Notes under the pieces: generated by a model
Seen by the model: the letters and a program-made list of their open reading frames with translations, nothing else
Database searches by the model: none
Told to the model about the DNA's origin: nothing
Program-made: the position numbers and the translations under genes
Assembly: GCA_021735685.1 (NCBI GenBank)
Contig: JAIPGN010000001.1
Coordinates: forward strand, 15,994-79,993
Direction: 5' to 3'
Length of the DNA: 64,000 nt
Origin: Patescibacteria group bacterium
Lineage (GTDB): Bacteria > Patescibacteriota > Patescibacteriia > UBA2591 > UBA6264
Part shown: positions 1 through 64,000 of the stretch, piece after piece
Layout of the letters: each line of letters opens with the position of its first letter
How positions within the stretch are numbered: position 1 is the first letter of the stretch

Positions 1-5
1 AATCA

Positions 6-590
6 TTATATTTTTAAAAATTCTTTAACTTTTTCAATTATTTGCTTTTTTAATTCTTCTAAACTTATCTGATTATTTTCAATAATCAAATCGTAAATAC
101 TTTTGTCGTTTAAATCAATTTGATACAACTTTTCATACCTTTGAGCATCTCTCTCGTCCCTATTTTTAACTTTCTGAGCAGCCTCTGATGAAGTTAATTC
201 ATCTCTAGAAGCGACTCTCTCTTCACGAATTTTTTGCTCAGCTTCTACAAAAATTTTGCAATCTGCCCACTGACCAGCTACCCAGGCAGAAAGTCTTCCC
301 ACTACTACACATTCTCCTTTCTGGACATAATCTAAAGTCATCTTGTCAATTTGATAATCAATTTCTGCTGGCAAAGAATTTGAGACTTGATCTAAAGGCA
401 AATTCTTTTCCTGAGCATATTCTCGAAAAAGATCGCCAGCGTTAATTAAACGTAAATTAAAAAATCTAGCTATTTCTTTAGCTACAGTACTTTTTCCACT
501 TCCAGCCAAACCAGAAACCGTAATAGTTAATCCCTTTTTTTTCGATGACAAATTTTCGTCTTCAGCCAAAAGCTTAAGATAAGTCTTCAT
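6..590 (-). CDS. cmk: cytidylate kinase, archaeal-type (Cytidylate_kin2 family)
   Basis: ORF track 194 aa. P-loop GLAGSGKST near the N-terminus, and the overall motif pattern (…GDLFR…, VVVGRL…, …RDERD…YDLII) matches short archaeal-type CMP kinases. Confidence 0.55.
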   Translation of the reverse strand: MKTYLKLLAEDENLSSKKKGLTITVSGLAGSGKSTVAKEIARFFNLRLINAGDLFREYAQEKNLPLDQVSNSLPAEIDYQIDKMTLDYVQKGECVVVGRLSAWVAGQWADCKIFVEAEQKIREERVASRDELTSSEAAQKVKNRDERDAQRYEKLYQIDLNDKSIYDLIIENNQISLEELKKQIIEKVKEFLKI

Positions 591-594
591 CTTT

Positions 595-1344
595 TCAATT
601 TTTAATTAAACTCAAAAAATTTTTTAATTCTAGGGGCCAATCACTCTCAAAATTCAAAGACCTTCTCTCTTGATCTAAAAAACTTAAATAAAAAGCGTGT
701 AAAAAAATTCTCTTAATTTCCTCTTGAAGTTCTGCATCTAAAAAGCTTTTTTGGAAATATTTCTTATCTCCCACAATAGGGAAGCCCCAAGTTTTCAAGT
801 GCAATCTAATTTGGTTTGTGCGTCCAGTTAAAATTTGTAATTCCAAAAGAGTAAAATTATTAATCTTTTGAACAATTCGATACTTAGTAATCGCTGTTTT
901 AATATTTTTATAACCAGAAATAACAGAATTTTTTTCTTCTGAGGAAAAAGCAACCAGCTTTCCCTTACGATTTCGACCAATTGAAAAATTAATAGTACCT
1001 GAAGAAAAAGGAACATTTCCCAGAACCAAGGCTAAATATTTTTTCTGGACTTGACGAGCCTGAAATTGCTCAACCAAATAATGATAATAACTAATATTCT
1101 TAGCCACTACCATTAAACCAGAAACATCTCGATCTAAGCGGTGAACCAACCCTGGACGAAAAGATTCGCCCACTCCTCTAATCTCTGGATATTTTTCTAA
1201 AAGCCAATCCACCAGAGTTGCCTCCTTTTGGTGAACATGGGGGTGAACAGTCAGGCCCGCTGGTTTTTCTAAAACCAAAAAACCTTTCTCTTCATAAATT
1301 ATATTTATTTTTCGGCAAATGTCAATCTTTGCGCCAAGAGGCAT
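595..1344 (-). CDS. RluA-family RNA pseudouridine synthase
   Basis: 249 aa with the catalytic motif HRLDRDVSGLMVVAKN (HRLDxxTSG-type) and conserved RluA-family blocks. Confidence 0.7.
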   Translation of the reverse strand: MPLGAKIDICRKINIIYEEKGFLVLEKPAGLTVHPHVHQKEATLVDWLLEKYPEIRGVGESFRPGLVHRLDRDVSGLMVVAKNISYYHYLVEQFQARQVQKKYLALVLGNVPFSSGTINFSIGRNRKGKLVAFSSEEKNSVISGYKNIKTAITKYRIVQKINNFTLLELQILTGRTNQIRLHLKTWGFPIVGDKKYFQKSFLDAELQEEIKRIFLHAFYLSFLDQERRSLNFESDWPLELKNFLSLIKN

Positions 1345-2890
1345 AAACTTTTTTTAAAAATTCAAAAACATCTTTTTTACTCTTCAGCTTACCATTTAAT
1401 TGTTCTTCTCTTACTAAACTTAATAACTTCCCTATTTGCGGGCCGGGAGAAAGATTGAATTCTTTTATTAATTCGTGACCATTGACTAAAGGGGCGGGTA
1501 ATTTTTGTTCATTTTTTTTCTGATATTTTTTGGCTCGCAAGGAATTAATCCGATCCAACATTTTATAAAAATCAGTAAAATTTGGTTGACCAGAAGGAGG
1601 AACTGTGGCTGAAATATCTAGAAAGGATAATTTTAACAAATCTAAACCTGGTTTCTGTGGATTAAAAAAGTACTTTTCTATAGTAGAAGCCTTCATGTCT
1701 TCAATGCGTCCTTGAGAAAAAAGCATATGGTGATCAATAAGCCAAACCACGTTATCTATATTAATTCCTAATTTCGGCGGACTAGATAATTTCAAGCGCT
1801 GACAAATTTTTTCGGCCATTTCTCCACCGCGCACATCATGTTCGTTAAAACGAAGACGGTCAACATGGTCTTGAGCTGGGGTCTGAATAGTATAGGGTTT
1901 TCCTATATCATGAAAAATAACAGATAAAATTAATTGTAAAGAAAATTTTCGTGTTTTAAATTCTCGAAAAAAAGAAGGGGAATATAAATTTTTTAAAGCT
2001 AAACGAGTGTGAACCCAAACGTCTCCTTCAGAATGCCAATTCTGAGGTTGAGGACAGCCCTTCATTTTTAATATCTCAGGCATTAATTTTTGAAAAGCTC
2101 CACTTTGATCATAAAGATCAAAAGCTCTTAAGGGATGAGCCAAAAAAGCGGATAAAAATTCTTTAGCAATTACTTCATAAGGAACAGTTTGCCTTTTTGA
2201 AGTAAAAAGACAAGGAATATTCTTTTTAATCGCTTGCCAAGTTTCTCTTTCTATTTTCCACTTTGGATTAACCTTGTTACAACTTAACTGACAAACAAAT
2301 CTAATTCCTCGCAAAAGACGAGAATAATCTTCGGCAAATCTTTTCTCAGGTTGACCCACGCTTTTAATAACTTTGGCTTTTAGATCTTTCTGTCCCTGAT
2401 AAGGATCAATTAGAATAAATTTTTTTAAAATTCCAAAATTTAATTCTACGGCCATGCTATTTACCGTAAAATCACGACGACTTAAATCTTCTTCAATTGG
2501 CAATTGAGAGTCGTATTGAGCTTCCACATCTCGATAACCTCCAGTTTCAAAACTAAAATCTTGACGAGGAAGAGCGAAATCGATCTCTGAAAAAAAAGCT
2601 TGCTTAAAAGGAGTAAATTTAAGAACACCAAAGTTTTGTCCCACTAAATTAACTTTTCCGTGCAAAGATAAAAAATTTTCTAACTGCTTTAAAGAAAGAT
2701 TACGTACCACAAAATCATAATCTTGTGTGGGAACAGATAAAAAAAGATCTCGCACTGCTCCTCCTACTAAATAAATTTGAGCAGAAGGATATTCTTTTTT
2801 TAATTTTCTTAAAAAAAAGAAACTTTTTTTTCTAAACAAAAGTTTCAATTTAAAAAAAAGAAAAAATTTATTTTTAAAAAACGGAAACAT
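1322..2890 (-). CDS. cca: CCA-adding tRNA nucleotidyltransferase (Pol-beta head + HD domain)
   Basis: 522 aa. Nucleotidyltransferase motif LVGGAVRDLFL, and a C-terminal HD motif (FHDIGKP). Confidence 0.7.
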   Translation of the reverse strand: MFPFFKNKFFLFFKLKLLFRKKSFFFLRKLKKEYPSAQIYLVGGAVRDLFLSVPTQDYDFVVRNLSLKQLENFLSLHGKVNLVGQNFGVLKFTPFKQAFFSEIDFALPRQDFSFETGGYRDVEAQYDSQLPIEEDLSRRDFTVNSMAVELNFGILKKFILIDPYQGQKDLKAKVIKSVGQPEKRFAEDYSRLLRGIRFVCQLSCNKVNPKWKIERETWQAIKKNIPCLFTSKRQTVPYEVIAKEFLSAFLAHPLRAFDLYDQSGAFQKLMPEILKMKGCPQPQNWHSEGDVWVHTRLALKNLYSPSFFREFKTRKFSLQLILSVIFHDIGKPYTIQTPAQDHVDRLRFNEHDVRGGEMAEKICQRLKLSSPPKLGINIDNVVWLIDHHMLFSQGRIEDMKASTIEKYFFNPQKPGLDLLKLSFLDISATVPPSGQPNFTDFYKMLDRINSLRAKKYQKKNEQKLPAPLVNGHELIKEFNLSPGPQIGKLLSLVREEQLNGKLKSKKDVFEFLKKVYASWRKD

Positions 2891-2952
2891 CTAAAAATTT
2901 TAATTATTTAATTGGGGTCAGACCTTAAACTTACCCTTTCTTTTACTAAGAG

Positions 2953-3024
2953 TGGGCCCGGAAGGAATTGAACCTTCGACCTCTTCGATGTCAACGAAGC
3001 GTTCTACCACTGAACCACGAGCCC
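2953..3024 (-). tRNA. tRNA-Val (anticodon GAC)
   Basis: Reverse complement folds as a cloverleaf: acceptor GGGCTCG/CGGGCCC, D-arm TGGTTCAGTGGTAGAACG, anticodon stem CTTCG/CGAAG with loop TTGACAT, T-arm GGTTCAATTCC. CCA is not encoded. Confidence 0.8.
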
Positions 3025-3066
3025 TCAAGAAATAAAATTTTTTCTTAGTTAAACCAAAACCCAAAA

Positions 3067-3103
3067 ATGTCAACGAAGCGTTCTACCACTGAACCACGAG
3101 CCC
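3067..3103 (-). pseudogene. truncated copy of the tRNA-Val 5' half (nt 1-37/38), located 42 nt upstream of the intact gene
   Basis: 37 nt (atgtcaac...cacgagccc) identical to the 5' half of the adjacent tRNA-Val. Identity stops at the 3' side of the anticodon loop. Confidence 0.7.
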
Positions 3104-3232
3104 ACATCATTAAAATCTAAAGCCTAAATTCTAAACCTAAATAAGCCAAGATATCAATTAACCGCATTCTGGAATGGTTTAATGACGTACTTAAATAAAT
3201 GATTCTACTTGAACTTATTTTATCAAAAAATT

Positions 3233-3751
3233 TTAAATTTTGCCAGTGTTCACTGGTGTTTGATGCTCAAAAACAGCTAATTGATTAAATCCCATCTGAA
3301 ATTTTTTAAATTTTTTAACAACAAAACCTGTTTTTTCCGCCAAATCATAGATTTCTTTTTTGCTCCAATAATGTTTGTGTTCGGCAATATTTTTCTTATC
3401 CACAATGCCAAGAAATGCCCAAAATTCTAAAACAGGTTTTGCTATTTTGGTAGGCGTTGTCAAAAAGATTCTTCCATTTTTATTCAATATTTTCTTAAAT
3501 TTGCGAAATATTTTAAACACTTCTTTAGTTTCTATATGCTCTATTGTCGCCAAACTTACGATTGTATCAAAAAAGGCATTCTCCGTAATAAAACGACTAT
3601 GATTGACAAAAAAATATTTGCCGATGACTAATTTTTCTAATTCTCCTTTGTTTCCACCAAAATCTAAAACCTTGCCAACAAGATATGGCCTGGCCATCCT
3701 AAAACGATAATTTTGTAAAAATTTTTCTAAAAACATTGAGCTGTCAATCAT
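3233..3751 (-). CDS. class I SAM-dependent methyltransferase
   Basis: 172 aa. Glycine-rich SAM motif VLDFGGNKG and Methyltransf_11/23-like downstream blocks (…RIFLTTP…). Confidence 0.55.
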   Translation of the reverse strand: MIDSSMFLEKFLQNYRFRMARPYLVGKVLDFGGNKGELEKLVIGKYFFVNHSRFITENAFFDTIVSLATIEHIETKEVFKIFRKFKKILNKNGRIFLTTPTKIAKPVLEFWAFLGIVDKKNIAEHKHYWSKKEIYDLAEKTGFVVKKFKKFQMGFNQLAVFEHQTPVNTGKI

Positions 3752-3817
3752 GTAATCATTTTAAAAATTGACAATTTGCATAATTTATAATTTTTTCGAT
3801 AAAGTTTTAACCTCACC

Positions 3818-4390
3818 CTATTTAATAAAATTTTTCCACATTTGACTTGCCCGTGGCTTTGTGTCGCCAACATATTTACTTCCTATTTCTCTTGAATACG
3901 GCTTTTGGCACTCTGATGACAACTCTTCAAAGGCCATTTGCGCGATTGGCATTTTATAATAAAGCAAAATAGGCATATTTGCTGTGTTATGAAGCTCAAG
4001 CGTCATTTTTAGAGAATTGCCTGGATCAAGAAAGCCAGCAGTAACATGAATGAGCATGCCCATTCGGCCCACCGAACTTTTCCCCTCTAATCTACCAACA
4101 TATCTTGAAGAAACGCCAGTTATTTCATAAATTAACCCAAGAGCAAATTCTCCAGGGTGAAGCACAAATGGTTGCTTATTATCAATCATAAATTCCTTCA
4201 TCATGCCGTCCATGGGCTTTTTGGGATCAATGACATAGTTTGATTTAGTGTCAAAAATCAAAAAATGTTTATCCAAGTGTAAATCTACTGACGCTGGCTG
4301 TAAATATCTTTCGTCAAAAGGTTCTATGGTTATGTCACCGCGATTAATCGCTTCTTTAATATTTTTATCAGATAAAATCATAAAAATCAA
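3818..4390 (-). CDS. dcd: dCTP deaminase
   Basis: 190 aa. dUTPase/dCTP deaminase fold motifs (SVDLHL…, …GRLEGKSSVGRMG…, …AGFLDPG…). Confidence 0.8.
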   Translation of the reverse strand: MIFMILSDKNIKEAINRGDITIEPFDERYLQPASVDLHLDKHFLIFDTKSNYVIDPKKPMDGMMKEFMIDNKQPFVLHPGEFALGLIYEITGVSSRYVGRLEGKSSVGRMGMLIHVTAGFLDPGNSLKMTLELHNTANMPILLYYKMPIAQMAFEELSSECQKPYSREIGSKYVGDTKPRASQMWKNFIK

Positions 4391-4647
4391 AAATTTAAGA
4401 ATTGTTTCTGAGGGCTCGCTCCAACCCCTTATATTTTACCATTAATTTCGTTTTCTAATCTTTTAAAAAAATTTAAGAAAAAATTGAAATATAGTGAAAC
4501 TTCCATTAAGCTCCGATGTCATACAAAATTAAGATATAAGCTATCAATAAAACTAAAAATATCAATCTACTGATTTAAGTTTACCATGTTTTCTTAAAAA
4601 TATACAAAAATAAAGTTAAGAAATTACAGCATTAAAACTAAAAAACA

Positions 4648-4692
4648 TATTAAAAAGACCTGTTCGTGCGGAATAGGCCTTTAATAAATATA
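4648..4692 (-). terminator. putative Rho-independent terminator downstream of tRNA-Ile
   Basis: On the minus strand, directly after the tRNA 3' end: an imperfect hairpin (GGCCUAUUC…GAACAGGUC) followed by a UUUUUAAU run. Confidence 0.3.
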
Positions 4693-4694
4693 AA

Positions 4695-4769
4695 TGGTGG
4701 GCGTGGAAGGAGTCGAACCTTCGACCTCTTCTTTATCAGAGAAGCGTTCTACCGCTGAACCACACGCCC
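4695..4769 (-). tRNA. tRNA-Ile (anticodon GAT), CCA encoded
   Basis: Reverse complement: acceptor GGGCGTG/CACGCCC, anticodon stem CTTCT/AGAAG with loop CTGATAA, T-arm GGTTCGACTCC, then an encoded CCA. It sits directly downstream of the 16S rRNA, as in rRNA operons. Confidence 0.85.
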
Positions 4770-4809
4770 AAAAATTCGTTTAAAATTTGAAAGATAAAAA
4801 AATATTAAA

Positions 4810-4883
4810 ATCAGAGAAGCGTTCCCTGTCTATCGGTTTATCTGCCGAAGGCAGACAGGCAGGTACCGCTGAACCACACGCCC
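4810..4883 (-). pseudogene. truncated copy of the tRNA-Ile 5' half with a 39-nt hairpin insertion in the D-loop, 40 nt upstream of the intact gene
   Basis: Matches tRNA-Ile nt 1 to about 36 (GGGCGTGTGGTTCAGCGGTA…GAACGCTTCTCTGAT). It is interrupted by cctgcctgtctgccttcggcagataaaccgatagacagg, which contains the inverted repeat cctgtctgcc/ggcagacagg. Confidence 0.7.
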
Positions 4884-5084
4884 ATATCATTAAATTCTAA
4901 ATTCTAAAATCTAAAAGCACTAATCAAAATTATAACAAAAAAGAAAATAATTTCAATGCTTCTAACAAAAATAACCGGTTAAAACCGGTTATTTGCTCTA
5001 TAAATGAAAGACTTAGCAAAGACAGAGAAGTCGGCCATAGTTCTTATTCCTTGAGAATAAGAACTTATAATTTTTCCTCTAAAT

Positions 5085-6603
<1,519 letters not shown>

Positions 6604-6921
6604 AAAATAGAAAAATTTCTTTCAGTCAAAAAAGTTAAATAAATAACACCTTTGACCATTCAGTTAGATCACTGAATGCCCGGTCAAATGACCAAGTAAA
6701 GTTAAATTTTCTAAAAGATATTTGACCATAACTCTCTTTTAAAATAAAAGAATTTTATGGTTTTTTGATCATTAATAGATCAATTCTCTGTCTTCGCTGA
6801 ACCTTTCATTTATTTTTATTTAATTGTAAAGAACAAAAAAGCATTTTAACATGCTAACAAAACAATAATCTAACAAAAATTTATTTTTTATTCAAGTGTT
6901 CAAAAATCAAATTTTTAATTA

Positions 6922-7632
6922 TTATCTTGTTAGCTTGTTAAACCGTTCTTGCTTCCATTTGGCTATCTCTTGATGATTGCCGGATAACAAAACTTTAGGA
7001 ACTTTCAACTTTTTTAGTTTAGCAGATTTACTTTTATATGTAAAGACCTCCGGACGAGTATACTGGGGATATTCTAAACAGTTCTTAGAAAGACTAAAAC
7101 TTTCTTCTTTTAAAGAATCCTCATTAATCACTTTCGGCACTAATCTCGTAATAGAGTCAACCATTACCATGGCTGGTAGTTCTCCTCCAGTCAAAACATA
7201 ATCCCCAATAGAAATTTTTTCATCAACTAATTTATCTACCCGAGCATCAACTCCCTCGTAACGACCACAAACCAAAACAATTCTCTCGTAATTACTTAAA
7301 TCTTTAGCCATTTTTTGATCAAACTTTTTTCCTTGAGGGGAAAGAAGAAGAACTTTCTCCTTTTTTATGCTTTTTGAGTCTAGAAATTTTAAAGCACGAT
7401 AAATTGGCCCCACCTTGAGAATCATCCCCGGGCCACCACCATAAGGAGTATCATCAACTGTTTTATGTTTATCTGTAGCCCAATCTCTTAAGTCGTGAAT
7501 ATTGATGGAGATAAGTTTTTTTTCTTGAGCCTTCTTTAAAATAGAGGTTTGGAAATAATGACCAAAAATATGAGGAAAAATTGTAATAATGTCAAATTGC
7601 ATTATTTTACTTTTAAGCCGATTAAAACACAA
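6922..7632 (-). CDS. trmD: tRNA (guanine37-N1)-methyltransferase
   Basis: 236 aa with the typical TrmD N-terminus MQFDIITIFP and the …DDTPYGGGPGM… block. The true start is probably the internal Met (MQFDII). Confidence 0.85.
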   Translation of the reverse strand: MCFNRLKSKIMQFDIITIFPHIFGHYFQTSILKKAQEKKLISINIHDLRDWATDKHKTVDDTPYGGGPGMILKVGPIYRALKFLDSKSIKKEKVLLLSPQGKKFDQKMAKDLSNYERIVLVCGRYEGVDARVDKLVDEKISIGDYVLTGGELPAMVMVDSITRLVPKVINEDSLKEESFSLSKNCLEYPQYTRPEVFTYKSKSAKLKKLKVPKVLLSGNHQEIAKWKQERFNKLTR

Positions 7633-7685
7633 AAGTTATCACTCGAAAATGATAACTTTCCGTGTTCCTTTTATTGGAAAAATCT

Positions 7686-8024
7686 TTATAGCTTCAAATC
7701 ATCGTCAGCGCCGTCATCCGTTACTTTCTTCTCTTCGGCCGAAGCTTCTTTACGAGGAGCTCGAGTAGATCCCTCAGGCTCTTCAATCTTGAGATTGACA
7801 CGGGCATTATTACGTAAACCCACAATTCTCAAAAGACTTCTGATGGCCCGAGCAGTTGAACCTTGACGACCAATAACCTGTCCCATGTCCTCAGCATTAA
7901 GTTTTAAAGAGAGCAATACTCCCATTTCATCAACATTTCTATCGATCTTAACGTCTTCAGGATGGGAAACAAGTGCCTTAACAATGTTCTCTAAAAATTC
8001 TTGGTCTTGATATTTTTCTGCCAT
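7686..8024 (-). CDS. KH-domain RNA-binding protein (YlqC/UPF0109 family)
   Basis: 112 aa. KH GxxG motif (VIGRQGSTARAIR). It has the conserved position between rpsP and trmD. Confidence 0.7.
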   Translation of the reverse strand: MAEKYQDQEFLENIVKALVSHPEDVKIDRNVDEMGVLLSLKLNAEDMGQVIGRQGSTARAIRSLLRIVGLRNNARVNLKIEEPEGSTRAPRKEASAEEKKVTDDGADDDLKL

Positions 8025-8162
8025 ATTAGTTTTAGATTACTTGCTTCTAATTCTAAATATACGAACTAATAAATACTCAAACCTGCGACCTTTTAATGAA
8101 AAACTTTCTTTTTGCTAGGCTGGTATTTTGTGTTATTAATCCTAACAAGAATCAAAATTATG

Positions 8163-8588
8163 TCAAGCTTTTTTTTCTTCAACCTTTTCTTCGGTTTTTT
8201 CTTCCGAAGATTCAACTTTCTCTTCTTTCTCTTCTTGCCCTTCTTCTTTCTTTAAGCTCTCCTTTTTTTCTTCTTGATCCTTAGAAGCCTTAGCCTCTTC
8301 TTGTTTCTTTTGAAATTTTTTCTGATTTACCTTGGTCACTTTTACCTTTTCCCCTTCCATAATTCCTTCTGAAATCAAAAGATTGCGCACTGAGCCAGTA
8401 GGCTGAGCGCCTTGAGATAACCAATATTTAATCCTTTCCTTTTTCAAAACAGTTTCTTTGCTCAAGGGATTACGAAAACCCAAATCCTCTAAAAAATTTC
8501 CTCGAGGATCTTTGGCTTTTTCTAAAACAATAATTCGATAAAATGGCTGTTTTTTTCTTCCTTTGCGGCTAAATTTAATAGTCAACAT
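8163..8588 (-). CDS. rpsP: 30S ribosomal protein bS16 with a long K/E-rich C-terminal extension
   Basis: The N-terminal 80 aa are typical S16 (MLTIKFSRKGRKKQPFYRIIV…). The C-terminal about 60 aa is a low-complexity K/E tail. Confidence 0.85.
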   Translation of the reverse strand: MLTIKFSRKGRKKQPFYRIIVLEKAKDPRGNFLEDLGFRNPLSKETVLKKERIKYWLSQGAQPTGSVRNLLISEGIMEGEKVKVTKVNQKKFQKKQEEAKASKDQEEKKESLKKEEGQEEKEEKVESSEEKTEEKVEEKKA

Positions 8589-8630
8589 AGATAATTTAAG
8601 TTATTAATAATTTTTTATTTAATAAATTTT

Positions 8631-9701
8631 TTATAATTCCATAATCGAGTTTTCTCCAATAATCATTTTATGACCGTGGGGCAAAGTCTTATGAACTGGT
8701 GTAATTTGAGCATTACGCCCTAGAATGCTATCAACAATTCTCACTTCTGCCCTAATGTCAACATAATCAAAAATAATAGAATTTTCAATTTCAGCATGAT
8801 AAATTTCAGCATTGTCGCCAATAGAAGTGTAGGGACCAACATAAGAATTGCCAATAACGCAATTCTCGCCAATAATTACCGGCCCCCTAATTAAAGTATT
8901 TTCTAAAATTTTAGTATTTTTGCCAATAATGACGTTACCCTGTATTCCCGCTGAAGATGGAATAATAGACTCATCAAAAGAACGAGAAATACGAGAAAGC
9001 ATTAATTGACTAGCCTCCAATAAGTCTTCTGGCTTGCCCGTGTCTTTCCACCAACCGGTTATTTCGTTATAACCGACCTGATAACCTTGACTGATTAAGT
9101 AAGTATGAGCATCAGAAATCTCTAATTCGCCTCGACTACTAGGTTTTATTTTCTTCACCGCTTCAAAAATATGATGATCGTAGAAATAAATCCCCGTAAC
9201 CGCAAAATTGCTTTTGGGATGAGAAGGCTTTTCTTCAACTTTTACAATTTTCCCATCTTTAATTACTGGCACTCCAAAACGTTGAGGGTCACGCACTTGA
9301 GAAAGGGCTAATAAACAATTATCATTTCCTTTTTTAAATTGGCGAACAAAATCTTTAAGCTCTCCTAAAATAATATTGTCTCCTAAATAAAATAAAAAAG
9401 GTTCTTTGTTAATAAAAGATTCGCTGATTTTAATCACGTGCCCTAAACCAAGGGCCCCGCCGATTTGTTCAATGTAAGTAATTTTTGCCTTCCATTTTTT
9501 TCCATCCCCCAATACTCGAGATAATTCTTTGTCTCCTGGATTAATCACAATTCCAATTTCTTTAATACCGGCATTAACAATCTTTTCTATAGCATAAACA
9601 AGCATCGGTTTATTGGCAATGGGAATAAGATGCTTGTTAAGTGCATTTGTAATTGGCCTTAAACGTGTGCCATGCCCTCCCGCTGTAAGCAAAGCTTTCA
9701 T
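8631..9701 (-). CDS. rmlA: glucose-1-phosphate thymidylyltransferase-like sugar nucleotidyltransferase (long form with left-handed beta-helix)
   Basis: 356 aa. N-terminal GGxGTRLxPxT motif (AGGHGTRLRPIT). The C-terminal hexapeptide-repeat region is typical of long-form RmlA. Confidence 0.6.
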   Translation of the reverse strand: MKALLTAGGHGTRLRPITNALNKHLIPIANKPMLVYAIEKIVNAGIKEIGIVINPGDKELSRVLGDGKKWKAKITYIEQIGGALGLGHVIKISESFINKEPFLFYLGDNIILGELKDFVRQFKKGNDNCLLALSQVRDPQRFGVPVIKDGKIVKVEEKPSHPKSNFAVTGIYFYDHHIFEAVKKIKPSSRGELEISDAHTYLISQGYQVGYNEITGWWKDTGKPEDLLEASQLMLSRISRSFDESIIPSSAGIQGNVIIGKNTKILENTLIRGPVIIGENCVIGNSYVGPYTSIGDNAEIYHAEIENSIIFDYVDIRAEVRIVDSILGRNAQITPVHKTLPHGHKMIIGENSIMEL

Positions 9702-9721
9702 TTCATTTTAAAGTTATTATT

Positions 9722-10624
9722 TTAAAAAGCACTGTGAAAATAATCTTTTAGTGCTTCTTGCCAAGTACGAGGCAAGGGAAGTTTAGTATTTTTCAAAATA
9801 GAAAAAGCAGGGCGAGGGGCAGGGCGAGGAAATTCTCGAGAAGAGCAGGGACGCACTTTAATGTTCTTTTTTTCTAAAATGCCATTTTTCTGAGCTTGAC
9901 AAATAATTTCTTGAGCAAAACTATACCAAGTTACCTCTTCTTGATTAGTGAAATGATAAATTCCTGCTTCAAATTTTTTTTCTAAAATTTCTTTAGTAAT
10001 CCCAGCTAAGTCCAAGCTATAAGTCGGTGAACCATGCTGATCGTCAACCACCTTTAGAGATGTCCTTTCTTGAGCTAATCGCAGAATAGTATTAACAAAA
10101 TTTTTCTTAAGAATTTTCACAGAAGGTCCAAAAAGCCAAGCGGTTCTGATAATATAATATTTTTCTAAATTAGAATTGATAATATTTTTCTCTCCTAAAG
10201 CCTTGCTTTGACCATAAACGCTTAAAGGATCTGGCTCTTCTTCTTCTAAATAACCTTCTTCTTTCTTTCCCGAAAAAACATAATCCGTGCTGTAATGAAC
10301 CAAAACAGAGTCTAAATTATAACATATTTCTGCCAGATAATTAAGGGCTTCTCCATTAATCATTTTCGCTTTTTCGGTCTCTTTTTCGGCTCGATCAACA
10401 TCAGTGTAAGCAGCGGCATTAATAACAATATCTGGAGAAATAAGCTCCAACTTATTTTGCAAATCTTCTTTAACCGTGATATCCGCTTCCTCCTTCCCCC
10501 AGGTTATTATATTCTCTTGAGCAAAAACTTTTTGCAGGTCAGAGCCAAGCATACCCTTGGCTCCCAAGATTAAAATTTTAGGAGGCCCTGAATGATTATT
10601 TTTTTGACTTCCTTTGAATTTCAT
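9722..10624 (-). CDS. rmlD: dTDP-4-dehydrorhamnose reductase
   Basis: 300 aa Rossmann-fold protein with ILILGAKGMLGSDL, RmlD-like Y…K catalytic residues and the typical length. Confidence 0.7.
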   Translation of the reverse strand: MKFKGSQKNNHSGPPKILILGAKGMLGSDLQKVFAQENIITWGKEEADITVKEDLQNKLELISPDIVINAAAYTDVDRAEKETEKAKMINGEALNYLAEICYNLDSVLVHYSTDYVFSGKKEEGYLEEEEPDPLSVYGQSKALGEKNIINSNLEKYYIIRTAWLFGPSVKILKKNFVNTILRLAQERTSLKVVDDQHGSPTYSLDLAGITKEILEKKFEAGIYHFTNQEEVTWYSFAQEIICQAQKNGILEKKNIKVRPCSSREFPRPAPRPAFSILKNTKLPLPRTWQEALKDYFHSAF

Positions 10625-12617
10625 TTTTAGGCAAACATTTAACTTCTTGACAAATTTCTAATAAATCTCCTTTTTCTACCTTAGTTTTGCCAGTGACCTT
10701 CAAGCCACATTCTTTCCCTGCTGGAACCATACTCACGTCACTTTTATTAGACTGAACCTGAGTTATTTTTAACTCTCCTTGAATTTCTTTTTTTTGGTTT
10801 GCGTTTAGGCGCCAAACGCGAGCAATGCTCTTTGAAGAAACTTTCCCTTCAGTGACCCGACCCCCTAAAATAGTTTCCGCTCCAGCTTGATGAAAAACTT
10901 CTAAGACCTCCAATTGCCCAATTTTTTCTTCTTTAAGCTCAGGTTTAACCAAAGATTTCATAAAATCTTCCACATCTTCAATTAATTTATAAATAACATT
11001 ATAACTACTAGCCTTAATCCCCGAGTTTTTGATCAATTCTTGAACCGAATGACTAACACTAACGTTAAAACTAATTAACCAAGAGCCCGTGGTTTTGGCG
11101 GTCTCAATATCAGCTTCAGTGGGACTACCTAAGCCTGATTTAATTATCTTTACTTCTACGTCCGAACAAACTAAATCTCTCAAACTATTATTAATCGCTT
11201 CTAAAGAACCCAGAACATCGGCACGAATAATTAATTTCACATATTTTGCCTGGGCAGAATCAGAGGATGGGGCGTCTCCTCTTGTCGAAAATTTCTTTAG
11301 AGAACCCCCTTCGTACTTATTAGTTGTTATCTTGCTTTCAGCATCTTGTAACAAATCTCCCACTTGGGGAACCGCCTTTAAACCAAAAATTTGAACTGGG
11401 AGACCAGGTTCAACTCTTTCTACTGTTTTCCCATACTGATCTTTAGCAAACTTAAAACGACCCTGAGACTGACCAGCAATAATATTGTCTCCCTTTTTCA
11501 AAGAACCATTATAAAGGATAATTGTAGCCACTGGACCTAATCCTAAATCTAAATGACTTTCTAAAACTATCCCCAATAAAGAGCCTTGAGAATTAGATAA
11601 TAATGTATCTTTGTTTAAATCCGCTAATAAAATAATAGTTTCTAATAAATCATCTATGCCTGTTTTTTCTTTTGCGGAAATAGGCAAACAAGTGACTTCT
11701 CCCCCCCACTCCTCAGGCAAAAGATTAATTTCAGCCAATTCCTTTTTTATTCTCTCAGGATCAGCGTCAGTTTTATCTATTTTATTTAAGGCAACTATAA
11801 AAGGCAACTCCTCCTGTTGAATAACCTTAATAGACTCAAGGGTCTGAGGCTGAATTTTATCATCAGCAGAAATAACCAAAACAGCAAGATCAGCAAAAGA
11901 ACCACCATGAGCACGCATAGACTCAAAAGCTTCGTGACCAGGAGTGTCAATAAAAGTAATTAAACTATTTTTGTATTCAATCTGATAAGAACCAATATGT
12001 TGAGTAATTCCACCTTTTTCCTGAGCAACAATTTGACTTTCTCGAATTGCGTCCAAAATAGAACTTTTCCCGTGATCAACATGCCCCATGATTACTACCA
12101 CCGGAGGACGAGAAATTAATTCTTCAGCATTTTCATTGCTCAAAGTTTCTTCCACCTTTTTCTTAAAAGAAAGAGCATTTACTTTTTCTCCCTTTTCTCC
12201 TTTTTGGACTTGAAAGCCTAAATTTTCAGCAATAATTGCCGCTATCTCATAATCTAAATTTTCATTAATACTAGAAAGAACGCCATTTTTAATCAACTCG
12301 TTCATAACTTTCATCACTGGCAAATCCATTTTAGCAGCCAAATCATAAACTCCAATTGAGGCAGGAATTTTAATCAAAGAATTCTTTTCTTCTTTTTCTT
12401 CGCTGCTTTCTTCTTTAGCTTTATTAATTTTTTCTTTTATTTTTTTAATTTCTTTGGCCTTATTTTGCTTTTGCTTCCACTTTTCTATTACTTGTTGAGC
12501 CTGTTCTTCTGGAATCTGAATGGCCTTTGCTCCAATATGAAAACCAAGCTGAGGTAATTCAGCTTTGAGTTCTTGAGGTGTAATTTTTAATTGTCGAGCT
12601 AATTCTGTTATATTCAT
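10596..12617 (-). CDS. infB: translation initiation factor IF-2
   Basis: 673 aa. G-domain motifs GHVDHGKSS, DTPGH and NKID, and IF-2 C-terminal domains. Confidence 0.9.
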   Translation of the reverse strand: MNITELARQLKITPQELKAELPQLGFHIGAKAIQIPEEQAQQVIEKWKQKQNKAKEIKKIKEKINKAKEESSEEKEEKNSLIKIPASIGVYDLAAKMDLPVMKVMNELIKNGVLSSINENLDYEIAAIIAENLGFQVQKGEKGEKVNALSFKKKVEETLSNENAEELISRPPVVVIMGHVDHGKSSILDAIRESQIVAQEKGGITQHIGSYQIEYKNSLITFIDTPGHEAFESMRAHGGSFADLAVLVISADDKIQPQTLESIKVIQQEELPFIVALNKIDKTDADPERIKKELAEINLLPEEWGGEVTCLPISAKEKTGIDDLLETIILLADLNKDTLLSNSQGSLLGIVLESHLDLGLGPVATIILYNGSLKKGDNIIAGQSQGRFKFAKDQYGKTVERVEPGLPVQIFGLKAVPQVGDLLQDAESKITTNKYEGGSLKKFSTRGDAPSSDSAQAKYVKLIIRADVLGSLEAINNSLRDLVCSDVEVKIIKSGLGSPTEADIETAKTTGSWLISFNVSVSHSVQELIKNSGIKASSYNVIYKLIEDVEDFMKSLVKPELKEEKIGQLEVLEVFHQAGAETILGGRVTEGKVSSKSIARVWRLNANQKKEIQGELKITQVQSNKSDVSMVPAGKECGLKVTGKTKVEKGDLLEICQEVKCLPKNEIQRKSKK

Positions 12618-12690
12618 AAATTATTTCATTAAAACATAAGAATAAATTTGGGTCGGGAGCAAAAATATTATTAAATTAAACAAGACTTTA

Positions 12691-12791
12691 AAAACCGTCA
12701 AAAAACTAACGTTTTTAAAAAATCGACTTTAAAAACCTTTCTCTGAGCCGGTTTTAAGTAAAGCATTTTTGGGGTCTGGCCCCAACTAAAG
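12691..12791 (+). repeat. about 100-nt dispersed repeat element, copy A
   Basis: aaaaccgtcaaaaaactaacgttttt…ctttctctgagccggttttaag…gcatttttggggtctggccccaactaaag. Shares about 80-90% identity with copies at 36437, 51056 (inverted) and 56003. Confidence 0.8.
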
Positions 12792-14657
12792 TTAACCTTC
12801 TTGTGATTCTGAATCTAAATTTAGATCTAAGTTTGGGTCTAGACTTGACTCTGGGTCTTTCTCTGGTTCTCGTCCCACCAACCAAACTTCTGGCCAAGGC
12901 TGATAACGACTAACCCAAACGTCCCTGCGGGTTATTTTATTGGGAAAAGTTATGGTGTTAATGTACTTAGCTTCTGCGCCCGCATGAGCTGATTCTATTC
13001 TCCTTTTCTTTCCTGGTTCTAATTCATCGGTTTCAATAAATTGAGGCGGGCCAGGTTGAACTATATTATAAATTTCCGGGCCCTCTCCTTGAACTTTTCG
13101 ACCATCATCAGTACCGTAAAATTCAAAGATCAAATCATCGCCTTCTATCTTTGTCTGCAACAAAAGATGACGCCCGGTATCATTAACAAAACGAAAGTCT
13201 GGTCGAGGATTATAAATAGTAGCATCTAAACCAGCTGGCTCGTAATAAGACACTCGATAAGAATGAGAAGCTCTTTCCGTAACAGGCAAACCTGTGTTCA
13301 GGACTAAACGAAACATCGTGGTCCCAATTTGACACAAACCTCCTCCGTATTCAGGCACCGTGCGATCTCCCTTAATAACCAATTCTGGTAAAAATCCAGA
13401 ATCTTTATTTATTTCTCCCAAAGCCTGAACTAAAGAAAACTCTTGATCGGGAGAAATAAGCAAACCGTGCAAAATCTCCGCGCCCACCCTAATATTATGA
13501 CGACGATTCTGCGGGCTGCCCGCAAAATTAGAAGAACCAACAGCCAATAAATCATTAATGCCCAAAACATTTAAATTATTAGGCAAGGGAGTAGGGTCAA
13601 CCTTTTCAACTTGTAAAAGAATATTATTTTTTTCTCCTTTTAGAATGGTTTGGGTAATTAATTCTTGAGTAGCTTCTATATTCAATTGCAATCCCTTTTT
13701 CCCGGCCTGAAACTCACTTACTCTTCTTTGGTCATCACTCTCTATAATCTCTAAACGGGTTTCTCTGGGAGCTACGTTTATTTCCTTTCCTATTTCCTCC
13801 AGATATTCTCTCACTTTCTCTTGGTCAAGAAAAAGTTCTCCTGGCCTTCCTTTTTCTTTTTGACTAAAAATTAACCAATTTCCAATCTTCTCCGGAGAGC
13901 AAATCCATTCTTGATCTTGGTATTCTAATAGATAAGGAGAGGAATTAAAAATCTCTTGAGCGCGAGCAAAAGCCACCTGCACTTCTTCGGCTCTAATTGC
14001 CGGTCGATCAACAATCGCCTCAATGACAATTTCTTGATTATTCAATCGTTCCAAGTTTAAAATAAGATCGTCTAAAGCCTTTTCGTAATCAAAGACAAAA
14101 CCACTGGTCTCCTCTTGTAATTCAATTTGCCCCTCTTTGACAATGATATCCGCATTCTGAGATGGTTTTTCTAAAAATGAAAGCTTGCTTCGAATAATTT
14201 CTTTCAATTCCTGACGATTGATATCAACTGGAAATTTCAAAACTTTAGGTTTAAACAAGATTTTAATTTTATTAGCCACCATCTTGATTAAATTTCGATC
14301 TCTTCCGACCAATAAAGCATCGGTCAAAGCTTGATGAATATCAAAATTAACAATTTGACGACTTAAATCTGGATCGCTAACAGCAATTAAAGACAAAGGA
14401 ACACTAACCCTTTCTTCTCCCTGTTCTGTTTTCACTAAAAAGGACAGTTCCTCTTTCTCTATTTTTTTGACTGCCAAGTTTAAAAAAATCCGAGCTTCAT
14501 CTTTTTTTAAACCACCCACGTTTAAATTATCAAAATAAACCTGAGGATAAATTCTTTCTTGATAGATTCCTTGAAAAAATAAAAGGTAAGCAACTAGCAA
14601 AACGCTGACAAAAAGAAAATAATAAAAAAAACTAAAAGATTTATTCTTAAAAATCAT
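12792..14657 (-). CDS. VanW-family protein with N-terminal membrane anchor
   Basis: 621 aa. C-terminal VanW-like block (…EYGGGLCQIGTTMFRLV…) and an N-terminal TM segment. Confidence 0.65.
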   Translation of the reverse strand: MIFKNKSFSFFYYFLFVSVLLVAYLLFFQGIYQERIYPQVYFDNLNVGGLKKDEARIFLNLAVKKIEKEELSFLVKTEQGEERVSVPLSLIAVSDPDLSRQIVNFDIHQALTDALLVGRDRNLIKMVANKIKILFKPKVLKFPVDINRQELKEIIRSKLSFLEKPSQNADIIVKEGQIELQEETSGFVFDYEKALDDLILNLERLNNQEIVIEAIVDRPAIRAEEVQVAFARAQEIFNSSPYLLEYQDQEWICSPEKIGNWLIFSQKEKGRPGELFLDQEKVREYLEEIGKEINVAPRETRLEIIESDDQRRVSEFQAGKKGLQLNIEATQELITQTILKGEKNNILLQVEKVDPTPLPNNLNVLGINDLLAVGSSNFAGSPQNRRHNIRVGAEILHGLLISPDQEFSLVQALGEINKDSGFLPELVIKGDRTVPEYGGGLCQIGTTMFRLVLNTGLPVTERASHSYRVSYYEPAGLDATIYNPRPDFRFVNDTGRHLLLQTKIEGDDLIFEFYGTDDGRKVQGEGPEIYNIVQPGPPQFIETDELEPGKKRRIESAHAGAEAKYINTITFPNKITRRDVWVSRYQPWPEVWLVGREPEKDPESSLDPNLDLNLDSESQEG

Positions 14658-15145
14658 TCTGAAACTTTTACACTTTTTTGAAGTCCTCTGTCTTCGGCCT
14701 TAGGCAAAATAATCTTTAAAATTCCATTTTTAAAATTAGCCCTAACCTCATTAGCTTTAATCGGACAAGGAAGAATTAAGGTACGTGAAAAATTCCCCCA
14801 AAAGCATTCTTGAAAATAATAATTAACCGCCTCCTGTTCCGGACGAGAACGATTACCTCTAATAACAATTAAATCTGGCTCTGTAATAATGTCTATATCC
14901 TTGGCTTCCACACCAGCAACCATAGATTCAATTATTAAATCTTCTCCTTGTTCATAAATATCAACCGACAATTGCCCTTGAGCTTCCTCTGGTAGCCAGT
15001 CCGCTTTTTCAGATTTCTTTTTCTTAATAAATTTTTTCTCAGCTTTTTTCTTTTTTTCTTCCTTTCCGGTCAAAACATTAACTTCCTCTCCTTCTTGATT
15101 TAAAAAGTCTTGTTCTAGTCCTAAAATTTTACTCCAAAAAGACAT
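14654..15145 (-). CDS. Hsp20/alpha-crystallin family small heat-shock protein
   Basis: 163 aa. Alpha-crystallin domain pattern (…VDIYEQGEDLIIESMVAGV…IRGNR…GILKIILPK). Confidence 0.7.
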   Translation of the reverse strand: MSFWSKILGLEQDFLNQEGEEVNVLTGKEEKKKKAEKKFIKKKKSEKADWLPEEAQGQLSVDIYEQGEDLIIESMVAGVEAKDIDIITEPDLIVIRGNRSRPEQEAVNYYFQECFWGNFSRTLILPCPIKANEVRANFKNGILKIILPKAEDRGLQKSVKVSE

Positions 15146-15158
15146 AATAATTTATTAT

Positions 15159-17381
15159 TTATTGATCATAAGCTCGCATAGTGGTTACATTCACTCCACC
15201 CAAAAAATTACGAGAATAAGCGTAAAATCGAGAAACTGGATCACCACTAGAATCAAAAATATTTATTTCTGGTTCCTTAAATTTATTGGGGGCAATAATA
15301 ATTTCGCTTCTCTTGTCTTGATCAAAATCAGCAGTTGCTAAATTTGCCCCCTGATAATAGTCTTTAGAATAAGACAAAAACTGCAATCTTAAAAGAAGAA
15401 GGCGAGAATCAAAAACCCTTACATAAGAAGAAGCTCTGGAGTCAACGCTACATATAATTTCACCAATTCCATCACCATCAACATCACCAACTGCTACTTG
15501 TACTCCGCCTAAAAAATTGCGATTAAAGGCAAAGAAATGAGAAAGAACGCCTCCTTGACTGTTAAAAATTCTTACATGCGGGCCTCCGCCAGCTCCTGCT
15601 CCAGTAATAATTTCTTTCCTTCCATTACCATTAATATCGCCTATCCCTAGATTAACCCTTCCTTGAAAATTTTTATTATAAGCCGGAAATTCTGCTTTTA
15701 CTTCTCCTTGCCAATTAAAAATTTTAATCAGAGAGTCTTGGTTAGGCCCAGGAGCGGTAATAATTTCATCTTGTCCATCGCCATCAACATCACCAACTGC
15801 TACTTGTACTCCGCCACGAAAATTCTCATCATAAGCGAAAAAACCACCCTGAGGTTCTCCGTTTAAATCAAAAATTCTTACATGCGGTCCTCCGCCAGCT
15901 CCTGCTCCCGTGACAATATAGTCTTTTCCTTCTCCCTTAATATCCCCAGCAGACACCTGAACTCCGCCACGAAAATTCTCGTCATAAGCAAAAAAACCAC
16001 CCAAAGAAAGACCGGCAGAATCAAAAATCCTTACATGAGGACCTCCGCCAGCTCCTGCTCCCGTGACAATATAATAAGACTGATCTAGTGTTCCCAATTG
16101 ACTATAAGCGTAATCAACGCTTCGATAAGCATTAATCCTCCCTTGTCCCAACTCTCCTTCCAAGCCTGGATTTAAATTATCAATGCCGTCAGCTTGACTA
16201 AAGATAAAGTCTTGAACCTGTTTTTGACTAAAAAGGGGATTAATGGACCAAATTAAAGCAGCTAATCCAGAAACCATAGGAGCAGCCAAGGAAGTTCCTG
16301 ACCAATAACCTCCATAATATTCTCGATAATCCTTGTCGCTGGAATTATAGGCAAGAGTTCCGTAAATTTTTGTCCCCGGAGCAGCAATATCAACACATTT
16401 TCGTCCGAAATCAGAAAAAAGAGCCTTGCGATCAGTATCATCAACAGCAGTTACGCCCACAATAAAATTATCGTCATCTTCTTGATCTAAACAAATAGGA
16501 TAATTAGGGGTTTTATTTAAATTTAAAGGTTGATTAACTGTTTCATTGCCGGCTGCAGCTACCACAATCACCCCTTGCCGCCAAGCTTCTTTAAGAGCCT
16601 CTGCCAGAAAAAAACTTTCATTGGTGCCCACAAAACTCAAATTAATAATTTTAGCTCCATTTTGCACTGCATAACGAACCGCTCTAATGACATTTTCCAC
16701 ACTGCCTGTACCTTGACTGTTCAAAACGCGTAAAGGCATAATTTTGCTTTTCCAAGCCACTCCAGCTATTCCTTGCTGATTATCACCTACAGCAGAAGCA
16801 ATTCCGGCCACTAAAGTTCCATGATGAATTCCTCCCTCGCCATAAGGTTCATCAAATCGGGGGCGAGGATTAGAGTTATAACGAATAAAGTCCCAGCCGT
16901 AAACGTCATCAATAAAACCATTATCATCATTATCTATTCCATCTCCAGGAATCTCTCCGGAATTATGCCAAATATTTTCTTGAAGATCGGGATGATCAAC
17001 ATCAACTCCCGTATCTAAAATAGCAATAACAATATCTTCACTACCACCTTTAGTAAAGTCCCAAGCTTGAGGGGCCTTAATCTGACTTAAATACCATTGA
17101 TTCCTGTAAAGTAAATCATCAGGGACAAAAGAGGCCTCAAAAGAATAATTTGGCTCAGCATATTCCACAAAAGGAAGAAAGGAAGCAATCTTACTTAAAG
17201 ATGAGCTTAAAAAAGCAGGACTAGATAAACGATAAATTTGTTCTCGCTCTTTTAGTCTAATCAAAACACCACTTTGCGCAGAGTCGGATCGCAAAAGAGG
17301 GAAAAACGAAAAAGAAAAAAGCAAAACTAGGCCAAAAAGAAAGCTCAGTAAAAATATTTTTTTTCTAAAAAACAAATTCAT
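15159..17381 (-). CDS. secreted S8 (subtilisin-family) peptidase with C-terminal FG-GAP-like repeat propeller
   Basis: 740 aa. Signal peptide, then catalytic triad motifs DTGVDVDHPDL, HGTLVAGIAS and GTSLAAPMVSGLAAL. Followed by about six repeats of GAGAGGGPHVRIFD…GGFFAY…NFRGGV. Confidence 0.8.
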   Translation of the reverse strand: MNLFFRKKIFLLSFLFGLVLLFSFSFFPLLRSDSAQSGVLIRLKEREQIYRLSSPAFLSSSLSKIASFLPFVEYAEPNYSFEASFVPDDLLYRNQWYLSQIKAPQAWDFTKGGSEDIVIAILDTGVDVDHPDLQENIWHNSGEIPGDGIDNDDNGFIDDVYGWDFIRYNSNPRPRFDEPYGEGGIHHGTLVAGIASAVGDNQQGIAGVAWKSKIMPLRVLNSQGTGSVENVIRAVRYAVQNGAKIINLSFVGTNESFFLAEALKEAWRQGVIVVAAAGNETVNQPLNLNKTPNYPICLDQEDDDNFIVGVTAVDDTDRKALFSDFGRKCVDIAAPGTKIYGTLAYNSSDKDYREYYGGYWSGTSLAAPMVSGLAALIWSINPLFSQKQVQDFIFSQADGIDNLNPGLEGELGQGRINAYRSVDYAYSQLGTLDQSYYIVTGAGAGGGPHVRIFDSAGLSLGGFFAYDENFRGGVQVSAGDIKGEGKDYIVTGAGAGGGPHVRIFDLNGEPQGGFFAYDENFRGGVQVAVGDVDGDGQDEIITAPGPNQDSLIKIFNWQGEVKAEFPAYNKNFQGRVNLGIGDINGNGRKEIITGAGAGGGPHVRIFNSQGGVLSHFFAFNRNFLGGVQVAVGDVDGDGIGEIICSVDSRASSYVRVFDSRLLLLRLQFLSYSKDYYQGANLATADFDQDKRSEIIIAPNKFKEPEINIFDSSGDPVSRFYAYSRNFLGGVNVTTMRAYDQ
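15560..16090. repeat. intragenic tandem DNA repeats encoding the FG-GAP-like repeats of the S8 peptidase
   Basis: Near-identical segments of about 150 nt, e.g. ggacctccgccagctcctgctcc…, recur at least three times (about 15578, 15884 and 16040). Confidence 0.6.
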
Positions 17382-17395
17382 CTTATTTCCTCTTC

Positions 17396-19879
17396 TTAAA
17401 TCAAAACAAAAGAGCTAACCGCATCTTCTTTTTTCTTTAACTTCATTAATCGCACTCCTTGAGTAGATCGCCCTAAAGAAGGAATACTGTCCAAAGAGAG
17501 ACGAATGGTTTGTCCCAAATGAGACATTAATAAAATATCATTAAACTTAATATTAGGAGCGATAAAACGAGAACCAATAATATCACCAATCTTGTCGTTT
17601 AAGCTGGCTGTTTTAACTCCAGAACCACCTCTTTTCTGGCAATTGTATTCTTCTAAGAAAGTTGCTTTTCCGTATCCTTTGTCGGTAACAATTAATAAAC
17701 GAGCTTTCTCTTTTTGGGAGGAAGGAATTACATCAGCGCCTACCACTAAATCATTCTTTTTTAACCGAATAGCCTTGACTCCAGAAGCAGCTCTTCCCAT
17801 AGACCTCACATTCCCTTCTTTAAATCTAATTGCTTGGCCCTTTTGAGAAACTAGAATTATTTCGTCCTTTCCTGAAGTGGGTTTGATCCAGCTCAGTAAA
17901 TCATCCTCTTTGAGTTTAATTGCAATTAAACCAGAACGACGGACGTTTTTAAAAGCTTTAATCTCAACTTTTTTAGCCAGACCTTTGCGAGTGACTAAAA
18001 ATAAATACTTATAATCTTTAATATCAGAAAAAGGTAAAATAGTAGAAATTTTTTCATTTTCCCGAATTTCTAAAAAATTGGCCACTGATTTTCCTTTAGA
18101 GGTTCGAGAAACTTGCGGAACATCATAAGCCTTTAACTGAAAAACCCTTCCTTTGGTGGTAAAGAAAAGAACATCAGCGTGATTGGTGGTACTAATCAAT
18201 TGCTCTACTGAATCTTCCTCTTTCACAGAAAAACCAACCACTCCTTTTCCACCACGACCCTGAAGACGAAAATCATCCGGACTAACTCTCTTAATATATC
18301 CGCCTTGAGTAATCATTAAAATTGTGGGTTCATTGGGAATTAAATCCTCTTCTCTAAATTTTTCTACACTACGAGGAATAATTTTAGTTCGCCTTTCATC
18401 GCCGTGTTTTTCTTTCATCTCTTTAATTTCTTCCTTTATGATATCTAAAATCATCTGAGAACTAGAAAGAATTTTTTCTAGCTTTTGAGCTAATTTTTTC
18501 TTTTCTTCTAGATCTTCTTTATTTTTTTGGCGCTCCAACTGAGCTAATTGATGAAGTCGCATCTCTAAAATAGCTTGAGCTTGAGCCTCGCTTAACTTAA
18601 ATTTTTTAATCAATCCTTTCTGGGCTTCATTCTTGTTCTCTGCTTTCTTAATTAAAGCAATAACTTCATTAATATTATCAATAGCTATTTGCAAGCCTTC
18701 TAAAATATGAATTTTTTCTTGAGTTTTAGTGAGATTATATTGCGTTCTTCTCCTAACAACTATTTGTCGATGTTTAATGTGTTCCTCTAAAATTCTTTTT
18801 AAACCTAAAAGTTTGGGCTGAACTTCATCTACCAAGCAAACCATATTTACATGAAAAGTTTGTTGACAATCAGTTAATTTAAAAATACGATTTAATATCT
18901 TTTTAGGAAAAGCCATTTTCTTAAGATCAATAACAATACGGACTCCTTGCTTGTCAGATTCATCACGAATATCTTTTACGTCCGTAATTTTTTTATCCTT
19001 GACCAATCCTGCTAATTTTTGTAAAAGAGAAGCTTTATTGACCTGATAAGGAAGCTCTTTAATAATGATTTGAAAAAAACCTACTTTCTTTTCCACAATT
19101 TCCGTCTTTGCTCTCATTACAATCGGACCTTTTCCTGAAGCATAAACTTGTTTAATTTGATCATCATCAAAAATAAATCCTCCGGTGGGAAAATCTGGTC
19201 CCTTAATATATTGAATAAGATCTTCCGTCTCACATTCTGGATGATCTATTTTGTAAATAGTAGCATCGCAAACTTCTTTTAAATTGTGAGGAGGAATATT
19301 AGTGGCCATTCCCACCGCAATTCCCATAGAACCATTAATCAATAAATTTGGTATTTTGGCCGGCAAAACCGAAGGCTCTTCTGTGGTGGAGTCATAATTA
19401 GGAACAAAATCTACTGTATCTTGATCAATATCAGCTAGCATTTCTGCTGAAATTTTAGCCATCCTGCTTTCAGTATAACGATGGGCCGCCGCCTTATCTC
19501 CGTCAATACTGCCAAAATTTCCCTGACCATCAACCAAAGGATAACGTAAAGAAAAATCTTGCGCTAAACGAACCATTGAATCATAAATAGCCTGATCCCC
19601 GTGCGGATGAAAACTTCCCAAAACTTTACCCACTACTGTGGCTGACTTCCGATATTTACTATTGTGCTTTAGACCCATTTCATGCATGCCATAAAGAATA
19701 CGACGATGTACTGGTTTTAAACCGTCCCGTACATCTGGAAGAGCTCGAGAAACAATAACGCTCATAGCGTAATCTATATAAGAAGATTTAACCTCTCCTT
19801 CCAAAGAAACAACCTTAACATTACCATCTCGGTTAATTTCTTTTTTATTTTCCTTGTTTTCTTTCTTTTCTTTTTTCAT
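17396..19879 (-). CDS. gyrA: DNA gyrase subunit A
   Basis: 827 aa. N-terminal signature [26 protein letters not shown] with the active-site Tyr region, and a C-terminal beta-pinwheel. Confidence 0.9.
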
Positions 19880-19904
19880 TACTTATTTTTTATATTATTT
19901 TTAT

Positions 19905-20519
19905 TTATATTTCTAAAAAAACGACATGAGATTCTTTTGATTTGGACAAATCCTTGTTTTTAAGAGAAAATTTCAATGTCTTTTCCTGGCTCTTTATTCC
20001 AGTTTCCTTTAAAAATCTTTCCTGTAAAGCAGAATTAGAAGGATCATAACAGCAAGGAATAATAATCTTCGGTTCAATAGAATTAATCAACTCAGCAGCT
20101 TGATCAATATTGATAACTTCTTGACCGCCAATAGGAATTAGCAAAACATCAACGCCGTCTAATTTTTCCAATTCCTGGCCAGAAAGCAAATAATTCAGAG
20201 AACCCAGAACTCCGTATTTAATATTGTCCATATTCACCTGACAAACAATCATTTTATCTTTTTGAGCTTTATTAACTCCTGTGGCGTAAACAAAGACTCC
20301 GTTGACTTCATATTCACCGGGCATATTAATTAAAAAACCCTTATTCTTTTCTATCTTCTTTTCGTCAATTTTTTCTTGTGGATTAGTAAAAATAAAAATA
20401 TCGGCTTTTAAGGCCGGATTTTTAAAGCCTGCCTCTTGAGGAGCCAAAGGATTAATCAATAAACTTTGCTGACTGTTCTGTAACTTAAAGCACGAATGCC
20501 CATACCAATTAATATGCAT
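19905..20519 (-). CDS. MBL-fold metallo-hydrolase (UPF0173-like)
   Basis: 204 aa. The N-terminal MHINWYGHSCFKL is typical of small beta-lactamase-fold hydrolases. Confidence 0.5.
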   Translation of the reverse strand: MHINWYGHSCFKLQNSQQSLLINPLAPQEAGFKNPALKADIFIFTNPQEKIDEKKIEKNKGFLINMPGEYEVNGVFVYATGVNKAQKDKMIVCQVNMDNIKYGVLGSLNYLLSGQELEKLDGVDVLLIPIGGQEVINIDQAAELINSIEPKIIIPCCYDPSNSALQERFLKETGIKSQEKTLKFSLKNKDLSKSKESHVVFLEI

Positions 20520-20553
20520 AATTTTTATATTTATATAAATTATTTATCCAAAA

Positions 20554-21345
20554 CTAAATCAATCTATCTTTGCCCACAATAATTCTTAACTTTTCTTTAG
20601 CTATTTCTACTAAGGCTGGAGCTTTAACTACATCTCTTTGGTCCACTCTAATTAATAATTCTCGTTTTTCTTCGCGAGGATCAATATTCATTTTTTTAAT
20701 AAAGAACAAACTATCTTTCTTTTCTTTTTGTTTCCAAAAAAGAACCTTTTGCTGAGAGGTGCCCATCAAAAGCTCTAAATAATTATCTTGGGGCTTACTC
20801 ACTAGCCTAGTTTCTTCAGCTCGGCCCCGATAAACTCCCTTTTGAAAGCTTAAAAATCCAAGATTGATAATTTTTGCCTTTTTTACTCCCCGAGGAATAA
20901 TCTGATATTTTTTGTCAACCATGATTAAAGACTGACGCGGATCAAATTCAAGAGATGAAAAAAAATATTGACTATTGATTTTACCAAGATTAATATTTTC
21001 TATACGACGAGCTGAAACTACGTCACAAGCATACTCATTAACCGGTAAACCCAAAATTTCAGCTAACAAAGAATCTTTCTCCGTGGGAATAAAACCTAAA
21101 GTAGCCTCTGTTCCTACTAGAGATGGGGCAGATTGACAAAGAGTTTCATCTCCGCCCACTACCACAATTGTTGGAGAAGAATCCCTTTCTAAGATCTTAC
21201 GAATAATTTCATCAACACTTTTAAGGATAGAAAGACTGTGTTTATGTCCACTAATATCTAAACTAGCCAACCTGGTTTCTATTTTAGAAAGCGTTTTGGC
21301 ATATTTTTTCTTTACCAAAAAAGAATCATAGATATAAAAATACAT
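20554..21345 (-). CDS. putative lipid kinase (diacylglycerol kinase catalytic domain, YegS/BmrU-like)
   Basis: 263 aa. The VVVGGDETL…GFIPTE…LG pattern resembles the DAGK_cat GGDGT…IPxGT motif. The assignment is weak. Confidence 0.4.
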   Translation of the reverse strand: MYFYIYDSFLVKKKYAKTLSKIETRLASLDISGHKHSLSILKSVDEIIRKILERDSSPTIVVVGGDETLCQSAPSLVGTEATLGFIPTEKDSLLAEILGLPVNEYACDVVSARRIENINLGKINSQYFFSSLEFDPRQSLIMVDKKYQIIPRGVKKAKIINLGFLSFQKGVYRGRAEETRLVSKPQDNYLELLMGTSQQKVLFWKQKEKKDSLFFIKKMNIDPREEKRELLIRVDQRDVVKAPALVEIAKEKLRIIVGKDRLI

Positions 21346-21440
21346 AAAATAAAATCAGAAAAATAAAGAGCTGGTGAATGAAGAAAAATCTAAATTCTCG
21401 TCTTGCTTCTTAAATTAAATAAAACAATCACAAAATTGTT

Positions 21441-21842
21441 TTATTCTTCTTCTGCTTCTACCTCCTCTCTTTTTTCTTTATTAGCTGCCTTTAGATCTCC
21501 GCCCACTTTACATTTTCCCGAAAGAGTAGCTCCTTCTTCAATAGATAAAGATTGACAATTAATATCTCCGTTCAACTGAGCAGTAGAACCTAATTCTATC
21601 TTTTCTTCTACTTTTAAATTTCCTTTGACTCGACCAGAGATAATTGCGTTCTGAGATTTAATGTTCGCTTCAATTACCCCACTTTCCATTAAATGGAGAT
21701 TACTTCTGGTTTCTAAAGAACCAGTTAGTTCACCTTTAACAATCACATCTCCAACGGCATTAAATGTGCCTTCAACTTTTACTCCCGCGCCAATTACAGT
21801 TTCGGCGTCCTCGGGTTTAATTTTTAAATCTTTTCCAAACAT
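21441..21842 (-). CDS. bactofilin-family cytoskeletal protein
   Basis: 133 aa with repetitive beta-helical bactofilin pattern (…VKGELTGSLETRSNLHL…ISGRVKGNLKVEE…) and a charged tail. Confidence 0.6.
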   Translation of the reverse strand: MFGKDLKIKPEDAETVIGAGVKVEGTFNAVGDVIVKGELTGSLETRSNLHLMESGVIEANIKSQNAIISGRVKGNLKVEEKIELGSTAQLNGDINCQSLSIEEGATLSGKCKVGGDLKAANKEKREEVEAEEE

Positions 21843-21971
21843 AAATAATTAAATTATTTACAAATTAATTAAGCTCTTCTTTCAAATTTTACACGATTTA
21901 ATCAAATCAGTCAAATTTTATTTCAGACGATTAATGAATTACTTTTGACTTTAAAATAAATATTTCAAGCA

Positions 21972-22000
21972 TTGACTAAAGTAATCGTAAAGGCTAAAAT
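21972..22000 (+). promoter_or_regulatory. sigma70-like promoter (-35 TTGACT, 17-nt spacer, -10 TAAAAT) driving a leaderless small ORF
   Basis: TTGACT at 21972-21977 and TAAAAT at 21995-22000. The ATG at 22008 follows 7 nt after the -10 element. Confidence 0.4.
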
Positions 22001-22007
22001 AAGTGAC

Positions 22008-22147
22008 ATGGAAAATTTACGTAACATTAATCAAGACTTAAAAAAGATAGCGATTCTCGCTACCATTATTTTATTTATCTTAATAATCGGTGGCATTTTG
22101 GAAGCTCGCACCAATTTTTTAAGTAAAATCAGCCAACTCTTGCTTTA
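22008..22147 (+). CDS. small hydrophobic protein (46 aa, one TM segment), hypothetical
   Basis: Translates as MENLRNINQDLKKIAILATIILFILIIGGILEARTNFLSKISQLLL. Below the ORF-track size cutoff. Has a consensus promoter immediately upstream. Confidence 0.3.
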
Positions 22148-22153
22148 AAAAAA

Positions 22154-22225
22154 GCCCCCGTAGTTCAACGGATAGAACAAGGGACTCCTAAGCCCTAGAT
22201 ACGGGTTCGATTCCTGTCGGGGGCA
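22154..22225 (+). tRNA. tRNA-Arg (anticodon CCT)
   Basis: Acceptor GCCCCCG/CGGGGGC, D-arm TAGTTCAACGGATAGAACA, anticodon loop CTCCTAA, T-arm GGGTTCGATTCCTGT. Confidence 0.75.
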
Positions 22226-22278
22226 CTTTATCATTTTGGGGACAGTCCCCTCAAACTCCCTTTCTAGAATCCGCTCCC

Positions 22279-23289
22279 TCAAAAGCTTTCTGGTCCATTT
22301 TTTCGATTTGGTGAAAAAATGGCTTTTTTTATCTCTATTCTTTTTAGGCCTTGTTTCTTGTTTCCGTACTCTACAAAAACTTTCTTGTCTGCAGGAGCAT
22401 CAGAGTAACGAGCCGTTAAAGATGCGGCTCGTCTAATATAATCCTTCTTCTTAGGGCCAACCAAAATAGTAGTTGGACTTGGCCAATCAGGACAATTAAA
22501 AAAATAATCAACCGAAGATTTTAATTTCATTAAATTTTTATTCTCTTCTTGGTTTCGCCCCACCATTATAATTCCATCCAGCGTTTCAAAAAAACGACCA
22601 AACTTAATTAAAGAAATTTCTCGAGGAGTTATCGTTGGCCATTTTTGCCAAAGAATTTTTAATTTTTGAGCAAACTCTTTTTCGGTTAAAAGACAACCTC
22701 CGGCCGGAGAAGAATAAACTTGCAAACCATGCTCTTGAGCTAAAGACAATTGTTTTTTACGAGAACGCCCTTCAATACCTAAAAGCTTTTCACGATCAAC
22801 CCAACCTTTTTTTTCTGGACGAGTCAACGGTAAAAGTAGGGCAGATAAGGGTCGTAAAATCAAATCACGCAAACCAGTTTCTTGAGCAATTAAAATTAAA
22901 TCTGATCGCTTTTGCGACATTGGCCTTTGCCCCAAAACCTCTCCGGTAAAAACAAAATCCGCCCTTAGCTTATTCATTAATTCCTTAGCTTTTCTCAGCA
23001 TAAAAATATGACAATCTAAACAAGGATTAAGGGCTGAGCCATAACCAAAACGAGGTTTTTGAATCATCTTTAAATGCTCTGTCCCTAAGTTTACAAATTT
23101 TATTTTAAGTCCTAATTCTTTAGCACCTAAACTTGCAATTGATTCAGTTTTGTCTGAAAAAAAAGGAGATAAAAAAGTAAGAAGGGTGACGGAAACGCCT
23201 TGATCGGCAATCAATTTAGCAGCCACTACTGAATCCAAGCCTCCAGAAAAAAGTCCAATTGCCTTTTTTTTCTTTTGAAACAAAAACAT
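22279..23289 (-). CDS. PP-loop ATPase, ThiI-like tRNA sulfurtransferase (no THUMP domain)
   Basis: 336 aa. PP-loop SGGLDS at the N-terminus. A …FTGEVLGQRPMSQ… block resembles ThiI GESLGQVASQ, and there are conserved Cys residues. The exact specificity is uncertain. Confidence 0.45.
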   Translation of the reverse strand: MFLFQKKKKAIGLFSGGLDSVVAAKLIADQGVSVTLLTFLSPFFSDKTESIASLGAKELGLKIKFVNLGTEHLKMIQKPRFGYGSALNPCLDCHIFMLRKAKELMNKLRADFVFTGEVLGQRPMSQKRSDLILIAQETGLRDLILRPLSALLLPLTRPEKKGWVDREKLLGIEGRSRKKQLSLAQEHGLQVYSSPAGGCLLTEKEFAQKLKILWQKWPTITPREISLIKFGRFFETLDGIIMVGRNQEENKNLMKLKSSVDYFFNCPDWPSPTTILVGPKKKDYIRRAASLTARYSDAPADKKVFVEYGNKKQGLKRIEIKKAIFSPNRKNGPESF

Positions 23290-23454
23290 AGTCTGGAAGA
23301 ATTATCAATTAATTAAATCAAATAAATTATAACAAAATTAACAACTATTTACTAAACTTTGAAAAAAATGTTATAATAAAAGATAGAATAAGGTCTTTTT
23401 TGTAAAAAGATTTAATTCTATTTTTCAAATTAAAATTATAATCTTAAAAAAACA

Positions 23455-24714
23455 ATGGACTTAAAATTTATTTCCGAACACAAAAAAGAACTTGAAAAAA
23501 GTTGCCATCAACGCAATCTTTGTGTTGATATTAAGCTTATAGAAGAATTAATCAAGAAAAGATCTATTTTCCTGCAAGAGATAGAAGAAATGAGATCGAA
23601 AATCAATCAAATTAGCCAAAAAATAAAAAAAGAAGGGCAAAAAAATAATCAAAAAATTATTTCTCAAGCCCAGGAGTTAAAGAAAAAATTGAAAGAAAAA
23701 GAAAACCTTCAAAAGGAAAACAATCAAAGTTTAGAAGAAGAGGTAAAAAAACTCCCCAATTTGATTTCTCCACAAACTCCTAAAGGAAAAAATGAGGAAG
23801 ATAATAGAGAGTTAGAAAAAATAGGCGAAATACCAAATTTTGAATTTAAAGTTCAAGATCATTTAGAAATAGGGGAAAAATTAGATATTATTGATTTTAA
23901 AGGAGGGGCTAAAACTACAGGAAGTAAATTTTATTTCCTGAAAAACGACGGCTTATTACTGGACCTTGCCCTAACTCAGCTAGCCTTAGATGTTATCAAA
24001 AAAGAAAACTTTGATCTTTTTCTGACTCCAGACTTAGCTAAAATTGATATTATTGAAAAACTAGGATACAATCCTCGTGGCCCAGAAACACAAATTTACA
24101 AAATAAAAGATAGCGACTTAGGATTAATTGGTACTTCAGAAATAACTTTAGGAGGACTATTTGCTGACCGCATTATTGAAGCTAAAGAGTTGCCAATTAA
24201 AATAGGAGGTTTTTCTCATTGTTTTCGAACCGAGGCTGGAGCCTATGGAAAGGTGTCAAAAGGTCTCTATAGGGTTCATCAATTTAATAAAGTAGAAATG
24301 TTTATTATTTCTCAGCCCGATCAATCAGAGAAAATGCTTGATCTTCTTGTTAATATCGAGAAAAAAATATTTAAAGCGCTTGAAATCCCTTTTCGAGTAA
24401 TTGATTGCTGTTCTCAAGACTTAGGAGCCCCTGCTTACCGCAAACTTGACATTGAAGCTTGGTTGCCTGGCGAGAAAAAATGGGGAGAATTAACTAGTGC
24501 TTCTAATTGCACAGACTTTCAATCACAACGTTTAAATATAAAATTTAAAAACAAAAAACAAACTAGATTTGTTCATACCTTAAACGCCACAGCTATTGCC
24601 ACTCCGCGAGTAATTATTGCCATTTTGGAAAATTTTCAACAAAAAGATGGCTCGGTTTTGATTCCTCAAGTTTTACAAAAATGGATGAATAAAAAGAAAA
24701 TAACTTTATCTTAG
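23455..24714 (+). CDS. serS: seryl-tRNA synthetase
   Basis: 419 aa. N-terminal coiled-coil arm and class II motifs (…FRTEAGAYGKVSKGLYRVHQFNKVE…). Confidence 0.9.
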   Translation: MDLKFISEHKKELEKSCHQRNLCVDIKLIEELIKKRSIFLQEIEEMRSKINQISQKIKKEGQKNNQKIISQAQELKKKLKEKENLQKENNQSLEEEVKKLPNLISPQTPKGKNEEDNRELEKIGEIPNFEFKVQDHLEIGEKLDIIDFKGGAKTTGSKFYFLKNDGLLLDLALTQLALDVIKKENFDLFLTPDLAKIDIIEKLGYNPRGPETQIYKIKDSDLGLIGTSEITLGGLFADRIIEAKELPIKIGGFSHCFRTEAGAYGKVSKGLYRVHQFNKVEMFIISQPDQSEKMLDLLVNIEKKIFKALEIPFRVIDCCSQDLGAPAYRKLDIEAWLPGEKKWGELTSASNCTDFQSQRLNIKFKNKKQTRFVHTLNATAIATPRVIIAILENFQQKDGSVLIPQVLQKWMNKKKITLS

Positions 24715-24728
24715 AAAAGAGATATAAT

Positions 24729-24754
24729 AAAATTGTTCCACGTGGAACAATTTT
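24729..24754. terminator. perfect 26-bp palindrome (aaaattgttccac|gtggaacaatttt, CACGTG core), probable bidirectional terminator or operator
   Basis: Located 15 nt after the serS stop. On the minus strand the hairpin is followed by a U-rich run, so it may terminate the convergent glycosyltransferase transcript. Confidence 0.4.
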
Positions 24755-25110
24755 GCAAAAAAATTAAAAAATAAACAAAGAATCAAATTAGGAAAACTCT
24801 TTAACTTTATTCTAATAAGAATAAAGTTAATTATCTTTCTGGCCCTAGAAGCAAGAATGAAAGGGCTCAAAGCAAAAAAAACCAAAAACAAGAACCAAAA
24901 GAGTTTACCCAAATATTAAAAACATTTTAACCTCGAACGTCCTTTAAATACAAGAAGGTCTTTTTTTATCTTATTCATTGTCTCAATAGCTGATCAAATA
25001 ATAATTGATTCATAAATAAGATATTGCGACTCTTACTTATTTACTAAAAGAAAAAAATAAATAAAACAAATAAAATGGACTTAAAAAGCGTATAATATGG
25101 CGTCGTAAAA

Positions 25111-26182
25111 TTATTTTTGTAAAACTTCTTGATAAAGTTTTAGAGTTTCTTGAGCGCATTTTTGCCAAGAAAAATTTTTTATTCGCTGACTTCCTTTCTT
25201 GATCATCTCTTCTCTTAATTTTTTGTTCTGATCTAATTCTAAAATAGCTTTAATCATTTCTTCAGAATTACAAGGATTGAAATACAAAGCCGCATTCCCA
25301 TATATTTCTGGTAAACAAGAAGCATCCGAAGAAACTACAGGTAAATTATTTTGCATTGCCTCTAACCCTGGTAAACCAAAACCTTCGCAAAGAGAAGGAA
25401 AAACATACATTAATGCATTTTGATACAATTCTTTCAAATCTCGGTCAGAAACTCTTCCTGAAAAAATAATTTTATTTTCTAAGCCCAATTCTTGAGCTGT
25501 TTTCTGAAGGGAACGATAAAAACTGTCTATCTTGCCAACTAAAACTAATCGCCACTTTGGCTTTAATTTTGAAATTTTTGAAAAAGATTTAATTAAAAAT
25601 TGAATATTCTTGTGAGGAAAAGCATTCCCCACATAGAGTAAATATTCTTCCTTAGTTGGCTTCATAAATAACCATAATTTTATTTGGATCAATATTATAC
25701 CTCTTAATTATTTCTTTTTGGCTAAAACAAGAGACAGTAATGATTTTTCTAGATCTTTGAATTGCATTTTTAATTACTAAAAAATAAACTCTTTTCTTTA
25801 AAAAAAAGAAAAAAGAGGGTAAATTAGAGCTTTGAGAGGAACTTTGTTCATGGATCAAATCATGAATAGTAACCACAAATGGTTTAAGGTAAAAAAGAGG
25901 AACATTAAAATGCAAAAAATGAACTAAATCTAATTTAAATTTGTAAAGCTGCCAAGGAAAAAAGATTTGTTCAGCCAAAGAATACCATTGGTAATCAGCT
26001 AAAACTTTATGAAAATTTTCATTTTGAGGATGATAATTATCAAAATTTTCCTTACGTAAAAAAATAAAATATTGATTCTTCTGATCAATTTTTTCTAAAT
26101 TTTTAATTAATTTTTGAGTATAACGTCCAATTCCCTTGCCATATTCTGGTCCATAAAATCGAGCATCAATTCCAATACGCAT
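25111..26182 (-). pseudogene. GT4-family glycosyltransferase split by a frameshift (two overlapping ORFs)
   Basis: ORF 25652..26182 is the N-terminal GT-B half (MRIGIDARFYGPEYGKGIGRY…). ORF 25111..25692 is the C-terminal half (…EGFGLPGLEAMQNNLPVVSSD…). The +1 frame change is near 25650-25690, in an A-rich stretch. Confidence 0.6.
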
Positions 26183-26277
26183 AAAGAATAATTAGAATTT
26201 TATAAATCTTTAACAAAAAACTTATTTTTAACCTCAAAAAAGAATTTTAAGTGTAAAAACAAGAAGGATATCTTTTT

Positions 26278-27507
26278 TTATTTAGAAAAAATAAAAATTT
26301 CTCTTTGAACGGTTTGACGGGGACGCGAATAAATTAGAGAGCCTCTTTGATTATTTTCTTTATTTGAAAATTCACCTCGGTTAAAATTATCTAAAGAAAT
26401 TATCTTATAACCTAAATCCTTAATTTGTTTAAGAATAGGCAAGAAATGAGATTCTTGATTTTTCTTAAAAACTGGAAAAATAATGCAAATTCTGCCTTGA
26501 GGCTTTAAAATACCATAAAACTCTTGAAAAGCAGCTAAATATAATTTTGATATTTCTTTAACTTCTTTTGCCCAATTATTTATTTTTAGAGGACCAAGAT
26601 AAGGTTCAGAGACAATTAAATCGATAATTCCTGGTTTCATTTTTTGGGATAAATCACGAACATCTGCCTGAAAAACAGTGCTCTCAAACTTAAAACCCTG
26701 AGAACGCATCCATTTTAAATTATCTTTAGTTCCTTGAACAGCCTTAGAGTCTTGATCACTTCCCATTAAAGAAGAATAGCCAAGAAAAGCAGCTTCTTGT
26801 AAGATAGTACCAAAACCACAAAAAGGATCAAAAATAATTTGCGAAAAATCTTTTTTAATGTCAGCTAAATTAATCATTATTTTAGCTAAACGTAAAGGAA
26901 TCATTCCTTTTTTAATATCTCGGGCCGGTCTTTTAAAATCAAAGATTTCATAAGCACGAAAATTTTGACAACTAATAGTTTGTCCAGCCCAAGCTTGACC
27001 CTGAGAATTAAACAAAAAAACTATTTCAAAACCTTTTTCTAAAATTTTATTTTTCTTTAAAATAACAGAAGAAAGAAATCTTTCTTGAGAACTAACCCAA
27101 CGTGCCGAAAAACCTTGACCCTGAAACTCTTTTTTTAATTTTAAAGACCAAGATCTTATTTGTTTTTCAAAAAAATTTAATTTTGAGGATTTTGGCTGTA
27201 AACCATAAAAACTAAAACCAAAATTGATCCTAGAGCTCTTATCTAAAAAAGAAGCACGAGGAATTAAGGAAAAAAATAATTTTTTAGAAATTTGATCTTC
27301 CTTAAAGCTGGAGATAATTCTACCAGCTTTAATAGTTCCGCCTAAAATACTTTGAATTGAGCTTAAATCTAATTTTTTCTCTGTTTGAATTAAACAAAAT
27401 TCCCTAGAAATAAATTCAATCTGAAAATCAGTCAAAGGGCGTAAAACGCTTTTGATTTCTGTTAAAGACAAATCTGGCTGATGGCCTAAAATAAAAAAAT
27501 ATTTCAT
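26278..27507 (-). CDS. putative RNA (N2-guanine/N6-adenine) methyltransferase, Trm14/RlmL-like
   Basis: 409 aa. SAM motif DPFCGFGTIL…GSDQD and a catalytic-motif variant SEPYLG in place of NPPY. The N-terminal region is possibly a THUMP-like domain. Confidence 0.5.
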   Translation of the reverse strand: MKYFFILGHQPDLSLTEIKSVLRPLTDFQIEFISREFCLIQTEKKLDLSSIQSILGGTIKAGRIISSFKEDQISKKLFFSLIPRASFLDKSSRINFGFSFYGLQPKSSKLNFFEKQIRSWSLKLKKEFQGQGFSARWVSSQERFLSSVILKKNKILEKGFEIVFLFNSQGQAWAGQTISCQNFRAYEIFDFKRPARDIKKGMIPLRLAKIMINLADIKKDFSQIIFDPFCGFGTILQEAAFLGYSSLMGSDQDSKAVQGTKDNLKWMRSQGFKFESTVFQADVRDLSQKMKPGIIDLIVSEPYLGPLKINNWAKEVKEISKLYLAAFQEFYGILKPQGRICIIFPVFKKNQESHFLPILKQIKDLGYKIISLDNFNRGEFSNKENNQRGSLIYSRPRQTVQREIFIFSK

Positions 27508-27674
27508 TAACTATTATCATAACATTATTTTCTTAAAAAAACACCTTTCTTTGAACCCTAGTTTTAAATAAAAACAAACTATTAAAAGACTTGCCTGTTT
27601 TTGTTATAATTGTTATTATTAATTACTGATAAGATTTAATCGACTCTTAAAAATAAGAATAATTTTATAAAGAT

Positions 27675-28037
27675 ATGTACGAATTGCTATACATCATCCC
27701 TAGTCCTTTTACGGAAAAAGACTTACCAGGAATAAATAAAAAAGTAAAAGAAATAATAACTGAATTAGAAGGCAAGATTCAAGAAGAGAAAGATCTAGGA
27801 AATAAAAAACTGGCTTATCCAATTAACCAAGTTCACAAAGGATTTTATTTTTTAATAAAATTTGAAATAAATCCTCAGAATATTCCTAAATTAGACCAAA
27901 AATTAAAAATGTCTCCAGAAATATTACGCCATTTAACAACTAAAGCGATAAAAATCAAACCCAAGAAAGAAAAAAGAAGTGAAAAAAAGATTCCTAAGGT
28001 TGAAAGTTTTGAAGATATTAAAAATGTTAAAATCTAA
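27675..28037 (+). CDS. rpsF: 30S ribosomal protein bS6
   Basis: 120 aa beginning MYELLYIIP. The rpsF-ssb-rpsR arrangement is conserved. Confidence 0.8.
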   Translation: MYELLYIIPSPFTEKDLPGINKKVKEIITELEGKIQEEKDLGNKKLAYPINQVHKGFYFLIKFEINPQNIPKLDQKLKMSPEILRHLTTKAIKIKPKKEKRSEKKIPKVESFEDIKNVKI

Positions 28038-28078
28038 AAAACTCTTCAATAAACTTATAACTTCTTAAATTAAATATT

Positions 28079-28519
28079 ATGAATGTTAACAAAGTAACCA
28101 TTTTGGGAAACTTAACTCGTGACCCAGAGACCAAAAGCATTTCCTCTGGTCAAACTGTATCTTCTTTTAGTGTAGCTACTAATAGGTTCTGGAATGATAA
28201 AAGTAGTGGGGAGAAAAAGAAAAAGACCGAATATCATAATATCATCGCTTGGGGAAGATTGGCCGAGATCGTTCAACAATATCTGAGTAAGGGAGGATTA
28301 GTTTACGTTGAAGGAAGGCTACAAACTAGGAACTGGGAAGACGACCAGGGTAACAAAAAGTATCGAACTGAAATTGTGGCTGAAAGAATACAATTGGGCC
28401 CGCGTAATGACAATAATGAAAATACAACTAAAGAGAATCCAAAAAGTAAAAAGAAGAACGCCCCTAAAGAAGATGATTCTCTACCAGAAGATATAAACGT
28501 CGAAGAAATACCTTTTTAA
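28079..28519 (+). CDS. ssb: single-stranded DNA-binding protein
   Basis: 146 aa. OB-fold, with an acidic C-terminal tip …[10 protein letters not shown], similar to the DDDIPF tip typical of SSB. Confidence 0.85.
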
Positions 28520-28532
28520 ATATTTAGACTAT

Positions 28533-28748
28533 ATGATTGTCAACAACCAAAAACATTGTTATTTTTGCGTTAATAATATTGACGAAATAGATTATAAAGA
28601 TACAGAATTATTAAGACGCTTTATTTCTAATTACGAAAAAATATTACCCCGCAAGAAAAAAGGAGTTTGCTTAAAACATCAAAAAAAACTATCTCGAGCC
28701 ATTAAAAGAGCTCGAATTATGGCTCTCTTGCCTTTTGTTCGCAAATAA
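28533..28748 (+). CDS. rpsR: 30S ribosomal protein bS18
   Basis: 71 aa. The C-terminal …[15 protein letters not shown] is typical of S18. Confidence 0.85.
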
Positions 28749-28754
28749 TAAAAT

Positions 28755-29315
28755 ATGAACATTAATGATTTAAAAAAAACTGGGCTCGTTATTAAGTACA
28801 ATAACGAGCCTTATCAAATAATATTTTCTCAACATTCTCGCACTGCTCGTGGCGGAGCTTTTGTGAGGACAAAATTAAAAAACTTAATCACCGGACAAAC
28901 CTTAGAAAAAACATTTAATTCTTCTGACAAAATAGAAAAAGCTGATATTGAAAAAGTTAAAGCTAGCTTTCTTTACGCTGATGAAGAAAAATCTTTTTTT
29001 ATGAATAAAGATAATTATGAACAATTCTTTTTAAAGAATGATTCCTTAGGTAATAAAAATAATTTTCTAAAAGAAGGAGAAACTGTAGAGACTCTTCTTT
29101 TCAATAACGAACCCGTAAATATTGATTTACCTCAAAAAGTAAATCTAAAAGTGATTGAATCTCCTCCTAATATTAAAGGAGATTCTGCTACATCACCAAG
29201 TAAAAATGTTATTCTGGAGACTGGAGCTTCTTTAAATGTTCCTATTTTTATCAAAAAAGATGATCTAATTAGAGTGAATACTGAAACTGAAGAATATGTT
29301 AGTCGCGTTTCTTGA
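28755..29315 (+). CDS. efp: elongation factor P (Arg at the loop-tip position equivalent to E. coli Lys34)
   Basis: 186 aa. Aligns to EF-P along its whole length. Loop HSRTARGGAF corresponds to FVKPGKGQAF. Confidence 0.85.
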   Translation: MNINDLKKTGLVIKYNNEPYQIIFSQHSRTARGGAFVRTKLKNLITGQTLEKTFNSSDKIEKADIEKVKASFLYADEEKSFFMNKDNYEQFFLKNDSLGNKNNFLKEGETVETLLFNNEPVNIDLPQKVNLKVIESPPNIKGDSATSPSKNVILETGASLNVPIFIKKDDLIRVNTETEEYVSRVS

Positions 29316-29355
29316 TTAAATATATACTTTTAAAATCAATAATTTAACTTATAAA

Positions 29356-30399
29356 ATGTCTATTAATGATTTTTTCTCAGAAGCTGACAATTTAAAAGCT
29401 TCTGATATTCATCTTTCGGTCGATGCTCCCGTATTTTTCAGAGTTAATGGTTCTTTAAAAAAATCTCAAAAATGGCCAGTTCTTGATCAAGAAAAAATAA
29501 TTAATTTAATTTCTGAGATTATTTCTACAAAACAGAAAGAAAATCTTTTAAAAAACAAGTATTTAGAATTTTCTTATCAGAATAAAGAAAAAAATCGTTT
29601 TCGGGTTAGCGTTTTTTATGAAAAAAATAATTTAGCTCTAGCTGCGCGTTTAATTCTTTCAAAAATACCAACTCCTCAAGAAATTGGTCTCCCTAAAGGG
29701 GGAATAAAATTAGCAGAAGCAAAAACTGGTTTAGTTTTAGTTACGGGACCAACTGGTTGTGGTAAATCTACTACCTTAGCCACCATGATTGACTACATTA
29801 ATCAAGAAAGAGAATCTCATATTATTACCTTAGAAGATCCTATAGAATTTATTTTTAAAAACAAAAAAAGTTTAATTGCTCAAAGAGAGTTAGGAAAAGA
29901 TATACCTTCTTTTAATCTAGCCTTAAAGCATATTGTCCGCCAAGATCCTGATGTTATCTTAGTTAGTGAAATGAGAGACTTAGAGACAATTAGTTTAGCT
30001 ATTACCTTAGCTGAAACCGGACACTTGGTTTTATCAACTGTTCATACTCCAAGCGCTCCTCAGACCATAGATCGAATTATTGACGTCTTCCCTTATAATC
30101 AGCAAGAGCAAATTAGACTGCAAGTAGCCTTAGCTTTAAAAGGGGTAATATCTCAATACCTTCTTCCAAAAATAGGAGGAGGTAGAGTAGCAGCCCGAGA
30201 AATACTAATCAATACACCCGCGGTTTCTAATTTAATTAGAGAAAATAAAATAGCTCAAATAAAATCTGTTATACAAAATAGTAGTCGACAAGGAATGCAA
30301 GCTTTAGAAAAGGAACTAAAACATCTCTATCAAAGTAAAATAATAAAAATAGAGGATGCTTTAGCTTATGCTAACTATCCTCAAGAAATAATAAATTAA
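29356..30399 (+). CDS. pilT: type IV pilus retraction ATPase PilT-like (PilT/PilU family)
   Basis: 347 aa. Walker A GPTGCGKST and the PilT-family length and motif set. No pilB, pilC or pilM lie nearby. Confidence 0.75.
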   Translation: MSINDFFSEADNLKASDIHLSVDAPVFFRVNGSLKKSQKWPVLDQEKIINLISEIISTKQKENLLKNKYLEFSYQNKEKNRFRVSVFYEKNNLALAARLILSKIPTPQEIGLPKGGIKLAEAKTGLVLVTGPTGCGKSTTLATMIDYINQERESHIITLEDPIEFIFKNKKSLIAQRELGKDIPSFNLALKHIVRQDPDVILVSEMRDLETISLAITLAETGHLVLSTVHTPSAPQTIDRIIDVFPYNQQEQIRLQVALALKGVISQYLLPKIGGGRVAAREILINTPAVSNLIRENKIAQIKSVIQNSSRQGMQALEKELKHLYQSKIIKIEDALAYANYPQEIIN

Positions 30400-30415
30400 A
30401 TCTGTTTTAACTTAA

Positions 30416-30488
30416 GCCCCTGTGGTATAATTGGACAACACAACAGGCTTCGGACCTGTAGTTGGGGGTTCGAGTCCTCCCGGGGGCG
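30416..30488 (+). tRNA. tRNA-Arg (anticodon TCG)
   Basis: Acceptor GCCCCTG/CGGGGGC, anticodon stem ACAGG/CCTGT with loop CTTCGGA, T-arm GGGGTTCGAGTCCTCC. Confidence 0.75.
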
Positions 30489-30506
30489 TTAAGTTAGAAC
30501 AGATAA

Positions 30507-30577
30507 GCCCCCATAGCTTAATGGTAAAGCAGTTGCCTCTTAAGCAATTGACGTAGGTTCGATTCCTACTGGGGGTA
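30507..30577 (+). tRNA. tRNA-Lys (anticodon CTT)
   Basis: Acceptor GCCCCCA/TGGGGGT, anticodon stem GTTGC/GCAAT with loop CTCTTAA, T-arm GTAGGTTCGATTCCTAC. Confidence 0.8.
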
Positions 30578-30657
30578 TTTTTTATACTTATTTTTTTCTT
30601 AATAAAAAAAGAAGGTTGTTTTTTGTAACAACCTTCTTTCTTATTAAGAAACGAAAC

Positions 30658-30933
30658 TTATTTCACAACTTTCTTAAAGTTACTTCCAGCTTTAAATTTA
30701 GGAACTTTCATGGCTGGAATCTGAAGCTTAGCACCAGTTTGAGGATTAACTCCTGTTCTGGCTTTCCTTTTACTGATAGAAAATGTTCCAAAGCCGGCAA
30801 TAGTTACTTTGTCGCCTTTCTTAAGAGTGTCTTTAACAACGCTAATAAAAGCATCTAAACATCGGCCCGCTTCAGCATCAGAAGAAGCTCCAGCCTTAGT
30901 AGAAATTGCTTTAATTAATTCACCTTTATTCAT
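30658..30933 (-). CDS. hup: HU-family DNA-binding protein
   Basis: 91 aa. MNKGELIKAIS…GFGTF…R…NP.TG is the classic HU signature. Confidence 0.85.
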   Translation of the reverse strand: MNKGELIKAISTKAGASSDAEAGRCLDAFISVVKDTLKKGDKVTIAGFGTFSISKRKARTGVNPQTGAKLQIPAMKVPKFKAGSNFKKVVK

Positions 30934-31004
30934 AAAACATTCTTTTAATAAACCATAGAAATAAATTCTCTATGGAAATTGATTAAATTATTACGACCTT
31001 CAAA

Positions 31005-32129
31005 TTAACTTTTAATTGGCATAATTAGGTAAAAATAGGATGGGTCTTCTTCGGATTTAATTAAACCAGGAGAATTATCATTAACTATTTCTAGAATCAC
31101 TTCTGATCCAGACATATTATTTAAACCATCAATCAAATAACGATAATTAAATATTATTTCATTTGGATCACCAGTAATATCACTGTCAATAATTGCTTCA
31201 TTCTCACCAACCTGATTATTTAAAGAAGACACAATCAACTGATTCTTTTTAGGTATAAATTTAAGATTAATATCATTTACTCCAGATTTAACAAAAAAAC
31301 TAGCTGACTTAACAATTCTAACAAATTCTTCTCGATTAAGCAAAGCTTTAGTCTTGATATTAGTAGGAATAGTCTGTTTGTAATCAGGATAAGTTCCATT
31401 AATTATTCGAGAAATAATTTCAATATCTTGATAGGTGAATAAAATTTGATTCTCTGATAAATACAATTCTACTTCCTCTTCTTGGTCAGTTTTAATAATT
31501 TTAACTATTTCTTGTAAGGCTCTTAAAGGGACAATAACATTTCTTTCTGTTTTTAATTCATTCTTTTTTAAAGGAATAGTTATTTCTGATAAACGATAAC
31601 TATCAGTTCCGGCAATCACTAATTTCTTTTGATTATCTTTACCTTGAAAAGAGAACAAAGCACCACTTAATTCCATTCTAATATCTGAACTAGAAATTGA
31701 AAATATTATCTTTTCTAAAGCTTTTTTAAATTCTTGAGAATTTAAAACATATTTCTTTTTAGTATCTATTTGAGGAATAATCGGAAATTCTTCTGCTGAC
31801 ATTCCATTTATTTTTGCTTTTTGATTTTTGGTAGAAACAACTAATATATTTTTATTGGTTTCAAATTTTAATGGTTGCTTAGGAAGAAGATTAATATAAT
31901 TATTTAAAACTTGAGCTGGTACGGTAATTTTTCCTTCTTTTTCTATTTTAGACCTAATTTTTATCTCAGCAGCTATCTCTAAATTAGTGCTACTAATTTT
32001 CAATTCTCCGTCTTTAGCGCTTAAAAGAATATTATTCAAAATCGGTAGACTAGTCTTATTTAGACCAGCGATATGACTACTGATATTTAAAGCTTCGATT
32101 AAATTTTCTTGCAAACAAGTGAATTTCAT
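31005..32129 (-). CDS. dnaN: DNA polymerase III beta sliding clamp
   Basis: 374 aa, with a three-domain clamp pattern starting MKFTCLQENLIEAL. Confidence 0.8.
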   Translation of the reverse strand: MKFTCLQENLIEALNISSHIAGLNKTSLPILNNILLSAKDGELKISSTNLEIAAEIKIRSKIEKEGKITVPAQVLNNYINLLPKQPLKFETNKNILVVSTKNQKAKINGMSAEEFPIIPQIDTKKKYVLNSQEFKKALEKIIFSISSSDIRMELSGALFSFQGKDNQKKLVIAGTDSYRLSEITIPLKKNELKTERNVIVPLRALQEIVKIIKTDQEEEVELYLSENQILFTYQDIEIISRIINGTYPDYKQTIPTNIKTKALLNREEFVRIVKSASFFVKSGVNDINLKFIPKKNQLIVSSLNNQVGENEAIIDSDITGDPNEIIFNYRYLIDGLNNMSGSEVILEIVNDNSPGLIKSEEDPSYFYLIMPIKS

Positions 32130-32351
32130 ATTTTATATATATTATTATAAATATAATAATATTTAAATTTATTTAGTAATAAGGTTGTAGATAAAAGTTA
32201 ATATTTATTTCTTTAATCTTATTTTAGCTTTTTTCTGAAAAAAAGGAAGTGGAAAAAAGGAAAAAAAATGGGTAAAAACTGTGTAAAAAAATATTCAAGA
32301 ATTATTTAAAATATTTAATCTTCAGTTTATTAACAGTAAAAAAATATTCTT

Positions 32352-33320
32352 CTACATTTTTTCAACAGTTTTGGAAAAATATAGAACCCAAGTTAAGTAT
32401 TGAAAAAGAGCCCAAAAAGATAATAAGATCAAAGAAATTAAAGTGATAATAATAGATAAAATAGCAATTAGGATCAAGAAGGCGGAAGGAGATAGAATAT
32501 TTAAAAGAAGTTTTAGGATTAAAGATAAAGGAACTAGAGTTCCAACAAAGATTAAGGAAATAAGAAGAGCGAAAATAATGCTAATGATTAATAAAAATAA
32601 AGAAATTTTAATTATTGATAGCCAGTTTTTGAAAAAGAATTTAATTGATTTTTTGATTGCCGAGAAAGCTTTTTCTTTCTTAATTATAATGAAGAAAATA
32701 CTAAATTTTACAATAAGAGTAAGGAATAGTCCTAAAAGTAAGGAAAAAAGAATATATATTGAACCCCAAAGATTAAAGAATTGATGATAAACATCGATTT
32801 GAGTCTTAAAAAGAATTGGTATATTAAGAAATAAAGCAATGATTATTCCAGAAAGAAAATAAATCAGAACAGAAGGTAAAAGGAATTTTTGGCTAGAAGA
32901 AAATAATTTTTGAAAGGACGTTTTCTTTTCTTTTTTTGACTTTAAAAACCATAAGATTAAATATATTTGAGAAACAAGAGTCAGGTAAGCAAAAAGAAGA
33001 ATTGCAAATAAAAATAACAGATTAAATCCGTTAAGATTTTTGAAGGTTCCTAAAATTAAAGTAATAATATCTGAAAATTCAGAAGATTGAGAGATTAGGA
33101 ACTTTGGAACGTTATTAATTACTGAACTAAAAAAAACATTGATTTCGCCGAGAATACTAAAAATTATTCTAAATTCTTGATTAATAAAGATTATTAAAAA
33201 AAATCCTAAAAATAAAAGTTGAGGATTTTTTAAACAAAGATTAAAAGATTTTTTAATGAATTTTAAAGGACTCCAGAAATTTTCCGAAAAATTGTTTTTG
33301 GTCTTAAAAAGAGAAATCAT
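32352..33320 (-). CDS. polytopic integral membrane protein, hypothetical
   Basis: 322 aa, extremely hydrophobic (I/L/F-rich) with multiple predicted TM helices. No recognisable motif. Confidence 0.4.
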   Translation of the reverse strand: MISLFKTKNNFSENFWSPLKFIKKSFNLCLKNPQLLFLGFFLIIFINQEFRIIFSILGEINVFFSSVINNVPKFLISQSSEFSDIITLILGTFKNLNGFNLLFLFAILLFAYLTLVSQIYLILWFLKSKKEKKTSFQKLFSSSQKFLLPSVLIYFLSGIIIALFLNIPILFKTQIDVYHQFFNLWGSIYILFSLLLGLFLTLIVKFSIFFIIIKKEKAFSAIKKSIKFFFKNWLSIIKISLFLLIISIIFALLISLIFVGTLVPLSLILKLLLNILSPSAFLILIAILSIIITLISLILLSFWALFQYLTWVLYFSKTVEKM

Positions 33321-33332
33321 ATATTTTTTAAG

Positions 33333-35150
33333 TTAATTTTTCATTGCTTTTTCAAACTCTTCTTTTTCTAAAGTTTCTTTCTCAAGAAGTAATTTAGCTA
33401 TTTTTTCTAGCTTTTTTTTGCGTTTGATTAGAATTTTTTCTGCAGCTTGGAAGCTTTTTTCAATAAAACTTGAAACTTCTTGGTCAATTAAAAGAGCAGT
33501 CTTTTCTGAAAAGTTTCTTTTTTCAGAAATTTCTTTCCCTAAAAAGACCATTTCATTTTTTTCTCCAAAGGTGCGAGGGCCTAAAGAATCACTCATTCCG
33601 TATTGAGTGACTAGCTTTTCTGCTAGAAAAGTAGCTCTTTTTAAATCATTAGCAGCACCAGTAGTTATTTCTTTGAATTTTAATTTTTCACTAATAAAAC
33701 CAGCTAAGAGAACGGAAATATTGTTTAGAAATTCCGTTTTAGATTTTAGGTATTTTTCTTCTTTAGGCATTCTTAAAGTATAACCAGCTGCTTGTCCTCG
33801 AGAAATTATTGATATTTTCTGAACTTGGTCGCAACCAGATAGGTAATGACTGACCAAAGCGTGTCCAGCTTCATGATAAGCCACAATTTCTCTTTCTTTT
33901 TTGGTTAAAATATGACTTCTTCTCTCCGGACCTAGCATTACTTTTTCAATACTGTTAAGAATATCTAAATTTTCGATTTTCTTTTTATTTTTCTTAGCTG
34001 CCAAAATAGCGGCCTCGTTTAACAAGCTTTCTAAATCAGCTCCACTAAATCCAGGTGTTCTTTCGGCAATATTTTTAATATTCACGTCTTTTTTTAAAGG
34101 TTTATTCCGAGCGTGAATTTTTAGAATAGATTCTCTTTGTTTGATGTCTGGTAAGTCCAAAACAACTTTACGATCAAAACGACCTGGTCGGAGAAGGGCG
34201 GGATCTAAAATGTCGGGCCGGTTAGTGGCGGCGATTACAATTAAACCAATATTGGGATTAAAACCATCTAATTCTACTAATATTTGATTCAAGGTTTGCT
34301 CTCTTTCGTCATGAGAACCGCCTAAACCAGCTCCTCTTTGACGACCAACTGCATCTAGCTCGTCAATAAAAAGAATAGCTGGCAAGTTCTTTTTAGCCTT
34401 ACTGAACAAATCTCGAACTCGACTAGCTCCCACGCCGACAAACATTTCAATAAATTCTGAGCCAGAGATATGAAAAAAGGGAACACCAGCTTCACCAGCT
34501 ACAGCTCGGCCCATCAAAGTTTTACCACAACCCGGCGGTCCGATCAAAAGCACTCCTTTAGGTATTTTTGCTCCTAAAGATATGTATTTTTTTGGTTTTT
34601 TCAAGAAATCTACAATTTCGTATAATTCATCTTTAGCTTCTTCTACTCCAGCGATATCTTTGAAAGTGGTTCTTTTTTTGTTTTTTTCAAGATTGATATT
34701 TTTAGCTCTACTTTCTCTGAATTTTAAAGCTTGCATTCCGGCGCCTTTCATTTTTCGAGTAAAAAAGAAAATCAGAACAAAAAGTAATAGAAGGGGAATT
34801 AAAAAGGGCAAGACAATAGTTAAAAAGAAGTTCTTACTGCTAAGATCCTTAACTTTAATGTCAATTATTTTAGTTTTTTCTAAAGGGAGGTTGTAATTTT
34901 CAAAAAGATCTCCCAAGGATTGACCTTCTTCTTTGATAACAAATTCTTCTTCTTTGTTATGAAGAAGAATATTTAATTTATTTCCCTCAATAGTGATTTC
35001 TTTTACTTTTTCTCCGAGGATTTGCTCGGATAATCGATTAAAGGTTATTTCTTGGGGTTTATTGCTATGATCACTGAGTAAGCTAAAAATTCCAGAAATG
35101 AATAAAAGAACAACAAAAAAAATGAGAAGATTTTTTAATAAAGACTTCAT
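33333..35150 (-). CDS. ftsH: ATP-dependent zinc metalloprotease FtsH
   Basis: 605 aa. Walker [13 protein letters not shown], the zinc motif HEAGHAL and an N-terminal TM anchor. Confidence 0.9.
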
Positions 35151-35186
35151 GAAAAACTGATTTTAATTAATTGAATTAGATGTGAT

Positions 35187-36257
35187 TTATTTCTTGAGAG
35201 ATAATCCTAAGCGATGATTTTTGGGCTCTATGGAAACAATAGAAAATTCTAAAACATCTCCTTCTTGAGCAAATTCAGAAATATTTTTAATAGGCTGATC
35301 AGAAAGTTCTGAAATATGAGCTAAGCCATGAATTAAAGGATCTAATTCTACAAAAAGACCAAAAGGATTAACTTTTAGAACCTTACCTTTTACTTTTTGT
35401 CCCAATTTATATTTTTCATTTATGTTTAGCCAAGGATCTTTAGTTATTTTCTTAACTGAGAGTGATATTTTGCCCTGATCAGTGATATCAATAATTTCTG
35501 CTTTTACCTTTTCTCCAACTTTAACAACATCTTTAGGATGATCAATGCGTCGCCAAGCTAATTCTGAAATATGAATTAATCCTTCTCGTCCTTGGTCAAA
35601 AGTGATAAAGGCTCCGAAGTCAACTAAACCGCTAATAGTTCCAGTGACTACGTTTCCCACTTTGTATTTATCGGTAATTTCTTTTACTGATCTTTGGTCG
35701 GCTTTTTTTTCAGAAACAATAAGAGTATTATTCTTTTCGTCAGCATTAATGATTTTAACATCAATTTCCTGACCAATGAATTTTTTTAACTTTTCTAATA
35801 TTTTGTTTTTATCTCCTCCTTCTACTCGAGGATAGTTTTCGTTACTTAATTGAGAAACTGGGAGAAAACCTTTTGTTTTTCCGTATTTAATCATTAACCC
35901 CCCTTTATTGGCGGCTGTTACTTTAACTTTAATTTTTTCTCCTTCTTGAGCTATTTTTTCTAGTTTATTCCATATTTTTTTATGACTAGCAGAGCGAAAT
36001 GATAATTCGATTAATCCTTTTTCGTTTTCTAGTTCCATGACAGTGGCTGAAATTTTGTCTCCCTTTTTTAAATTGGAAAAATCTCCAGATTCATCTAAAA
36101 GCTCTATACCGCGAACAATTCCCGTAGTAATGCCTTTGATGTCTAAATAAATTTCATTGCGTCCTATTTCAATAACAATCCCTTCCACCAATTCATTAAC
36201 TTTAGGAAGGAGTTTGGTTATTTGAGAATAGTCTTTTTTCTTTTCTGCTTCTTGCAT
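35187..36257 (-). CDS. rpsA: 30S ribosomal protein S1 (four S1 domains)
   Basis: 356 aa with repeated S1 OB-fold patterns (…GxVxxIxxFGxFVxL…). Confidence 0.7.
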   Translation of the reverse strand: MQEAEKKKDYSQITKLLPKVNELVEGIVIEIGRNEIYLDIKGITTGIVRGIELLDESGDFSNLKKGDKISATVMELENEKGLIELSFRSASHKKIWNKLEKIAQEGEKIKVKVTAANKGGLMIKYGKTKGFLPVSQLSNENYPRVEGGDKNKILEKLKKFIGQEIDVKIINADEKNNTLIVSEKKADQRSVKEITDKYKVGNVVTGTISGLVDFGAFITFDQGREGLIHISELAWRRIDHPKDVVKVGEKVKAEIIDITDQGKISLSVKKITKDPWLNINEKYKLGQKVKGKVLKVNPFGLFVELDPLIHGLAHISELSDQPIKNISEFAQEGDVLEFSIVSIEPKNHRLGLSLKK

Positions 36258-36436
36258 AATTTAACTTGGTTAAATTTTGTCGATTAAGACAAAAATTATT
36301 TAATTAATTAGATATAATAGCTTTTATTTTAACAAGAAGGACTGGATTGTCAATAAAAAAGAAATTGAAATTGATGATAGTTAACCCAAACTTTATTTTT
36401 TAATCTTTTTGCTGATTTTTTTAAAAGAACAAATTT

Positions 36437-36536
36437 AAAAACCGTTAAAAAATTGACGTTTTTAAAAAAATGAAGTTAAAATTCTTTCTCTGAGCTGCTT
36501 TTAGACAAGGCGTTTTTGGGGTCTGGCCCCAAATAT
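36437..36536 (+). repeat. about 100-nt dispersed repeat element, copy B
   Basis: aaaaccgttaaaaaattgacgttttt…ctttctctgagctgcttttagacaaggcgtttttggggtctggccccaaa, lying in the rpsA/ORF36549 divergent spacer. Confidence 0.8.
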
Positions 36537-36548
36537 AATTGACATTTA

Positions 36549-37739
36549 TTGAAGTTTATTTATAATGTTTTTATGGTTTTAGGAGCGAATAAAAAACAAC
36601 CTTTGGTTCTTTTTTTGGCAGCTTTGATGCTGGTTTTTTTTATTCTAATTACTTATTTTTATTGGGTTCCTGATAGTCTAATTTCTTTGGTTCCTGGCAA
36701 TGCTTTGTCTTACACTCATTTAAACTTAAGTAAATTTCATTATTCTGGATATTTAAGCCAAAAATGGATTAGAAATCATCAGTCTTTGGTAAAAGATTTT
36801 TTTCAAGAACGATCAATGCCTTCTGATTTTTTAGATTTTATTGAAGAAATAGCTTTTTTTACTTTACCTCCAGAAAAAGACAATAATCTTCCTTCGATGA
36901 ATTTACTTTTTCAAAGCAAGGATTTAAAAAAAGAAGATTTTCAAGAATTTTTTAAAGAGGATTGGGTTGAGGAAATGGCTCCCCATATCTTTTTAGTTTC
37001 TAAAGAAAAAAAAGATTTTACTAAAAAGGAGGGATTTTTGTCACAAGATAGCAGTTTTCGTTTTATTAACCCTTTTCAACAGGAAGTGGTTTTGGCGCCG
37101 GGATATTTTGATTTAAATTTAGTTTCCCTTTATTTACCGGTTAGAGAGAGAGGACTTGCTAAAAATTCTGAATTAAAGGAATTCGAGATTATTTATTCTT
37201 TAAAAGAAAAAGATTTGTTTTTTCAAATAGAAAGTAGCTCTGATTTTATTGTTTTGGTTAATAATTTTAATTCTGAGGATCTTTGGAATTTAAAAAATGA
37301 ATTTAAATTTGTTTTCAGCTTTCCTGATCAGACCTCTTTGGAGAATTTAAGGCAAAAAATTAGTACTTATCTTGCCTGGGGAAGCCCTCGAGAGAGACAG
37401 ATTGTTTTACCAGACAATACTTCTTTTACAGAAATTGTAATTAACCCAGAAAAATTTGCCTTTGAGGAGAAAGATTCAATTTATTATTGGCAGAGCCCTT
37501 CTTTGGAAGGAGATCAAGAATTTTCTCAATTTCCTTTAGTAGAATTTGCTTTTTTCCAAGAAAAGGGGTATGTTTATTTTTCTAATGATTTTTCTTTTCT
37601 AAAAGAAATTAAGAATCGTCAACAACAAGGTGAAGAAAAGCAGGAGTTTTTACTGATAGAATTAAATAATCCTTGGTTTCAGAGTTTAGTTCTCTCTTTT
37701 CAGGATAATAAGATTGTTGGGCATTTGGAAGAAAATTAA
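36549..37739 (+). CDS. hypothetical membrane-anchored protein
   Basis: 396 aa. N-terminal TM, acidic/aromatic-rich, no recognisable domain. Confidence 0.35.
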   Translation: MKFIYNVFMVLGANKKQPLVLFLAALMLVFFILITYFYWVPDSLISLVPGNALSYTHLNLSKFHYSGYLSQKWIRNHQSLVKDFFQERSMPSDFLDFIEEIAFFTLPPEKDNNLPSMNLLFQSKDLKKEDFQEFFKEDWVEEMAPHIFLVSKEKKDFTKKEGFLSQDSSFRFINPFQQEVVLAPGYFDLNLVSLYLPVRERGLAKNSELKEFEIIYSLKEKDLFFQIESSSDFIVLVNNFNSEDLWNLKNEFKFVFSFPDQTSLENLRQKISTYLAWGSPRERQIVLPDNTSFTEIVINPEKFAFEEKDSIYYWQSPSLEGDQEFSQFPLVEFAFFQEKGYVYFSNDFSFLKEIKNRQQQGEEKQEFLLIELNNPWFQSLVLSFQDNKIVGHLEEN

Positions 37740-37876
37740 TCTTCTTGTGGATAAGTTGACTTGCTATTTAACTTTTTGTTTATATACTTATACTCATTGT
37801 TTGAAACAGGAAAAGAGTTAAGTATTGCTGGTCAGAAAATTGCAAATAGTTAATTATTTAATAAATTATTTACTTT

Positions 37877-38287
37877 TTGATGCTTTTGGGGTGTCAAAAT
37901 ATTTTTTATCATTATAAATTTATGACTAAAGATTTTTTATCTCTTGCTCAAGAAAAATTAAAACAACAAAAAGAAAAAATTGAAAAACAATTGTCGGAAA
38001 TGTCTAATCGCAACCGAAGGAACGGAAGTTACTCTTATGAGGTTAAATTTCCAGAATATGGTCGTTCTGATGACGAAAACGCTAATGAAGTTGCTGATTT
38101 TGTGGACAGTGTTTCTTTGAGCAAAAATTTGGAAAATTCTTTGAAAGAAATTGAAAGCGCTTTAGGGAAAATAAATAAAGGGAAATACGGCCTTTGCGAA
38201 AGTTGCGGCAAGAAGATTGAGCAAAAAAGATTAACAATTCTTCCAACCGCTCGTTACTGTTTAGTTTGCAAAAAAAATAAAAAATGA
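37877..38287 (+). CDS. DksA/TraR-family C4 zinc-finger protein
   Basis: C-terminal CESCGKKIEQKRLTILPTARYCLVC four-Cys motif and an N-terminal coiled-coil. The start is possibly the internal Met at about 37922. Confidence 0.6.
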   Translation: MMLLGCQNIFYHYKFMTKDFLSLAQEKLKQQKEKIEKQLSEMSNRNRRNGSYSYEVKFPEYGRSDDENANEVADFVDSVSLSKNLENSLKEIESALGKINKGKYGLCESCGKKIEQKRLTILPTARYCLVCKKNKK

Positions 38288-38709
38288 AGTTTCTTAAAAC
38301 CAAGCAAGAAAAAATAACCTTTTGGCTCTCTTTTTTGGCTTTGGTTTTTTTTCTCTTAGATCGCCTTTTAAAGAAAATAGCTCTTCAGGGCGTAATAAGT
38401 TTTTCTCCTAATCCAAATTTAGCTCTGGGCATTCCTTGTCCAGATTTCATTTTTTATCCTTTGTTTTTATTTGTTTTTTATTTTTTGTCTCAAGGCTTAG
38501 TTAATTTTTGGCAGAAAAAAAAGTCAAGAGAATTTTTTGCCCTTTTTTTAATTTTAAGCGGTGCTTTTAGTAATTTTTTAGATCGGATTTATTACGCTTA
38601 TGTGATTGATTATTTTGATTTTTTTTCTTTTACTTTAATTAACTTGGCCGATTTAATGATTGTTTTTGGGGTTTTTATTTTAACTTTTTGTTTTTTTAGG
38701 AAAGCTTGA
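38284..38709 (+). CDS. lspA: lipoprotein signal peptidase (signal peptidase II)
   Basis: 141 aa, four TM segments. Conserved …SGAFSNFLDR…, …VIDYFDF… and …NLADLMIVFG… blocks. Confidence 0.75.
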   Translation: MKFLKTKQEKITFWLSFLALVFFLLDRLLKKIALQGVISFSPNPNLALGIPCPDFIFYPLFLFVFYFLSQGLVNFWQKKKSREFFALFLILSGAFSNFLDRIYYAYVIDYFDFFSFTLINLADLMIVFGVFILTFCFFRKA

Positions 38710-38741
38710 TCTAAGTGTTATAATTTGTTATGTTAGTAGAT

Positions 38742-38900
38742 ATGAAAAAGAAGAAATCAACAAAAGTTAAACGCTTGGCTCCGGGAATTCGTAAATTTAT
38801 TCGTCAAGAGAAAGCTCGTTTACGCCAAGAAGTTTCTAATAAAAAAGAAAGAAAAGATAGAATTAAAAAAATTTATCAGAGTTTTCTTAGGCAATTTTAA
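38742..38900 (+). CDS. small basic protein (52 aa), hypothetical
   Basis: MKKKKSTKVKRLAPGIRKFIRQEKARLRQEVSNKKERKDRIKKIYQSFLRQF. Extended -10 TGTTATAAT at 38716-38724 upstream. Below the ORF-track cutoff. Confidence 0.3.
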   Translation: MKKKKSTKVKRLAPGIRKFIRQEKARLRQEVSNKKERKDRIKKIYQSFLRQF

Positions 38901-38903
38901 TAA

Positions 38904-39986
38904 TTGTTTTTTATGAAAAAAGGAAGTGCATTTTTCTTTTATTTGTTATTTGTAGGAGTGGCACTTTTTTTATTCTTTCGTTTTTCAGCTCCAGGGAGTC
39001 AGTCTCCTGTTGAGAGTTTTGGTCCAACAGAAGAAGTAACTAATATTTCTAGAGAAGAAAAAGAACATTTGGTGATTAGTAAAGGTGAGGGCTTGAAAGA
39101 AATTGCTGAAAAATTAAAAGAAAAAGGGGTTATTGTTAATGAGCTTTTTTTTAAAGTTTATGCCTTTTTAACTAATACTAAGAATCGTCTTTTGCCCGGC
39201 CAATATGAAATTCCTAAAGACATTTCTTTAAAAGATTTATTAGCAATTTTATCTAGTTCTCCACTGGCTCCAGAAGAAACAGTAACCGTCATTGAGGGTT
39301 GGGATAACAAGAGAATCGCTTCTTTTTTAGAGCAAGAAGGACTGACAACTAAAGATGATTTCTTCTTGGCTCTTGATTATTTAAGTCAAGATCAAGAATT
39401 TTTAACTCAGTACAAAGATTTTTTTCCATTAAATCCTCGTCGTCAAAATAAAGCGGAAATATTTCAGGGTTATTTGTTTCCCGATACATATCGTTTTTAT
39501 CAAGAGTCTACAGCTGAGGCTATTATTCGAAAAATGATTGCTAATTTTGCTCAAAAATTTGACGCTGGTTTATTGGCCCAAGTTAAGGAAAGTGGACGTA
39601 CTGTGCCCGAAATATTAACCATGGCCTCTTTATTGGAAAAAGAGGCTTTTTTGGATCAAGATCGCCGTTTGATTGCTGATGTTTTTTGGACTCGTTTAGA
39701 AATTAATTGGGCTTTGGAATCTTGCGCTACTATAAATTATATTTTAGGAGATCCTAAAGAAAGGTTAAGTTTTGACGATACTAGAATTCCTTCTGAGTAT
39801 AATACTTATTTGCATCCTGGCTTACCTCCCGGACCAATCAACAATCCCGGTCTTTCTTCCTTGCAAGCTGCAGTTGATCCTTTAGAAAATAATTATTGTT
39901 GCTTTTTGTCTACACCAGAGGGTCAAATTATTTTTAGTCAAACTGTAGAAGAGCATAACAGAAATAAACAAGTTTATCTCAAATGA
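38904..39986 (+). CDS. mltG: endolytic murein transglycosylase MltG (YceG-like)
   Basis: 360 aa. N-terminal TM and YceG blocks (…QGYLFPDTYRF…, …LTMASLLEKEA…). Confidence 0.8.
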   Translation: MFFMKKGSAFFFYLLFVGVALFLFFRFSAPGSQSPVESFGPTEEVTNISREEKEHLVISKGEGLKEIAEKLKEKGVIVNELFFKVYAFLTNTKNRLLPGQYEIPKDISLKDLLAILSSSPLAPEETVTVIEGWDNKRIASFLEQEGLTTKDDFFLALDYLSQDQEFLTQYKDFFPLNPRRQNKAEIFQGYLFPDTYRFYQESTAEAIIRKMIANFAQKFDAGLLAQVKESGRTVPEILTMASLLEKEAFLDQDRRLIADVFWTRLEINWALESCATINYILGDPKERLSFDDTRIPSEYNTYLHPGLPPGPINNPGLSSLQAAVDPLENNYCCFLSTPEGQIIFSQTVEEHNRNKQVYLK

Positions 39987-40516
39987 AAAAATTTTCTTTT
40001 TTGCGGAGAAAGAGTTCTTTCCGAAAAAAATTAGAAAAAAGAATAAAAGTTTTTTGCCGAAATATAGCGAAAAGGGGCAAAAATTCTTGGCCAGCAAGGA
40101 TAGTTCTCGGCCTGCCTTTGGTTAGAAAAAATCTTTATGTTAAGCAATTTATCAAATTTATTTTAGTGGGTGGAATTTCCACTGTGATTGATTTTTCTCT
40201 CTATATTCTTCTGACTCGATTCTTTCTTTTTTGGCAGAGTCATTATCTTTGGGCAAATTTTGCTAGTATGTTTGTGGCTTCTTTGTTTAGTTTCTTTTTA
40301 AACAAAGAATGGACTTTTTCAGCTAATAATAAAAAAGTTTGGCGCCAATATCTTGATTTCTACATCACTATGATTTTTTGCCTTTTGCTTTATCAGGCTC
40401 TCTTTGGTTTTATTTCTTTAACTTTAGGTTGGTATGATATTGTAGCTAAGGCTTTATCCGCTTTTTTAATTATGTTATTTCGTTTTCATTTGCACAAATT
40501 TTGGGTATTTAAGTAA
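39983..40516 (+). CDS. GtrA-family membrane protein with basic N-terminal extension
   Basis: The FIKFILVGGISTVIDFSLYILL pattern is diagnostic of GtrA. Four TM segments. A 40-aa K/R-rich N-terminal tail. Confidence 0.65.
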   Translation: MKKFSFLRRKSSFRKKLEKRIKVFCRNIAKRGKNSWPARIVLGLPLVRKNLYVKQFIKFILVGGISTVIDFSLYILLTRFFLFWQSHYLWANFASMFVASLFSFFLNKEWTFSANNKKVWRQYLDFYITMIFCLLLYQALFGFISLTLGWYDIVAKALSAFLIMLFRFHLHKFWVFK

Positions 40517-40537
40517 TTTTATTAATTAAAATAATTT

Positions 40538-40996
40538 ATGATTTTAGAAGAGGTTAAAGTAAAAAAAATTAAACGTTTTGCTGATGATCGTGGTTTTTTT
40601 TCTGAGATCATTAAAGAGGGAGAAGAAACTTTTCGTTCCATTAAACAAACCAGTTATACGGAAACTTATCCGGGAGTGATCAAAGCCTTTCATTGGCACC
40701 GCAAGCAGTATGATGTTTGGTTTCCGATTAAAGGAAGCATTCAGATAGTGCTTTACGATCTAAGAAAAGATTCCTCTACTTTCAAGCAGACGCAAGTGAT
40801 TTATGCCGGAGAAGATAATCCTTCTTTAATTCTTATTCCTCCAGGAGTAGCTCATGGTTATCGGGTTTTGGGCTCTCAAAGAGCTGGACTTTTTTATCAT
40901 ACCAGTGAGGCTTATGATCCTAATAATCCGGATGAAGAGAGAATTCCCTTTGATGACCCTAAAGTTAATTTTGATTGGCAGACTAAAAATAAATAA
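40538..40996 (+). CDS. rmlC: dTDP-4-dehydrorhamnose 3,5-epimerase-like cupin
   Basis: 152 aa. The …FADDRGFFSEI… motif and …HGY…catalytic region are typical of RmlC. Located immediately upstream of rmlB. Confidence 0.6.
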   Translation: MILEEVKVKKIKRFADDRGFFSEIIKEGEETFRSIKQTSYTETYPGVIKAFHWHRKQYDVWFPIKGSIQIVLYDLRKDSSTFKQTQVIYAGEDNPSLILIPPGVAHGYRVLGSQRAGLFYHTSEAYDPNNPDEERIPFDDPKVNFDWQTKNK

Positions 40997-41003
40997 TTTT
41001 TTT

Positions 41004-42008
41004 ATGAAAATTTTAGTTACTGGTGGAGCTGGTTTTATTGGCTCTAATTTCATTCATTATCTTTTCAAGAAGCACTCAGATTATGAAATAATTAATCTGG
41101 ACTCACTTACTTATTGTGGTAATTTAGAAAATTTGAAAACAATAGAAGATAATCCTAATTATGAATTCATTAAAGGAGATATTTGTGACTCAGGGTTAGT
41201 TGATCAAGTCGTAAAAGATGTTGATGCTATTGTTCATTTTGCTGCGGAAAGCCATGTAGATCGTTCTATTTTAAATGCAACCCCTTTTGTGAGGACCAAT
41301 GTTCTGGGCACAACCAACCTTTTGGATGCAGCCCAAAAGCACAAAAAAAGATTTCATTATATTTCTACGGATGAGGTTTTTGGTAGTTTAGGTTCACAGG
41401 GTTACTTTAAGGAAAATTCTCATTATGACCCGCATAGTCCTTATTCTGCTTCTAAGGCAGCTGGTGATCATTTGGTGCGTGCTTATTTCCACACTCATCG
41501 ATTACCGATTACCATCACTAATTGTTCCAATAATTATGGACCTTATCAATTTCCAGAGAAATTAATCCCTCTTTTTGTTACGAATCTTTTAGAAAAAAAG
41601 AAAGTTCCTCTTTATGGAGAAGGCCTAAATGTTCGTGATTGGCTTTACGTGGAAGATCATTGTCAGGCCATTGATTTAGTTCTGCATCAAGGTAAGATTG
41701 GAGAAACTTATTGTGTGGGAGGCAATGAGGAAAAAACTAATTTAGAAATTACTCATAAAATATTAGAGATTTTAGGACTAGGAACAGAAATGATTGAGCG
41801 AGTTCCTGATCGTAAAGGTCATGATCAACGTTATGCTATTGACGCCTCTAAGATTAAGAAAGAATTAGGTTGGGAGCCAGAGCATAAGTTCGAAGAAGCT
41901 CTTTTAAAAACAGTAAAGTGGTATCAAAATAATGAAGAATGGTGGCAACGGATTAAAAACAAAGAATATTTAAATTATTATCAAAAGCAATATCAAGAAA
42001 AAAAATGA
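41004..42008 (+). CDS. rmlB: dTDP-glucose 4,6-dehydratase
   Basis: Start MKILVTGGAGFIGSNF. SDR catalytic YSASKAAGDHLVRAY. The ORF-track ORF begins earlier at 40854, but the conserved N-terminus starts at 41004. Confidence 0.85.
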   Translation: MKILVTGGAGFIGSNFIHYLFKKHSDYEIINLDSLTYCGNLENLKTIEDNPNYEFIKGDICDSGLVDQVVKDVDAIVHFAAESHVDRSILNATPFVRTNVLGTTNLLDAAQKHKKRFHYISTDEVFGSLGSQGYFKENSHYDPHSPYSASKAAGDHLVRAYFHTHRLPITITNCSNNYGPYQFPEKLIPLFVTNLLEKKKVPLYGEGLNVRDWLYVEDHCQAIDLVLHQGKIGETYCVGGNEEKTNLEITHKILEILGLGTEMIERVPDRKGHDQRYAIDASKIKKELGWEPEHKFEEALLKTVKWYQNNEEWWQRIKNKEYLNYYQKQYQEKK

Positions 42009-42847
42009 TGAGCACAAAAAAAATCTTTGCTATTATTGGAATTATTGGCCTTTTGGGAATGACTCTTTTAGGAACAATTAACCTCTTGTTGTCTCGTTCT
42101 CATCCGATTGATTTTAAGGATACAGAAAATGATCAAGAAAAAATTGAACCAGAAGGTATTTCCGAAGAAAATAATAATCAATCAATATCTCTAGAGACCG
42201 AAGCCTTAGAGAAACAAAAGGAAGTTTTAACTTTACCAGAGAAAGTTCAATATAGTGTTCCCTTTTATGGGCAGTCTCCTTTTGCCCTTTGGGATGATCT
42301 TCATAATGAAGCTTGCGAGGAGGCCTCATTGTTGATGGCGAAGTCATGGTTAGACAATAATCAGTTAAATCTAGAAGAATTGGATCAAAAAATTATAGAT
42401 GCGGTGACTTGGCAAGAAAAAGTATGGGGAGGGCATTTTGATCTTAGTGTTCAGAGGTCAGTAGAGTTGGCTCATAAATATTTTGATTTGGAAAAAATAT
42501 ATTACACGTCTTTAGAGTCAATACAAGGAGTTAAAAAAGAATTGGCTGAAGGTAATTTAGTGATTCTTCCCACTGCCGGAAGATTATTAAATAACCCTTA
42601 TTACACTTCTCCTGGTCCAGCTTATCATATGTTGATAGTTACGGGTTATAATTCTAAAGGAATAGTTACTAATGATCCGGGGACACGAAGAGGAGAGTCT
42701 TTTCTTTATTCTGAAGATATACTTTGGTCATCTATTCACGATTGGCCTTTAGCGTTAGGAGAGGGGCATGTTGATTTATCTAAAGACGAAAAAGCAAAGG
42801 TGGTGGAAGAACAAGGTGCAAAAATAATGATAGTAGTGAAGAAATAG
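42005..42847 (+). CDS. secreted/membrane-anchored papain-like C39-type peptidase-domain protein (Peptidase_C39_2/BtrH-like)
   Basis: 280 aa. N-terminal TM. …VPFYGQSPFALWDDLHNEACEEASLLMAKSW… has the Q…C signature of C39-like domains. Weak. Confidence 0.4.
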   Translation: MMSTKKIFAIIGIIGLLGMTLLGTINLLLSRSHPIDFKDTENDQEKIEPEGISEENNNQSISLETEALEKQKEVLTLPEKVQYSVPFYGQSPFALWDDLHNEACEEASLLMAKSWLDNNQLNLEELDQKIIDAVTWQEKVWGGHFDLSVQRSVELAHKYFDLEKIYYTSLESIQGVKKELAEGNLVILPTAGRLLNNPYYTSPGPAYHMLIVTGYNSKGIVTNDPGTRRGESFLYSEDILWSSIHDWPLALGEGHVDLSKDEKAKVVEEQGAKIMIVVKK

Positions 42848-42921
42848 ATTAATTTTTTGGGAAATTAAAAAAGTTTGGAGATCTGGTTTCCAAACTTTTG
42901 TTTTGTTTAAGATTAAAAAAT

Positions 42922-45837
42922 TTAGGGAAGAATTTCAAAAGACGTTACTTCGCTACTTAGAAATTGACCATTTTGGTCGATTATTTCTGCCCAAATTTGA
43001 TAAGAGCCTGGATCAGTTTTGGTCCAAGTGAAATTTGTAACCCCGGCGCTTTCTGGAGAAAAAATAGTACTTAAGAGTAAAGCGTTTTCGCTTTCTTTTT
43101 GCGCGAAAAATCTTATTTTTTCTAAAGAAAGAGCAGGAATCAAGAGAGACAGGTCGAAAGGAATATTTTGTTGGTTGATTTCTTGGCCATTGGCCAAGCC
43201 TAACCAGGTTATTCTTTGCTCAAAAGAGGAAGCAGTGGAAATCCAAATGCTTTCACTTTTTTGATTTTCAATGTCATCTGAAGCAATGACAGTTATTTTG
43301 TGTTGGCCCGCCTCAACTCCAGATAAATTCATTTGACAGGTTGTATTTATTTCTTGGTTTGGTTGGGGAGAAGAGATGGTAATTAGATCAAGAGCAATAT
43401 TATCCAAGGAACATTTTATTTTTTTAATTCCTCGGGCTGAAGAAGATTTAATGTTCACTTTCACGGTTTGATTATCAATAGTTTGGCCATTATAGGGAGA
43501 GAGAATGGTTAGAGAAGGTTGATTAAAGGGAATATGAAGATCGTCGTATTCAGCAGGAGGAGCGCTTAGTCTTTTTGAGTCTTGGGCTAGCCATTCAGAT
43601 ATCCCTTCTTGCCAGCGATTGTATTGGGGGTCAAGAGAAGGATTAAGAGGAGCTGGACCTCGGGGGTCGTCTTTGTCTATATATTTTAAAAGAGGATAGT
43701 AGTTTTGAAATACTTTTTCTTCAACAAAAGAAGGAGGAGTTAATTCGGTTGCTATCTTTTGTGAGGCTTTGTCAATTTTTAAAGTGATGGTGTCTTCGGG
43801 GATTTGACCGTTGAGAATTGGTTTTTCGGTTAATATTTTTTCTGGTTTAGTGAATTTTTGAGGTGGTGTATTCTGAAGAACAGCTTGCATATATTGTTTC
43901 CAAATTGGACCAGCTAAAGTAGAGCCATCAGCTTTTTCTGCCATAGCTTCGTTGTTATTATTGCCGACCCAAACTCCAGTAATTCGATTCGGAGTGTAGC
44001 CAATGGTCCAAGCATCAAGAGCATTATTAGTGGTTCCAGTTTTAGCGGCTACCGGTCGATCGGGTAAAGTCAAGTTATTGTTTTCTCCAAACACAAAACT
44101 GCGGGCTTGGTTATCAGAAAGGATATCATTAATTTGACGAGCTACTTGAGGAGATAAGACTTGTTGAGTTTCTGGATATTGAGTATCATTTTCTTCTAAT
44201 ATTTTACCAGCGCTGTCTTTAACTTGCAAAAGATAAGTGGTGGGTATTTTCTTTCCTTCTCGGGCAAAAATACCAAAAGCAGAAGCATGTTCTAATAGTT
44301 TCACTTCTGCACTTCCTAGAGCTAAAGAAAGCCCATAGCGGCTCGGTTCAATTAGAGTGGTGTAATCCATTTTTTGAGCCAAATTAATTACTTCTTGAAC
44401 GCCAGTTAAGTATAAAGTTTTTACGGCTGGAACGTTTAAAGAGCCGGCTAAAGATTGACGAATGCTTACTGGTCCGTAATATTTTTGATTATAATTTTGA
44501 GGAATGTAATCTTTATTTCCAAAGCGACCAAAATTAGTTTGAGTGTCAAAGAGAATAGTTTCGGGAGTTAATCCCTTTTCTAGGGCAGCGGCGTAAACAA
44601 TTGGCTTAAAGGATGATCCTGGTTGACGATTGGCGGTAATGATATCCACCTGTCCATCTATTTCCTGATCAAAGAAATCTTTTGATCCCACCCAAGATAA
44701 GATTTCCCCCGTTTGAGCATCTATGCTAATTAAAGCTGCATTAGAGGCATTAAATCTTTCTTGATTTCTTTGGGCATATTGTTCAATGGTTTCTTCAGCT
44801 AAGCGTTGCTGAGTGACATCAAGAGTGGTGATAACTTTTAACCCCCCTTGCTCCACTTGCCTTTGGCCATATTTTTCAATTAATTGTCGGCGGACGTACA
44901 TCACAAAATGAGGAGCAATAATATTTTCTTGCCGAAGAGCTATTTTGCTTAGGGTATCTATTTTTTGAGCTTGTTCAGAGATTTCTTTAGTAATGTATCC
45001 TTCAGTGGCCATAATTTCTAAAATATGATTACGTCTTTGAATAAGTTCTTCTTTTTGATTTCCGTAAGGAGAATAATAGGTAGTGGCTTTAGTTAAAGCA
45101 GCTAAAAGTGCTGATTCATCCAAAGTAAGGTGGCGAGCTGATTTATTGAAATAGATTTGACTGGCTGCCTCAATGCCATAAGCGTTGGAACCGTAAGGAA
45201 TTTCATTAAAATACATTTGGAGAATTTCTTGTTTGGAAAACTTTTTTTCAATCTGATAGGCTAAAAGTAATTCTTTGATTTTTCTAACATAAGTTTTTTC
45301 TGAAGTTAAAAAAGCATTTTTAACAAATTGTTGAGTAAGGGTTGAGCCGCCTTGAGCTTTATTGCCTTGGATTAAATCTACAATGATAGATCTGAGGATA
45401 GCTTTTAAGTCAAAACCAGGATGTTGAAAAAAATCTCGATCTTCTACAACAATGGTCGCCCAAATCGTGTGCTGGGGTATATCTTCTAACTTGATTAAAG
45501 TTCTCTTTTGATCGGCAAATATTTCGTAAAGAATTGTTTTGCCGTTGCGGTCGTAAATTTTAGTGCTCTGAGCAACCTCTCTTTGAAAAAGTTTATCTGG
45601 TTGAGGTAAATTATGATTAATCCAAGCAAAAATAGCGGTAACTGAGCTGGCCCCAAAAAGAAAAAGAAAAGCCACTAGCAAGAAAATTCTTTTGCTAGTT
45701 GGTTTGAATCTTTTTTTATTTTTCTTTTTTCCTCCCAAGGATTTTTTTCGCCAGGTTTTTTGAAGGGAGCGAGACTTGGTTCTAGGAGAAGACGGAGAGG
45801 AAATAGATTTTTTTCGCCAGGTTTTATTTTTTTTCAT
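42922..45837 (-). CDS. class A penicillin-binding protein (PBP1A-type glycosyltransferase + transpeptidase) with basic N-terminal tail and C-terminal extension
   Basis: 971 aa. GT51 motifs (…RDFFQHPGFD…), TP motifs PGSSFKP, SLN and KTGTT. An N-terminal about 60-aa K/R/S tail with a repeated KTWRKKS. Confidence 0.85.
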   Translation of the reverse strand: MKKNKTWRKKSISSPSSPRTKSRSLQKTWRKKSLGGKKKNKKRFKPTSKRIFLLVAFLFLFGASSVTAIFAWINHNLPQPDKLFQREVAQSTKIYDRNGKTILYEIFADQKRTLIKLEDIPQHTIWATIVVEDRDFFQHPGFDLKAILRSIIVDLIQGNKAQGGSTLTQQFVKNAFLTSEKTYVRKIKELLLAYQIEKKFSKQEILQMYFNEIPYGSNAYGIEAASQIYFNKSARHLTLDESALLAALTKATTYYSPYGNQKEELIQRRNHILEIMATEGYITKEISEQAQKIDTLSKIALRQENIIAPHFVMYVRRQLIEKYGQRQVEQGGLKVITTLDVTQQRLAEETIEQYAQRNQERFNASNAALISIDAQTGEILSWVGSKDFFDQEIDGQVDIITANRQPGSSFKPIVYAAALEKGLTPETILFDTQTNFGRFGNKDYIPQNYNQKYYGPVSIRQSLAGSLNVPAVKTLYLTGVQEVINLAQKMDYTTLIEPSRYGLSLALGSAEVKLLEHASAFGIFAREGKKIPTTYLLQVKDSAGKILEENDTQYPETQQVLSPQVARQINDILSDNQARSFVFGENNNLTLPDRPVAAKTGTTNNALDAWTIGYTPNRITGVWVGNNNNEAMAEKADGSTLAGPIWKQYMQAVLQNTPPQKFTKPEKILTEKPILNGQIPEDTITLKIDKASQKIATELTPPSFVEEKVFQNYYPLLKYIDKDDPRGPAPLNPSLDPQYNRWQEGISEWLAQDSKRLSAPPAEYDDLHIPFNQPSLTILSPYNGQTIDNQTVKVNIKSSSARGIKKIKCSLDNIALDLITISSPQPNQEINTTCQMNLSGVEAGQHKITVIASDDIENQKSESIWISTASSFEQRITWLGLANGQEINQQNIPFDLSLLIPALSLEKIRFFAQKESENALLLSTIFSPESAGVTNFTWTKTDPGSYQIWAEIIDQNGQFLSSEVTSFEILP

Positions 45838-45979
45838 CTTTTTTATTTTATCACAATAAAGAGAAATAACAATTGAAGAAAAATTTTTTTCTTGCTATGA
45901 TAAATTTATCAAATATTAAATTTAAAATTATTAATTCTTTAGCTCTTGGCACTTTTTTGAGAAGTGATATCATAAAAAT

Positions 45980-47356
45980 ATGATTAAATTTAAATCTACT
46001 CGATTTATTGTTATTTTTTTCGTGATGACAGTTTTGATTAGCTCAGGATTTAGTTGTCGTTGCGTTTCTAATGAAATGGAGGAAAAGATAGCTCCTATTA
46101 ATTTGGTTTATTGGCGGGCCACAGATAGTCAAGATGCTTTTTTAGAAATAATTAAAAGTTTTCGAAAAAAATATCCTCACATTTCTGTTACCTATCGTTC
46201 TCTTCGACCTGAAGAATATGAACAAGCTTTATTAGAGGCTTGGGCTGAGGATCGAGGGCCAGATATTTTTTCTATTCCCCAAAATTGGTTAGGAAAGTAT
46301 CAAACTAAAATTTTACCTTTAGGGCTTTCTCAAGAAATATTAATGGCTCGGGAAGTGGTTTCAGAGGGAATTCAAAAAGAAGTTAAGGTCATAGAAGAAA
46401 AAAAGAAAGCTCCTAATCTAAGGCAGTTAAAAGAAACTTTTGTCGAAACAGTTCCTCAAGATATTTTAAAAGAAGGGAAGATATATGGACTTCCTTTGTC
46501 TTTGGATGTGTTAGCTCTTTATTATAATCGCGATATTTTAAACGAAGCTGGAATTATTCGCCCTCCTCAGAATTGGCAAGAGTTTGTAGACCAAGCAAGG
46601 ATATTGAATCTTTGGGATCAAGAGGGTAATTTTTTGCGCTCGGCCGTTCCTTTAGGGACTGCTAAGAATATTGAAAATTATCCCGACATTCTTTCTCTTT
46701 TAATGCTTCAGAATGGGACTTCAGTGGTTAATGAAACAGGACAAGCAATTTTTGACCAACCTCTCCCTCAAGACCCAGATTACTTCCCTGGAGAAGAAGC
46801 TCTTCGTTTTTATCTTTCTTTTGCCAATCCTTCTCAAGATATTTATAGCTGGAATCAGGATATGCCAGAATCCTTAAATGCCTTTACTCAAGGTTTGACT
46901 GGTTTTTTGTTTGGCTATTCTAACTATTTAAATTTAATTAAAGAACAGGCCCCCAAATTAAATTTTGACCTTACTAAAGTTCCTCAAATTAAAGAGTCTT
47001 TAAAAGAAGTGAATTATGCTAATTATTGGATGGAAACTGTCTCTAAGAAAAGTCAACATCCGGAAGCAGCTTGGGCTTTTTTGTTACATGCTATCGAACC
47101 AATTAATGCTAAAACTTTTGTAGAGAGGGCCAAAAAACCGACTGCTCATCGATCCCTAATCCAATTTCAATTAGAGGATTTTGATCTAATGCCTTTTGCT
47201 TCTAGTGTTCTTACAGCACAAACTTGGTACCAGGGCAAAAGTTATTCTTTAGTTAAAGAATCTTTTCAAGAAATGATTGAAAGCGTCTTAAATGGACAGA
47301 AAACAATTAAAGAGGCAATTAAATACGCTGCCCAAAGAATTAATTTGACTAATTAG
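45980..47356 (+). CDS. extracellular solute-binding lipoprotein (ABC-transporter SBP family 1-like), orphan
   Basis: 458 aa. Signal peptide with a Cys-containing lipobox-like segment. SBP_bac_1-like pattern throughout. No permease or ATPase genes adjacent. Confidence 0.6.
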   Translation: MIKFKSTRFIVIFFVMTVLISSGFSCRCVSNEMEEKIAPINLVYWRATDSQDAFLEIIKSFRKKYPHISVTYRSLRPEEYEQALLEAWAEDRGPDIFSIPQNWLGKYQTKILPLGLSQEILMAREVVSEGIQKEVKVIEEKKKAPNLRQLKETFVETVPQDILKEGKIYGLPLSLDVLALYYNRDILNEAGIIRPPQNWQEFVDQARILNLWDQEGNFLRSAVPLGTAKNIENYPDILSLLMLQNGTSVVNETGQAIFDQPLPQDPDYFPGEEALRFYLSFANPSQDIYSWNQDMPESLNAFTQGLTGFLFGYSNYLNLIKEQAPKLNFDLTKVPQIKESLKEVNYANYWMETVSKKSQHPEAAWAFLLHAIEPINAKTFVERAKKPTAHRSLIQFQLEDFDLMPFASSVLTAQTWYQGKSYSLVKESFQEMIESVLNGQKTIKEAIKYAAQRINLTN

Positions 47357-47439
47357 AGGTTCGGTTGATTAGGTATTTGGGGATTGGAGTTATAAAAAAT
47401 GATTAGAAATTCTTTTAATTAATTTGCTAATTTTTTTAA

Positions 47440-48048
47440 ATGTTATTAAAGAAAAAAAATATTTTTATTTTTCTGTTAATTGTTCTTTTTGTTTTTTTTC
47501 TAAATTTTAATTTAGCTGAAGCAGCTAATAATTGTAATGAATTTTGTAAAAGCAATTGTGGATTAGAGAACAATCCTAACCTTTGCCGAATAGTAGGGGC
47601 GGCAGAAGAAAATATGATTTGTAGTTGTTGTCCGGCAGTAATTGGTCAGGGCAATAAGTATGAGTGTTATTGCCAAAATAGCAATAAAGTAATTTGTGAG
47701 GTTGGAGGATTGTTTGGAGGAGAGAAAATGGCAATATGTTCTTGTTGCGGAGATTGTGATTTAAGTGATTTTTTGTATCTCGGAGTGAATGTTGCTGAAA
47801 ATATTTTAAAGTATATGGGGGCTTTAGCTCTTTTACTTTTTGTTTTAGGAGGGATTATGTGGATAACTTCGGGTGGCTCAAAGACCAGAATTCAAAAGGG
47901 AATGGCTATTATTAAAGGATCTTTGATTGGTTTAGCGATTATTATATTTGCTTTTTTGATGATAAGGGTTATAATGGAGAAAGTTTTAAAAGTGGAAGAT
48001 CAGTATCTTCCTCAATCTACTAGCGCGCAAGAACAAAAAATTTCTTAA
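47440..48048 (+). CDS. paralog 1 of small two-helix membrane protein family, with an N-terminal Cys-rich (14 Cys) ectodomain
   Basis: 202 aa. Sec signal peptide, a Cys-rich about 90-aa domain, then the helix1-WITSGG-helix2 module shared with the four downstream paralogs. Confidence 0.6.
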   Translation: MLLKKKNIFIFLLIVLFVFFLNFNLAEAANNCNEFCKSNCGLENNPNLCRIVGAAEENMICSCCPAVIGQGNKYECYCQNSNKVICEVGGLFGGEKMAICSCCGDCDLSDFLYLGVNVAENILKYMGALALLLFVLGGIMWITSGGSKTRIQKGMAIIKGSLIGLAIIIFAFLMIRVIMEKVLKVEDQYLPQSTSAQEQKIS

Positions 48049-48051
48049 TTT

Positions 48052-48402
48052 ATGAAGAAAAAAAATATTTTATTATTTTTAGTATTGAGTTGCCTTCTAG
48101 TTTTTGGTTGGAATGGTATAACCCAAGCGCAATCAGTAGTAAGTTTGCCTGATCCCTTAAAAGGACAAGGAGATGATCCTTCGGTTTTAGTTGGAAATAT
48201 TTTGAATTATGTTTTAGGGATGTTAGGCGTTTTGGCTTTAGTAATGTTTGTTTATGGTGGATTGATGTGGATGACTTCAGGTGGAGCCAGTGAAAAAATT
48301 AAAAAAGGAAAGGATACTATTGTTTGGTCAATCTTGGGATTGGCTTTAATTTTTTTCAGCTATGCCCTTTTGGATTTTATTTTAGCCGCTTTACAGCAAT
48401 AA
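48052..48402 (+). CDS. paralog 2 of small two-helix membrane protein family (VirB2/TrbC/TraA-like pilin topology)
   Basis: 116 aa. Signal peptide …TQAQS, then …VLGMLGVLALVMFVYGGLMWMTSGGASEKIKKGKDTIVWSILGLALIFFSYALLDF…. Confidence 0.6.
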   Translation: MKKKNILLFLVLSCLLVFGWNGITQAQSVVSLPDPLKGQGDDPSVLVGNILNYVLGMLGVLALVMFVYGGLMWMTSGGASEKIKKGKDTIVWSILGLALIFFSYALLDFILAALQQ

Positions 48403-48481
48403 GTATTGACTTGACAATTCATTAAGTAGTTTTATATTATTAAGTTAATAGGTCGAATTATTAATTATTTTAAGAAGAAAT

Positions 48482-48880
48482 ATGTTGAAAAAAATGAGAT
48501 CAAAGGCAAATCTTTGGTTTTTGGTAGTAATGATGATGGTTAGTTTGTTTTTCTCTTTACCTGTTTTAGCTCAGGAAGAAGAAAACCTTAATCTTCGAGA
48601 CGGTCTTGATGATTTTCTAACTGGTTCAGAGATGGGAGGCAAGCCAATTGGATTTGTGATTGGACGAATAGTGCAGGGAGTTTTAGGTATTCTTGGCTTG
48701 GTCTGTTTAGTTATCTTTGTTATTGCTGGTTTCCAGTGGATGACCTCTGCTGGCAGCAAAGAAAAAATTCAAAGTGCGCAAAAATCAATGAGCGCAGCAG
48801 TAATTGGTTTAATTATTGTGATTATTTCTTGGGCGGCGATTGATTTTATTGTTGGCGCTTTAGAATCTGTAACTGGATAA
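48482..48880 (+). CDS. paralog 3 of small two-helix membrane protein family
   Basis: 132 aa. Signal peptide …VLAQEE, then …VLGILGLVCLVIFVIAGFQWMTSAGSKEKIQSAQKSMSAAVIGLIIVIISWAAIDF…. Confidence 0.6.
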   Translation: MLKKMRSKANLWFLVVMMMVSLFFSLPVLAQEEENLNLRDGLDDFLTGSEMGGKPIGFVIGRIVQGVLGILGLVCLVIFVIAGFQWMTSAGSKEKIQSAQKSMSAAVIGLIIVIISWAAIDFIVGALESVTG

Positions 48881-48915
48881 AATTTTTCTTCTTAAAGTTA
48901 AAAAAGAGGTTTACA

Positions 48916-49290
48916 ATGAAAAAAAAGTTATTATCTTTTTTTAGCTTGTTTTTGTTATTTTCCTTGGTAATTGCTCCGGCTGTTTTTGCTCAGGATTTAG
49001 GACAAGCTCTTATGGATGATTTTCAAGACGAGGCTGGCATTGGCGATAAAAGCCTTGCTGAGGTCACAGGTAGTGTTGTTAAGGCAATTTTGAGTGTTTT
49101 AGGATTAGTTGCTTTAATTATTTTTATTATCGCTGGCTTCCAGTGGATGACCTCAGGTGGCAATAAAGAAAAGATTCAAGGCGCGCAAAAATTGATGGGA
49201 GCAGCAGTAATTGGTTTAATTATTGTGATTATTGCCTGGGCTGCCACTTACTTTGTGGTTCAATCCTTGACTGGTGTCACTGGAGCTTAA
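48916..49290 (+). CDS. paralog 4 of small two-helix membrane protein family
   Basis: 124 aa. Signal peptide …VFAQD, then …ILSVLGLVALIIFIIAGFQWMTSGGNKEKIQGAQKLMGAAVIGLIIVIIAWAATYF…. GAGG lies 9 nt upstream, the only SD-like start among the paralogs. Confidence 0.6.
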   Translation: MKKKLLSFFSLFLLFSLVIAPAVFAQDLGQALMDDFQDEAGIGDKSLAEVTGSVVKAILSVLGLVALIIFIIAGFQWMTSGGNKEKIQGAQKLMGAAVIGLIIVIIAWAATYFVVQSLTGVTGA

Positions 49291-49325
49291 CAAAAGATTA
49301 TTATCTTTGTAATTTAAGCTAATTT

Positions 49326-49718
49326 ATGTTTTTTTGTCGTTTCCGAGAAAAGGTCTCAAGACTTTGGGGAGCAATGATGTTTTTTTTCTTTTGTTTAATG
49401 ACTCCAGCGCAAGCTATTAACATTCGAGAAGGATTAACATCAGCTGCTTCTAGCGCTGGCCTAAATACCAATCAATCTTTGGCCCTAACCGTTGGCTTAG
49501 TATTTCAGAAAGTGTTAGGTGTTTTAGGACTAATTTTATTAGTTTTATTTGTGGCGGGTGGTTTAATGTGGATGACTTCGGGAGGAAGTACTGATAAAAT
49601 AAAAAAAGCTCGAGGCCTGCTTATTAATGCTGTAATTGGCATGGTTCTTGTGATTTTAGCTTACGCCTTAACTGATTTAGTGATTGGGGGTATAGAGAAA
49701 GCGATAATTACGAATTAG
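49326..49718 (+). CDS. paralog 5 of small two-helix membrane protein family
   Basis: 130 aa. The true start is probably the internal MMFFFFCLMTPAQA. …VLGVLGLILLVLFVAGGLMWMTSGGSTDKIKKARGLLINAVIGMVLVILAYALTDL…. Confidence 0.55.
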   Translation: MFFCRFREKVSRLWGAMMFFFFCLMTPAQAINIREGLTSAASSAGLNTNQSLALTVGLVFQKVLGVLGLILLVLFVAGGLMWMTSGGSTDKIKKARGLLINAVIGMVLVILAYALTDLVIGGIEKAIITN

Positions 49719-49826
49719 CTTAACATAGTTTTTCAAGAAACTATAAAAATGCACTCAGATATTTTCTGGGTGCATTTTGTTTTTAAAATTTTACTTTGTC
49801 TTTTAGAAGTGTTAAAATAAATTAAT

Positions 49827-50549
49827 ATGAGTGGACATTCTAAGTGGGCAAAAATAAAACATTCTAAAGGCTCTGTTGATGCCAAAAAAAGTGCTCTTTT
49901 TACTAAATTAGGGCAAGCTATTGTTATTGCTAGTCGGGAGGGAGGAGGCGATTTGGACACTAATTTTAAATTACGATTGGCGGTGGAAAGGGCAAAAAAG
50001 GCTAATCTTCCGAAAGATAATATTGAAAGGGCGATTAAAAAAGGAACTGGTGAGGTTAAAGGACAACAAATTGAAGAGGTTACTTACGAAGCCTTTGGCC
50101 CAGAAGGAAGCACTTTTGTAATTGAAGTGGTGACAGATAATAAAAATCGTTCAGTAACTAATATGCGAAAAATTTTTTCCAAACACGGAGGAAATTTAGG
50201 TAGCCAGAATTCTGTTCTTTGGATGTTTGATCAATTAGGGGTTATTCGTTTAAAGAAAGAGTTAATCGTTGCCCAAAAAGAAGAATGGCAGTTGAAGTTT
50301 ATTGAATTTGGTGCTATTGACTTCAAGGAAGAAGAGGAAGAATTTATTATTTACTCTGATTTTAATCATTTGCAAGACTTAAAAGAAAAAATAGAAAAAA
50401 GGGGTTTAGAAATTGAGAGCGCGGAAACAGAATGGGTTCCCAAGGATCCTATAGAAATGAAAGAAAGTCAAGAAAAAAAGATTTTTAGCATTTTTGAAGA
50501 GCTAGAAGAAAATCCAGATGTTCAAAATTATTACACTAATTTTAATTAA
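49827..50549 (+). CDS. YebC/PmpR-family transcriptional regulator
   Basis: 240 aa. MSGHSKWAKIKHSKG…RLAVERAKKANLPKDNIERAIKKG is diagnostic. Confidence 0.85.
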   Translation: MSGHSKWAKIKHSKGSVDAKKSALFTKLGQAIVIASREGGGDLDTNFKLRLAVERAKKANLPKDNIERAIKKGTGEVKGQQIEEVTYEAFGPEGSTFVIEVVTDNKNRSVTNMRKIFSKHGGNLGSQNSVLWMFDQLGVIRLKKELIVAQKEEWQLKFIEFGAIDFKEEEEEFIIYSDFNHLQDLKEKIEKRGLEIESAETEWVPKDPIEMKESQEKKIFSIFEELEENPDVQNYYTNFN

Positions 50550-50560
50550 ATTTTTTCCAG

Positions 50561-51112
50561 ATGACTATTTTAGGAATTGATCCGGGATTTGCTTTGACTG
50601 GTTATGCCTTATTAAAAAAAGATGACAGAAGTAAAAATCTCTCTTTAATTGATTATGGTTGTGTTTCTACTTCCGCTCAAGAGGTTTTTCCTCAAAGATT
50701 GGTTATTCTTTATTCAGAAATTAAAAAAATTATTAAAGAGTATTGTCCTGATCAATTAGCGATTGAAGATATTTATTTTGCTAAGAATGTGAAGACAGCG
50801 GTTAAGGTTAGTCAAGCGCGTGGAATTGTTATCTTGGCGGCAGCTCAAGTTCCAGAAATGAAAATTTCTAATTTTACTCCCCTTCAGGTGAAACAAGCTT
50901 TAACCGGTTATGGCCGTGCCTCTAAAAAACAGATTCAACAAATGGTAAAGAGTGTTTTAAAGTTAAAAGAAATTCCCCGTCCTGATGATGCTGCTGATGC
51001 TATTGCTATTGCCTTGACTTGTGCCCAAACAAATCCCTTGATTGGTGGGGCCTTGGTGGGGCCAGACCCCAAAAATGCCTTGCCTAAAACCAGCTCAGAG
51101 AAAGAGTTTTAG
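50561..51112 (+). CDS. ruvC: crossover junction endodeoxyribonuclease RuvC, with C-terminal about 20 aa contributed by a repeat element
   Basis: N-terminus MTILGIDPGFALTGYAL. The …DDAADAIAIALTCA block. The tail …IGGALVGPDPKNALPKTSSEKEF is encoded by inverted repeat copy C. Confidence 0.8.
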   Translation: MTILGIDPGFALTGYALLKKDDRSKNLSLIDYGCVSTSAQEVFPQRLVILYSEIKKIIKEYCPDQLAIEDIYFAKNVKTAVKVSQARGIVILAAAQVPEMKISNFTPLQVKQALTGYGRASKKQIQQMVKSVLKLKEIPRPDDAADAIAIALTCAQTNPLIGGALVGPDPKNALPKTSSEKEF

Positions 51113-51150
51113 GGTCAATTTTTCAAAAGCGTTAATTTTTTAACGTTTTT
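51056..51150 (-). repeat. about 100-nt dispersed repeat element, copy C (inverted), overlapping the ruvC 3' end
   Basis: Reverse complement reads aaaaacgttaaaaaattaacgctttt…ctctttctctgagctggttttaggcaaggcatttttggggtctggcccc. Confidence 0.8.
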
Positions 51151-51243
51151 ATTTTTTTTATTAGATTAATTAATCAATGATTTTGAGAATAAAAAAAGAG
51201 GCTAAGAAGCCCTTTTCTTTTTAAATTTTTTGGGTAATTAATT

Positions 51244-52482
51244 TTATTTTCTAGGGTATATATATCCTAGAATTTGCCAACCACCCTGAGAAGTGTTTTG
51301 CCAGGCAGTAGTGCGGCGTAAAGTACGAGGGGCTGGTTTTTGAGTCCAGCTAGGATTGGATGGTCCATTCATTTCTGTGACGTAGATATAATTATCATCA
51401 AAACTTTCAATATAAGCGACGTGCCCATACCAATTATTGCATTTTAAAACTACGATACTTCCTTCATCTCCAGGATGTAAGGTTAAGCCGGTTTGGAAAC
51501 CACTGTTGCGGGCATTAGTGAGCCAAGTACGAGCATTACCCCAAGTAGGAGGCACGCATTGTCCTAATTCAGTGGCCCATTTATAAGCTACCCAATCTGT
51601 ACATTGACCTGGTTGCCAGTAGTAACGATGGCAATTAGGGGCACAGGACTTATTTCTCCAATCACTATAATTACAATCACTTCTTTCAGTAGTGAGAATA
51701 GGGGCAGGAGCGCTAACTTTTTTAGGAGAAGTTGGTTGAGGGGTGGGTTTAGGAGCAGGAGCAACAGGTAAAGGTGAACCATTGGGAATAATTAATTCCT
51801 CGCCAACAGTTAAGCTGTCTGGGTTCTCAATTTCATTAATTTCAATTATTTCTTCGATTTCAGCTTTGTATTTATTTGCTATTTGAGAAAGTTTTTCATT
51901 ATTTTTTATTTGATGTAAAATCCCGTCTACCGGTAAAATAATTAATTCATCTCCTGGTTTAATGTTAGAGCGCCAGTAAGTTAAATCATTGGCCCAAAGA
52001 ACAGTGTAAACATTAAGTCCGTATTTTTCGGCAATATCCCAAGGGTTGTCGTTGGGTCGAACGATATATTTTTCAACTTCAGTACGAGTGGGGATTATGT
52101 TTTTTTCAATTACACTGTTTCCAGCCACAAAAGCGGTATCATTAAGAGCAAGGGCTATCTTGAAGTCATTCTCTCTTTCGCGAGTAAGGCTAGCGATTTG
52201 AAAGTCAGCTTTTTCTTCTTTTTGAATGGCTTGAAAGTGGATCTCTTGATTATTATTTTCAGATGAAGTTGGCAAAGAAACAATTTGTTTACAATCTTTT
52301 ATTTGTTGAAAAGAGAAAAACACAAAGAATGCAATAACTAAAAAAACGGGCAATTGTTTCCCCGGTTCTATTTTTTGACAGATTCGCTTTAGGCAGTGCC
52401 AGAAGTAAAGGGCACGAAGAATGCCTTTTTTTATAAATCCGATCATAAATTTAGCGAATTTTCTTAAAACACTATCTTGCAT
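51244..52482 (-). CDS. membrane-anchored peptidoglycan hydrolase with two LysM domains and a C-terminal CHAP domain
   Basis: 412 aa. LysM-like blocks (YIVRPNDNPWDIAEKYG… and HQIKNNEKLSQIANKYK…). CHAP Cys/His pattern (…GQCTDWVAYKW…YGHVAYIE…). A P/T-rich linker. Confidence 0.65.
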   Translation of the reverse strand: MQDSVLRKFAKFMIGFIKKGILRALYFWHCLKRICQKIEPGKQLPVFLVIAFFVFFSFQQIKDCKQIVSLPTSSENNNQEIHFQAIQKEEKADFQIASLTRERENDFKIALALNDTAFVAGNSVIEKNIIPTRTEVEKYIVRPNDNPWDIAEKYGLNVYTVLWANDLTYWRSNIKPGDELIILPVDGILHQIKNNEKLSQIANKYKAEIEEIIEINEIENPDSLTVGEELIIPNGSPLPVAPAPKPTPQPTSPKKVSAPAPILTTERSDCNYSDWRNKSCAPNCHRYYWQPGQCTDWVAYKWATELGQCVPPTWGNARTWLTNARNSGFQTGLTLHPGDEGSIVVLKCNNWYGHVAYIESFDDNYIYVTEMNGPSNPSWTQKPAPRTLRRTTAWQNTSQGGWQILGYIYPRK

Positions 52483-52541
52483 AAATGCATTTTTTCTGTA
52501 TGATATTAATTATTGTAGCTAAAAAATAGAAAAAATCAAGT

Positions 52542-55016
52542 ATGAGTTATCAACATCAAGATTTATTTGAAAAATGGTTTAAAATTTGGGAAGATTTAAA
52601 GATTTATCAGGTTTCAGATTTACTTCCAAAAGAAAAAAAAGAATACATCTTAGTGGAATTTCCTTATCCTTCAGGCTCGGGATTACATATTGGGCACGCT
52701 TTTAGTTTTGTGGGAGCAGATGTTTACGCTCGTTTTCAGAGAATGAAAGGGAAGAACGTCCTTTTTCCAATGGGTTGGGATGCCTTTGGTTTACCTACTG
52801 AAAATTATGCTATTAAGACTAAATCTAAACCTCAGGAAATTACGGCTCAAAACACCGCTACTTTTAAAAGGCAGATGAAAAAATTGCAACTTTCTTTTGA
52901 CTGGTCGCGAGAAATTAATACTACTGATCCCCAATATTATCAATGGACCCAATGGATTTTTATCCAATTGTTTAAAAAAGGATTAGCTTTTAAAAAAGAG
53001 ATGCCAATTAATTGGTGTCCCCAGTGCAAGATTGGATTAGCTAACGAAGAGGTAGTTGATGGTAAATGTGAAAGGTGTGGAGCTGAGGTGACCAGGCGTA
53101 ATATCTCTCAATGGATAGTTAAAATAACTGATTATGCTGATCGTTTATTACAGGGTTTAGAAAAGACAAATTTTATTGAAAAAGTAAAAAGGTCTCAAAT
53201 TAATTGGATCGGAGCAAGTGAGGGAGCGCAAATTATTTTTCCAATTGAATTGTCTTCCTCTCAGAAAGAAAAAATAGAGATCTTTACTACTCGTCCGGAC
53301 ACATTATGGGGAGCGACTTTTATGGTTTTAGCTCCTGAACATCCTCTTTTGGATAAAATTTTAAAAGTTTGTTCGGAGAAGAAAAATAAAGAGATTAAGG
53401 AATATATTAAGAAGTCAAAAAAGAAAAGTGATTTAGAAAGGGTGGATCTTGATAAAGAAAAAACAGGTGTTTTCACTGGTCTTTATGCTTTGAATCCGGT
53501 CAATAAAAAAGAAATTCCGGTTTGGATTTCTGATTTTGTTTTAAGTTCTTATGGCACTGGTGCAATTATGGCAGTGCCAGCTCATGATCAAAGAGATTGG
53601 GAATTTGCCCAAAAATTTGGATTAGAGATAATTCCAGTAATTAAGCCTGACCAAGAGTGGAATTTCCAAGAAAAAGCTTACGTTGATGTGGAAAAAGGTA
53701 CTCTTATTAATTCGGGGCCTATCAATAATTTGAGTCCTGATCAGGCTTTTTCTAAAATGATTAATTGGTTGCAAGAAAAAGGTATTGGTCGGTCAGCAAA
53801 AAATTATCATTTACGAGATTGGATTTTTTCTCGTCAACATTATTGGGGAGAACCTATTCCTATGATTTTTTGTCCTCAGTGTGGTTGGCAACCAGCAAAA
53901 GAAGAAGATCTGCCGATAGAGTTGCCTAAAGTAGAGCGTTATCATCCTACTGATACTGGAGAAAGCCCCTTATCTCAAATTAAAGAATGGGTGGAGACAA
54001 CTTGCCCTTTGTGTGGTGGGCCAGCTAAAAGAGAAACAGATACTATGCCTAATTGGGCGGGGTCAGATTGGTATTTTTTAAGGTATATTGATCCTCAAAA
54101 TCAAGAAAAATTAGTTGATCTTGAAAAAGCCAGAAAATGGTTGCCGGTAGATATTTATATTGGAGGCGACGAGCATAACACCTTACATCTTCTCTATTCT
54201 CGTTTTATTTATCAATTCTTATGGGATTTGGGAGTTGTGCCCTCGGAACATCCGGAACCTTATCAAAAAAGAATTTCTCATGGTGTGATTTTGGGCCCAG
54301 ATTCTCAAAGAATGAGCAAGTCTAAAGGAAATGTGGTGGACCCTGAAGAAGTTATGGGAAGGTTTGATAAATATGGTTCAGATATTTTAAGAATTTATTT
54401 AATGTTCATTGGTCCTTTTGAAGGGACTATGGCTTGGAATGATCAATCTTTAACTGGCATTAAAAGATTTTTAGATAAGATTGAAAAGGCTATTCAGTCC
54501 TCTTTGGATTTTAGTTCAACTAAAGATAATTGCTCAATTAATCCTAGAATGGAAACTATTTTGCACCAAACCATTCAAAAGGTTTCTCAAGATATTAAAG
54601 AAACGAAATTCAATACGGCCGTTGCTGGCTTAATGGAGTTTTTGAATGAAATTAGAGCACAAAGTCAAGAAAAAAAGATTTCAGTTAAGATTTTAGAGAA
54701 TTTTCTGTTACTATTATCCCCTTTTGCTCCAATTTTTTGTGAGGAACAATGGCAAAAGATAAAAAGTAAAAGTAAAAGCATTTTTTTAGAAAACTGGCCC
54801 GAGTTTGATTCTCGTTTAACTCAAGACAAAAAAATAGAATTTGTAGTTCAAGTCAATGGGAAGGTTCGCGAAAAAATTGATCTTTCTACGGGACTAAAAC
54901 AAAAAGAAGTAGAAGAAATTATTTTCGCTTTACCTCAGATTAAAAAATATCTTTTGGGTAAAAAACCTAAAAAAATTATTTTTTTACCAGACAAGTTGAT
55001 TAATATTGTAATTTAG
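52542..55016 (+). CDS. leuS: leucyl-tRNA synthetase
   Basis: 824 aa. HIGH motif (HIGHAF), KMSKS (RMSKSKGN) and editing/zinc-binding insertions. Confidence 0.9.
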   Translation: MSYQHQDLFEKWFKIWEDLKIYQVSDLLPKEKKEYILVEFPYPSGSGLHIGHAFSFVGADVYARFQRMKGKNVLFPMGWDAFGLPTENYAIKTKSKPQEITAQNTATFKRQMKKLQLSFDWSREINTTDPQYYQWTQWIFIQLFKKGLAFKKEMPINWCPQCKIGLANEEVVDGKCERCGAEVTRRNISQWIVKITDYADRLLQGLEKTNFIEKVKRSQINWIGASEGAQIIFPIELSSSQKEKIEIFTTRPDTLWGATFMVLAPEHPLLDKILKVCSEKKNKEIKEYIKKSKKKSDLERVDLDKEKTGVFTGLYALNPVNKKEIPVWISDFVLSSYGTGAIMAVPAHDQRDWEFAQKFGLEIIPVIKPDQEWNFQEKAYVDVEKGTLINSGPINNLSPDQAFSKMINWLQEKGIGRSAKNYHLRDWIFSRQHYWGEPIPMIFCPQCGWQPAKEEDLPIELPKVERYHPTDTGESPLSQIKEWVETTCPLCGGPAKRETDTMPNWAGSDWYFLRYIDPQNQEKLVDLEKARKWLPVDIYIGGDEHNTLHLLYSRFIYQFLWDLGVVPSEHPEPYQKRISHGVILGPDSQRMSKSKGNVVDPEEVMGRFDKYGSDILRIYLMFIGPFEGTMAWNDQSLTGIKRFLDKIEKAIQSSLDFSSTKDNCSINPRMETILHQTIQKVSQDIKETKFNTAVAGLMEFLNEIRAQSQEKKISVKILENFLLLLSPFAPIFCEEQWQKIKSKSKSIFLENWPEFDSRLTQDKKIEFVVQVNGKVREKIDLSTGLKQKEVEEIIFALPQIKKYLLGKKPKKIIFLPDKLINIVI

Positions 55017-55038
55017 TCGGGAATTAATTTTTTGATTT

Positions 55039-55893
55039 TTGGTTTTATTTTTTAGTTATTCTTTTGTGAAAATAAAGGAAATTAAGAAAATTTGTCGAGA
55101 ATATAATTTTACTCCCTTGCGTCGGCGAGGGCAAAATTTTTTAATCAATCCTTCAGTTGTGCGAAGAGTTATCAAAGAAGCCAAATTAACTAAAGAAGAT
55201 TTAATTCTGGAAGTGGGCCCAGGATTAGGGGCTTTGACCGAAGAGCTTGTTCAGCAAGCAGGAAAAGTGATAGCTATAGAGATTGATTCCTGTTTAGTGA
55301 AAATTTTAAAAGATAAAATAAAAGAAAAAGGTAATTTAGAAATAATCAAAGCTAGTATTTTTGATGATTTGCCTAAGCAAATTAAACTAGCTGATAATTA
55401 TAAAGTTATCGCCAACCTACCTTTTAATATTACGGGCAAAGCATTAAGGATTTTTTTAGAAGAGAGGGAAAAGATAAAATTGATGATTTTGATTGTTCAA
55501 AGAGAAGTGGCAGAAAGAATAGTTGCCCAACCTCCTCAAATGTCTCTTCTAAGTTTAGCTGTGCAGTTTTATGCCCACCCCGAAATTATTTTTGACATTC
55601 ATCAAAGTAATTTCTGGCCTCAACCTCAAGTGCAGTCAACAGTTATTAAAATAATTCCTAATCAACAAAAAATTAGCCCTGAGCAAGAGGCTATTTTTTT
55701 TCAAATTATTAAAAAAGGATTTTCTTCTAAGAGAAAGTATTTGCTTAACAATCTAAGCAAAAGTGTTATAATTAAAAAGAAGAAAGATGAACTTCTGGAC
55801 ATTTTTAAAGAAATCGATTTAAGTCCTCAAGTGCGAGCCCAAGAGTTGAGTATAGGAAAGTGGTTAGAGTTGACGAGAGCCTTAGAGCGTTGA
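55039..55893 (+). CDS. rsmA: 16S rRNA (adenine1518/1519-N6)-dimethyltransferase
   Basis: …RRRGQNFLINPSVVRRV…EVGPGLGALTEEL…NLPFNIT… is diagnostic KsgA/RsmA. The true start is probably internal. Confidence 0.8.
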   Translation: MVLFFSYSFVKIKEIKKICREYNFTPLRRRGQNFLINPSVVRRVIKEAKLTKEDLILEVGPGLGALTEELVQQAGKVIAIEIDSCLVKILKDKIKEKGNLEIIKASIFDDLPKQIKLADNYKVIANLPFNITGKALRIFLEEREKIKLMILIVQREVAERIVAQPPQMSLLSLAVQFYAHPEIIFDIHQSNFWPQPQVQSTVIKIIPNQQKISPEQEAIFFQIIKKGFSSKRKYLLNNLSKSVIIKKKKDELLDIFKEIDLSPQVRAQELSIGKWLELTRALER

Positions 55894-56002
55894 GGAGTTA
55901 ATTATTTGAGTGTTTAGAATTATTGTTGAATTCCGTGAGCGCGCGGTCATTTAAATAGGGTAAATAATAGTTTTTAACTGATTTGAAAAGGGGAGAAATC
56001 GT

Positions 56003-56103
56003 AAAACCGTTAAAAAACTTACGTTTTTCGAAAATTGACCTTAAAACCATTTCTCGGAGCGGGTTTTAGAGAGGCAGTTTTTGGGGTCTGGCCCCAACTA
56101 AAG
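56003..56103 (+). repeat. about 100-nt dispersed repeat element, copy D
   Basis: aaaaccgttaaaaaacttacgtttttcg…ctcggagcgggttttagagaggcagtttttggggtctggccccaactaaag. Provides a spurious upstream start for ORF 56035. Confidence 0.8.
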
Positions 56104-56112
56104 GGATTTTTT

Positions 56113-56823
56113 ATGGAAGAAAAGAAGGAGCATAATAAAAAGAAGAGGAAAATTTTTCAATTATTTTTGTTTATTGTCTTGGGTGGATTTATCTTATTTC
56201 TGGGTTTTGTTCAGCTGAAAACAGCGATCTATGGCCCTTATTTTTTGCAAAAAGAAAATAATTCTAATTTTTCTGAAGAAGAAATTTTGAATATTCTGAC
56301 TCAACAGGCTCAGGAAATGGACACAGATCAAGACGGTCTTTCTGATTATGAAGAATTCTACACCCATCAAACTTCTCCTTATCTTGGGGATTCAGATGGA
56401 GATAATTTTAACGATTTAGAAGAGATAGAGGCAGAGAGCGACCCTTTGGATCCTTTTTCGACCCCTTATCGTCAATCTCCTTCTGAAACAGAATCGACAA
56501 CAGGAGAAAAGGGGTTAATTTGGGAGGCAAGTTTGCCGGAAAATCTTTCAGCTGAAGAGATTCGTTCTTTATTGTTGCGCCTGGGAATTGAATCTGAGAT
56601 TGTGGAAAATATTAGTGACAAAGAACTGGAAAACCTATATAATGAAACCAAGGAAGAGACAGGGATTAATCCTCAAGTTTTGCTTAATCCCTCTTTATTA
56701 GATATAGATACTGAATCTTTAAGACAATCTTTAATAGAGGAAGGAATAGATCCTTTGCTTCTGGAAGATATGGATGACAAAACTTTGAAATCAATGTTTT
56801 TGGAATATTTAAATTTAAAATAA
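56113..56823 (+). CDS. single-pass membrane protein with thrombospondin-type-3/dockerin-like Ca-binding acidic repeats
   Basis: Probable true start MEEKKEHNKK… at 56113. The upstream part of ORF 56035 is repeat-encoded. TM FQLFLFIVLGGFILFLGFV. DTDQDGLSDYEE and DSDGDNFNDLEE are DxDxDG motifs. Confidence 0.5.
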   Translation: MEEKKEHNKKKRKIFQLFLFIVLGGFILFLGFVQLKTAIYGPYFLQKENNSNFSEEEILNILTQQAQEMDTDQDGLSDYEEFYTHQTSPYLGDSDGDNFNDLEEIEAESDPLDPFSTPYRQSPSETESTTGEKGLIWEASLPENLSAEEIRSLLLRLGIESEIVENISDKELENLYNETKEETGINPQVLLNPSLLDIDTESLRQSLIEEGIDPLLLEDMDDKTLKSMFLEYLNLK

Positions 56824-56842
56824 TTTGTTTTTTTTATTGAAT

Positions 56843-59800
56843 ATGATTTTTAAGGAATCAGGCAATGCTTTTAAAAAAGGAGCGACCTTGTTGATGGTAT
56901 TTTTTTTGGTCGTTTCTTTTTCTTTTGTTCCTCAAAAGGTTCAAGCTCAGTTTATAGTTACTGATATTTTTAAAATGGGTTGGGATGTAGCCAAAAAGGC
57001 TTGGGAACATGGCGGAGCAATTGCTTACCATAACGCCCTTAGTTATGTTCTTCAGCAAATGGCTAAACAAACCGGAGAATGGTTGGCAGAAGGAGGCAAG
57101 GGAAAAAAGCCTCTTTTTTGGACTGATCCAAAAGAATTTTTTGAAAAAGCAGGAGATCAAGTACTGGGAGAGTTTATTGACGGCATGGCCAGCAGTTTTT
57201 TGGGTCAAAGTTTATGTGATAATTTAGATTACACGGTTAAGTTTAACATTTTAGCCAATCTGGACCCTAATTATGCGCAAACCAAATGGGCGGAAGAGCC
57301 AGAATGTTCATTTTCTCAAATGAAGAAAAATCTAGAAAAAATGAAAATATCTAATATGGCTGAATTTTCTACTGAATTAAAAGAAGGAAAAGTAGATAAG
57401 CAGGAAAGCATGATTACTACTTTAATTCAAGGAGACTCTGTTTTAACCAGCGAACAAAAAATATGGTTGGATGGCGAATTAGATACTTGTCCAGAGCCTG
57501 GCTCTTGTCCAGAGGGAGAAGACTATATTGTTATTTGGGACTCTCATTATTATGAGATAGCAAATGCTGGAGCTGCTGCCTATTTACATTCTTATACTCA
57601 AAAATTTAAAGATATTTTAGAAGAATTAAAGGCAATTAGTGAAGGAGAGACTGAAGGTCAAAAACAACATGATGTTTTAGAAGGCACAGCGGTTAGAAAA
57701 TTTAAAGATTTGCAAGATAAATTAGCTCCAGATACAGGCCCAGAGCTTTGGGGGGATGGGGAGGTTTATTCTCCAGGAAGCAATTCAAGAACTGGTCTAA
57801 AGGCCTTAAATGAAGTTAGCGCAGAATGCGTTAGAAATAGTCAACAAATTTGTGATAATCCTGATTGTGTGGCTCTTTGTCATATTGGTGGCACAAACAA
57901 TTGCCAGAGCGATGAATCAACTTGTTTGGACCGTTTAAAAAGAATTAAGTCTTACAGTAATCAATTAGTAGAATGGGCGAGCACTATCCAGGATATGACT
58001 GATCGGTCTATTGCTAATTGGGAAGCTAGAGAGGCAATTCCCGACTTGGATCCGCTTACTGATGCCGAGTTTATGTTTAATCCAGAAAGTAATCCCATTG
58101 GGATTCAAATGAGCTTGGAAAGCAAGCTTTTTGCTCAACAAACAGAAGCAATTGAGAAAAGTAAATTTTTCCGTCAGTTACAAGGCTCTATGAATGCGGT
58201 TACTTCCAAAGTTTCTGGTTTAGTTAAGTGGCCATCTACTTTAGTGGATGAAAAAACTAGAGATATGGTGGAAGCTTCGCAAGGCAGTATTGCTGAAACT
58301 ACGGGAGTGGCAGCAGCGGATGCCTTAAATGTTTTGGCTAGCACCTTTCTTCAACAATTTATGAAAAGGATAATGAAAGGTTCTCTTAATCCTGCTTTGG
58401 ATAGTGGAGGAGTTACTGTTCCTTCTGACCCTGACGCTCCTCCAGCTAACAAGGTTATTTCGGTTTTAAGCGGAATTGAAATTGTTCCTTTGAGTCAGAG
58501 TAGTCAAGAAATGACGATTTATGACGAGTTTACGGTTTGCCCTAGCGGAACAGACCAAAAACATATTTCTCAATTTAATTGTTTAATTGATAATAAATTA
58601 TCTCGGGCCATGGAAGAAAAATTGACTTTAGCTGAAGCCATGGAAAGGGATTTCTTGAGCCCATCTGAACGTTTAGGAGTAGAGGGCCAGTCAAATAGTT
58701 TGTTGGCTGAATCTAATTTAAAGAAGTTAAGATTATTAGGAATTATTCCCTTAGGACTAGAAATTGCTCATAAAAAAATTATTGAAGAGCAGTACAGCAA
58801 TGGTTTGCCTTTATCTGAAGTTATAGCTGGTTTTAATCAAAGAGGGGAAGATGGGATTTGTGGTACTTTAGATCAAGGAGAAAGTCCTTTTTGTAATCTA
58901 GTTGATCCTAATTGGGTTTTAAGGGCCGATAGTTATTTGTGCGAATTAACTGGCTATTCAGCTATTCCGGGCCGAGATAGCGTTTTTCGCCAAGAATCTT
59001 GTTTAGATTTTAAAACTTGTATTTCCGAATCAGAAGAAAGTTGTGATACTTGGTCTTACTGTACTCGTGCCAAAAACGTCTGGCGATTTGATGGAGATGA
59101 ATGTGATGCTCAATACAGTAGCTGTACCTCTTATGTTAATCAAAATAATGGAAAAACCTATTCTTATTTGGCCAATACTTTGAATTTTGAAAATTGTGAT
59201 TCCAATAATGTGGGGTGTCAATGGTATTGTTCAGATTGGGATCCAGTATATTCAGGGGTTGAAAATTGGTCTTGTGCTGCTCCAGGTTGGCGAAAATATA
59301 ATTGTAATTTAGGCTCTCCTTGTGAGACTGAAGCTGGATGTGATTGTAGTTGTGATGGCGATAACGGATGTCCGTCGGGAATTGGATCTTGTTTGGTCGC
59401 CGAAGGCGCTACTTATTGTACTTTAGAAAAACCTCATCCTCAAAATACTATATTCTTTAGTAGTCATGTGGATGATTGTAAAGAAACAGAAGAGGGTTGT
59501 TCTCAGTATATTAGGACGACCCCAGGCTTAGGCGTTAATTTTTTAGTAAATGGTAGTTTTGAATTAGGAGTTAATTCGGGAGGAGCTCCCCTAGGCTGGA
59601 GTTCCAATCAAGAGCAATTGATTAGTAAGTTTAACCCAGAAGAAGGATCCATTCCTAATGGGAATAATGTTTTAAGAATTCAAGGGGAAGGAGGACCGTA
59701 TGGGATATTTTTAAAGCAAGAGGTTAATAATATTTCTCCATCTTCAAGTAATTTAATTATCTCTGGTTATTACAAAGATGTTGATAGTTCGGTGAGTGGT

Positions 59801-62800
59801 GATAATAAATTAAGGGTTAAGGCTTGTTATGATTCTGGTTGTAGTGACTTTGACCTTAAAGAAAAACCAATTGACCTTGAAGAAAATCAATGGAAATATA
59901 ATGTTCTTACAATTTCTTTGAATAAAAATAAATCAATTGATCATTTAGTGGTGGAGGCCATAAGAAATGCTGTTAATAATTTTTCCGGAATTCTTTACTT
60001 AGATTCTTTTCAGGTTAGAAACGAAAGCGGTAATTCTTCTTATCGCGAGTATGGCTCGCACGGTAATGTTTATTTAAAAAGCGCTCCTCAATGGATGAAT
60101 TGTTATGATACTGATTCTTCTAACGATCATGCAGATTGTGTTAATTTTATTTCTCTTTGTTCAGCTGAAGAGGTTGGCTGTGAGCTCTATACTTCTGTCA
60201 GCAATCAGGGCGATATTCAGATTCCAGCCATAGTTCAAGAATCAGATCAATGTCCTTCTACTTGCGTTGGTTATGAGACTTTTGAAGAAATTGGCTCTTT
60301 TTTTGATCCTCGAGTCAATCGTTGGGTGGAAATGATTCCGCAAACTGCGCGAAAATGTTTAGCTCCAGGTTGTGAGGCGTTTACCAATTTAGATTTTTTG
60401 GCTCAAGGTGGTGAAGCTGAGGAATATTATACTTATCTTCGTCAGTGCGTTAAAGTTAATCAAGAAGGATTGGCGATTATTGATTCGGCGGGAGAAGAAA
60501 TTTCTCCAGCCTCTAATGATACTTGCCAGTATTACTATACTTGGATCGGAGAAGAAGAGTCTGGCTATCAATTAAGAAGTTATTATTTGGAAAAAGATTC
60601 TAATTTGGGTGGTCCACTTCAAGTTAGTTCAAGCCCTAATCCAAGTTGGGGAGAATGTGATGAAAATAATTTAGACAACCCTCATTGTCGTCAATTTTAT
60701 GACGATGAAGGTAATGTTTATTATCGTTTTTATAAAAATACGATTAGCTGTTCTCAGGATTGTAAACCTTATCGTCGAGAGATTGATGACGAAATTTATA
60801 TGGCTATTGGCACAGAAGGAGAGGTCTGCCGCCCCCAAGACTTAGGTTGCCGCGAGTACAAAGGGGCTGCCTACGGAAGTATGCGTAATTTATTTGAAGA
60901 TAAATTTTTAAATGAAAATAGTCTTGCAGGTTGGGAGAGAGTAGAACTAAGCACAGAGTCTTTAGATCGTTTTGGTTATTCTCTTCAGGCCAACGATACT
61001 TATGTGAAAAAGCCTGCATCTTCTTATCTTAAACAGGGAGGAGTTTATTCTTTGAAGCTTTGGGTTAAAGGAGGTGGGAATTATAGAGCTTCTTTGGGAA
61101 GCGTTGATTTCCTCCAAGGAGAGAGCCAGGCTGTTGTTTCTGAAGAGTGGCAAGAAATAAAGTTTGGAACAATTTATTTTAATCAAGAGTTAAGTGGTGA
61201 TGAAAATTTAATTATTTACGGCCCCAATGAATTTTATTTAGATAATATTTCTTTGAATAAAGTAGAGGATGATCTTTATTTAATTAAAGATTCTTGGGAT
61301 ACTCCTCAAATTTGTGATTTGGATGCTGACGGAAATATTTCTCCAGGATACATGGTTGGTTGTCGGGCTTATCAAGACCGAGTTAAGAATTATCATTATT
61401 TTAAATCTTTTAGCCGTCTTTGTTCATCCGAAGCTGCTGGTTGTGAGGCTTTGATCAATACTTATAATTCAAGCTCCCCTTTCTCGGAACAATTTAATTC
61501 TGGCTCACCGGACGGAGACGAGTTAACTGTCTTAGCCGACGCTACGGTCTACCGAATATATGATTCTGAATATTCTTGTGCGGCCGAGAAAAAGGGTTGT
61601 CAAAAATTTGGTCAACCTGAGTTCAGTGAAGAGGAAGAGGTGGTTGGCTATCAAGATGTCTTTTTAATCAATGACCCCGATGCTTATCAGTTGCAATCTA
61701 TACTTTGCGACTTCAGTGGATGGGGTTGCCAAGAATATAATGGCCCGGTTTATTTTAAAGACCCGGGAAGTAAAGTTTGCGAGTACCGAGAAAATGTTTC
61801 GCTTTATGGAGAAACCAAAAATGGTTGGTTTAAGCAGGGAACCAACAATCCTTGTTATCTTGAAAGTGGTCTTGCCTATCAACCCTATGGTTCGGTTTAT
61901 GGAATTCGTTTTAATGATGACCCCCTTTATGATGGTTGGGCGGGAATTTGCCCAGGCGGTCAAGATGGCTGTACCCAGTTTATTGATCCTTTGGCTCAAA
62001 ATTTAATTTTAAATAGTGGCTTGGAAGAAGATGTTAATGAGGACGGGGTTCCCGATCATTGGGATTCTTATGCTTTGCCTGATTCTTTTGATTTGCAAAA
62101 TAACGGTTGTTTGAGTGGTCAATGTTGGTTTGTGGATACTACGAGTGATACTGCGGCCGCTAGTCAGTATATCAAAATTAATCCCGGCTCTACTTACGAG
62201 CTTTCTGCTTGGGTGAAAGCAAGAGAGGGATCGACAGGATCTGTTAAAATTTATCTCGCTTATGTCGACCAGAAGCCTTCTGGCGACTGGATAGATGTTG
62301 TTTCTGTTGCTAATGATAATGATTTGCAAGGAAAATGGGAAAAATTAAGCGTGAGTTTAATCGCTCCTCTTGATGCTCAATATGCTCGAGTTTTGGTTCC
62401 TTATGTCAGTGATTTAATGGAGGTTCATGTTGATAATATCTCCTTAATTGAGAAAAATTCTTCAAAAGGAAGCTATTATTTTATTAATAACGACAATTTA
62501 GATCGTTCTTCTTGCGCTGGTATGGTTGGAGTCAAAGATGGTTGTATTCTTTTTAATGATACCTCTTTATCCGGTCGTTTGCCTTATGATTCGGCGTCTA
62601 CTTATGCTTTAAGCCAAGAGAATAATGATTTAGCAGTACCAGTTAGTAATATTCCTGTTGGTTCGGGGGCGGAAGGAGATAGTAATTTAATTTTAAAAGT
62701 AAAAAGAGATCGAGTCTGTGGGGAGTGGTTGCATTGTTCTGGGTCTTATCAGGTTTGGGACAGCTCTATTGATGATTATCGCCAAGTCTGTGATTCTTGG

Positions 62801-64000
62801 GTTCGTTGCGATCAATTAATTGGTGAGGCCAAGAACGCTCAATGTGGGCATGTTGTTTATGACCCTAATCCTCAAGTTTTAACGCCAGAACTTTATCAAG
62901 AAAGAAATGTTTCTTGGAAAGGGATGGATTATGTTGGTTATTCTCTTCTGGGCACTTATCCAGTAGAGAGGCTAACTCCCACAGAAAACGAGCTTAAATA
63001 TCAATTAACCTATTTTGATCAAGATGGTAATGATTTGGGGATTGATAATCAAGGAACAATATTAGATAAGTCTGTCCACGTTTATCCAGAAAAAGATTCT
63101 CCTTTTAAGAAAAATGCTGGTGAATATTATAATAAAGTTAATTTATGTAATAGTTCGGAAGAAGACGATGCCAGTTCTCTTTATCCAGATTGTCAGGGTG
63201 TTTACAAAAAAGTTGAATATGGGGATCAATATAGCGGGCAAACTAAATATTTTAATTTTGATGATAGTGGTGCAGCTGATCAAGGGGTTTGTAGAATGAG
63301 CGGTGAGGAATGCGGCGACGATGAGACTGATTGTATTACTGCAGGTGACGAATGTTTGCCTCCATTAAGAGTGACTGATGCAGTTGGTCTGCGTGGTTTT
63401 TGTTTAGAGCCAGATGAGTCTAAACCGGACGAGATTGATGCCTGCATTACTTGGTGGCCCGGAGCAGCTGTAGGAGACATGGACGTTTTTAATATGTATT
63501 ATTCAGCTGGTTATGTGCCTCCAGCAGCTACAAAATGGTATTGTGCTAGTGATGACAGTGGGGATGAATTGGGGATAGCTAGGCAAGCGTGTGATTATAA
63601 TTGTAAAAGAGGTTTTGGTGGTAGTTATTCTAAATATATTGGCTTGTCGGATAGTCAATCTGACTGGCGGGTTAATGGGAAAAGTGGTTGTGGGGGGGAT
63701 GATATTAATTCAGGAATTTTTAGATTAGGAGAGATTGAAAAAATAGAAGTTTATATTTTTGCAGACGATGGCACTAGCAGTGGTAGCTGCACAAGCCCTC
63801 ATTGTCAAGGTTATGTAACTCTTAACAAAGAAACTGGTTGGTGGAGGGGAATAAAGAATAATGATCAAGGTAGCTGTAACAAGGGGAATGGCGAAGGCTT
63901 GCCCACTTCTTTTCCTTCTAGTTTTCCCCTGAGTGCACCAGATGGAGGAGGGTCTACGTCGGTAAAGGCTTGCTTCAATGAGGCTTGTGATAGTTATGAT
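56843..64000 (+). CDS. giant secreted cysteine-rich surface protein (partial, over 2380 aa, continues beyond the window) with at least three CBM4/9-like beta-sandwich domains
   Basis: Open frame from ATG 56843 to the window end with no stop. An alternative start at 56894 is preceded by AAGGAG. Signal peptide MVFFLVVSFSFVPQKVQAQ. Dense Cys pairs (CxxC…C). Three segments with VNGSFE…/LNSGLEED…/FLNENSLAGWE… jelly-roll CBM-like signatures. Confidence 0.7.
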   Translation, partial: MIFKESGNAFKKGATLLMVFFLVVSFSFVPQKVQAQFIVTDIFKMGWDVAKKAWEHGGAIAYHNALSYVLQQMAKQTGEWLAEGGKGKKPLFWTDPKEFFEKAGDQVLGEFIDGMASSFLGQSLCDNLDYTVKFNILANLDPNYAQTKWAEEPECSFSQMKKNLEKMKISNMAEFSTELKEGKVDKQESMITTLIQGDSVLTSEQKIWLDGELDTCPEPGSCPEGEDYIVIWDSHYYEIANAGAAAYLHSYTQKFKDILEELKAISEGETEGQKQHDVLEGTAVRKFKDLQDKLAPDTGPELWGDGEVYSPGSNSRTGLKALNEVSAECVRNSQQICDNPDCVALCHIGGTNNCQSDESTCLDRLKRIKSYSNQLVEWASTIQDMTDRSIANWEAREAIPDLDPLTDAEFMFNPESNPIGIQMSLESKLFAQQTEAIEKSKFFRQLQGSMNAVTSKVSGLVKWPSTLVDEKTRDMVEASQGSIAETTGVAAADALNVLASTFLQQFMKRIMKGSLNPALDSGGVTVPSDPDAPPANKVISVLSGIEIVPLSQSSQEMTIYDEFTVCPSGTDQKHISQFNCLIDNKLSRAMEEKLTLAEAMERDFLSPSERLGVEGQSNSLLAESNLKKLRLLGIIPLGLEIAHKKIIEEQYSNGLPLSEVIAGFNQRGEDGICGTLDQGESPFCNLVDPNWVLRADSYLCELTGYSAIPGRDSVFRQESCLDFKTCISESEESCDTWSYCTRAKNVWRFDGDECDAQYSSCTSYVNQNNGKTYSYLANTLNFENCDSNNVGCQWYCSDWDPVYSGVENWSCAAPGWRKYNCNLGSPCETEAGCDCSCDGDNGCPSGIGSCLVAEGATYCTLEKPHPQNTIFFSSHVDDCKETEEGCSQYIRTTPGLGVNFLVNGSFELGVNSGGAPLGWSSNQEQLISKFNPEEGSIPNGNNVLRIQGEGGPYGIFLKQEVNNISPSSSNLIISGYYKDVDSSVSGDNKLRVKACYDSGCSDFDLKEKPIDLEENQWKYNVLTISLNKNKSIDHLVVEAIRNAVNNFSGILYLDSFQVRNESGNSSYREYGSHGNVYLKSAPQWMNCYDTDSSNDHADCVNFISLCSAEEVGCELYTSVSNQGDIQIPAIVQESDQCPSTCVGYETFEEIGSFFDPRVNRWVEMIPQTARKCLAPGCEAFTNLDFLAQGGEAEEYYTYLRQCVKVNQEGLAIIDSAGEEISPASNDTCQYYYTWIGEEESGYQLRSYYLEKDSNLGGPLQVSSSPNPSWGECDENNLDNPHCRQFYDDEGNVYYRFYKNTISCSQDCKPYRREIDDEIYMAIGTEGEVCRPQDLGCREYKGAAYGSMRNLFEDKFLNENSLAGWERVELSTESLDRFGYSLQANDTYVKKPASSYLKQGGVYSLKLWVKGGGNYRASLGSVDFLQGESQAVVSEEWQEIKFGTIYFNQELSGDENLIIYGPNEFYLDNISLNKVEDDLYLIKDSWDTPQICDLDADGNISPGYMVGCRAYQDRVKNYHYFKSFSRLCSSEAAGCEALINTYNSSSPFSEQFNSGSPDGDELTVLADATVYRIYDSEYSCAAEKKGCQKFGQPEFSEEEEVVGYQDVFLINDPDAYQLQSILCDFSGWGCQEYNGPVYFKDPGSKVCEYRENVSLYGETKNGWFKQGTNNPCYLESGLAYQPYGSVYGIRFNDDPLYDGWAGICPGGQDGCTQFIDPLAQNLILNSGLEEDVNEDGVPDHWDSYALPDSFDLQNNGCLSGQCWFVDTTSDTAAASQYIKINPGSTYELSAWVKAREGSTGSVKIYLAYVDQKPSGDWIDVVSVANDNDLQGKWEKLSVSLIAPLDAQYARVLVPYVSDLMEVHVDNISLIEKNSSKGSYYFINNDNLDRSSCAGMVGVKDGCILFNDTSLSGRLPYDSASTYALSQENNDLAVPVSNIPVGSGAEGDSNLILKVKRDRVCGEWLHCSGSYQVWDSSIDDYRQVCDSWVRCDQLIGEAKNAQCGHVVYDPNPQVLTPELYQERNVSWKGMDYVGYSLLGTYPVERLTPTENELKYQLTYFDQDGNDLGIDNQGTILDKSVHVYPEKDSPFKKNAGEYYNKVNLCNSSEEDDASSLYPDCQGVYKKVEYGDQYSGQTKYFNFDDSGAADQGVCRMSGEECGDDETDCITAGDECLPPLRVTDAVGLRGFCLEPDESKPDEIDACITWWPGAAVGDMDVFNMYYSAGYVPPAATKWYCASDDSGDELGIARQACDYNCKRGFGGSYSKYIGLSDSQSDWRVNGKSGCGGDDINSGIFRLGEIEKIEVYIFADDGTSSGSCTSPHCQGYVTLNKETGWWRGIKNNDQGSCNKGNGEGLPTSFPSSFPLSAPDGGGSTSVKACFNEACDSYD

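Follow-up and report, generated by a model that had tools for sequence, protein, structure and literature searches.

The DNA analyzed here, which we refer to as the window, is a 64,000-nt stretch of a contig from a Patescibacteria group bacterium. It is low in G+C and its proteins match Patescibacteria. A tRNA-Val(GAC) gene lies on the minus strand near its left end, in the neighborhood of cmk and genes for an RluD-type synthase, a CCA enzyme, a methyltransferase, dCTP deaminase, TrmD, a KH protein and S16, with rhamnose-pathway genes, IF-2, VanW and Hsp20 as further neighbors. The gene is preceded by a partial copy of itself, and the locus is arranged as follows:

2952/2953-3024, minus strand: intact tRNA-Val(GAC), no encoded CCA (ARAGORN; Rfam tRNA, 72.6 bits)
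3025-3066, minus strand: 42-nt A/T-rich spacer, probably the native-type 5' leader of tRNA-Val, by analogy with the tRNA-Ile locus
3067-3103, minus strand: truncated copy of tRNA-Val nt 1-38, 37/37 identical and without a palindrome (repeat comparison)
3104-3121, minus strand: leader motif TTTAGATTTTAATGATGT, which abuts nt 1 of the Val copy and is common to the tRNA-Ile locus (alignment)
3128-3157, minus strand: candidate sigma-70-like promoter TTGATA-18-TAGAAT (10/12) upstream of the Val copy (consensus match only)

A preliminary description of this DNA had reported a copy of tRNA-Val nt 1-38 lying 42 nt upstream of the gene, and that observation stands. The window contains the 37-mer GGGCTCGTGGTTCAGTGGTAGAACGCTTCGTTGACAT in just two places, 2988-3024 and 3067-3103, both times on the minus strand, with none expected from shuffled sequence (0 in 100 shuffles). 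These 37 nt cover tRNA positions 1-38, one D-loop position being missing from this particular tRNA. The repeat has a period of 79 nt and its identity is confined to the tRNA part, the two leaders sharing a short A/T-rich motif.

Mis-joins are able to create short repeats during assembly, and an assembly duplication was therefore one possible source of the half copy. Logan contigs of the same strain (SRR12088349) do break at the repeat edges (L043 at its head, L044 at its tail), which is expected for a true 37-nt repeat. Assemblies made independently from at least five sequencing runs, and covering two strains, show the arrangement, and in a sister strain (SRR26469880 and related runs) two single contigs, L045 and L047, cross the leader, the copy, the spacer and the intact gene. 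The chance that the half copy is an artefact is negligible.

The preliminary description had also proposed that the end of the identity in the anticodon loop marks an integrase att-site scar, or an event related to a tRNA intron or a split tRNA. Crossovers and introns are known to occur at the anticodon loop of tRNA genes, and group I introns are present in tRNA-Asn anticodon loops of related Patescibacteria (L135); both facts speak for such an origin. Integrase-mediated integration duplicates the 3' part of a tRNA gene and leaves the element between the repeats, whereas here the 5' part is duplicated and 42 nt of native leader, not an integrated element, separate the copies; neither a tyrosine integrase nor another recombinase was found within ~15 kb of the site. 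The tRNA downstream is whole, and positions 2850-5100 gave no match to an intron model even at E ≤ 10. We regard an att scar, or the remnant of an intron or a split tRNA, as very improbable, and these parts of the preliminary description do not hold.

A second partial copy, overlooked in the preliminary description, precedes the tRNA-Ile(GAT) gene of the same window:

4695-4769, minus strand: intact tRNA-Ile(GAT), 84% identical to tRNA-Val (ARAGORN, Rfam)
4770-4809, minus strand: 40-nt spacer, apparently the native-type leader of tRNA-Ile, homologous in position to the leader of empty loci
4810-4824, minus strand: copy of tRNA-Ile nt 21-35 (GAACGCTTCTCTGAT), 15/15 identical (repeat comparison)
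4825-4863, minus strand: 39-nt GC-rich hairpin at D-loop position 20/21 of the Ile copy, homologous to an insert in the Val copy of the sister strain and a derivative of the family palindrome described below
4864-4883, minus strand: copy of tRNA-Ile nt 1-20, 20/20 identical (repeat comparison)
4884-4901, minus strand: leader motif TTTAGAATTTAATGATAT, abutting the Ile copy (shared-motif search)
4929-4956, minus strand: candidate sigma-70-like promoter TTGAAA-16-TATAAT with a TG extension (11/12; consensus match)

The conserved A/T-rich motif that had been described upstream of the Val copy is thus found at both loci, as TTTAGAWTTTAATGATRT directly upstream of the partial copies at 3104-3121 (Val) and 4884-4901 (Ile). 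A promoter upstream of the half copy had been envisaged as well, and both partial copies do lie downstream of promoter-like sites, with none inside either spacer, so that the leader should contain the half copy. These promoter calls are consensus matches only (10 found vs. 8.5 expected in shuffles); the Ile candidate is conserved in the relatives L136, L137, L138, L141, and L144. No partial copy was found at the remaining three tRNAs of the window, and no further copy of the palindrome or of the Ile hairpin was detected elsewhere in it. A tblastn search of the window returned no GIY-YIG homologue, and Rfam assigned no known RNA family to the partial copy or the hairpin, its sub-threshold chance matches overlapping tRNAs only.

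Comparison with the sister strain bears on how the Val copy came to be so perfect. Its Val copy consists of GGGCTTGTGGTTCAGTAGT, a 60-nt palindromic insert and GAACGCTTCGTTGACAT (L045, L047), and the insert, which is located at 20/21, and the Ile hairpin of the window are homologous. The two strains differ by a single SNP in ~110 aligned flanking bases (leader and spacer), whereas inside the Val copy they differ by two substitutions and the 60-nt insert, the window having the intact-gene sequence in all three cases. One conversion tract from the adjacent gene would have removed both the Val palindrome and the two mismatches, with the identity stopping where the homology ends, in the anticodon loop. 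In a more distant relative, L136, the decayed Val relic has the palindrome, which makes the palindrome ancestral there. From these comparisons the 37/37 Val copy of the window is best explained by recent gene conversion from the adjacent intact gene. Its perfect identity would then reflect this conversion and not the original duplication event.

A complete version of the arrangement lies just outside the window in the same genome. The same-strain contig L043 overlaps the left end of the window (its position x corresponds to window position 3018-x) and carries a tRNA-Phe gene ~0.9 kb beyond window position 1. On the same strand, a GGCAGG/CCTGCC palindrome, a copy of nt 21-39 and an 86-aa ORF lie upstream of this tRNA. 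The ORF encodes a GIY-YIG domain (Pfam E 4e-13) and its stop codon is inside the intact tRNA-Phe. A related locus, L048 (70% protein identity), consists of a promoter TTTACA-17-TATAAT, tRNA-Phe nt 1-20, the palindrome CCTGCCTGCCGGCAGGCAGG, a decayed nt 21-39, the ORF and tRNA-Phe. The orthologous ORFs of L043 and L048 have a dN/dS of 0.21 and the protein family comprises 4,505 cluster representatives, so the GIY-YIG ORF is a real gene under purifying selection. In the one ORF-bearing comparison of an occupied with an empty Phe locus, the tRNA-Phe is inverted in the cassette-bearing genomes and there is no simple insertion. The cassette may thus travel with its tRNA, and no simple model fits the inversion.

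To place these loci in a family, 62 homologues of the protein were aligned and 80 metagenomic loci were then fetched. Downstream sequence was sufficient for 64 distinct ORFs, 49 of which are accompanied on the same strand by a tRNA that starts -25 to +88 nt past the protein match; the tRNAs concerned are Asn, Arg (three anticodons), Thr, Lys, Leu, Met, and Phe. Of the ORFs that lack a downstream tRNA call, at least six have a tRNA-Asn with an insert in its anticodon loop, and in L135 the equivalent insert is a confirmed group I intron. The palindrome CCTGCCTGCCGGCAGGCAGG was detected within 140 nt upstream of the ORF in 66/72 evaluable non-redundant loci (the exact 20-mer in 41 of the 66), and in this 72-locus set it usually sits inside a truncated copy of the tRNA that follows. 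Its position on the tRNA could be mapped in 31 cases, falling after nt 20-23 in 27, after nt 9 in three and after nt 12 in one. Counted from the side of the palindromes in these loci, 78/89 lie within 150 nt of the ORF and 11/89 are solo. The truncated same-strand copies run from nt 1 to ~28-47, and such a 5' copy is found upstream of nearly every family ORF, over ten tRNA species (nine anticodon families) and two phyla. Olivibacter (Bacteroidota), for example, has the same structure with an identical palindrome at tRNA-Arg(CCT) (L131). Mirror forms also exist, in which an intact tRNA is followed by the ORF and then by a 3' partial copy with the palindrome (L106, L109), as do tandem cassette arrays (L061, L069, L075) and ORF-less modules (L075, L083). 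The survey of other tRNA loci and of relatives that the preliminary description had called for recovered the same architecture at tRNA-Ile, at tRNA-Phe, in metagenomic loci and in relatives. The recurrence of this class, with its ties to a mobile or selfish element, supports the view of that description that the duplication is not random.

The family protein is ~80 aa long, consists of the catalytic domain only and is UPF0213/SLX1-like. The closest solved structures are the UPF0213 proteins 1ywl (2.7e-8) and 1zg2 (5e-7), followed by SLX1 (7cq2, 9e-5). In the family alignment the Y, Y-G, R, H-N, and E positions, which we take to be the GIY-YIG catalytic residues, are invariant or nearly so. A profile search yielded 4,505 cluster representatives at E ≤ 1e-10, and the best 149 among these include 27 with the translated palindrome in an N-terminal extension. 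Viral contigs gave a single match, L135, which is the same cassette at tRNA-Asn. Palindrome variants of the G-U-compatible and the A-C-creating kind are both present, without a signal of an RNA-level role. GIY-YIG ORFs have been noted in non-intron insertions of CPR rRNA genes (PMC11270868). A literature search, limited in extent and not proof of novelty, found no description of the palindrome or of small tRNA-linked GIY-YIG cassettes; the element is of a widespread and apparently undescribed kind.

The Val copy at 3067-3103 shares with this family the truncated 5' part on the same strand upstream of an intact tRNA. The palindrome is missing from the Val copy of the window, and so is a GIY-YIG ORF, which is present between copy and tRNA at Phe and absent at both Val and Ile. 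Since the window holds no such ORF and the spacers are 40-42 nt, Val and Ile are ORF-less modules and not full members of the family. The link of Val to the family is indirect, established by way of three intermediates: the sister strain, L136 and the Ile module homologous to it.

Relatives of the window were reached through the CCA-enzyme gene that follows tRNA-Val, by way of homologous proteins and then the contigs encoding them; a search of genome contigs with the CCA enzyme returned matches of only 26-39% identity and no syntenic relative. In the relatives 16S, tRNA-Ile, tRNA-Val and the CCA gene are adjacent, and the two tRNA loci show a presence/absence polymorphism (percentages are the CCA-enzyme identity to the window):

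L141, 58%: Ile empty; Val empty
L138, 61%: Ile without a 5' copy but with a 3'-half copy downstream; Val empty
L144, 66%: Ile with 27 nt of leader and nt 1-38 without a palindrome, followed by 41 nt of leader and the gene; Val empty
L137, 67%: Ile with a module of the L144 type plus CTTGCCTGCCGGCAGGCAGG at 20/21; Val empty
L136, 84%: Ile a decayed relic; Val a decayed relic with palindrome

In L144 a 3'-half copy is also found downstream at Ile, and in the Val relic of L136 the palindrome stands directly before a remnant of nt 21-38, the 1-20 part having been lost. Breakpoints in the anticodon loop recur across these relatives, nt 38 being the last position of the 5' copies and nt ~35 the first of the 3' copies, and the significance that the preliminary description attached to the anticodon-loop end is upheld in this sense.

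The relatives also indicate what the spacers are. The parts of a complete cassette stand in the same order, and such a cassette is located at tRNA-Phe in the same genome, hence a GIY-YIG ORF could once have stood between copy and tRNA at Val or Ile and been deleted to leave the 40-42-nt spacer. The ends of the spacers (GAATTTTTG before GGG at Ile, ATTTCTTGA before GGG at Val) even faintly resemble the KEFLK codons that precede the tRNA in intact cassettes, but a resemblance of this kind is not significant in A/T-rich sequence. Furthermore, the Ile spacer of L137 and L144 shows homology over its whole length to the leader between promoter and tRNA in the unoccupied L138 and L141, which makes it native leader and not an ORF remnant, and an ORF was present at Ile or Val in 0/8 relatives examined. 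Such a degenerate cassette is improbable. The 42-nt spacer as the remnant of a deleted GIY-YIG ORF was dropped as a candidate on the native Ile leader of L138 and L141. By analogy with Ile, we infer that the 42-nt Val spacer is native tRNA leader too. The two 27-nt leader stretches that precede the copies in L144 show clear homology, with the copy displaced by 13-21 nt from a strict tandem, and from such alignments a duplicated piece of the tRNA leader is the best reading of the A/T-rich motif that the copies have upstream.

The tRNA-Ile and tRNA-Val genes are 84-90% identical across the window and its relatives, which marks them as recent paralogues. The Val module, which is homologous to the Ile module, is confined to the window, the sister strain and L136. 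Its leader and insert can be aligned with those at Ile, so that it probably derives from Ile by copying. The Ile copy matches its own gene at 35/35 positions in the window and at 36/38 in L144, while the leaders have diverged strongly between lineages, a combination that needs either repeated gene conversion or selection.

Selection would be expected if the half copy were a functional leader element that aids or regulates folding or processing of the pre-tRNA, or that serves as a decoy to some factor which binds or cleaves tRNA. The copies are near-identical to their own tRNA wherever Val and Ile differ, and the Ile copy persists over lineages with 66-84% CCA-enzyme identity. In the predicted fold of the Ile precursor, the upstream 5' strand pairs with the 3' acceptor strand of the tRNA and could compete with normal folding; the perfect Val copy might likewise vie with the genuine 5' half for pairing with the 3' half during folding. 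However, the z-score of the Ile fold is unremarkable (-1.9), and gene conversion is expected to homogenize adjacent repeats without selection. The copy is also missing at both tRNAs in L138 and L141 and at Val in L137 and L144, its 1-20 part is lost in L136, and inserts that vary in length and sequence break up the copies. A function in the leader therefore seems a rather poor prospect. The module is absent in some relatives, decayed in another and interrupted by variable inserts, and nothing points to a function. Most likely the Val half copy is transcribed within the pre-tRNA leader as a passenger without function, an inert scar that the host tolerates.

An ordinary local duplication of the leader and the tRNA 5' half, through slippage or unequal exchange, has more to recommend it. 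The palindrome would then be an independent REP-like mobile hairpin that prefers to insert between GGTA and G and survives only in the dispensable copy. Clean, palindrome-free copies are found at Ile in L144 and at Val in the window, the duplicated unit includes the leader and the spacer is native leader. The palindrome sits at exactly 20/21 in L137 and is missing in its close relative L144, and 11/89 palindromes are solo and away from ORFs. Slippage does not, however, predict a truncated 5' copy by nearly every family ORF at ten tRNA species in two phyla, nor anticodon-loop breakpoints that recur for 5' and 3' copies alike. The other three tRNAs of the window are without copies, and the copy in L144 is not strictly tandem, lying 13-21 nt upstream of the left boundary of its source. 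We consider this explanation unlikely as a whole, with a real share of the probability nonetheless; the Val/Ile duplication could be ordinary in origin, the palindrome arriving later.

The reading that we favor, and think reasonably probable, is that the Val half copy is an ORF-less module of the tRNA/palindrome/GIY-YIG element, brought about by duplication, transfer from Ile to Val and conversion, and carried as a passenger in the leader. The duplicated unit would comprise a piece of leader and tRNA nt 1-38, the 37-nt Val sequence being its upstream, truncated member. The truncated copy is usually split at D-loop position 20/21 by the 20-nt GC palindrome CCTGCCTGCCGGCAGGCAGG, and in complete cassettes the ~80-aa GIY-YIG nuclease gene and then the intact tRNA come after it. 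The Ile module may have arisen in an ancestor of the window genome and then been copied to the paralogous tRNA-Val, where the Val copy would later have been overwritten in the window strain by conversion from the adjacent intact gene. Transcription would start from the sigma-70-like promoter upstream of the copy, so that the half copy is carried in the 5' leader, and an RNase P cut at nt 1 of the intact tRNA would discard this leader together with the half copy.

As for the family as a whole, the movement of the element and the activity and substrate of its nuclease can be proposed from sequence patterns. The nuclease and/or the palindrome may target stem-loop junctions in the DNA of tRNA genes (D-loop 20/21 and the anticodon loop), with repair or insertion leaving a partial duplication of the target while one tRNA copy stays intact. 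More tentatively, the partial copies may mark a cross-phylum selfish element, composed of an SLX1-like GIY-YIG nuclease reduced to its catalytic domain and a conserved 20-nt palindrome, that targets tRNA stem-loop junctions and spares its host through partial target duplication or its own tRNA copy. We see this broader proposal as a possibility somewhat short of an even chance, and the Val and Ile ORF-less modules would then be non-autonomous or relic forms.

Several known systems resemble parts of this arrangement. Like GIY-YIG homing endonucleases, whether free-standing or encoded in introns (I-TevI, Seg), and tRNA group I introns, the cassette ties a nuclease gene to a conserved host gene and has a patchy distribution and multiple copies. 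Group I introns of bacterial tRNA share the anticodon-loop breakpoint, and in L135 an intron with an HNH ORF is located in the same tRNA-Asn. The cassette differs in having no intron RNA or splicing, in keeping host function by duplicating part of its target and in the conserved palindrome that its unit includes. Unlike I-TevI, its protein is a catalytic domain of ~80 aa without a DNA-binding domain that groups with UPF0213/SLX1, and it scores 21 bits against NCBIfam grpIintron_endo, where the cut-off is 56. The SLX1/UPF0213 (YhbQ-type) nucleases are the best sequence matches to the cassette protein among solved structures. SLX1 needs its partner SLX4 and acts in repair, and we know of no genomic link of SLX1/UPF0213 proteins to tRNA genes or to a palindrome.

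The att duplications of tyrosine integrases are alike in that an element lies at a tRNA gene and the intact tRNA is kept by means of a direct-repeat segment. Integrases reportedly duplicate the 3' tRNA segment and sit on a large element, whereas the cassette duplicates a 5' segment (3' in the mirror forms), has a unit of 0.1-0.4 kb and contains no integrase. In Allomyces mitochondria, a GIY-YIG ORF together with a foreign atp6 C-terminus forms a cassette that carries a replacement end for its host gene. Here too, a nuclease ORF lies between a displaced gene fragment and a complete functional gene, although the Allomyces-type cassettes concern the 3' ends of organellar protein genes and not the 5' parts of bacterial tRNAs with a palindrome and ORF-less versions. 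REP/RAYT, IS200/IS605 and the Rickettsia palindromic elements are comparable in that a short palindrome occupies a preferred target with no obvious target duplication, and in that such palindromes can sit inside RNA or protein genes and occur as solo copies. REP/RAYT and IS200/IS605 depend on an HUH/Y1 transposase in place of a GIY-YIG nuclease, and the cassette palindrome is nearly always in a truncated tRNA copy beside the nuclease gene. Finally, archaeal split and permuted tRNA genes also have a separate tRNA 5' half that ends in the anticodon loop; in contrast to them, the half copy described here has a complete tRNA gene 42 nt downstream and lacks both a complementary leader and a BHB motif, and it comes from a bacterium.

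What is probably an inert scar at one set of coordinates has led to a regular and abundant structure in Patescibacteria and cultured Bacteroidota, with thousands of protein clusters. Two ways are known in which a selfish element can occupy an essential gene, namely self-splicing (introns and inteins) and att-site restoration by integrases. Should tRNA gene DNA really be what the nuclease and the palindrome act on, a third way would be added to these. The class looks like a new form among selfish elements that occupy essential genes. It would account for a class of small proteins annotated as "GIY-YIG nuclease family protein," for gene predictions that run across the palindrome (PACRQAG or LPAGRQA peptides) and for contig breaks at tRNA genes in CPR assemblies. 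It could also offer a compact structure- or sequence-specific nuclease to characterize, with cultivable hosts in Olivibacter and Sphingobacterium. Among the tRNA genes of reduced genomes, the Val and Ile loci document ongoing gene conversion and the turnover of the Ile/Val paralogues.

A complete cassette, in which a truncated tRNA copy with a GC palindrome and a small GIY-YIG nuclease ORF precede the intact tRNA, lies just outside the window on L043, a metagenomic contig of the same strain that overlaps the window's left end:

L043 3836-4215, lying some 0.8-1.2 kb to the left of window position 1: complete cassette at tRNA-Phe(GAA)

Its order is palindrome, a copy of nt 21-39 and an 86-aa GIY-YIG ORF whose stop codon falls within tRNA-Phe(GAA); L043 itself terminates inside the palindrome. 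The orientation of tRNA-Phe is inverted in the cassette-bearing genomes (L043 3701-4215; L048 1015-2324) relative to the cassette-free ones (L141 4526-4790; L144 4561-4810), and the terminators of the two groups also differ; in both orientations the gene occupies the same Val(TAC)-YchF interval. The tRNA-Phe cassette and its tRNA may have been acquired jointly.

ORFs of this GIY-YIG family are often over-extended by gene callers (proteins P0186-P0314, P0022, and P0046, from the homologue searches). The extended calls read across the palindrome or run on into the tRNA; they yield PACRQAG or LPAGRQA peptides at the N-terminus and, from tRNA D-arm DNA, C-terminal tails (SSVVEQ or VAQR, for example).

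Within the window, a second partial copy lies upstream of tRNA-Ile(GAT) and adds to the preliminary description, which had dealt with the partial tRNA-Val copy:

Window 4810-4883, minus strand: partial copy of tRNA-Ile(GAT), comprising nt 1-20, a 39-nt GC hairpin and nt 21-35
Window 5000-5029 / 6784-6813: inverted repeat forming the 16S processing stem

The 16S rRNA gene (window 5081-6606) has no 23S after it. Beyond its processing stem is a hairpin with a T-run (aaccggttttaaccggtt-attttt; region 4929-5081), past which tRNA-Ile has a separate promoter-like site of its own.

tRNA-Val(GAC) and tRNA-Ile(GAT) share 84-90% identity (window 2952-3024 and 4695-4769; relatives L136 625-999 and L141 667-880), with most of their differences at acceptor pairs 5:68 and 6:67, at two pairs of the anticodon stem and at the anticodon itself. 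They are neighbors in relatives and are separated in the window by a dCTP deaminase and a methyltransferase gene. The two look like recent paralogues produced by anticodon remoulding. Two relatives carry a copy of the tRNA-Ile 3' half, spanning nt ~35-76 and the trailer, at a distance of 70-100 nt downstream from the intact gene (L138 2050-2095; L144 ~540-585); the anticodon loop is once more the breakpoint, and these copies have neither palindrome nor ORF.

A different arrangement is found at tRNA-Ala:

L137 5270-5597: different GIY-YIG ORF, upstream of tRNA-Ala

Inverted repeats of 17 nt (CCCCTCACATGGGAATT / AATTCCCATGTGAGGGG) bracket this ORF, as does a direct repeat (GGGGCCCATAG) consisting of the first ~11 nt of tRNA-Ala. 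The unit is a transposon-like variant on the theme of tRNA-linked GIY-YIG cassettes.

Many tRNA-Asn cassettes have a truncated copy whose anticodon-loop remnant, CTGTTAA, has turned into TGTTATAAT or TATAAT, a box positioned such that it could drive the nuclease ORF:

L054, L060, L065, L073, L076, L086, L098, and L127: -10-like box between palindrome and ORF start

Downstream of the GIY-YIG cassette of L135, the anticodon loop of tRNA-Asn(GTT) holds a group I intron with an HNH-type ORF (820-1420; RF00028, E 8e-21). Inserts occupy the same anticodon-loop position, downstream of the GIY-YIG ORF, at six loci (L076, L082, L088, L113, L119, and L129); of these, L076 and L113 were scanned against Rfam, and no intron family reached the gathering threshold in either. 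A single tRNA gene appears to carry a stack of two or more selfish elements.

Follow-up and report, generated by a model that had tools for sequence, protein, structure and literature searches.

The GIY-YIG nuclease SegB of phage cleaves within a tRNA gene cluster. SegB is reported to promote segmental amplification of a tRNA region (PMC13096335). Partial tRNA copies are also found at the attachment sites of integrated elements, where a partial direct repeat of a tRNA gene accompanies the complete gene on the same strand (PMC9897764). In Caldiarchaeum subterraneum, a 5′ fragment of tRNA-Thr stands upstream of the intact gene and is heterogeneous in the population, and a mobile element has been proposed as the cause (PMC3293823). 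Finally, group I introns occur at position 35/36 of tRNA genes in Patescibacteria (PMC13011429). In our searches of the literature, no published account of a GIY-YIG gene nested with a tRNA pseudo-half came up.

Here we describe partial tRNA copies at two loci, tRNA-Ile and tRNA-Val, in a 64-kb stretch of Patescibacteria DNA, the whole of which is called the window. Tentatively, and with somewhat less than even confidence, we read both loci as relics of a nested tRNA / GIY-YIG cassette (a provisional family, defined in the present analysis) that carry no nuclease gene. The feature at tRNA-Ile, one of two paralogous units, would then be a non-functional 5′ pseudo-half in a transcribed leader.

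Results

The tRNA-Ile locus carries a 5′ half-copy split by a hairpin

The first-pass annotation had placed a copy of the tRNA-Ile 5′ half, with an insert in its D loop, upstream of the intact gene, and exact k-mer mapping bore this out (Table 1). Nucleotides 1–20 and 21–35 of tRNA-Ile(GAT) are copied exactly on the minus strand, which is also the strand of the intact gene and of the 16S rRNA gene (ARAGORN, Rfam). The copy ends with the last anticodon base, 40 nt upstream of the gene, and its two blocks are split by exactly 39 nt, cctgcctgtctgccttcggcagataaaccgatagacagg, as originally quoted. Downstream of the 16S rRNA gene there is tRNA-Ile alone, without a 23S rRNA gene. A hairpin equivalent to the terminator-like hairpin of the 16S-tRNA spacer occupies a conserved position in relatives; the window's own was absent from the output of the consensus scanner. 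By eye, a second terminator-like hairpin with a T-run follows tRNA-Ile (around 4679–4652).

Since intact tRNA-Ile and tRNA-Val genes are present (75.3 and 72.6 bits), split or permuted tRNA genes can be ruled out. No pseudo-copies were found by k-mer mapping at the other three tRNAs of the window, and neither a 3′ pseudo-piece downstream of Ile or Val nor additional 5′ copies upstream scored above shuffles in the window. Pseudo-halves and hairpins were unmatched in Rfam at permissive thresholds (E up to 10) across the window region and six related loci. In leader alignments, leader 2 aligned significantly to nothing, and neither leader 1 nor leader 2 was significantly similar to the leaders of relatives, in an alignment made to decide which leader is native.

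The copies, which might have been missing from read-level data, are not an assembly artefact, because Logan contigs reproduce the loci. Contig L100 (SRR12088349), which may derive from the same sample as the window, matches 5114–3074 at 100%, and in contigs from three other runs (L101–L103) the Val locus is again present, its pseudo-copy being a variant one.

It had also been suggested that the flank of these copies is an att-like core, which would make the loci remnants of an island or prophage that an integrase inserted into tRNA genes and later excised. Partial tRNA copies are the classical mark of integrated elements (PMC9897764), and an archaeal 5′ fragment associated with a recombinase-bearing element is known (PMC3293823). 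The copies in the window, however, are upstream 5′ parts (nt 1–35 and 1–37), with no 3′ part downstream, and only 40–43 nt rather than a kilobase-scale element separate copy from gene. No integrase lies nearby, the neighbouring ORFs being dcd, a methyltransferase gene and a CCA enzyme gene, and excision would restore a single site and leave no duplication. An integrase-type origin is thus unsupported, and we regard it as very improbable.

Table 1. Features of the tRNA-Ile and tRNA-Val loci, in window coordinates; promoters and terminators are predictions.
Feature	Coordinates	Strand	Basis
16S rRNA gene	5081–6606	−	Rfam RF00177, 1461 bits, full length
Terminator-like hairpin AACCGGTTTTAACCGGTT then T-run, in 16S-tRNA spacer	4971–4990	−	Read directly from sequence
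Putative sigma-70-type promoter TTGAAA-16-TATAAT, extended TG	4929–4956	−	Best match in 2900–5100, 11/12
Leader 1, TTTAGAA-type heptamers and TTTAATGAT, abutting the Ile pseudo-half upstream; common to the Val locus	4884–4915	−	23-mer search, alignment
Pseudo-tRNA-Ile, left block, nt 1–20, 100% identical to gene	4864–4883	−	k-mer mapping
GC-rich 39-nt hairpin insert, D loop/D stem boundary	4825–4863	−	Fold
Pseudo-tRNA-Ile, right block, nt 21–35, 100% identical to gene	4810–4824	−	k-mer mapping
Leader 2, AT-rich 40-nt spacer from pseudo-half to gene	4770–4809	−	Sequence
Intact tRNA-Ile(GAT), CCA encoded	4695–4769	−	ARAGORN and Rfam, 75.3 bits
dcd (dCTP deaminase-like) and methyltransferase gene	3233–4390	−	Pfam
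Promoter-like TTGATA-18-TAGAAT, Val locus; −10 is the first leader 1 heptamer	3128–3157	−	10/12
Leader 1 copy at Val, TTTAGAA/TTTAGGC/TTTAGAT heptamers and TTTAATGAT	3104–3142	−	Motif search, alignment, TRF
Pseudo-tRNA-Val, nt 1–37, 100% identical to gene, uninterrupted	3067–3103	−	k-mer mapping
Spacer from Val pseudo-half to gene, ~42 nt	3025–3066	−	Sequence
Intact tRNA-Val(GAC)	2952–3024	−	ARAGORN, Rfam, 72.6 bits

Two paralogous units in the window genome

At tRNA-Val, the first 37 nucleotides of the gene recur upstream as an exact and unbroken copy (Table 1). The claim that a similar flank precedes both copies proved correct. The 23-mer TTTAGAATTTAGAATTTAATGAT, allowing up to three mismatches, occurs in the 64 kb at 4908–4886 and 3128–3106 only, compared with an expectation of 0.00 in 100 dinucleotide shuffles, so the similarity is non-random; alignment of leader 1 between the two loci gave z = 5.5. 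Leader 1 at Val contains a TRF repeat with a period of 14 (3111–3142). The start of the Val spacer, ACATTTTTGGG, resembles by eye the Ile-Val spacer of relatives.

In relatives Ile and Val are adjacent, and the order TrmD-16S-Ile-Val-CCA-RluA is kept in the sampled clade relatives; in the window strain they are parted by a segment of ~1.75 kb, made up of dcd and the methyltransferase gene with their flanks. An exact-protein look-up of the dcd ORF matched L100 alone when the 187-aa start was used, and the 190-aa form was unmatched. Relatives L001–L080, found via dcd and without synteny to the tRNAs, served as a phylum-wide sample.

Sister strains L101–L103 (98.5–99.5% identical), for which the comparison covers the Val locus, carry a 60-nt hairpin insert in pseudo-Val at the same D-loop position, and about 36 of the 39 positions of the window's Ile insert match it. 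Each unit comprises a heptamer leader of ~30 nt, tRNA nt 1–35 or 1–37, and a GC hairpin between nt 20 and 21 (at Val, in the sister strains). On sequence grounds, the Ile and Val pseudo-halves are paralogous, with two such units in the window genome. Recurrence at two tRNAs had been taken as the sign of a mechanism rather than chance, and the significant flank, together with a homologous hairpin insert common to both units, upholds that argument. Within nt 6–20, pseudo-Val of L101–L103 has three mismatches, compared with nine substitutions over 1641 nt outside it. Gene conversion probably removed the hairpin from the Val copy of the window strain.

A conserved predicted promoter precedes the tRNA-Ile unit

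The shared flank had been read as a possible promoter, with TTTAGA as −35 and TAATGA as −10, and this is partly right. At Val, where TTGATA-18-TAGAAT is the region's best sigma-70-like match, the first TTTAGAA heptamer is a plausible −10. At Ile, the motif has no −35, and a strong predicted promoter lies upstream of it (4956–4929), with a homologous TTGAAT-17-TATAAT at the same place in L081, L087, L089, L091 and L094. Promoter-like matches as such are as common as in shuffles (10 vs. 9.0). TTTAGA/TAATGA is probably not the Ile promoter; the motif would be transcribed leader below the conserved promoter. Because this conserved TTGAAA-16-TATAAT stands upstream of the copy, the Ile copy should lie in a transcribed leader, and the predicted promoter would drive leader, pseudo-half and tRNA-Ile together. 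The operon picture is corrected to one in which tRNA-Ile has its own conserved predicted promoter after the 16S rRNA gene and the pseudo-half would sit within the leader of the precursor.

A leader of this kind could be functional, as the first-pass annotation had also proposed. The pseudo-half would then act as a tRNA mimic that regulates the maturation of tRNA-Ile and tRNA-Val, by competing for the 3′ acceptor strand or by recruiting a processing or modification factor. Its position downstream of a predicted promoter makes the unit probably transcribed, and in partition-function calculations (and in the MFE structure too) the 3′ acceptor strand pairs with the 5′ strand of the pseudo-half with P = 0.96 at Ile and 0.55 at Val. 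In addition, the hairpins of the window and L101 differ by two substitutions in the stem, both of which preserve pairing as G-U, on the tRNA-sense strand only. In L101, however, pseudo-Val does not compete (P = 0.005), a drop that coincides with the mismatch at nt 6. Whole-unit folds are unremarkable (z = −0.3 to −2.0), and Rfam has no match at E up to 10. Moreover, the unit is missing from most relatives with 98–99% identical 16S, and strains that are 99% identical differ in whether they have the hairpin. These last two observations lead us to disfavour a regulated leader structure, which we think quite unlikely. A separate idea, that the hairpin blocks acceptor competition, was unsupported at Ile (P = 0.96 with the hairpin vs. 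0.92 without).

The insert belongs to a set of hairpins followed by TAAAC

Folded alone, the 39-nt insert reaches −14.9 kcal/mol (z = −3.6), and 1 of 200 shuffles was as stable. It is present once in the 64-kb window, and its core, TCTGCC-TTC-GGCAGA, is followed by TAAACC. The insert belongs to a hairpin-TAAAC set from other tRNA pseudo-pieces of Patescibacteria, collected with a hairpin-plus-motif script. The stems of this family show compensatory changes (TCTGCC/GGCAGA, TCCGCC/GGCGGA, TCCCGC/GCGGGA, TCCCGA/TCGGGA), with TAAAC after each. All but one of the nine members are located within tRNA pseudo-pieces, in some cases next to GIY-YIG genes. A covariance model of the hairpin was abandoned because MAFFT misaligned stems that differ in loop length.

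Two other candidates for the hairpin's relatives were set aside. Viral contigs contain TCCGCC-N3-5-GGCGGATAAAC, but all 54 matches fell in GC-rich coding sequence, mostly of one gene family, and are chance occurrences unrelated to tRNAs. The sequence GGCAGATAAACCG also resembles the 3′ part of the type I-E CRISPR repeat, but a CRISPR reading fails because the element is a single copy, with no arrays and no Rfam CRISPR-DR match at E up to 10.

Pseudo-pieces of tRNA-Ile are patchily distributed among clade relatives

The clade relatives are 98–99% identical in 16S among themselves and 95–96% identical to the window, and differ in state at tRNA-Ile. In L091 the arrangement is nested, with a 5′ pseudo-piece (nt 1–38, at 2782–2818), the intact gene (2860–2931) and a 3′ pseudo-piece (nt 35–73, at 3011–3049), the two pieces overlapping by 4 nt in the anticodon loop. 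L089 has a 3′ pseudo-piece alone, L088 has a 5′ pseudo-piece alone with a different D-loop insert of ~77 nt, and L081, L086/87 and L094 are without any Ile pseudo-piece. The 5′ pieces end at nt 35–38 and the 3′ pieces start at nt 34–35, so that the breakpoints of three separate states all fall in the anticodon loop.

These relatives bear on a plainer account, in which leader and tRNA 5′ half were duplicated locally in tandem, by slippage or unequal Ile-Val recombination and with neither nuclease nor cassette, the palindrome being inserted later by chance or in the manner of a REP. The sequence that separates pseudo-half from gene in L088 and L091 copies the native leader, which was thus duplicated along with the 5′ half; this is the signature of plain tandem duplication, requires no foreign cassette and counts against the relic reading. 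The Ile and Val genes share nt 7–29 and 39–55, which are substrates for unequal exchange. A tblastn search with four GIY-YIG proteins, finally, detected neither a nuclease gene nor any recognisable trace of one in the 64 kb or in the 19 Ile/Val loci of relatives (L081–L099), the spacers of 40–43 nt being very short and AT-rich for such a search; this again favours tandem duplication and weighs against a relic. Tandem duplication nevertheless leaves unexplained the anticodon-loop breakpoints in three separate states, the nested rather than tandem order in L091, the occurrence of the same D-loop-hairpin layout at GIY-YIG-bearing loci of unrelated tRNAs, and the near-confinement of the hairpin family to tRNA pseudo-pieces. 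We consider it a serious but rather unlikely alternative.

A tRNA / GIY-YIG architecture recurs in Patescibacteria

One architecture recurs across Patescibacteria and in at least one Bacteroidota genome: a hairpin-split 5′ piece of a tRNA, a GIY-YIG gene of ~80 aa or a short spacer, an intact tRNA and, in some cases, a downstream 3′ piece. Five additional Patescibacteria contexts were retrieved through homologues of the GIY-YIG protein of L045, and all five fit the layout (L159, L161, L162 and L166 at tRNA-Tyr; L164 at tRNA-Ser). The order in each is tRNA nt 1 to 16–24, the palindrome CCCCGCC-NN-GGCGGGG, 7–12 nt of resumed tRNA homology, the GIY-YIG ORF and the intact tRNA. At tRNA-Tyr the palindrome lies within the D loop, and at tRNA-Ser it takes the place of the 5′ strand of the anticodon stem. 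A similar plan is seen in L059 (Asn) and L061 (Gln), whose nucleases match Pfam PF01541 (E = 3e-15 and 2e-17). Draconibacterium halophilum (L165) has an outer 5′ piece, CGGGATG, that pairs with its outer 3′ piece, CATCCCG. The two enclose an intact tRNA-Pro (CGGGGTG/CACCCCG) followed by the GIY-YIG gene, which is proof of the nested case at the level of sequence.

Among 116 tRNAs in 1.4 Mb of Patescibacteria loci, 19 segments were 5′ parts lying upstream on the same strand (control, 2.6) and 15 were 3′ parts lying downstream (control, 1.0), with 0–3 in the other classes. The same 1.4 Mb contained seven GIY-YIG matches, five of which lie immediately next to a tRNA on their own strand, at most 120 nt away; a sixth is found 0.5 kb further down the same tRNA-Ala locus of L017. 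The ~80-aa nucleases have a catalytic domain only, with a weak, sub-threshold match to TIGR01453.

The window shares with L159, L161, L162, L166, L059, L047, L017 and L088 a pseudo-piece that is interrupted in the D arm by a GC-rich hairpin, after which tRNA homology resumes, and its 5′ pseudo-piece lies on the same strand, directly upstream of the intact gene. It has neither a GIY-YIG ORF nor a 3′ pseudo-piece, the latter being present in L091.

Discussion

We lean, without firm confidence, towards the relic reading because the anatomy of the window loci is the same as at nuclease-bearing loci, a nested case (L091) exists in the window's own clade, the two units show paralogy and conversion, and the pieces have a consistent polarity, 5′ upstream and 3′ downstream. 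The nested tRNA-Pro of Draconibacterium halophilum, the hairpin family and the GIY-YIG genes next to tRNAs weigh on the same side, and phage SegB offers a precedent. Several points stand against it besides those given above. Neither Ile nor Val has a 3′ pseudo-piece downstream in the window. The window hairpin is of the TAAAC type, whereas the ORFs are preceded by the CCCCGCC palindrome; the kinship of the two is judged by eye. With a catalytic domain only, sequence-specific cleavage of tRNA genes by the ~80-aa nucleases is putative, and an intact tRNA copy would recreate any target inside the tRNA.

A relic of this kind could arise as follows. A resident tRNA gene would be broken or invaded at the anticodon loop, possibly through cutting by the nuclease. 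An incoming or duplicated segment would bring an intact tRNA copy, leaving the resident 5′ half on its promoter, and recombination between the repeated tRNA segments could later remove the 3′ remnant and any nuclease gene. The unit would have been copied once within the genome, in either direction between Ile and Val. With the neighbouring intact gene as donor, gene conversion would keep each pseudo-half identical to it and occasionally erase the hairpin, as at Val in the window. The hairpin would cut the 35–37-bp direct repeat into blocks of at most 20 bp and so slow its recombinational loss; because a split repeat should be lost more slowly, we propose, surviving pseudo-halves often have a hairpin.

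More broadly, the pseudo-half loci may well be the scar of a selfish element invading tRNA genes. It is possible, though we put it forward with more doubt than the relic reading, that pseudo-halves mark an undescribed class of such elements, in which a minimal GIY-YIG gene travels with a tRNA gene or part of one, widespread in Patescibacteria and present also in Bacteroidota. The element would home into its cognate tRNA gene, split it into dead 5′ and 3′ pieces and replace its function. The CCCCGCC palindrome and the hairpin-TAAAC type, including the 39-nt hairpin of the window, would be parts of the element. They might serve as inserts that hinder recombination or cleavage, or be non-autonomous derivatives that are mobilised in trans. 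If the hairpin is such a part, its presence or absence between 99% identical strains would be accounted for.

If true, a minimal parasite based on a nuclease would repeatedly target the tRNA genes of ultra-small bacteria and yet spare the host, because it brings in or regenerates an intact copy of the tRNA, and the logic of integrative elements and introns would have been reached a third way. Many of the odd tRNA fragments that confuse CPR genome annotation would be explained, and the loci would help in studying how gene conversion and recombination proceed where repair systems are stripped down. The ~80-aa proteins would form a candidate family of very small nucleases, possibly with structure- or tRNA-gene-specific cleavage.

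Comparison with known systems

Like REP and MITE-like elements, the window hairpin is an imperfect palindrome, short and rich in GC, that is flanked by a conserved pentanucleotide and varies between strains. It occurs once in the 64 kb, and the known members of its family lie in tRNA pseudo-pieces rather than being dispersed between genes; no RAYT-type transposase was identified. The free-standing SegB-type homing endonuclease genes of T4 and T6 resemble the nested family in that a small GIY-YIG gene lies among tRNA genes and nuclease action is tied to duplication or amplification of the tRNA region (PMC13096335). In contrast to phage SegB, the family here is chromosomal, its nucleases are reduced to the catalytic domain, the tRNA is nested in pieces of an older copy, GC hairpins interrupt these pieces, and the window itself lacks the nuclease gene.

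The duplications at attL and attR share with the window loci an intact and a partial tRNA copy on the same strand, but att fragments are normally 3′ parts, with 9–23 kb and an integrase between the copies, whereas the window has 5′ parts at a distance of 40 nt, no integrase and an internal hairpin. The element of Caldiarchaeum subterraneum is archaeal, 1.8 kb long, encodes a recombinase and is tied to intron gain; the window locus belongs to a bacterium, its spacer measures 40 nt, and its link is to a GIY-YIG family. Finally, the group I introns of Patescibacteria occur in the same phylum and use the same site of interruption, the anticodon loop. A group I intron can be rejected for the window: neither Intron_gpI nor any other Rfam model matches at E up to 10, the intervening 40 nt could not accommodate one, and the would-be 5′ exon is present twice. 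Such an intron splits a single gene and is spliced out, whereas in the window an intact gene stands beside its own duplicated half.

Organization of the tRNA-Ile and tRNA-Val loci

The window is a chromosome segment (34% GC) of a Patescibacteria (CPR) bacterium, and all closest dcd homologues found by database search come from Patescibacteria MAGs. Its intact tRNA-Ile and tRNA-Val genes each lie behind a dead partial copy of their own 5′ part, or pseudo-half (psi-Ile and psi-Val). The first-pass annotation had described the psi-Ile copy, its insert and its flank correctly in every detail, and its interpretation was right in part. The 39-nt GC-rich insert does fold into a stable hairpin (−14.9 kcal/mol, z = −3.6). 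The 23-nt flank shared by the two loci is not a chance resemblance, as matches with ≤3 mismatches occur only at these two loci (0 expected). Independent Logan assemblies reproduce both loci.

Features of the window and hairpins in tRNA pseudo-pieces (L-numbers denote related or compared loci or contigs)
Feature	Locus	Position	Strand	Remarks
16S rRNA gene	window	6606-5081	minus	
16S-tRNA spacer promoter	window	4956-4929	minus	strong sigma-70, TTGAAA-16-TATAAT; follows terminator-like hairpin
Leader of TTTAGAA-type heptamers	window	between spacer promoter and psi-Ile	minus	
psi-Ile left block	window	4883-4864	minus	tRNA-Ile nt 1-20
psi-Ile insert	window	4863-4825	minus	39 nt
psi-Ile right block	window	4824-4810	minus	tRNA-Ile nt 21-35
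psi-Ile to tRNA-Ile spacer	window		minus	40 nt
tRNA-Ile(GAT), intact	window	4769-4695	minus	terminator-like hairpin after gene
dcd and methyltransferase gene	window	between that hairpin and second leader	minus	
Second heptamer leader	window	directly before psi-Val	minus	
psi-Val	window	3103-3067	minus	exact copy of tRNA-Val nt 1-37
psi-Val to tRNA-Val spacer	window		minus	~42 nt
tRNA-Val(GAC), intact	window	3024-2952	minus	
CCA-adding enzyme gene	window	after tRNA-Val	minus	
Hairpin in D arm	window Ile, L101 Val, L088 Ile, L047 Ser, L059 Asn, L017 Ala			
Hairpin in T arm	L017 Trp, L045 and L051 Gly, L051 Ser			
Hairpin replacing anticodon arm	L034 and L045 Gly, L017 Ala, L061 Gln			
Hairpin-TAAAC elements	window	4836-4856		
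Hairpin-TAAAC elements	L017	6641-6664, 8458-8477, 8513-8534		
Hairpin-TAAAC elements	L045	15604-15625		
Hairpin-TAAAC elements	L051	6284-6303, 16288-16309		
Hairpin-TAAAC elements	L083	5772-5791		

The annotation had also suggested that the flank could be a promoter. At Ile, the best promoter match of the region lies upstream of the heptamer motif and is conserved in relatives, together with the hairpin before it. The motif and psi-Ile thus fall within the predicted transcript, and the flank is a leader, not the Ile promoter. At Val, which ~1.75 kb of inserted DNA cuts off from the Ile spacer promoter, a promoter is plausible, with TAGAAT of the first heptamer paired with an upstream TTGATA. 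The window leaders could not be aligned with those of relatives.

Several other features of the region were observed. The order at 4695-6606 (minus strand) is 16S, terminator-like hairpin, own promoter, tRNA-Ile and terminator, with no tRNA-Ala or 23S after the 16S; the rRNA operon is therefore unlinked, and the tRNA-Ile unit looks to be transcribed separately from the 16S. The Ile and Val genes are adjacent in L081, L087, L089, L091 and L094 (55-250 nt apart, CCA enzyme gene next), while ~1.75 kb at 3104-4694 (minus) of the window holds the terminator, dcd, the methyltransferase gene, and leader plus psi-Val. In L087, L088, L089, L091 and L094, tRNA-Ile is preceded at about 10 nt by a conserved mini-copy of the tRNA 5′ end, aaatGGGCGTTTatGGGCGTGTGG, which is present even at loci with no pseudo-half and has the potential to pair with the 3′ acceptor strand. 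In the window, the 3′ end of the insert and psi-Ile nt 21-33 (CAGGGAACGCTTCTCTG) pair at 4812-4828 (minus), and the scanner scored this pairing and the T-rich tract after it as terminator-like; the pairing is not kept in the L101 Val unit. Finally, tRNA-Ile(GAT) and tRNA-Val(GAC) match completely at nt 39-55 and nearly so at nt 7-29 (1 difference in the window), and differ chiefly in the acceptor stem and anticodon stem-loop (window 2952-3024 and 4695-4769; L081-L099), which suggests concerted evolution of the neighboring genes.

Variation among sister strains and relatives

Three sister-strain contigs (L101-L103), obtained in other sequencing runs, share 98.5-99.5% identity with the window. 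Their psi-Val is interrupted by a 60-nt insert, which sits in the D loop where the window has its Ile insert and matches the latter at both ends (~36/39 positions) around a 20-nt internal duplication. This psi-Val also has 3 mismatches, all in nt 6-20, compared with differences at 9 of 1641 positions elsewhere. Two substitutions in the inner hairpin stem keep pairing as G-U, on the tRNA-sense strand only. The simplest reading is that the pseudo-halves are paralogous units, a ‘leader + 5′ half + hairpin’ block having been copied from one of the two loci to the other, that the adjacent intact gene homogenizes each pseudo-half, and that conversion erased the Val hairpin and mismatches in the window strain.

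A metagenome scan with a pattern covering the anticodon arms of tRNA-Ile and tRNA-Val yielded 19 loci. Among the relatives compared (16S 98-99% identical among themselves, 95-96% to the window), the ancestral order is TrmD-16S-promoter-Ile-Val-CCA-RluA. L081, L086/87 and L094 have no extra tRNA pieces; L088 has an Ile 5′ pseudo-half with a different, ~77-nt structured D-loop insert (z = −8.5); and in L089 the sole extra piece is a 3′ pseudo-half (nt 34-73), located downstream of Ile. In L091 the intact Ile gene is nested between psi-5′ (nt 1-38) and psi-3′ (nt 35-73), which share 4 nt of the anticodon loop. A single insertion or duplication at the anticodon loop, followed by recombination between pseudo-halves and halves of the intact gene, could generate every state.

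An important function is hard to reconcile with this patchy distribution and with a hairpin that comes and goes between strains, and we consider it unlikely that the pseudo-halves act as transcribed tRNA mimics with a regulatory role. In silico, the psi-Ile 5′ strand would outcompete that of the gene itself in pairing with the acceptor 3′ strand (P = 0.96). The hairpin itself did not change this competition.

Polar tRNA pieces and hairpins across the phylum

Across 116 tRNAs, taken from ~95 non-redundant loci of Patescibacteria (1.4 Mb), partial copies lying ≤400 nt away showed strong polarity. Same-strand 5′ parts lay upstream (19 segments vs. 2.6 in the control) and same-strand 3′ parts downstream (15 vs. 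1.0), and the remaining classes had 0-3 segments. In many pseudo-pieces, the tRNA sequence is broken by a small GC hairpin. One family, to which the window insert belongs, has a 6-bp stem that starts with TC and ends with GA, followed by TAAAC, with compensatory changes in the stem (TCTGCC/GGCAGA, TCCGCC/GGCGGA, TCCCGC/GCGGGA, TCCCGA/TCGGGA). Eight of the 9 such elements in 1.4 Mb lie within tRNA pseudo-pieces. The L083 copy is outside tRNA pieces, 9 nt before a small zinc-ribbon ORF.

The element is similar to type I-E CRISPR repeats in their hairpin and 5′ handle (GCGGGGATAAACCG), a likeness that may be coincidental because neither an array nor a cas gene was found and Rfam gave no CRISPR-DR match; a CRISPR repeat was rejected on the single copy, too. 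Tandem units also occur. In L047 (1130-1560, minus), 2-3 units precede tRNA-Ser(GCT), each with nt 1-15, a long D-loop insert ending TCCCGC-CAGA-GCGGGA, and nt 16-25; one is broken by an N run, an assembly gap caused by the repeat. In L017 (8436-8550, plus), two 57-nt units (T-arm 5′ part, hairpin-TAAAC element, acceptor 3′ strand, 10-nt trailer) follow tRNA-Trp and superficially look like a two-repeat mini-array.

Association with small GIY-YIG nuclease genes

In L059 and L061, a small GIY-YIG ORF separates the pseudo-piece from the intact tRNA; in L045 and L017, it lies just past the tRNA and is itself followed by a 3′ pseudo-piece. When the L045 protein was searched against a sequence database, 104 homologues of ~80 aa were retrieved, most of them from Patescibacteria, and the contexts examined were all tRNA-linked (6/6). 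These proteins are without a DNA-binding domain and only weakly resemble intron endonucleases. Loci at tRNA-Tyr (L159, L161, L162, L166) and tRNA-Ser (L164) share one layout: tRNA nt 1-16..24, a CCCCGCC-NN-GGCGGGG palindrome, resumed tRNA homology, the ORF and the intact tRNA. The palindrome sits in the D loop at tRNA-Tyr and replaces the anticodon-stem 5′ strand at tRNA-Ser.

The decisive case for nesting is L165 (1057-1501), a locus of the completely sequenced Draconibacterium halophilum genome (CP048409). Here the outer 5′ piece (CGGGATG...) pairs with the outer 3′ piece (...CATCCCG), and the inner, intact tRNA-Pro(CGG) differs (CGGGGTG/CACCCCG) and has an 81-aa GIY-YIG gene after it. Thus, a segment carrying its own tRNA and GIY-YIG gene split the resident tRNA-Pro gene. 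Since this species belongs to the Bacteroidota, the architecture extends outside Patescibacteria.

Separately, a 574-aa ORF in L059 (2688-4412, plus), large serine recombinase-like by eye, abuts the tRNA-Asn 3′ end on the opposite strand. With the GIY-YIG cassette on the 5′ side, two different elements may target this one tRNA gene.

The window Ile locus (nt 1-20, hairpin, nt 21-35, 40 nt, intact tRNA) has the anatomy of a GIY-YIG locus minus the ORF. No nuclease gene or remnant was found at any Ile or Val locus of the window and its relatives, and the window has no 3′ pseudo-piece. The former fits a pure tandem duplication into which the hairpin was inserted secondarily, as do the L088 and L091 spacers, which copy the native leader and make a tandem-duplication component real; as the whole explanation, it is a serious rival that we consider somewhat less likely.

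Proposed origin and comparison with known systems

We tentatively favor the view that the window loci are relics, now lacking the nuclease gene, of a GIY-YIG family that invades tRNA genes. Alternatively, they might be the product of DNA breaks made by such nucleases, since GIY-YIG cutting in a tRNA region is reported to drive segmental duplication in phage (PMC13096335). If the loci are relics, the resident 5′ half would have been kept with its promoter while the intact copy assumed its function, and recombination would have removed the 3′ remnant and nuclease gene. The unit would then have been copied once within the genome, with gene conversion keeping the copies current. RecA-type recombination needs a minimal length of homology, so a hairpin that splits the 35-37-bp repeat into blocks of ≤20 bp should slow deletion, and this may account for the heterologous insert typically seen in long-lived pseudo-pieces. 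The window locus would itself be a relic of modest importance. It does belong to an apparently undescribed, widespread architecture that merits a systematic survey; literature searches turned up no account of tRNA genes lying between pseudo-halves of their own together with minimal GIY-YIG genes and GC hairpins.

Other known systems were rejected. The att-like core of an integrase element, also raised in the first-pass annotation, does not fit copies that are 5′ parts with 40-nt spacers and no integrase. The group I intron of Patescibacteria tRNAs (PMC13011429) was rejected on the lack of a ribozyme and the duplicated exon, and split or permuted tRNAs on the presence of intact genes. The closest parallels are the free-standing GIY-YIG homing endonucleases of phage tRNA clusters and an archaeal tRNA-Thr fragment with a recombinase element (PMC3293823).

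Follow-up and report, generated by a model that had tools for sequence, protein, structure and literature searches.

REPINs are inherited vertically and decay upon loss of RAYT (bioRxiv 10.1101/2021.07.10.451892). The REP/REPIN sequences of Pseudomonas, Enterobacteria and Neisseria are short, palindrome-bearing, non-autonomous and intergenic; they persist at fixed sites for long periods, are duplicated only very rarely and make up populations centred on a master sequence, and in all of these traits the repeat family described here resembles them. Patescibacteria have very small genomes, in which repeats and mobile DNA are generally described as scarce. The family was studied in a stretch of 64 kb (the window) from a Patescibacteria/Parcubacteria MAG, of the candidate phyla radiation, and is limited to a narrow clade. 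Altogether, it looks like an old, slow-moving mobile DNA element.

Copies in the window and their effects on genes

The initial annotation had described four dispersed copies of about 100 nt, which proved to be real and correctly placed, with nhmmer E values of about 1e-33 each. These intact copies (A to D, n=4) are 95-113 nt long and share 80-85% mutual identity. A fifth member of the family, the decayed copy E, had been overlooked. The core model gives the best boundaries, with weaker similarity reaching further out. Copies A to E were located with nhmmer as follows:

12691-12785 (+), copy A, core; similarity out to 12687-12799
36438-36532 (+), copy B, core; similarity out to 36434-36546
51057-51150 (-), copy C, core; similarity out to 51046-51151, element taken as 51053-51151
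56003-56097 (+), copy D, core; similarity out to 55999-56111
22236-22326 (-), copy E, degenerate; E = 2.6e-7, and 63 bits in another search
2907-2941 (-), possible solo 3' remnant, AAGGTCTGACCCCAATTAAA; weak, E = 0.12 and 0.008

The putative remnant lies directly downstream of tRNA-Val. The 5' third of the element is A/T-rich, as would suit a chance or low-complexity likeness within AT-rich intergenic DNA, but this reading is already refuted by the nhmmer scores, by the four exact occurrences of the 16-mer TTGGGGTCTGGCCCCA (0.16 expected) and by the related copies that other genomes carry at orthologous sites. In addition, GGGGNCWGNCCCC occurs five times vs 0.01 expected, and the 5' palindrome pattern is present in 4/4 copies and elsewhere only at 60689-60704, with one mismatch. 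The copies lie 5-24 kb apart in both orientations, with no regular direct-repeat spacing, in agreement with the earlier view that they are not a CRISPR.

Two differing palindromes bound the element, AAAACCGTTAA-AAAA-TTAACGGTTTT at the 5' end and TTTTT-GGGGTCTGGCCCC-AA at the 3' end. The 5' hairpin, centre and 3' hairpin motifs previously noted are all present; TTTTTGGGGTCTGGCCCCA is identical in 4/4 window copies, and the hairpin of copy E is GGGGACTGTCCCC. The terminal hairpins are unrelated in sequence, the halves show no complementarity to each other, and in the folds the element forms separate local hairpins. Comparison of the 5' end (AAAAACCGTT...) with the reverse-complemented 3' end (TTGGGGCCAGACC...) revealed no terminal inverted repeats, no copy matching. 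The only possible target-site duplication is a TA...TA in AT-rich flanks, the empty sites of outgroups being too diverged for exact breakpoints, and the flanks hold no target motif beyond a loose TTAA/TTTAG adjoining the 3' hairpin. In the related locus L042, adjoining hairpins are separated by just 2-4 nt, and the termini of the element are therefore placed at the feet of the hairpins. The earlier statement that no U-tract follows the hairpin holds for the 3' hairpin, in which the T-run precedes the stem, but not for the 5' hairpin, which is flanked by an A-run and a T-run and resembles a weak bidirectional terminator. A search by eye for -35/-10 pairs near the conserved TTGAC and in the flanks found none common to the copies, and a promoter scan of 48-58 kb listed none within copy C or D.

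Orientation toward neighbouring genes is mixed, with no strand rule. Copy A is flanked by infB, which starts at 12617 (-), and by a VanW-family gene that stops at 12792 (-); it is antisense to both, and its 3' hairpin end is 6 nt from the VanW stop codon. Copy B is located, as first described, in a divergent region, between an S1-domain gene (356 aa; start 36257, -) and a 388-aa gene, for which 36573 is the real start; a promoter-like TTGACA-N16-TATAAT is found at 36539-36566, 5-8 nt past the 3' hairpin of this copy. Copy C separates the convergent genes ruvC (+) and LysM/CHAP (-), ruvC reading antisense into its 3' hairpin end. Copy D is in sense orientation between ksgA (RrnaAD, end 55893) and a 236-aa gene (start 56113), and the hairpin end of copy E is 9 nt from the 3' end of tRNA-Arg(cct). 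Three features reflect the overlap of copies C and D with open reading frames:

50561-51112 (+), ruvC ORF; Pfam RuvC domain up to residue 153 of 183
51042-51063 (-), 11-nt tandem duplication, GGCCCCACCAA twice, at the ruvC/copy C junction
56035-56112 (+), false N-terminal extension of 26 codons with TTG start, in copy D; ORF 56035-56823

The ruvC ORF extends 67 nt into copy C. The proposal that the RuvC tail is repeat-derived was borne out, its last 22 codons, including the stop, lying in reverse-complement copy C and the junction duplication. This duplication belongs to a stretch of 14 extra nt that puts the tail into another frame; the tail of RuvC P0001, which is 99% identical, fits absence of the duplication, and RuvC length ranges from 164 to 183 aa among close relatives. 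The tail arose at the junction itself, through small deletions plus a duplication, and not by insertion into the gene. Also as proposed, the N-terminus of ORF 56035 is false, its 26 codons standing upstream of the conserved start MEEKK at 56113. Copy E supplies the last ~16 codons and the stop of a ThiI-like ORF (22279-23289, -). These changes, to the tails of RuvC and the ThiI-like protein and to the apparent N-terminus of ORF 56035, are by-products of the element. In annotation it produces N-termini that are false and C-terminal tails that vary, and both have already been adopted by gene callers and protein databases.

Insertion, inheritance and decay at orthologous sites

Site A is empty in the outgroups L039 and L040, where the VanW-infB gap is 12 nt and synteny is conserved. 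Site D is empty in L032-L034, with 41-51 nt between ksgA and the next gene, and at site C the outgroups have ordinary A-stem-T terminators after ruvC. The sequence was therefore inserted. Sites A-D are all occupied in a sister species; copy C is found at the orthologous position in L007/L015, L016 and L020, and copy D in L016. These comparisons show that insertion beside gene ends, at several intergenic positions, took place in the ancestor of a genus-level Parcubacteria clade and was followed by vertical inheritance at these positions. No extra copy was found across ~55 kb of synteny shared by the window species and the sister species; current mobility is unproven because no gain or loss of a copy was observed between these two best-sampled species.

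A different arrangement was observed at site A in L042 and L043, namely H3'-[H1-centre-H3]-H1', in which the inner copy has the opposite orientation and is flanked by spare terminal hairpins. The identity of this inner copy is 82-84% to L020_C, 82-85% to L010 and 74-78% to window copy A. Simple inversion was discarded, the L042 inner copy being no nearer to window copy A than to other paralogues. The arrangement shows a reversed copy within the remains of an older one, and this DNA-level rearrangement postdates speciation.

At site C, identity of the element among the window, L020 and L007 is 82-86%, vs 59-67% at four-fold sites and 50-65% in the remaining intergenic DNA (p from 0.013 down to 6e-8). 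The metagenome copies were found via an exact 19-mer, which inflates the apparent invariance of the hairpin; the 19-mer is independent of that search in L020, L042 and the four window copies. Relative to a consensus built from third-party genomes only and excluding the invariant 19-mer, differences amounted to 31/264 in the window copies and 68/267 in the sister copies (p = 5e-5), and four-fold-site distances of the two species to outgroups were symmetric. At site B the alignment averages 87% column identity, and the near-identical flanks are far better conserved than the element. Most lineages are shown to hold the element close to a master sequence, whereas the four orthologous copies of one sister species have all, by this count, decayed about twice as far. 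Above-neutral conservation could equally fit a host function. Within-genome concerted evolution was rejected as its sole cause, as copies do not cluster by genome; those of Ga0102925/6 are nearer to the window copies than to one another.

Scanning 185,579 species genomes for the exact 19-mer gave just five matches, all by chance and in high-GC genomes, so that the family is absent from the species representatives. Searches of IMG/VR, phages and plasmids yielded no family member. Two loci were discarded as chance matches: L041, inside coding DNA of 49% G+C, and L008 from the metagenome scan, a 19-mer on a 47% G+C contig lying mostly within ORFs. A six-frame peptide profile of the element run against 5.8 billion proteins retrieved only P0004 (E = 0.28), and an exact-protein look-up of the KH-domain protein returned the same strain only. 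Neither the 64-kb window nor the fetched loci yielded a transposase or any other candidate partner, and we found no literature report of REP/REPIN-like elements in Patescibacteria.

Possible functions of the repeats and their maintenance

The best explanation, to which we give an even chance, is a lineage-specific, non-autonomous, hairpin-ended mobile DNA family of REP/REPIN-like character, reliant on an unseen trans-acting factor. Such a factor would be a genome-encoded enzyme that recognises the terminal hairpins and on which both copying and maintenance would depend; a candidate is an HUH/Y1-type transposase, as in REP/REPIN-RAYT systems or IS200/IS605-derived elements, or a site-specific recombinase. 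Occasional re-insertion or conversion would refresh the copies, and loss of the enzyme would let the whole family decay.

A family of structured small RNAs, one of the options of the initial annotation, received no positive support from Rfam, covariation, G-U bias, folds or orientation. According to this reading, which we regard as improbable, the copies would be sRNA genes, or cis-regulatory or stabilising modules acting through their hairpins, for instance to protect 3' ends or to adjust translation of the gene that follows. It is favoured by the two or three hairpins that recur in single-sequence folds, by a few compensatory changes (C-G to U-A and U-A to C-G in the 5' hairpin, U-G to A-U in the 3' hairpin of copy E), by the closing T-G pair of the 3' hairpin, which pairs on the plus strand only, and by the location of the 3' hairpin 9-30 nt ahead of the next start codon in sense contexts. 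However, no Rfam family matched the element, whether at the gathering threshold or with E relaxed to 10 (over copy D the best score was 17 bits vs a gathering score of 100, and matches in the window were to rRNA and tRNAs only), and the covariation measures fell within the shuffles (209, 147, 347, 278 and 266 of 500). Pairs changing on both sides numbered 7 vs 5.8 in shuffles, 147/500 of which reach 7, in a set of 14 sequences only. Hairpins 1 and 2 have balanced G-U and A-C counts, with no strand bias; the middle hairpin is missing from the RNAalifold consensus, and fold z-scores are modest (-2.3 to +0.1). Furthermore, the copies have no promoter in common and are sense to some neighbours and antisense to others, and a generic RNA function would not predict decay at every site in one species. 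Even less credible is the view of the elements as mainly terminators, with the 5' hairpin a weak bidirectional intrinsic terminator spread by duplication. Its AAAA-CCGTTAA-loop-TTAACGG-TTTT sequence is like the A-stem-T terminators of outgroups at the same ruvC/LysM site, and the window has no other terminator-like hairpin after ruvC. On the contrary, the terminator scan did not call this hairpin, whose stem contains just 2-3 G-C pairs, and it is the 3' hairpin, with no T-tract after its stem, that is invariant; we agree in this with the initial annotation, which did not consider the elements simple terminators. Copy B, in a divergent promoter region, has nothing to terminate; copy D and those of L011, L012 and L014 lie between genes of like orientation, where a new promoter would not fit; the LysM gene already has its own terminator; and every copy decays in the sister species.

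The copies might also be domesticated cis-acting DNA sites, an unlikely reading that nevertheless accounts for several observations. The palindromes would bind, or recombine with, a lineage-specific DNA-binding protein (a regulator, a nucleoid or segregation protein, or an Xer-type tyrosine recombinase), and the host would keep the sites for the work of this protein at gene boundaries near the replication origin. In its favour are the above-neutral conservation at orthologous sites and the invariance of the 19-mer, loop and T-run included; orientation is irrelevant, as expected for double-stranded DNA sites, and the joint decay of all copies in one species is what loss of a trans-acting factor would give. 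The arm-spacer-arm layout of the 5' palindrome (10-11 / 4-6 / 10-11 bp) is that of a tyrosine-recombinase core site, one copy abuts the stop codon of an Xer-type recombinase gene, and the window includes a GC-skew switch and dnaN. Against this, no partner protein was found, the Xer adjacency concerns 1 of ~12 sites and may be chance, contexts are heterogeneous (a divergent promoter, a convergent pair, inside operons, beside tRNAs), and many recombination sites around the chromosome would be hazardous. Resemblance to parS, dif, attC, DNA-uptake sequences and CRISPR/tracrRNA (GTTTTAG) was considered and dropped, as arrangement, copy number or sequence did not fit. Speculatively, the element and a chromosomal enzyme specific for hairpins or palindromes, either an HUH transposase or the copy-adjacent Xer-type recombinase, might form a two-part system maintaining a small population. 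It is likewise a minority possibility that this enzyme keeps the vertically inherited population near the master sequence and could flip or overwrite copies in place, as at site A of L042; the host may use the sites as well. If true, Patescibacteria would provide their first described case of a REPIN-like persistent replicator or of a palindrome-based recombination module.

Comparison with known repeat and mobile DNA systems

The MITE-like mobile element of the initial annotation is broadly supported as to mobile DNA, the family being dispersed, inserted at sites empty in outgroups and rearranged after speciation. In common with bacterial MITEs (Correia/NEMIS, RUP, Nezha), its members measure ~100 nt, are dispersed, intergenic and near gene ends, and can alter neighbouring ORFs. 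It is not a classical MITE, however: terminal inverted repeats that match a parent IS, together with target-site duplications, define MITEs, neither is demonstrable here, and no copy has moved in ~55 kb since the species split. Rickettsia palindromic elements (RPE) are also palindromic repeats of ~100-150 nt in a reduced genome and can likewise enter protein-coding sequence. RPEs insert in frame inside genes, whereas here the ancestral state abuts stop codons, and the coding overlap stems from junction deletions and duplications, with variable, non-conserved tails. IS200/IS605-derived elements share the small size, sub-terminal hairpins at both ends, the lack of terminal inverted repeats and, as far as the AT-rich flanks show, that of target duplication; in IS608-type elements, on the other hand, left and right hairpins are alike and the left end has a fixed 4-5-nt target, neither being the case here, and no TnpA was seen in the window or fetched loci.

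Compared with REP/REPIN, the present element is not an inverted REP doublet forming one long hairpin, its copy number appears low (4-5 per 64 kb; 5 loci from a related metagenome population), its host belongs to the Patescibacteria, and no RAYT was found for it in the 64-kb window and fetched loci. Both families lack terminal inverted repeats, REP/REPIN lacks target duplications and no clear one was evident here, and both combine vertical persistence at orthologous sites with family-wide decay in a lineage. Old insertion, the same sites across species, above-neutral maintenance in some lineages and block loss in one together constitute a REPIN-RAYT-like behaviour, and this case would extend what has been argued for proteobacterial REPIN-RAYT systems to a very different group.

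Repeat family in the window and its effect on gene models

The initial annotation had reported four copies of a dispersed repeat, and these aligned over ~100-113 nt at 80-85% identity. An HMM built from the four copies recovered every one of them in a search of the window (E ~1e-33 each). The observation was borne out as a whole and enlarged, since a fifth, degenerate copy (E = 2.6e-7 in the HMM search, 63 bits in another) and a weak, hairpin-only remnant (HMM search) were also found.

Copies of the element in the window
12687-12799 (+): copy A, intact
36434-36546 (+): copy B, intact
51053-51151 (-): copy C, intact
55999-56111 (+): copy D, intact
22236-22326 (-): copy E, degenerate, adjoining tRNA-Arg
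~2907-2941: possible hairpin-only remnant, downstream of tRNA-Val

The 16-mer TTGGGGTCTGGCCCCA has four exact occurrences in the window vs 0.16 expected, and the 19-mer TTTTTGGGGTCTGGCCCCA is identical in all four intact copies. The architecture had been described correctly as a 5′ palindrome, a centre and a 3′ hairpin. The 5′ palindrome, clearest in a relative (AAAACCGTTAA-AAAA-TTAACGGTTTT), is followed by the conserved block GAAAAATTGAC; the centre reads CTTTCTCTGAGC...GTTTTAG, and the 3′ hairpin, GGGGTCTGGCCCC, has five T before it and AA after it. Hairpins of the GGGGNCWGNCCCC type were limited to the five copies in the window (0.01 expected), and the palindrome pattern was found there in the four intact copies and, with one mismatch, at 60689-60704. 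A second copy of the tRNA-Val 5′ half (40 nt, 98% identity) lies 79 nt upstream of the complete gene (2952-3106), and a hairpin like the 3′ end of the element lies just downstream of this tRNA.

The proposed origin of the RuvC C-terminal end in copy C was confirmed: of the 183 residues, the Pfam domain reaches to number 153, and the ORF then extends over 67 nt of the copy, read as its reverse complement. RuvC homologues further off end directly after CAQTK/N, and the tails vary in close relatives (...MIGAQ, ...LIGARPQKRLA, ...ARPQKPSL and ...NWGQTPKTPSLKSASRKGFRGNF, with ...GGALVGPDPKNALPKTSSEKEF in the window). The ancestral junction was likely as in the sister-species locus L016, with the stop codon TAA adjoining TTGGGG. 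Junction alignments are consistent with a 14-nt loss between ATTGG repeats in the window and the related locus L007, and with a separate deletion in L020; the window strain has 14 more nt, part of which is an 11-nt tandem duplication (51042-51063). These deletions and the duplication indicate that the fusion is a junction accident and not an insertion into the gene.

Copy D does provide a false N-terminus, as ORF 56035 begins 26 codons upstream of the conserved MEEKK start at 56113, and the last codons of a ThiI-like ORF are supplied by copy E. The real start of the gene after copy B is at 36573, straight after a TTGACA-N16-TATAAT site. This perfect site ends 7 nt ahead of the ATG, which suggests a leaderless mRNA.

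Genomic setting

The window (G+C ~33%) contains five tRNAs, dnaN, a series of T4SS-pilin paralogues and, near 24-36 kb, a GC-skew switch. The closest protein matches carry the names Patescibacteria or Candidatus Parcubacteria, and pieces identical to the window are present in Logan assemblies of SRR12088349. The window encodes neither a transposase nor an integrase, nor any other obvious partner.

In the stretch 4695-6606, tRNA-Ile comes next after the 16S rRNA gene, with protein genes (dCTP deaminase, methyltransferase) beyond it; a 23S gene is missing from the ~5 kb downstream, and the rRNA operon is therefore unlinked. In the stretch 31005-33320, dnaN lies near the GC-skew minimum; Pfam gave no match for the 322-aa gene upstream of it, and the window ORFs scanned included no member of the DnaA family. 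Five tandem paralogues encoding small T4SS-pilin-like membrane proteins with a common ...MWMTSGG... segment (47440-49718) form an array that is kept in relatives. A T2SSE-family ATPase gene (29356-30399), located between efp and two tRNAs, is missing in the sister species (efp, a 470-nt gap and HU in L022) and present in the ENA contig L031; it is a gene indel at the level of species, close to the origin. A family-4 glycosyltransferase (25111-26182) is split into two overlapping ORFs, with an N-terminal Glyco_transf_4 domain of 176 aa and a C-terminal Glycos_transf_1 domain of 193 aa; the split is called identically in the sister species and is therefore conserved, not a sequencing error. The region 56840-64000, without a long ORF in the ORF list, is coding and not a non-coding region: a giant gene there runs past the window end, and its orthologue, of ~2,788 aa, has a weak CBM_4_9 match.

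Distribution, insertion and maintenance of the copies

The conserved 19-mer was absent from 185,579 species (one genome each), except for five chance matches in high-GC genomes, and had no match in IMG/VR; the element had none in phage or plasmid collections. In JGI metagenomes, the 19-mer was found in six low-GC Ga0102925/6 contigs with full-length copies, corresponding to five distinct loci. Syntenic loci of related populations were reached via RuvC, VanW and an identical S18 protein. They comprised a sister species (L016, L022 and L036, including the 658-kb contig Ga0376525_000002), other element-bearing types (L007/L015; L020/L042/L043/L038) and outgroups (L032-L034 and L039/L040; RuvC 66-68% and VanW 58% identical). 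A weak match in outgroup L032, a Parcubacteria contig (9680-9775; E = 0.002), has in common with the element the AAAAAACGGAC block, TTTCTGAG and a GGGGACAGTCCCC hairpin resembling that of copy E, and an older, diverged subfamily may exist more widely.

The outgroups keep the gene order of the clade around the sites, with a VanW-infB gap of 12 nt, a ksgA-next gene gap of 41-51 nt, and ordinary A-stem-T terminators without the element in the ruvC/LysM interval. In the clade having the family, every one of the intergenic sites A-D is filled. The element was thus inserted, as outgroups with the same gene order have sites A and D empty and ordinary terminators at site C. Along ~55 kb of common synteny, the four sites are occupied both in the window and in the sister species, with no others in either, and copy E is decayed in both. 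The element has barely moved since these two lineages split.

Identities at site C (window, L020, L007)
Element: 82-86%
Four-fold degenerate sites (yebC, ruvC): 59-67%
Remaining intergenic region: 50-65%

At site C, the element was significantly more conserved than the other two classes (Fisher p from 0.013 down to 6e-8). In contrast, copy C of the sister species was 74% identical to that of the window, no better than neutral. Using a consensus derived from third-party genomes only, with the 19-mer excluded, the four window copies differed at 31 of 264 positions and their sister orthologues at 68 of 267 (p = 5e-5), the two species being equally far from the outgroups at four-fold sites. At site B (mean column identity of the alignment, 87%), the flanks are nearly identical in both species, and the sister element is without both hairpins. 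Window/sister conservation of these flanks (36258-36433 and 36537-36600) is far above the 69% observed at four-fold sites. Paralogues within a genome (80-85%) are about as similar as orthologues (73-84%), and the copies did not cluster by genome. The simplest reading of these comparisons is that something acting in trans would keep the copies close to a master sequence and would have been lost from the sister lineage.

A rearrangement was observed at site A of a relative, where a full copy lies in the orientation opposite to that of window copy A.

Rearranged copy at site A
L042:3999-4148: one of two independent assemblies
L043:2845-2964: the other assembly
L038:7014-7042: ends inside the first hairpin

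L042 and L043 both read TTTGGGGCCAGACCCC-TC-[5′ palindrome - centre - TTTTTGGGGTCTGGCCCC]; L042 goes on with -GGAG-[inverted 5′ palindrome], and the L043 contig stops inside the second 3′ hairpin. The L042 copy stands between two additional inverted parts, a 3′ hairpin and a 5′ palindrome, so that the hairpin-palindrome unit is directly repeated with a 97-nt period. Its hairpins abut, with 2-4 nt between them, which places the element termini at the feet of the hairpins. The inner copy is 82-84% identical to L020_C and 82-85% to L010, vs 74-78% to window copy A; L020 and L042 are probably the same organism (one metagenome). These identities, from ~95 nt that give little resolution, point to overwriting or nested insertion over a plain flip. 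The arrangement would result either from nested insertion plus deletion or from palindrome-mediated inversion.

Nature of the element

The initial annotation had proposed either a MITE-like mobile element or a structured small RNA, and it is partly supported: the family resembles a mobile element and is not a true MITE, as no terminal inverted repeats were found in the copies and no convincing target duplication was seen around them. The RNA alternative gained no positive evidence. No Rfam family was found at the gathering score, nor with E values of up to 10; fold z-scores ranged from -2.3 to +0.1 on either strand, and the RNAalifold consensus was reduced to the inner 5′ stem plus the 3′ hairpin. 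In a low-power test with 14 sequences, each covariation measure of a three-hairpin model was matched by 147-347 of 500 shuffles, and G-U and A-C counts were balanced in hairpins 1 and 2.

The copies have no consistent orientation relative to genes: A, C, E and L010 run antisense to a gene whose end is 0-12 nt away from the 3′ hairpin; D, L011, L012 and L014 are in sense between co-oriented genes; and B lies between divergent genes. Flanked by an A-run and a T-run, the 5′ palindrome resembles a weak bidirectional terminator, and it is the sole terminator-like structure after ruvC. However, a terminator role leaves unexplained copies B and D, the invariance of the 3′ hairpin and the block decay in the sister species. 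A host function, with the palindromes as protein-binding or recombination sites, predicts the same conservation pattern, and one copy (L010) directly follows an Xer-type recombinase gene; we consider this reading unlikely. Some single-recombinase Xer systems keep the dif site beside the gene, and the adjacency in L010 may or may not be due to chance. The tyrosine recombinase in this stretch of L010 (630-1889) scores above the NCBIfam XerA-like cut-off and just below those of XerC and XerD; its gene end coincides exactly with the 3′ hairpin, and tRNA-Arg(tct) and tRNA-His follow.

The best explanation would be a non-autonomous family of mobile DNA dependent on a trans-acting factor. We found no literature report of such repeats in Patescibacteria, no fixed target for the element, and no partner enzyme in the window or the related loci retrieved. 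Its anatomy recalls that of IS200/IS605-derived elements, which have sub-terminal hairpins and neither inverted repeats nor duplications, although the two hairpins of the element are unrelated to each other. In its behaviour, the element is closest to REP/REPIN-RAYT systems: both are small, palindrome-bearing, non-autonomous repeats with a master sequence, inherited vertically at stable sites and very rarely duplicated. Decay of the whole family is also common to both, and in REPINs it occurs upon loss of the partner enzyme, as reported for Neisseria gonorrhoeae vs N. meningitidis (bioRxiv 10.1101/2021.07.10.451892). Unlike a REPIN, the element is not an inverted doublet. Belonging to neither the REPINs nor the IS200/IS605 derivatives, it is described here as a new family that is broadly of this type.

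Follow-up and report, generated by a model that had tools for sequence, protein, structure and literature searches.

Tandem arrays of VirB2-like pilin genes have been published for Patescibacteria (Quiñonero-Coronel et al., 2025, PMC12102498; Wang et al., 2023, PMC10633639), having first been noted as a 'secreted protein array' (McLean et al., 2020, PMC7427843). The published set comprises 441 arrays of 2-11 genes near virB4, in which pilins of the same array are on average 25% and at most 54% identical, and in S. epibionticum the array is essential. With regard to pili themselves, a review goes no further than a 'potential to elaborate conjugative pili' in Patescibacteria, and no sighting of a pilus on any Patescibacterium with such a T4SS was found in the literature. 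Pilins of the VirB2/TrbC/TraA type (PF04956) carry a long Sec signal peptide, which is followed by a mature two-helix hairpin of ~70-100 aa with a short basic loop; they depend on the VirB4 ATPase, there is one major pilin per system, and the Gram-negative systems have an outer-membrane core complex. In the Mycoplasma ICE, a mobile element of a wall-less monoderm, a single pilin-like gene (Mbov_0395/MMCAP2_0565, NF045849) is paired with the VirB4 protein Mbov_0397.

The array described here lies in a 64-kb window (the whole stretch of DNA that was analysed) and consists of five ORFs on the same strand at 47440-49718, with gaps of 3, 79, 35 and 35 nt between genes (Table 1). An earlier note on this DNA had described five tandem, co-oriented paralogs, and the ORFs fall exactly at the coordinates it gave; it had also proposed looking for the same array in relatives, and the five-gene array is indeed present, with the same flanks, in other assemblies, among them an independent JGI contig of 658,661 bp. 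Because the same array is found in independent assemblies, an assembly artefact is ruled out. Paralog 3 is identical in sequence to NCBI MCF7906729.1, which is annotated there as 'pilin'; the accessions of the five pilins run from MCF7906727 to MCF7906731.

Table 1. Features of the pilin array and its surroundings (positions within the window).
Feature	Position	Strand	Remarks
SBP_bac_1 solute-binding-fold protein	45980..47356	+	458 aa; N-terminal membrane or lipid anchor; PF01547 80.9 bits
Pilin paralog 1	47440..48048	+	202 aa; signal peptide, 14-Cys ectodomain, pilin hairpin, C-terminal tail
Pilin paralog 2	48052..48402	+	116 aa; PF18895 42.5 bits; TrbC PF04956 26.6 bits
Sigma-70-like site, candidate internal promoter	48411..48440	+	paralog 2-3 spacer; TTGACA-16-TATATT, 11/12 matches; consensus match only
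Pilin paralog 3	48482..48880	+	132 aa; PF18895 35.8 bits; NF045849 40.2 bits
Pilin paralog 4	48916..49290	+	124 aa; PF18895 33.6 bits; 50% identical to paralog 3
Pilin paralog 5	49326..49718	+	130 aa; PF18895 31.0 bits
Terminator-like hairpin	49746..49778	+	14 bp stem then T run; 28 nt 3' of paralog 5 stop
LysM-CHAP peptidoglycan hydrolase	51244..52482	-	LysM + CHAP domains; syntenic with locus in all relatives
TSP3-like protein, single TM	56035..56823	+	conserved directly 5' of giant ORF
Giant secreted Cys-rich CBM_4_9 surface protein	56843..64000	+	2708 aa in full; extends ~1 kb beyond window

Alignment of paralogs 1-5 yields the consensus VLGxLGLxALVxFVxGGxMWMTSGGSKEKIQKA…AVIGLxIVIxAxAxxDFI with 12 invariant columns, which reproduces the shared motif of the earlier note. 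A hydropathy scan detected an N-terminal hydrophobic segment and two TM segments in each of paralogs 1-4, and both TM segments in paralog 5, whose short signal-peptide core falls below threshold. Cleavage sites assigned by eye using the -3/-1 rule (AEA↓A, TQA↓Q, VLA↓Q, VFA↓Q and AQA↓I for paralogs 1-5) imply mature proteins of 174, 90, 102, 99 and 100 aa. Scan and alignment together support the architecture that had been claimed, a Sec signal peptide and a two-helix hairpin with a charged loop, and the features that define the family (signal peptide, two-TM hairpin, short polar loop) are present. The mature proteins of type IV pili can be set apart on the same grounds: type IV pilins have a class III peptide (G↓F/M-x-x-x-E) and a single N-terminal TM segment, so the Sec-type N-termini with AxA-like sites and the two TM helices per mature protein found here rule them out, and profile searches of the paralogs against Pfam and NCBIfam gave no hit to T4P pilin families.

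Two Pfam families had been proposed for checking, and the outcome differed between them. PF18895 (T4SS_pilin; gathering cut-off 26.6 bits) is exceeded by four of the five proteins, paralogs 2-5, with 31.0-42.5 bits; paralog 1 stays below it at 17.9 bits, is matched by an HMM built of the pilin family, and has orthologues (P0029, P0032, P0033) that carry PF18895. The cut-off of TrbC PF04956 (27.9 bits) is not reached, the best score being 26.6 for paralog 2, followed by 22.0 and 16.7, and the Pfam profile search gave no TrbC match for paralogs 1 and 5; orthologues of paralog 2 in three loci (L005, L006, L094) have precomputed TrbC hits. NF045849, the Mycoplasma ICE pilin-like model, is passed by paralog 3 (40.2 against a cut-off of 40). 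With five consecutive genes, the locus also exceeds the published definition of a pilin array, namely at least two PF18895/PF04956 genes in tandem or with one non-pilin gene between them (PMC12102498). A profile search of PDB sequences with the five paralogs returned no match, to solved pilins or any other protein, even at an E of 10. AlphaFold models show a hairpin in paralog 3 (H56-87/H93-131, block-mean pLDDT ~78-91) and, at low confidence, in paralog 1 (H108-143/H148-181, pLDDT 60; Cys-rich domain 43-70), and fold searches did not separate the hairpin from generic helical hairpins. Given the pilin-family matches, a holin reading was set aside. Members of the pilin family include poly-pilin polypeptides with 8-17 fused hairpins, and giant Ig-domain proteins use the hairpin as their N-terminal anchor.

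By profile and topology, the five genes are predicted VirB2-like T4SS pilins, and Patescibacteria are already known to have pilins of this kind. The VirB2/TrbC-type reading of the earlier note agrees with the PF18895 scores of paralogs 2-5 and with TrbC scores just under threshold; its further suggestion of an undescribed surface filament fails because Patescibacteria pilin arrays have already been published (PMC12102498; PMC10633639; PMC7427843). Arrays in Saccharibacteria had been proposed to encode soluble effectors or toxin subunits that are secreted by Sec and exported through the T4SS (McLean et al., 2020, PMC7427843), comparable to the pertussis toxin ptx/ptl locus, and Sec signal peptides on all five proteins in a T4SS neighbourhood would suit this idea. 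However, two strongly hydrophobic helices dominate each mature protein, a feature that a soluble periplasmic toxin subunit could not have, the matches are to pilin families and not to toxin families, and later papers have reinterpreted the arrays as pilins; soluble Ptx-like subunits were rejected on account of the two TM helices, and we consider this explanation highly improbable.

Domain scans found all the neighbours that had been listed (PBP1A, SBP, LysM-CHAP hydrolase, TSP3 protein and giant Cys-rich protein), and a search of all ORFs of at least 90 aa against Pfam agreed that VirB4, VirD4 and VirB6 are absent within the 64-kb window. The implied absence of a T4SS, however, does not hold, and arises because the window ends just before a predicted block of machinery genes. 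Five syntenic lineages, in which the giant protein ranges from 77% down to 37% identity, have one gene order in common: pilin array, yebC, ruvC, LysM-CHAP, leuS, ksgA, TSP3, giant protein, and then the machinery. The latter consists in these five relatives of a ~880-970-aa 7-TM protein, a PrgI-like protein, a TraC-like/TrsD protein and VirB4, the twelfth CDS downstream of paralog 5. The relatives' VirB4 passes the NCBIfam CD1110 family cut-off (330.3 vs 325) and also matches the Mbov_0397 model (E 7e-76), a 219-aa protein of the block matches TrsD and the VirB4 N-terminus, and a sixth pilin gene is found inside the VirB4 block.

On the source organism's own contig, the giant ORF is directly followed by genes for an 892-aa protein (68% identical to its counterpart in a relative) and a 530-aa protein, the second of which is the last machinery gene before the contig ends. 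The search beyond the window that had been proposed for VirB4, VirB6 and the like was positive for VirB4 in the five syntenic relatives, and on the source contig reached the first two genes of the block. The link between array and VirB4 rests on synteny because the source contig ends before any VirB4, and T4SS machinery is predicted just past the end of the window. The ~880-aa protein might be VirB6-like, a weak assignment made from its position and its 7-TM-plus-tail architecture; a precomputed TrbL_3 hit on it was not reproduced by hmmscan. The LysM-CHAP hydrolase is a candidate VirB1-like wall-opening enzyme.

The likely products of the five genes are VirB2-like pilin subunits of a chromosomal, monoderm-type (MPF-FATA-like) T4SS of a Parcubacteria-like Patescibacterium. 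Pre-pilins would be inserted by Sec and then lose their signal peptide, leaving in the membrane a two-helix hairpin whose two termini face outward and whose basic WMTSGG…K loop faces inward. A VirB4/TrsD/PrgI(VirB3)/VirB6-like machine, encoded, by synteny, 8-12 genes 3' of paralog 5, would extract the subunits and polymerise them into a pilus or cell-wall-spanning conduit, which may be used in contact with the host cell or in transfer to or from it. The array resembles those published for Patescibacteria in its PF18895 family, its tandem layout, and its size and divergence, which are within the published ranges; it is likewise chromosomal and near the replication origin and ksgA, and has no relaxase or coupling protein nearby. 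From the gene order in the five relatives, a monoderm-type virB4 with TrsD and PrgI is predicted within 20 CDS of it, the distance used to define the published arrays (PMC12102498). In S. epibionticum the array lies within the T4SS cluster, whereas here it is set apart from the machinery by seven unrelated genes, including four housekeeping genes (yebC, ruvC, leuS and ksgA). This separation was counted against the T4SS pilin explanation, as were the weak VirB6-like assignment, the unspecific fold searches, the missing sightings of a pilus, and the poly-pilin polypeptides, which fit awkwardly with simple subunit extraction.

With VirB2/TrbC/TraA pilins the array shares the long signal peptide, the mature hairpin length and the short basic loop, and probably the dependence on VirB4. 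It differs from them in scoring just under the TrbC cut-off, in a monoderm host without an outer-membrane core complex, and in having five to six paralogs in place of one major pilin, with no VirB5 identified. The pairing of pilin and ATPase is the same as in the Mycoplasma ICE; unlike that element, the locus here is a fixed chromosomal array with no relaxase in view.

Within the array the paralogs are 29-50% identical, whereas positional orthologues (p1 to p1 through p5 to p5, across lineages) are 47-86% identical, and because orthologues are closer to each other than paralogs are, the array is old. All five pilins are under purifying selection, with a dN/dS of 0.12-0.28, which is 2-3 times that of neighbouring housekeeping genes. 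The description of an old, maintained array in the earlier note is borne out by these values. Paralog 4 is the youngest duplicate, derived from paralog 3, since the two are 50% identical and in four-gene arrays one gene corresponds to both; related arrays have between 3 and 12 genes, depending on the lineage. Because every position in the array has an orthologue of its own in other lineages, the paralogs are probably not interchangeable but divided in function between major and minor subunits.

An opposing idea, raised by analogy with the VirB2 paralogs of Bartonella and Anaplasma (PMC12102498), is that the paralogs are interchangeable variants of a major pilin that provide antigenic or host-range variation. 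The strong divergence within arrays, here and in that study, agrees with this, as do the array size that differs by lineage and the elevated pilin dN/dS relative to housekeeping neighbours, but the idea has to contend with an orthologue kept at every position, with purifying selection on all five genes, and with a first position that is nearly always taken by a distinct, Cys-rich, extended pilin. Fixed roles would fit orthology, selection and the distinct first pilin better than a pool of variants, and we regard variation as unlikely.

Paralog 1, the first pilin, contains 14 Cys, all located between signal peptide and hairpin and including a CSCCGDC motif, in keeping with the extra extracellular domain ascribed to it before. 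Twelve of these Cys are invariant across 12 homologues with identities down to 45%, and the C-terminal tail is conserved as well (YLPxS…IS). Among related array loci, the longer, Cys-rich pilin is nearly always the first after the SBP. In the predicted T4SS filament, paralog 1 would present a disulfide-rich ectodomain on the surface or at the tip, as an adhesin or initiator.

The SBP encoded upstream has sugar or oligosaccharide SBPs as its nearest solved relatives in the PDB. A homologue stands directly 5' of the first pilin in 31 of 36 testable loci and 5' of the main run in four more (35/36 in total); the SBP gene, which the earlier note had taken for an orphan, is on this count a conserved part of the pilin cluster and stands first in it. 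A Pfam scan of the ORFs in the 64-kb window found no ABC permease or ATPase, and none was seen among the called genes of the syntenic loci inspected gene by gene; the protein has the SBP fold and lacks the cognate permease and ATPase of an ABC-transporter SBP. It would be a dedicated accessory, and we guess at a role in glycan recognition or in the handling of pilins outside the membrane. In the pCF10 conjugation locus, which encodes a monoderm T4SS, the pheromone-binding SBP PrgZ is likewise not known to have permease genes of its own. PrgZ is an OppA-type peptide binder from another SBP family and is not known to be linked to pilin genes, and its likeness to the array SBP is an analogy only. 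In the literature searched on Patescibacteria pilin arrays no description was found of an SBP gene 5' of the array or of a Cys-rich leading pilin. A tentative and rather doubtful extension is that sugar-type SBP, Cys-rich extended pilin and small pilins form an undescribed conserved operon in Parcubacteria-like, Magasanik-, Uhr-, Falkow-, Komeili- and Buchananbacteria, in which the SBP is a physical partner of the T4SS pilus. It might, for instance, recognise glycans as a head or sensor directed at polysaccharide on the host surface, or handle pilins outside the cytoplasm, and the Cys-rich first pilin would join it to the filament.

The hairpins could instead form, together with the SBP, an envelope module independent of VirB4, such as a membrane oligomer or anchor for host glycan capture or uptake. 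SBP and array are linked much more tightly than array and VirB4, as no VirB4 was found within 10 kb of 80 related loci sampled, where Walker-A scans and clustering gave only the housekeeping ATPases RuvB, RecG, ClpB, AddAB and FtsH; giant Ig-domain proteins anchored by the same hairpin, poly-hairpin polypeptides, and an SBP with no adjoining permease or ATPase are also consistent with such a module. We nonetheless judge it improbable, as VirB2/TrbC and the ICE pilin-like proteins are homologues of this family, one pilin gene lies within the VirB4 block itself, the S. epibionticum pilin series is inside the T4SS cluster and is essential as is the machinery, and the order of array and VirB4 is kept down to 37% giant-protein identity in the source lineage.

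A large part of bacterial diversity belongs to the Patescibacteria, which seem to live attached to other cells. Their T4SS, pilin series included, proved essential in the single species where this was tested; the locus leaves that picture unchanged and adds one further example, from a Parcubacteria-like lineage. Where a pilin array seems to lack a T4SS, the stretch examined may simply have been too short to include one. The conserved orthologue of each paralog, together with purifying selection, argues for a filament of distinct subunits and against antigenic variation. Such arrays are almost always accompanied by a carbohydrate-type SBP and a Cys-rich leading pilin, which points to glycan recognition as part of the mechanism.

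The five small pilin genes lie exactly where they were first read, in one orientation, with 3-79 nt between neighbours. In a hydropathy scan each product has a hydrophobic, N-terminal signal segment and two transmembrane segments, as the earlier note described; the signal-peptide core of paralog 5 is short and falls under the scan threshold. Soluble secreted effectors, as another account of such proteins, are very improbable. The predicted cleavage sites, read manually by the -3/-1 rule, are AEA/A, TQA/Q, VLA/Q, VFA/Q and AQA/I for paralogs 1 to 5. The proposed shared motif was recovered on alignment, with 12 invariant columns around G..W.TS.G…I, and all 14 Cys residues ascribed to paralog 1 were counted, each between the signal peptide and helix 1.

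The suspected kinship with VirB2/TrbC-type pilins was borne out by HMM searches. Paralogs 2-5 score 31.0-42.5 bits with T4SS_pilin (PF18895; Pfam gathering cut-off 26.6), paralog 2 falls slightly under the cut-off for TrbC/VirB2 (PF04956; 26.6 bits against 27.9), and paralog 3 reaches 40.2 bits (cut-off 40) with the NCBIfam Mycoplasma-ICE 'pilin-like conjugal transfer protein'. Paralog 1 is sub-threshold for PF18895 in Pfam (17.9 bits); it is matched by an HMM built from the pilin family, and it has orthologues bearing PF18895. NCBI already labels paralog 3 'pilin' (MCF7906729.1; 268,542-bp contig, 'Patescibacteria group bacterium'), and 83,597 clusters (50% identity) match the family profile at E ≤ 0.001. 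The AlphaFold model of paralog 3 is a helical hairpin (H56-87/H93-131; mean pLDDT per 10-residue block ~78-91). Fold searches with it told little, as a hairpin finds matches among thousands of unrelated structures, and no solved structure matching the pilins by sequence was found.

Such arrays were first mentioned as 'small Sec-secreted proteins' (McLean et al., 2020; PMC7427843). In S. epibionticum the T4SS cluster contains the pilin series, which is essential (Wang et al., 2023; PMC10633639), a result restated in a 2025 review. A survey using the same PF18895 model gives 1,948 Patescibacteria assemblies with VirB2-like pilins, which lie near virB4 in 1,135 of these, and 441 arrays, each of 2-11 pilin genes; the mean identity within arrays is 25% and the maximum 54% (Quiñonero-Coronel et al., 2025; PMC12102498). 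The window array thus adds one more case to a kind already described, and is not the undescribed surface filament suggested earlier; the observation stands, and its interpretation in part only.

Features of the window and of the T4SS block in the close relative
Feature	Position	Strand	Remarks
Paralog 1 ORF	47440-48048		co-oriented with 2-5
Paralog 2 ORF	48052-48402		co-oriented with 1, 3-5
Promoter-like site	spacer between paralogs 2 and 3		near-consensus; consensus match only
Paralog 3 ORF	48482-48880		co-oriented with other paralogs
Paralog 4 ORF	48916-49290		co-oriented with other paralogs
Paralog 5 ORF	49326-49718		co-oriented with other paralogs
Terminator-like hairpin	28 nt past paralog 5		14-bp stem + T run; consensus match only
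Giant Cys-rich CBM_4_9 ORF	from 56843 past window end		full-length form 2,708 aa
16S rRNA gene with tRNA-Ile	4695-6606 (16S 5081-6606)	-	
GT4 glycosyltransferase	25111-26182	-	two overlapping ORFs; Glyco_transf_4 25652-26182, Glycos_transf_1 25111-25692
Lone PilT/T2SSE-type ATPase	29356-30399	+	family of type IV pilus retraction ATPases; efp on one side, two tRNA genes on the other
dnaN	31005-32129	-	
7-TM protein	32352-33320	-	upstream of dnaN; no Pfam match
Block gene 1, close relative			882 aa; ~seven TM segments, long hydrophilic tail; precomputed TrbL_3 match
Block gene 2, close relative			531 aa
Block gene 3, close relative			146 aa; PrgI-like, 26.0 bits vs 27
Block gene 4, close relative			219 aa; TraC-like; matches TrsD and VirB4 N-terminus
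Block gene 5, close relative			626 aa; ATPase; NCBIfam 'VirB4-like conjugal transfer ATPase, CD1110 family', 330.3 vs cut-off 325
Block genes 6-7, close relative			two small proteins
Block gene 8, close relative	L090:27194-28114		sixth T4SS_pilin, of 306 aa with 18 Cys; extended on the C-terminal side of the hairpin; shortly after VirB4

As the earlier note stated, VirB4, VirD4 and VirB6 are absent from the window, as are TrsD and PrgI, in a Pfam scan of every ORF of at least 90 aa; the other ORFs scanned are housekeeping or envelope genes. Outside the window, five syntenic relatives carry a block with VirB4; the source organism's short contig has the first two block genes and then ends. Eight genes directly follow the giant ORF in the close relative, JGI contig Ga0376525_000002, which shares the synteny and whose neighbouring proteins are 71-93% identical, and the block order is repeated in four more lineages, with giant-protein identity down to 37%. 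The TrbL_3 match of the 882-aa protein was not reproduced by hmmscan, so the label 'VirB6-like' rests on position and architecture; the source organism's 892-aa counterpart is 68% identical to it. Judged by synteny, the source VirB4 should start ~6.7 kb past the window end as the 12th CDS after paralog 5, within the survey's 20-CDS 'near virB4' range, and the sixth pilin is presumably also present past the window. In one of these lineages, that of the Parcubacteria 4484_255 relative, the 1,292-aa VirB4 (L092:24040-27918) has an intein (Intein_splicing and LAGLIDADG_3) within its P-loop ATPase. A 23S_rRNA_IVP-family ORF follows the source organism's 530-aa block gene (L089:15513-15884). A 2,925-aa giant-protein homologue (P0052; 37% identity) is labelled 'Nanoarchaeota archaeon' by NCBI, probably from a mis-binned Patescibacteria contig.

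Published Patescibacteria T4SS genes are origin-proximal, and the array's placement ~11-17 kb from the putative origin agrees. The origin probably lies within 28000-36500, where the cumulative GC skew has its minimum (~30-36 kb), gene orientation flips (~36.4 kb) and dnaN is encoded; no DnaA was recognised, the ORF upstream of dnaN being that of the 7-TM protein. The PilT/T2SSE-type ATPase there is unrelated to the T4SS pilins. Elsewhere, the split GT4 gene is likely a frameshift, pseudogene or sequencing error, and the rRNA operon is an unlinked one, since protein-coding genes, and no 23S gene, follow the 16S gene and tRNA-Ile.

The age and maintenance of the array, proposed earlier from its divergence, are borne out. 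In three other genomes with five-gene arrays, the best match of every paralog is the gene in the equivalent position (1 to 1 through 5 to 5); identities are 72-86% for the close relative and 47-67% for two distant genomes, against 29-50% among the paralogs themselves. In four-gene arrays paralogs 3 and 4, 50% identical, both map to a single gene and are therefore the youngest duplication. In comparison with the close relative, the pilins have a dN/dS of 0.12-0.28 and the flanking genes one of 0.07-0.13 (dS ~0.33-0.79). The paralogs might instead be interchangeable host-range variants, which is unlikely, as each position is conserved across genomes; such conservation argues for distinct roles over antigenic variation. 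One lineage (L005/L006) has a small GIY-YIG nuclease ORF between pilins 2 and 3 (11098-11355) and a glycosyltransferase/sulfatase block between array and yebC.

Linkage to the SBP_bac_1 gene (SBP) was assessed in 80 loci from GTDB species representatives together with loci fetched by exact look-up. Arrays of at least three small pilin genes occur in 42 non-redundant loci, six of which begin at a contig edge. Of the 36 testable loci, 31 have a same-strand homologue of the window SBP, 31-92% identical to it, as the gene directly upstream (gaps of -76 to +432 nt); it directly precedes the main pilin run in four more and lies elsewhere in one. PBP1A, the other upstream neighbour, is kept in only 12 loci, and the SBP linkage therefore exceeds general synteny. 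The closest solved relatives of the SBP bind sugars or oligosaccharides, and no ABC permease or ATPase was found near it. That the hairpins form a VirB4-independent, SBP-linked membrane module is quite doubtful.

The leading pilins, first after the SBP, are nearly all of greater length and rich in Cys; the extension lies before or after the hairpin and is predicted to be extracytoplasmic in either position. The motif C-x-C-C-G-D-C occurs in ten loci including the window, and the paralog 1 subfamily keeps 12 Cys and a C-terminal YLPxS…IS tail unchanged in members as little as 45% identical. Two homologues (P0032, P0033) continue past this tail with a further Cys-rich stretch and PG_binding_1 (PF01471), which would put a peptidoglycan-binding domain on the pilin's outer end. 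The SBP and the leading pilin go unmentioned in the survey's main text and part of its supplement, and in the other papers found; the survey's figures or the rest of its supplement may show them.

Other architectures also use the hairpin. In 33 related loci (e.g. L012, L015, L016, L043; L015:10001-18817), all lacking the SBP, paired, very large ORFs (~500-900 aa, then 1,800-3,460 aa) with Big_5/TIG Ig-like domains begin with a T4SS_pilin module that scores above the Pfam cut-off; they look like pilin-anchored giant surface proteins. Three proteins (P0055, 820 aa; P0060, 1775 aa; P0085, 1382 aa) carry 8-17 tandem hairpins behind one signal peptide, with linkers of 25-40 aa and no internal signal peptides in P0055. 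These 'poly-pilins' are hard to reconcile with a pilus whose subunits are simply extracted one by one.

For the window array, we consider it likely that the five products are pre-pilins assembled by the VirB4/TrsD/PrgI/VirB6-like machine encoded downstream. Sec would insert them, signal peptidase would remove the leader, and the hairpins would be held in the membrane until built into a pilus or a conduit across the wall, which the syntenic LysM-CHAP hydrolase may open. The analysis shows the family, topology, synteny, age and selection of the array; we infer filament formation, separate subunit roles and a role for the SBP, with paralog 1 as a putative specialised, surface-displaying subunit. 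The structure would support the cell's attached lifestyle, and the SBP with its leading Cys-rich pilin is the main lead from this locus.
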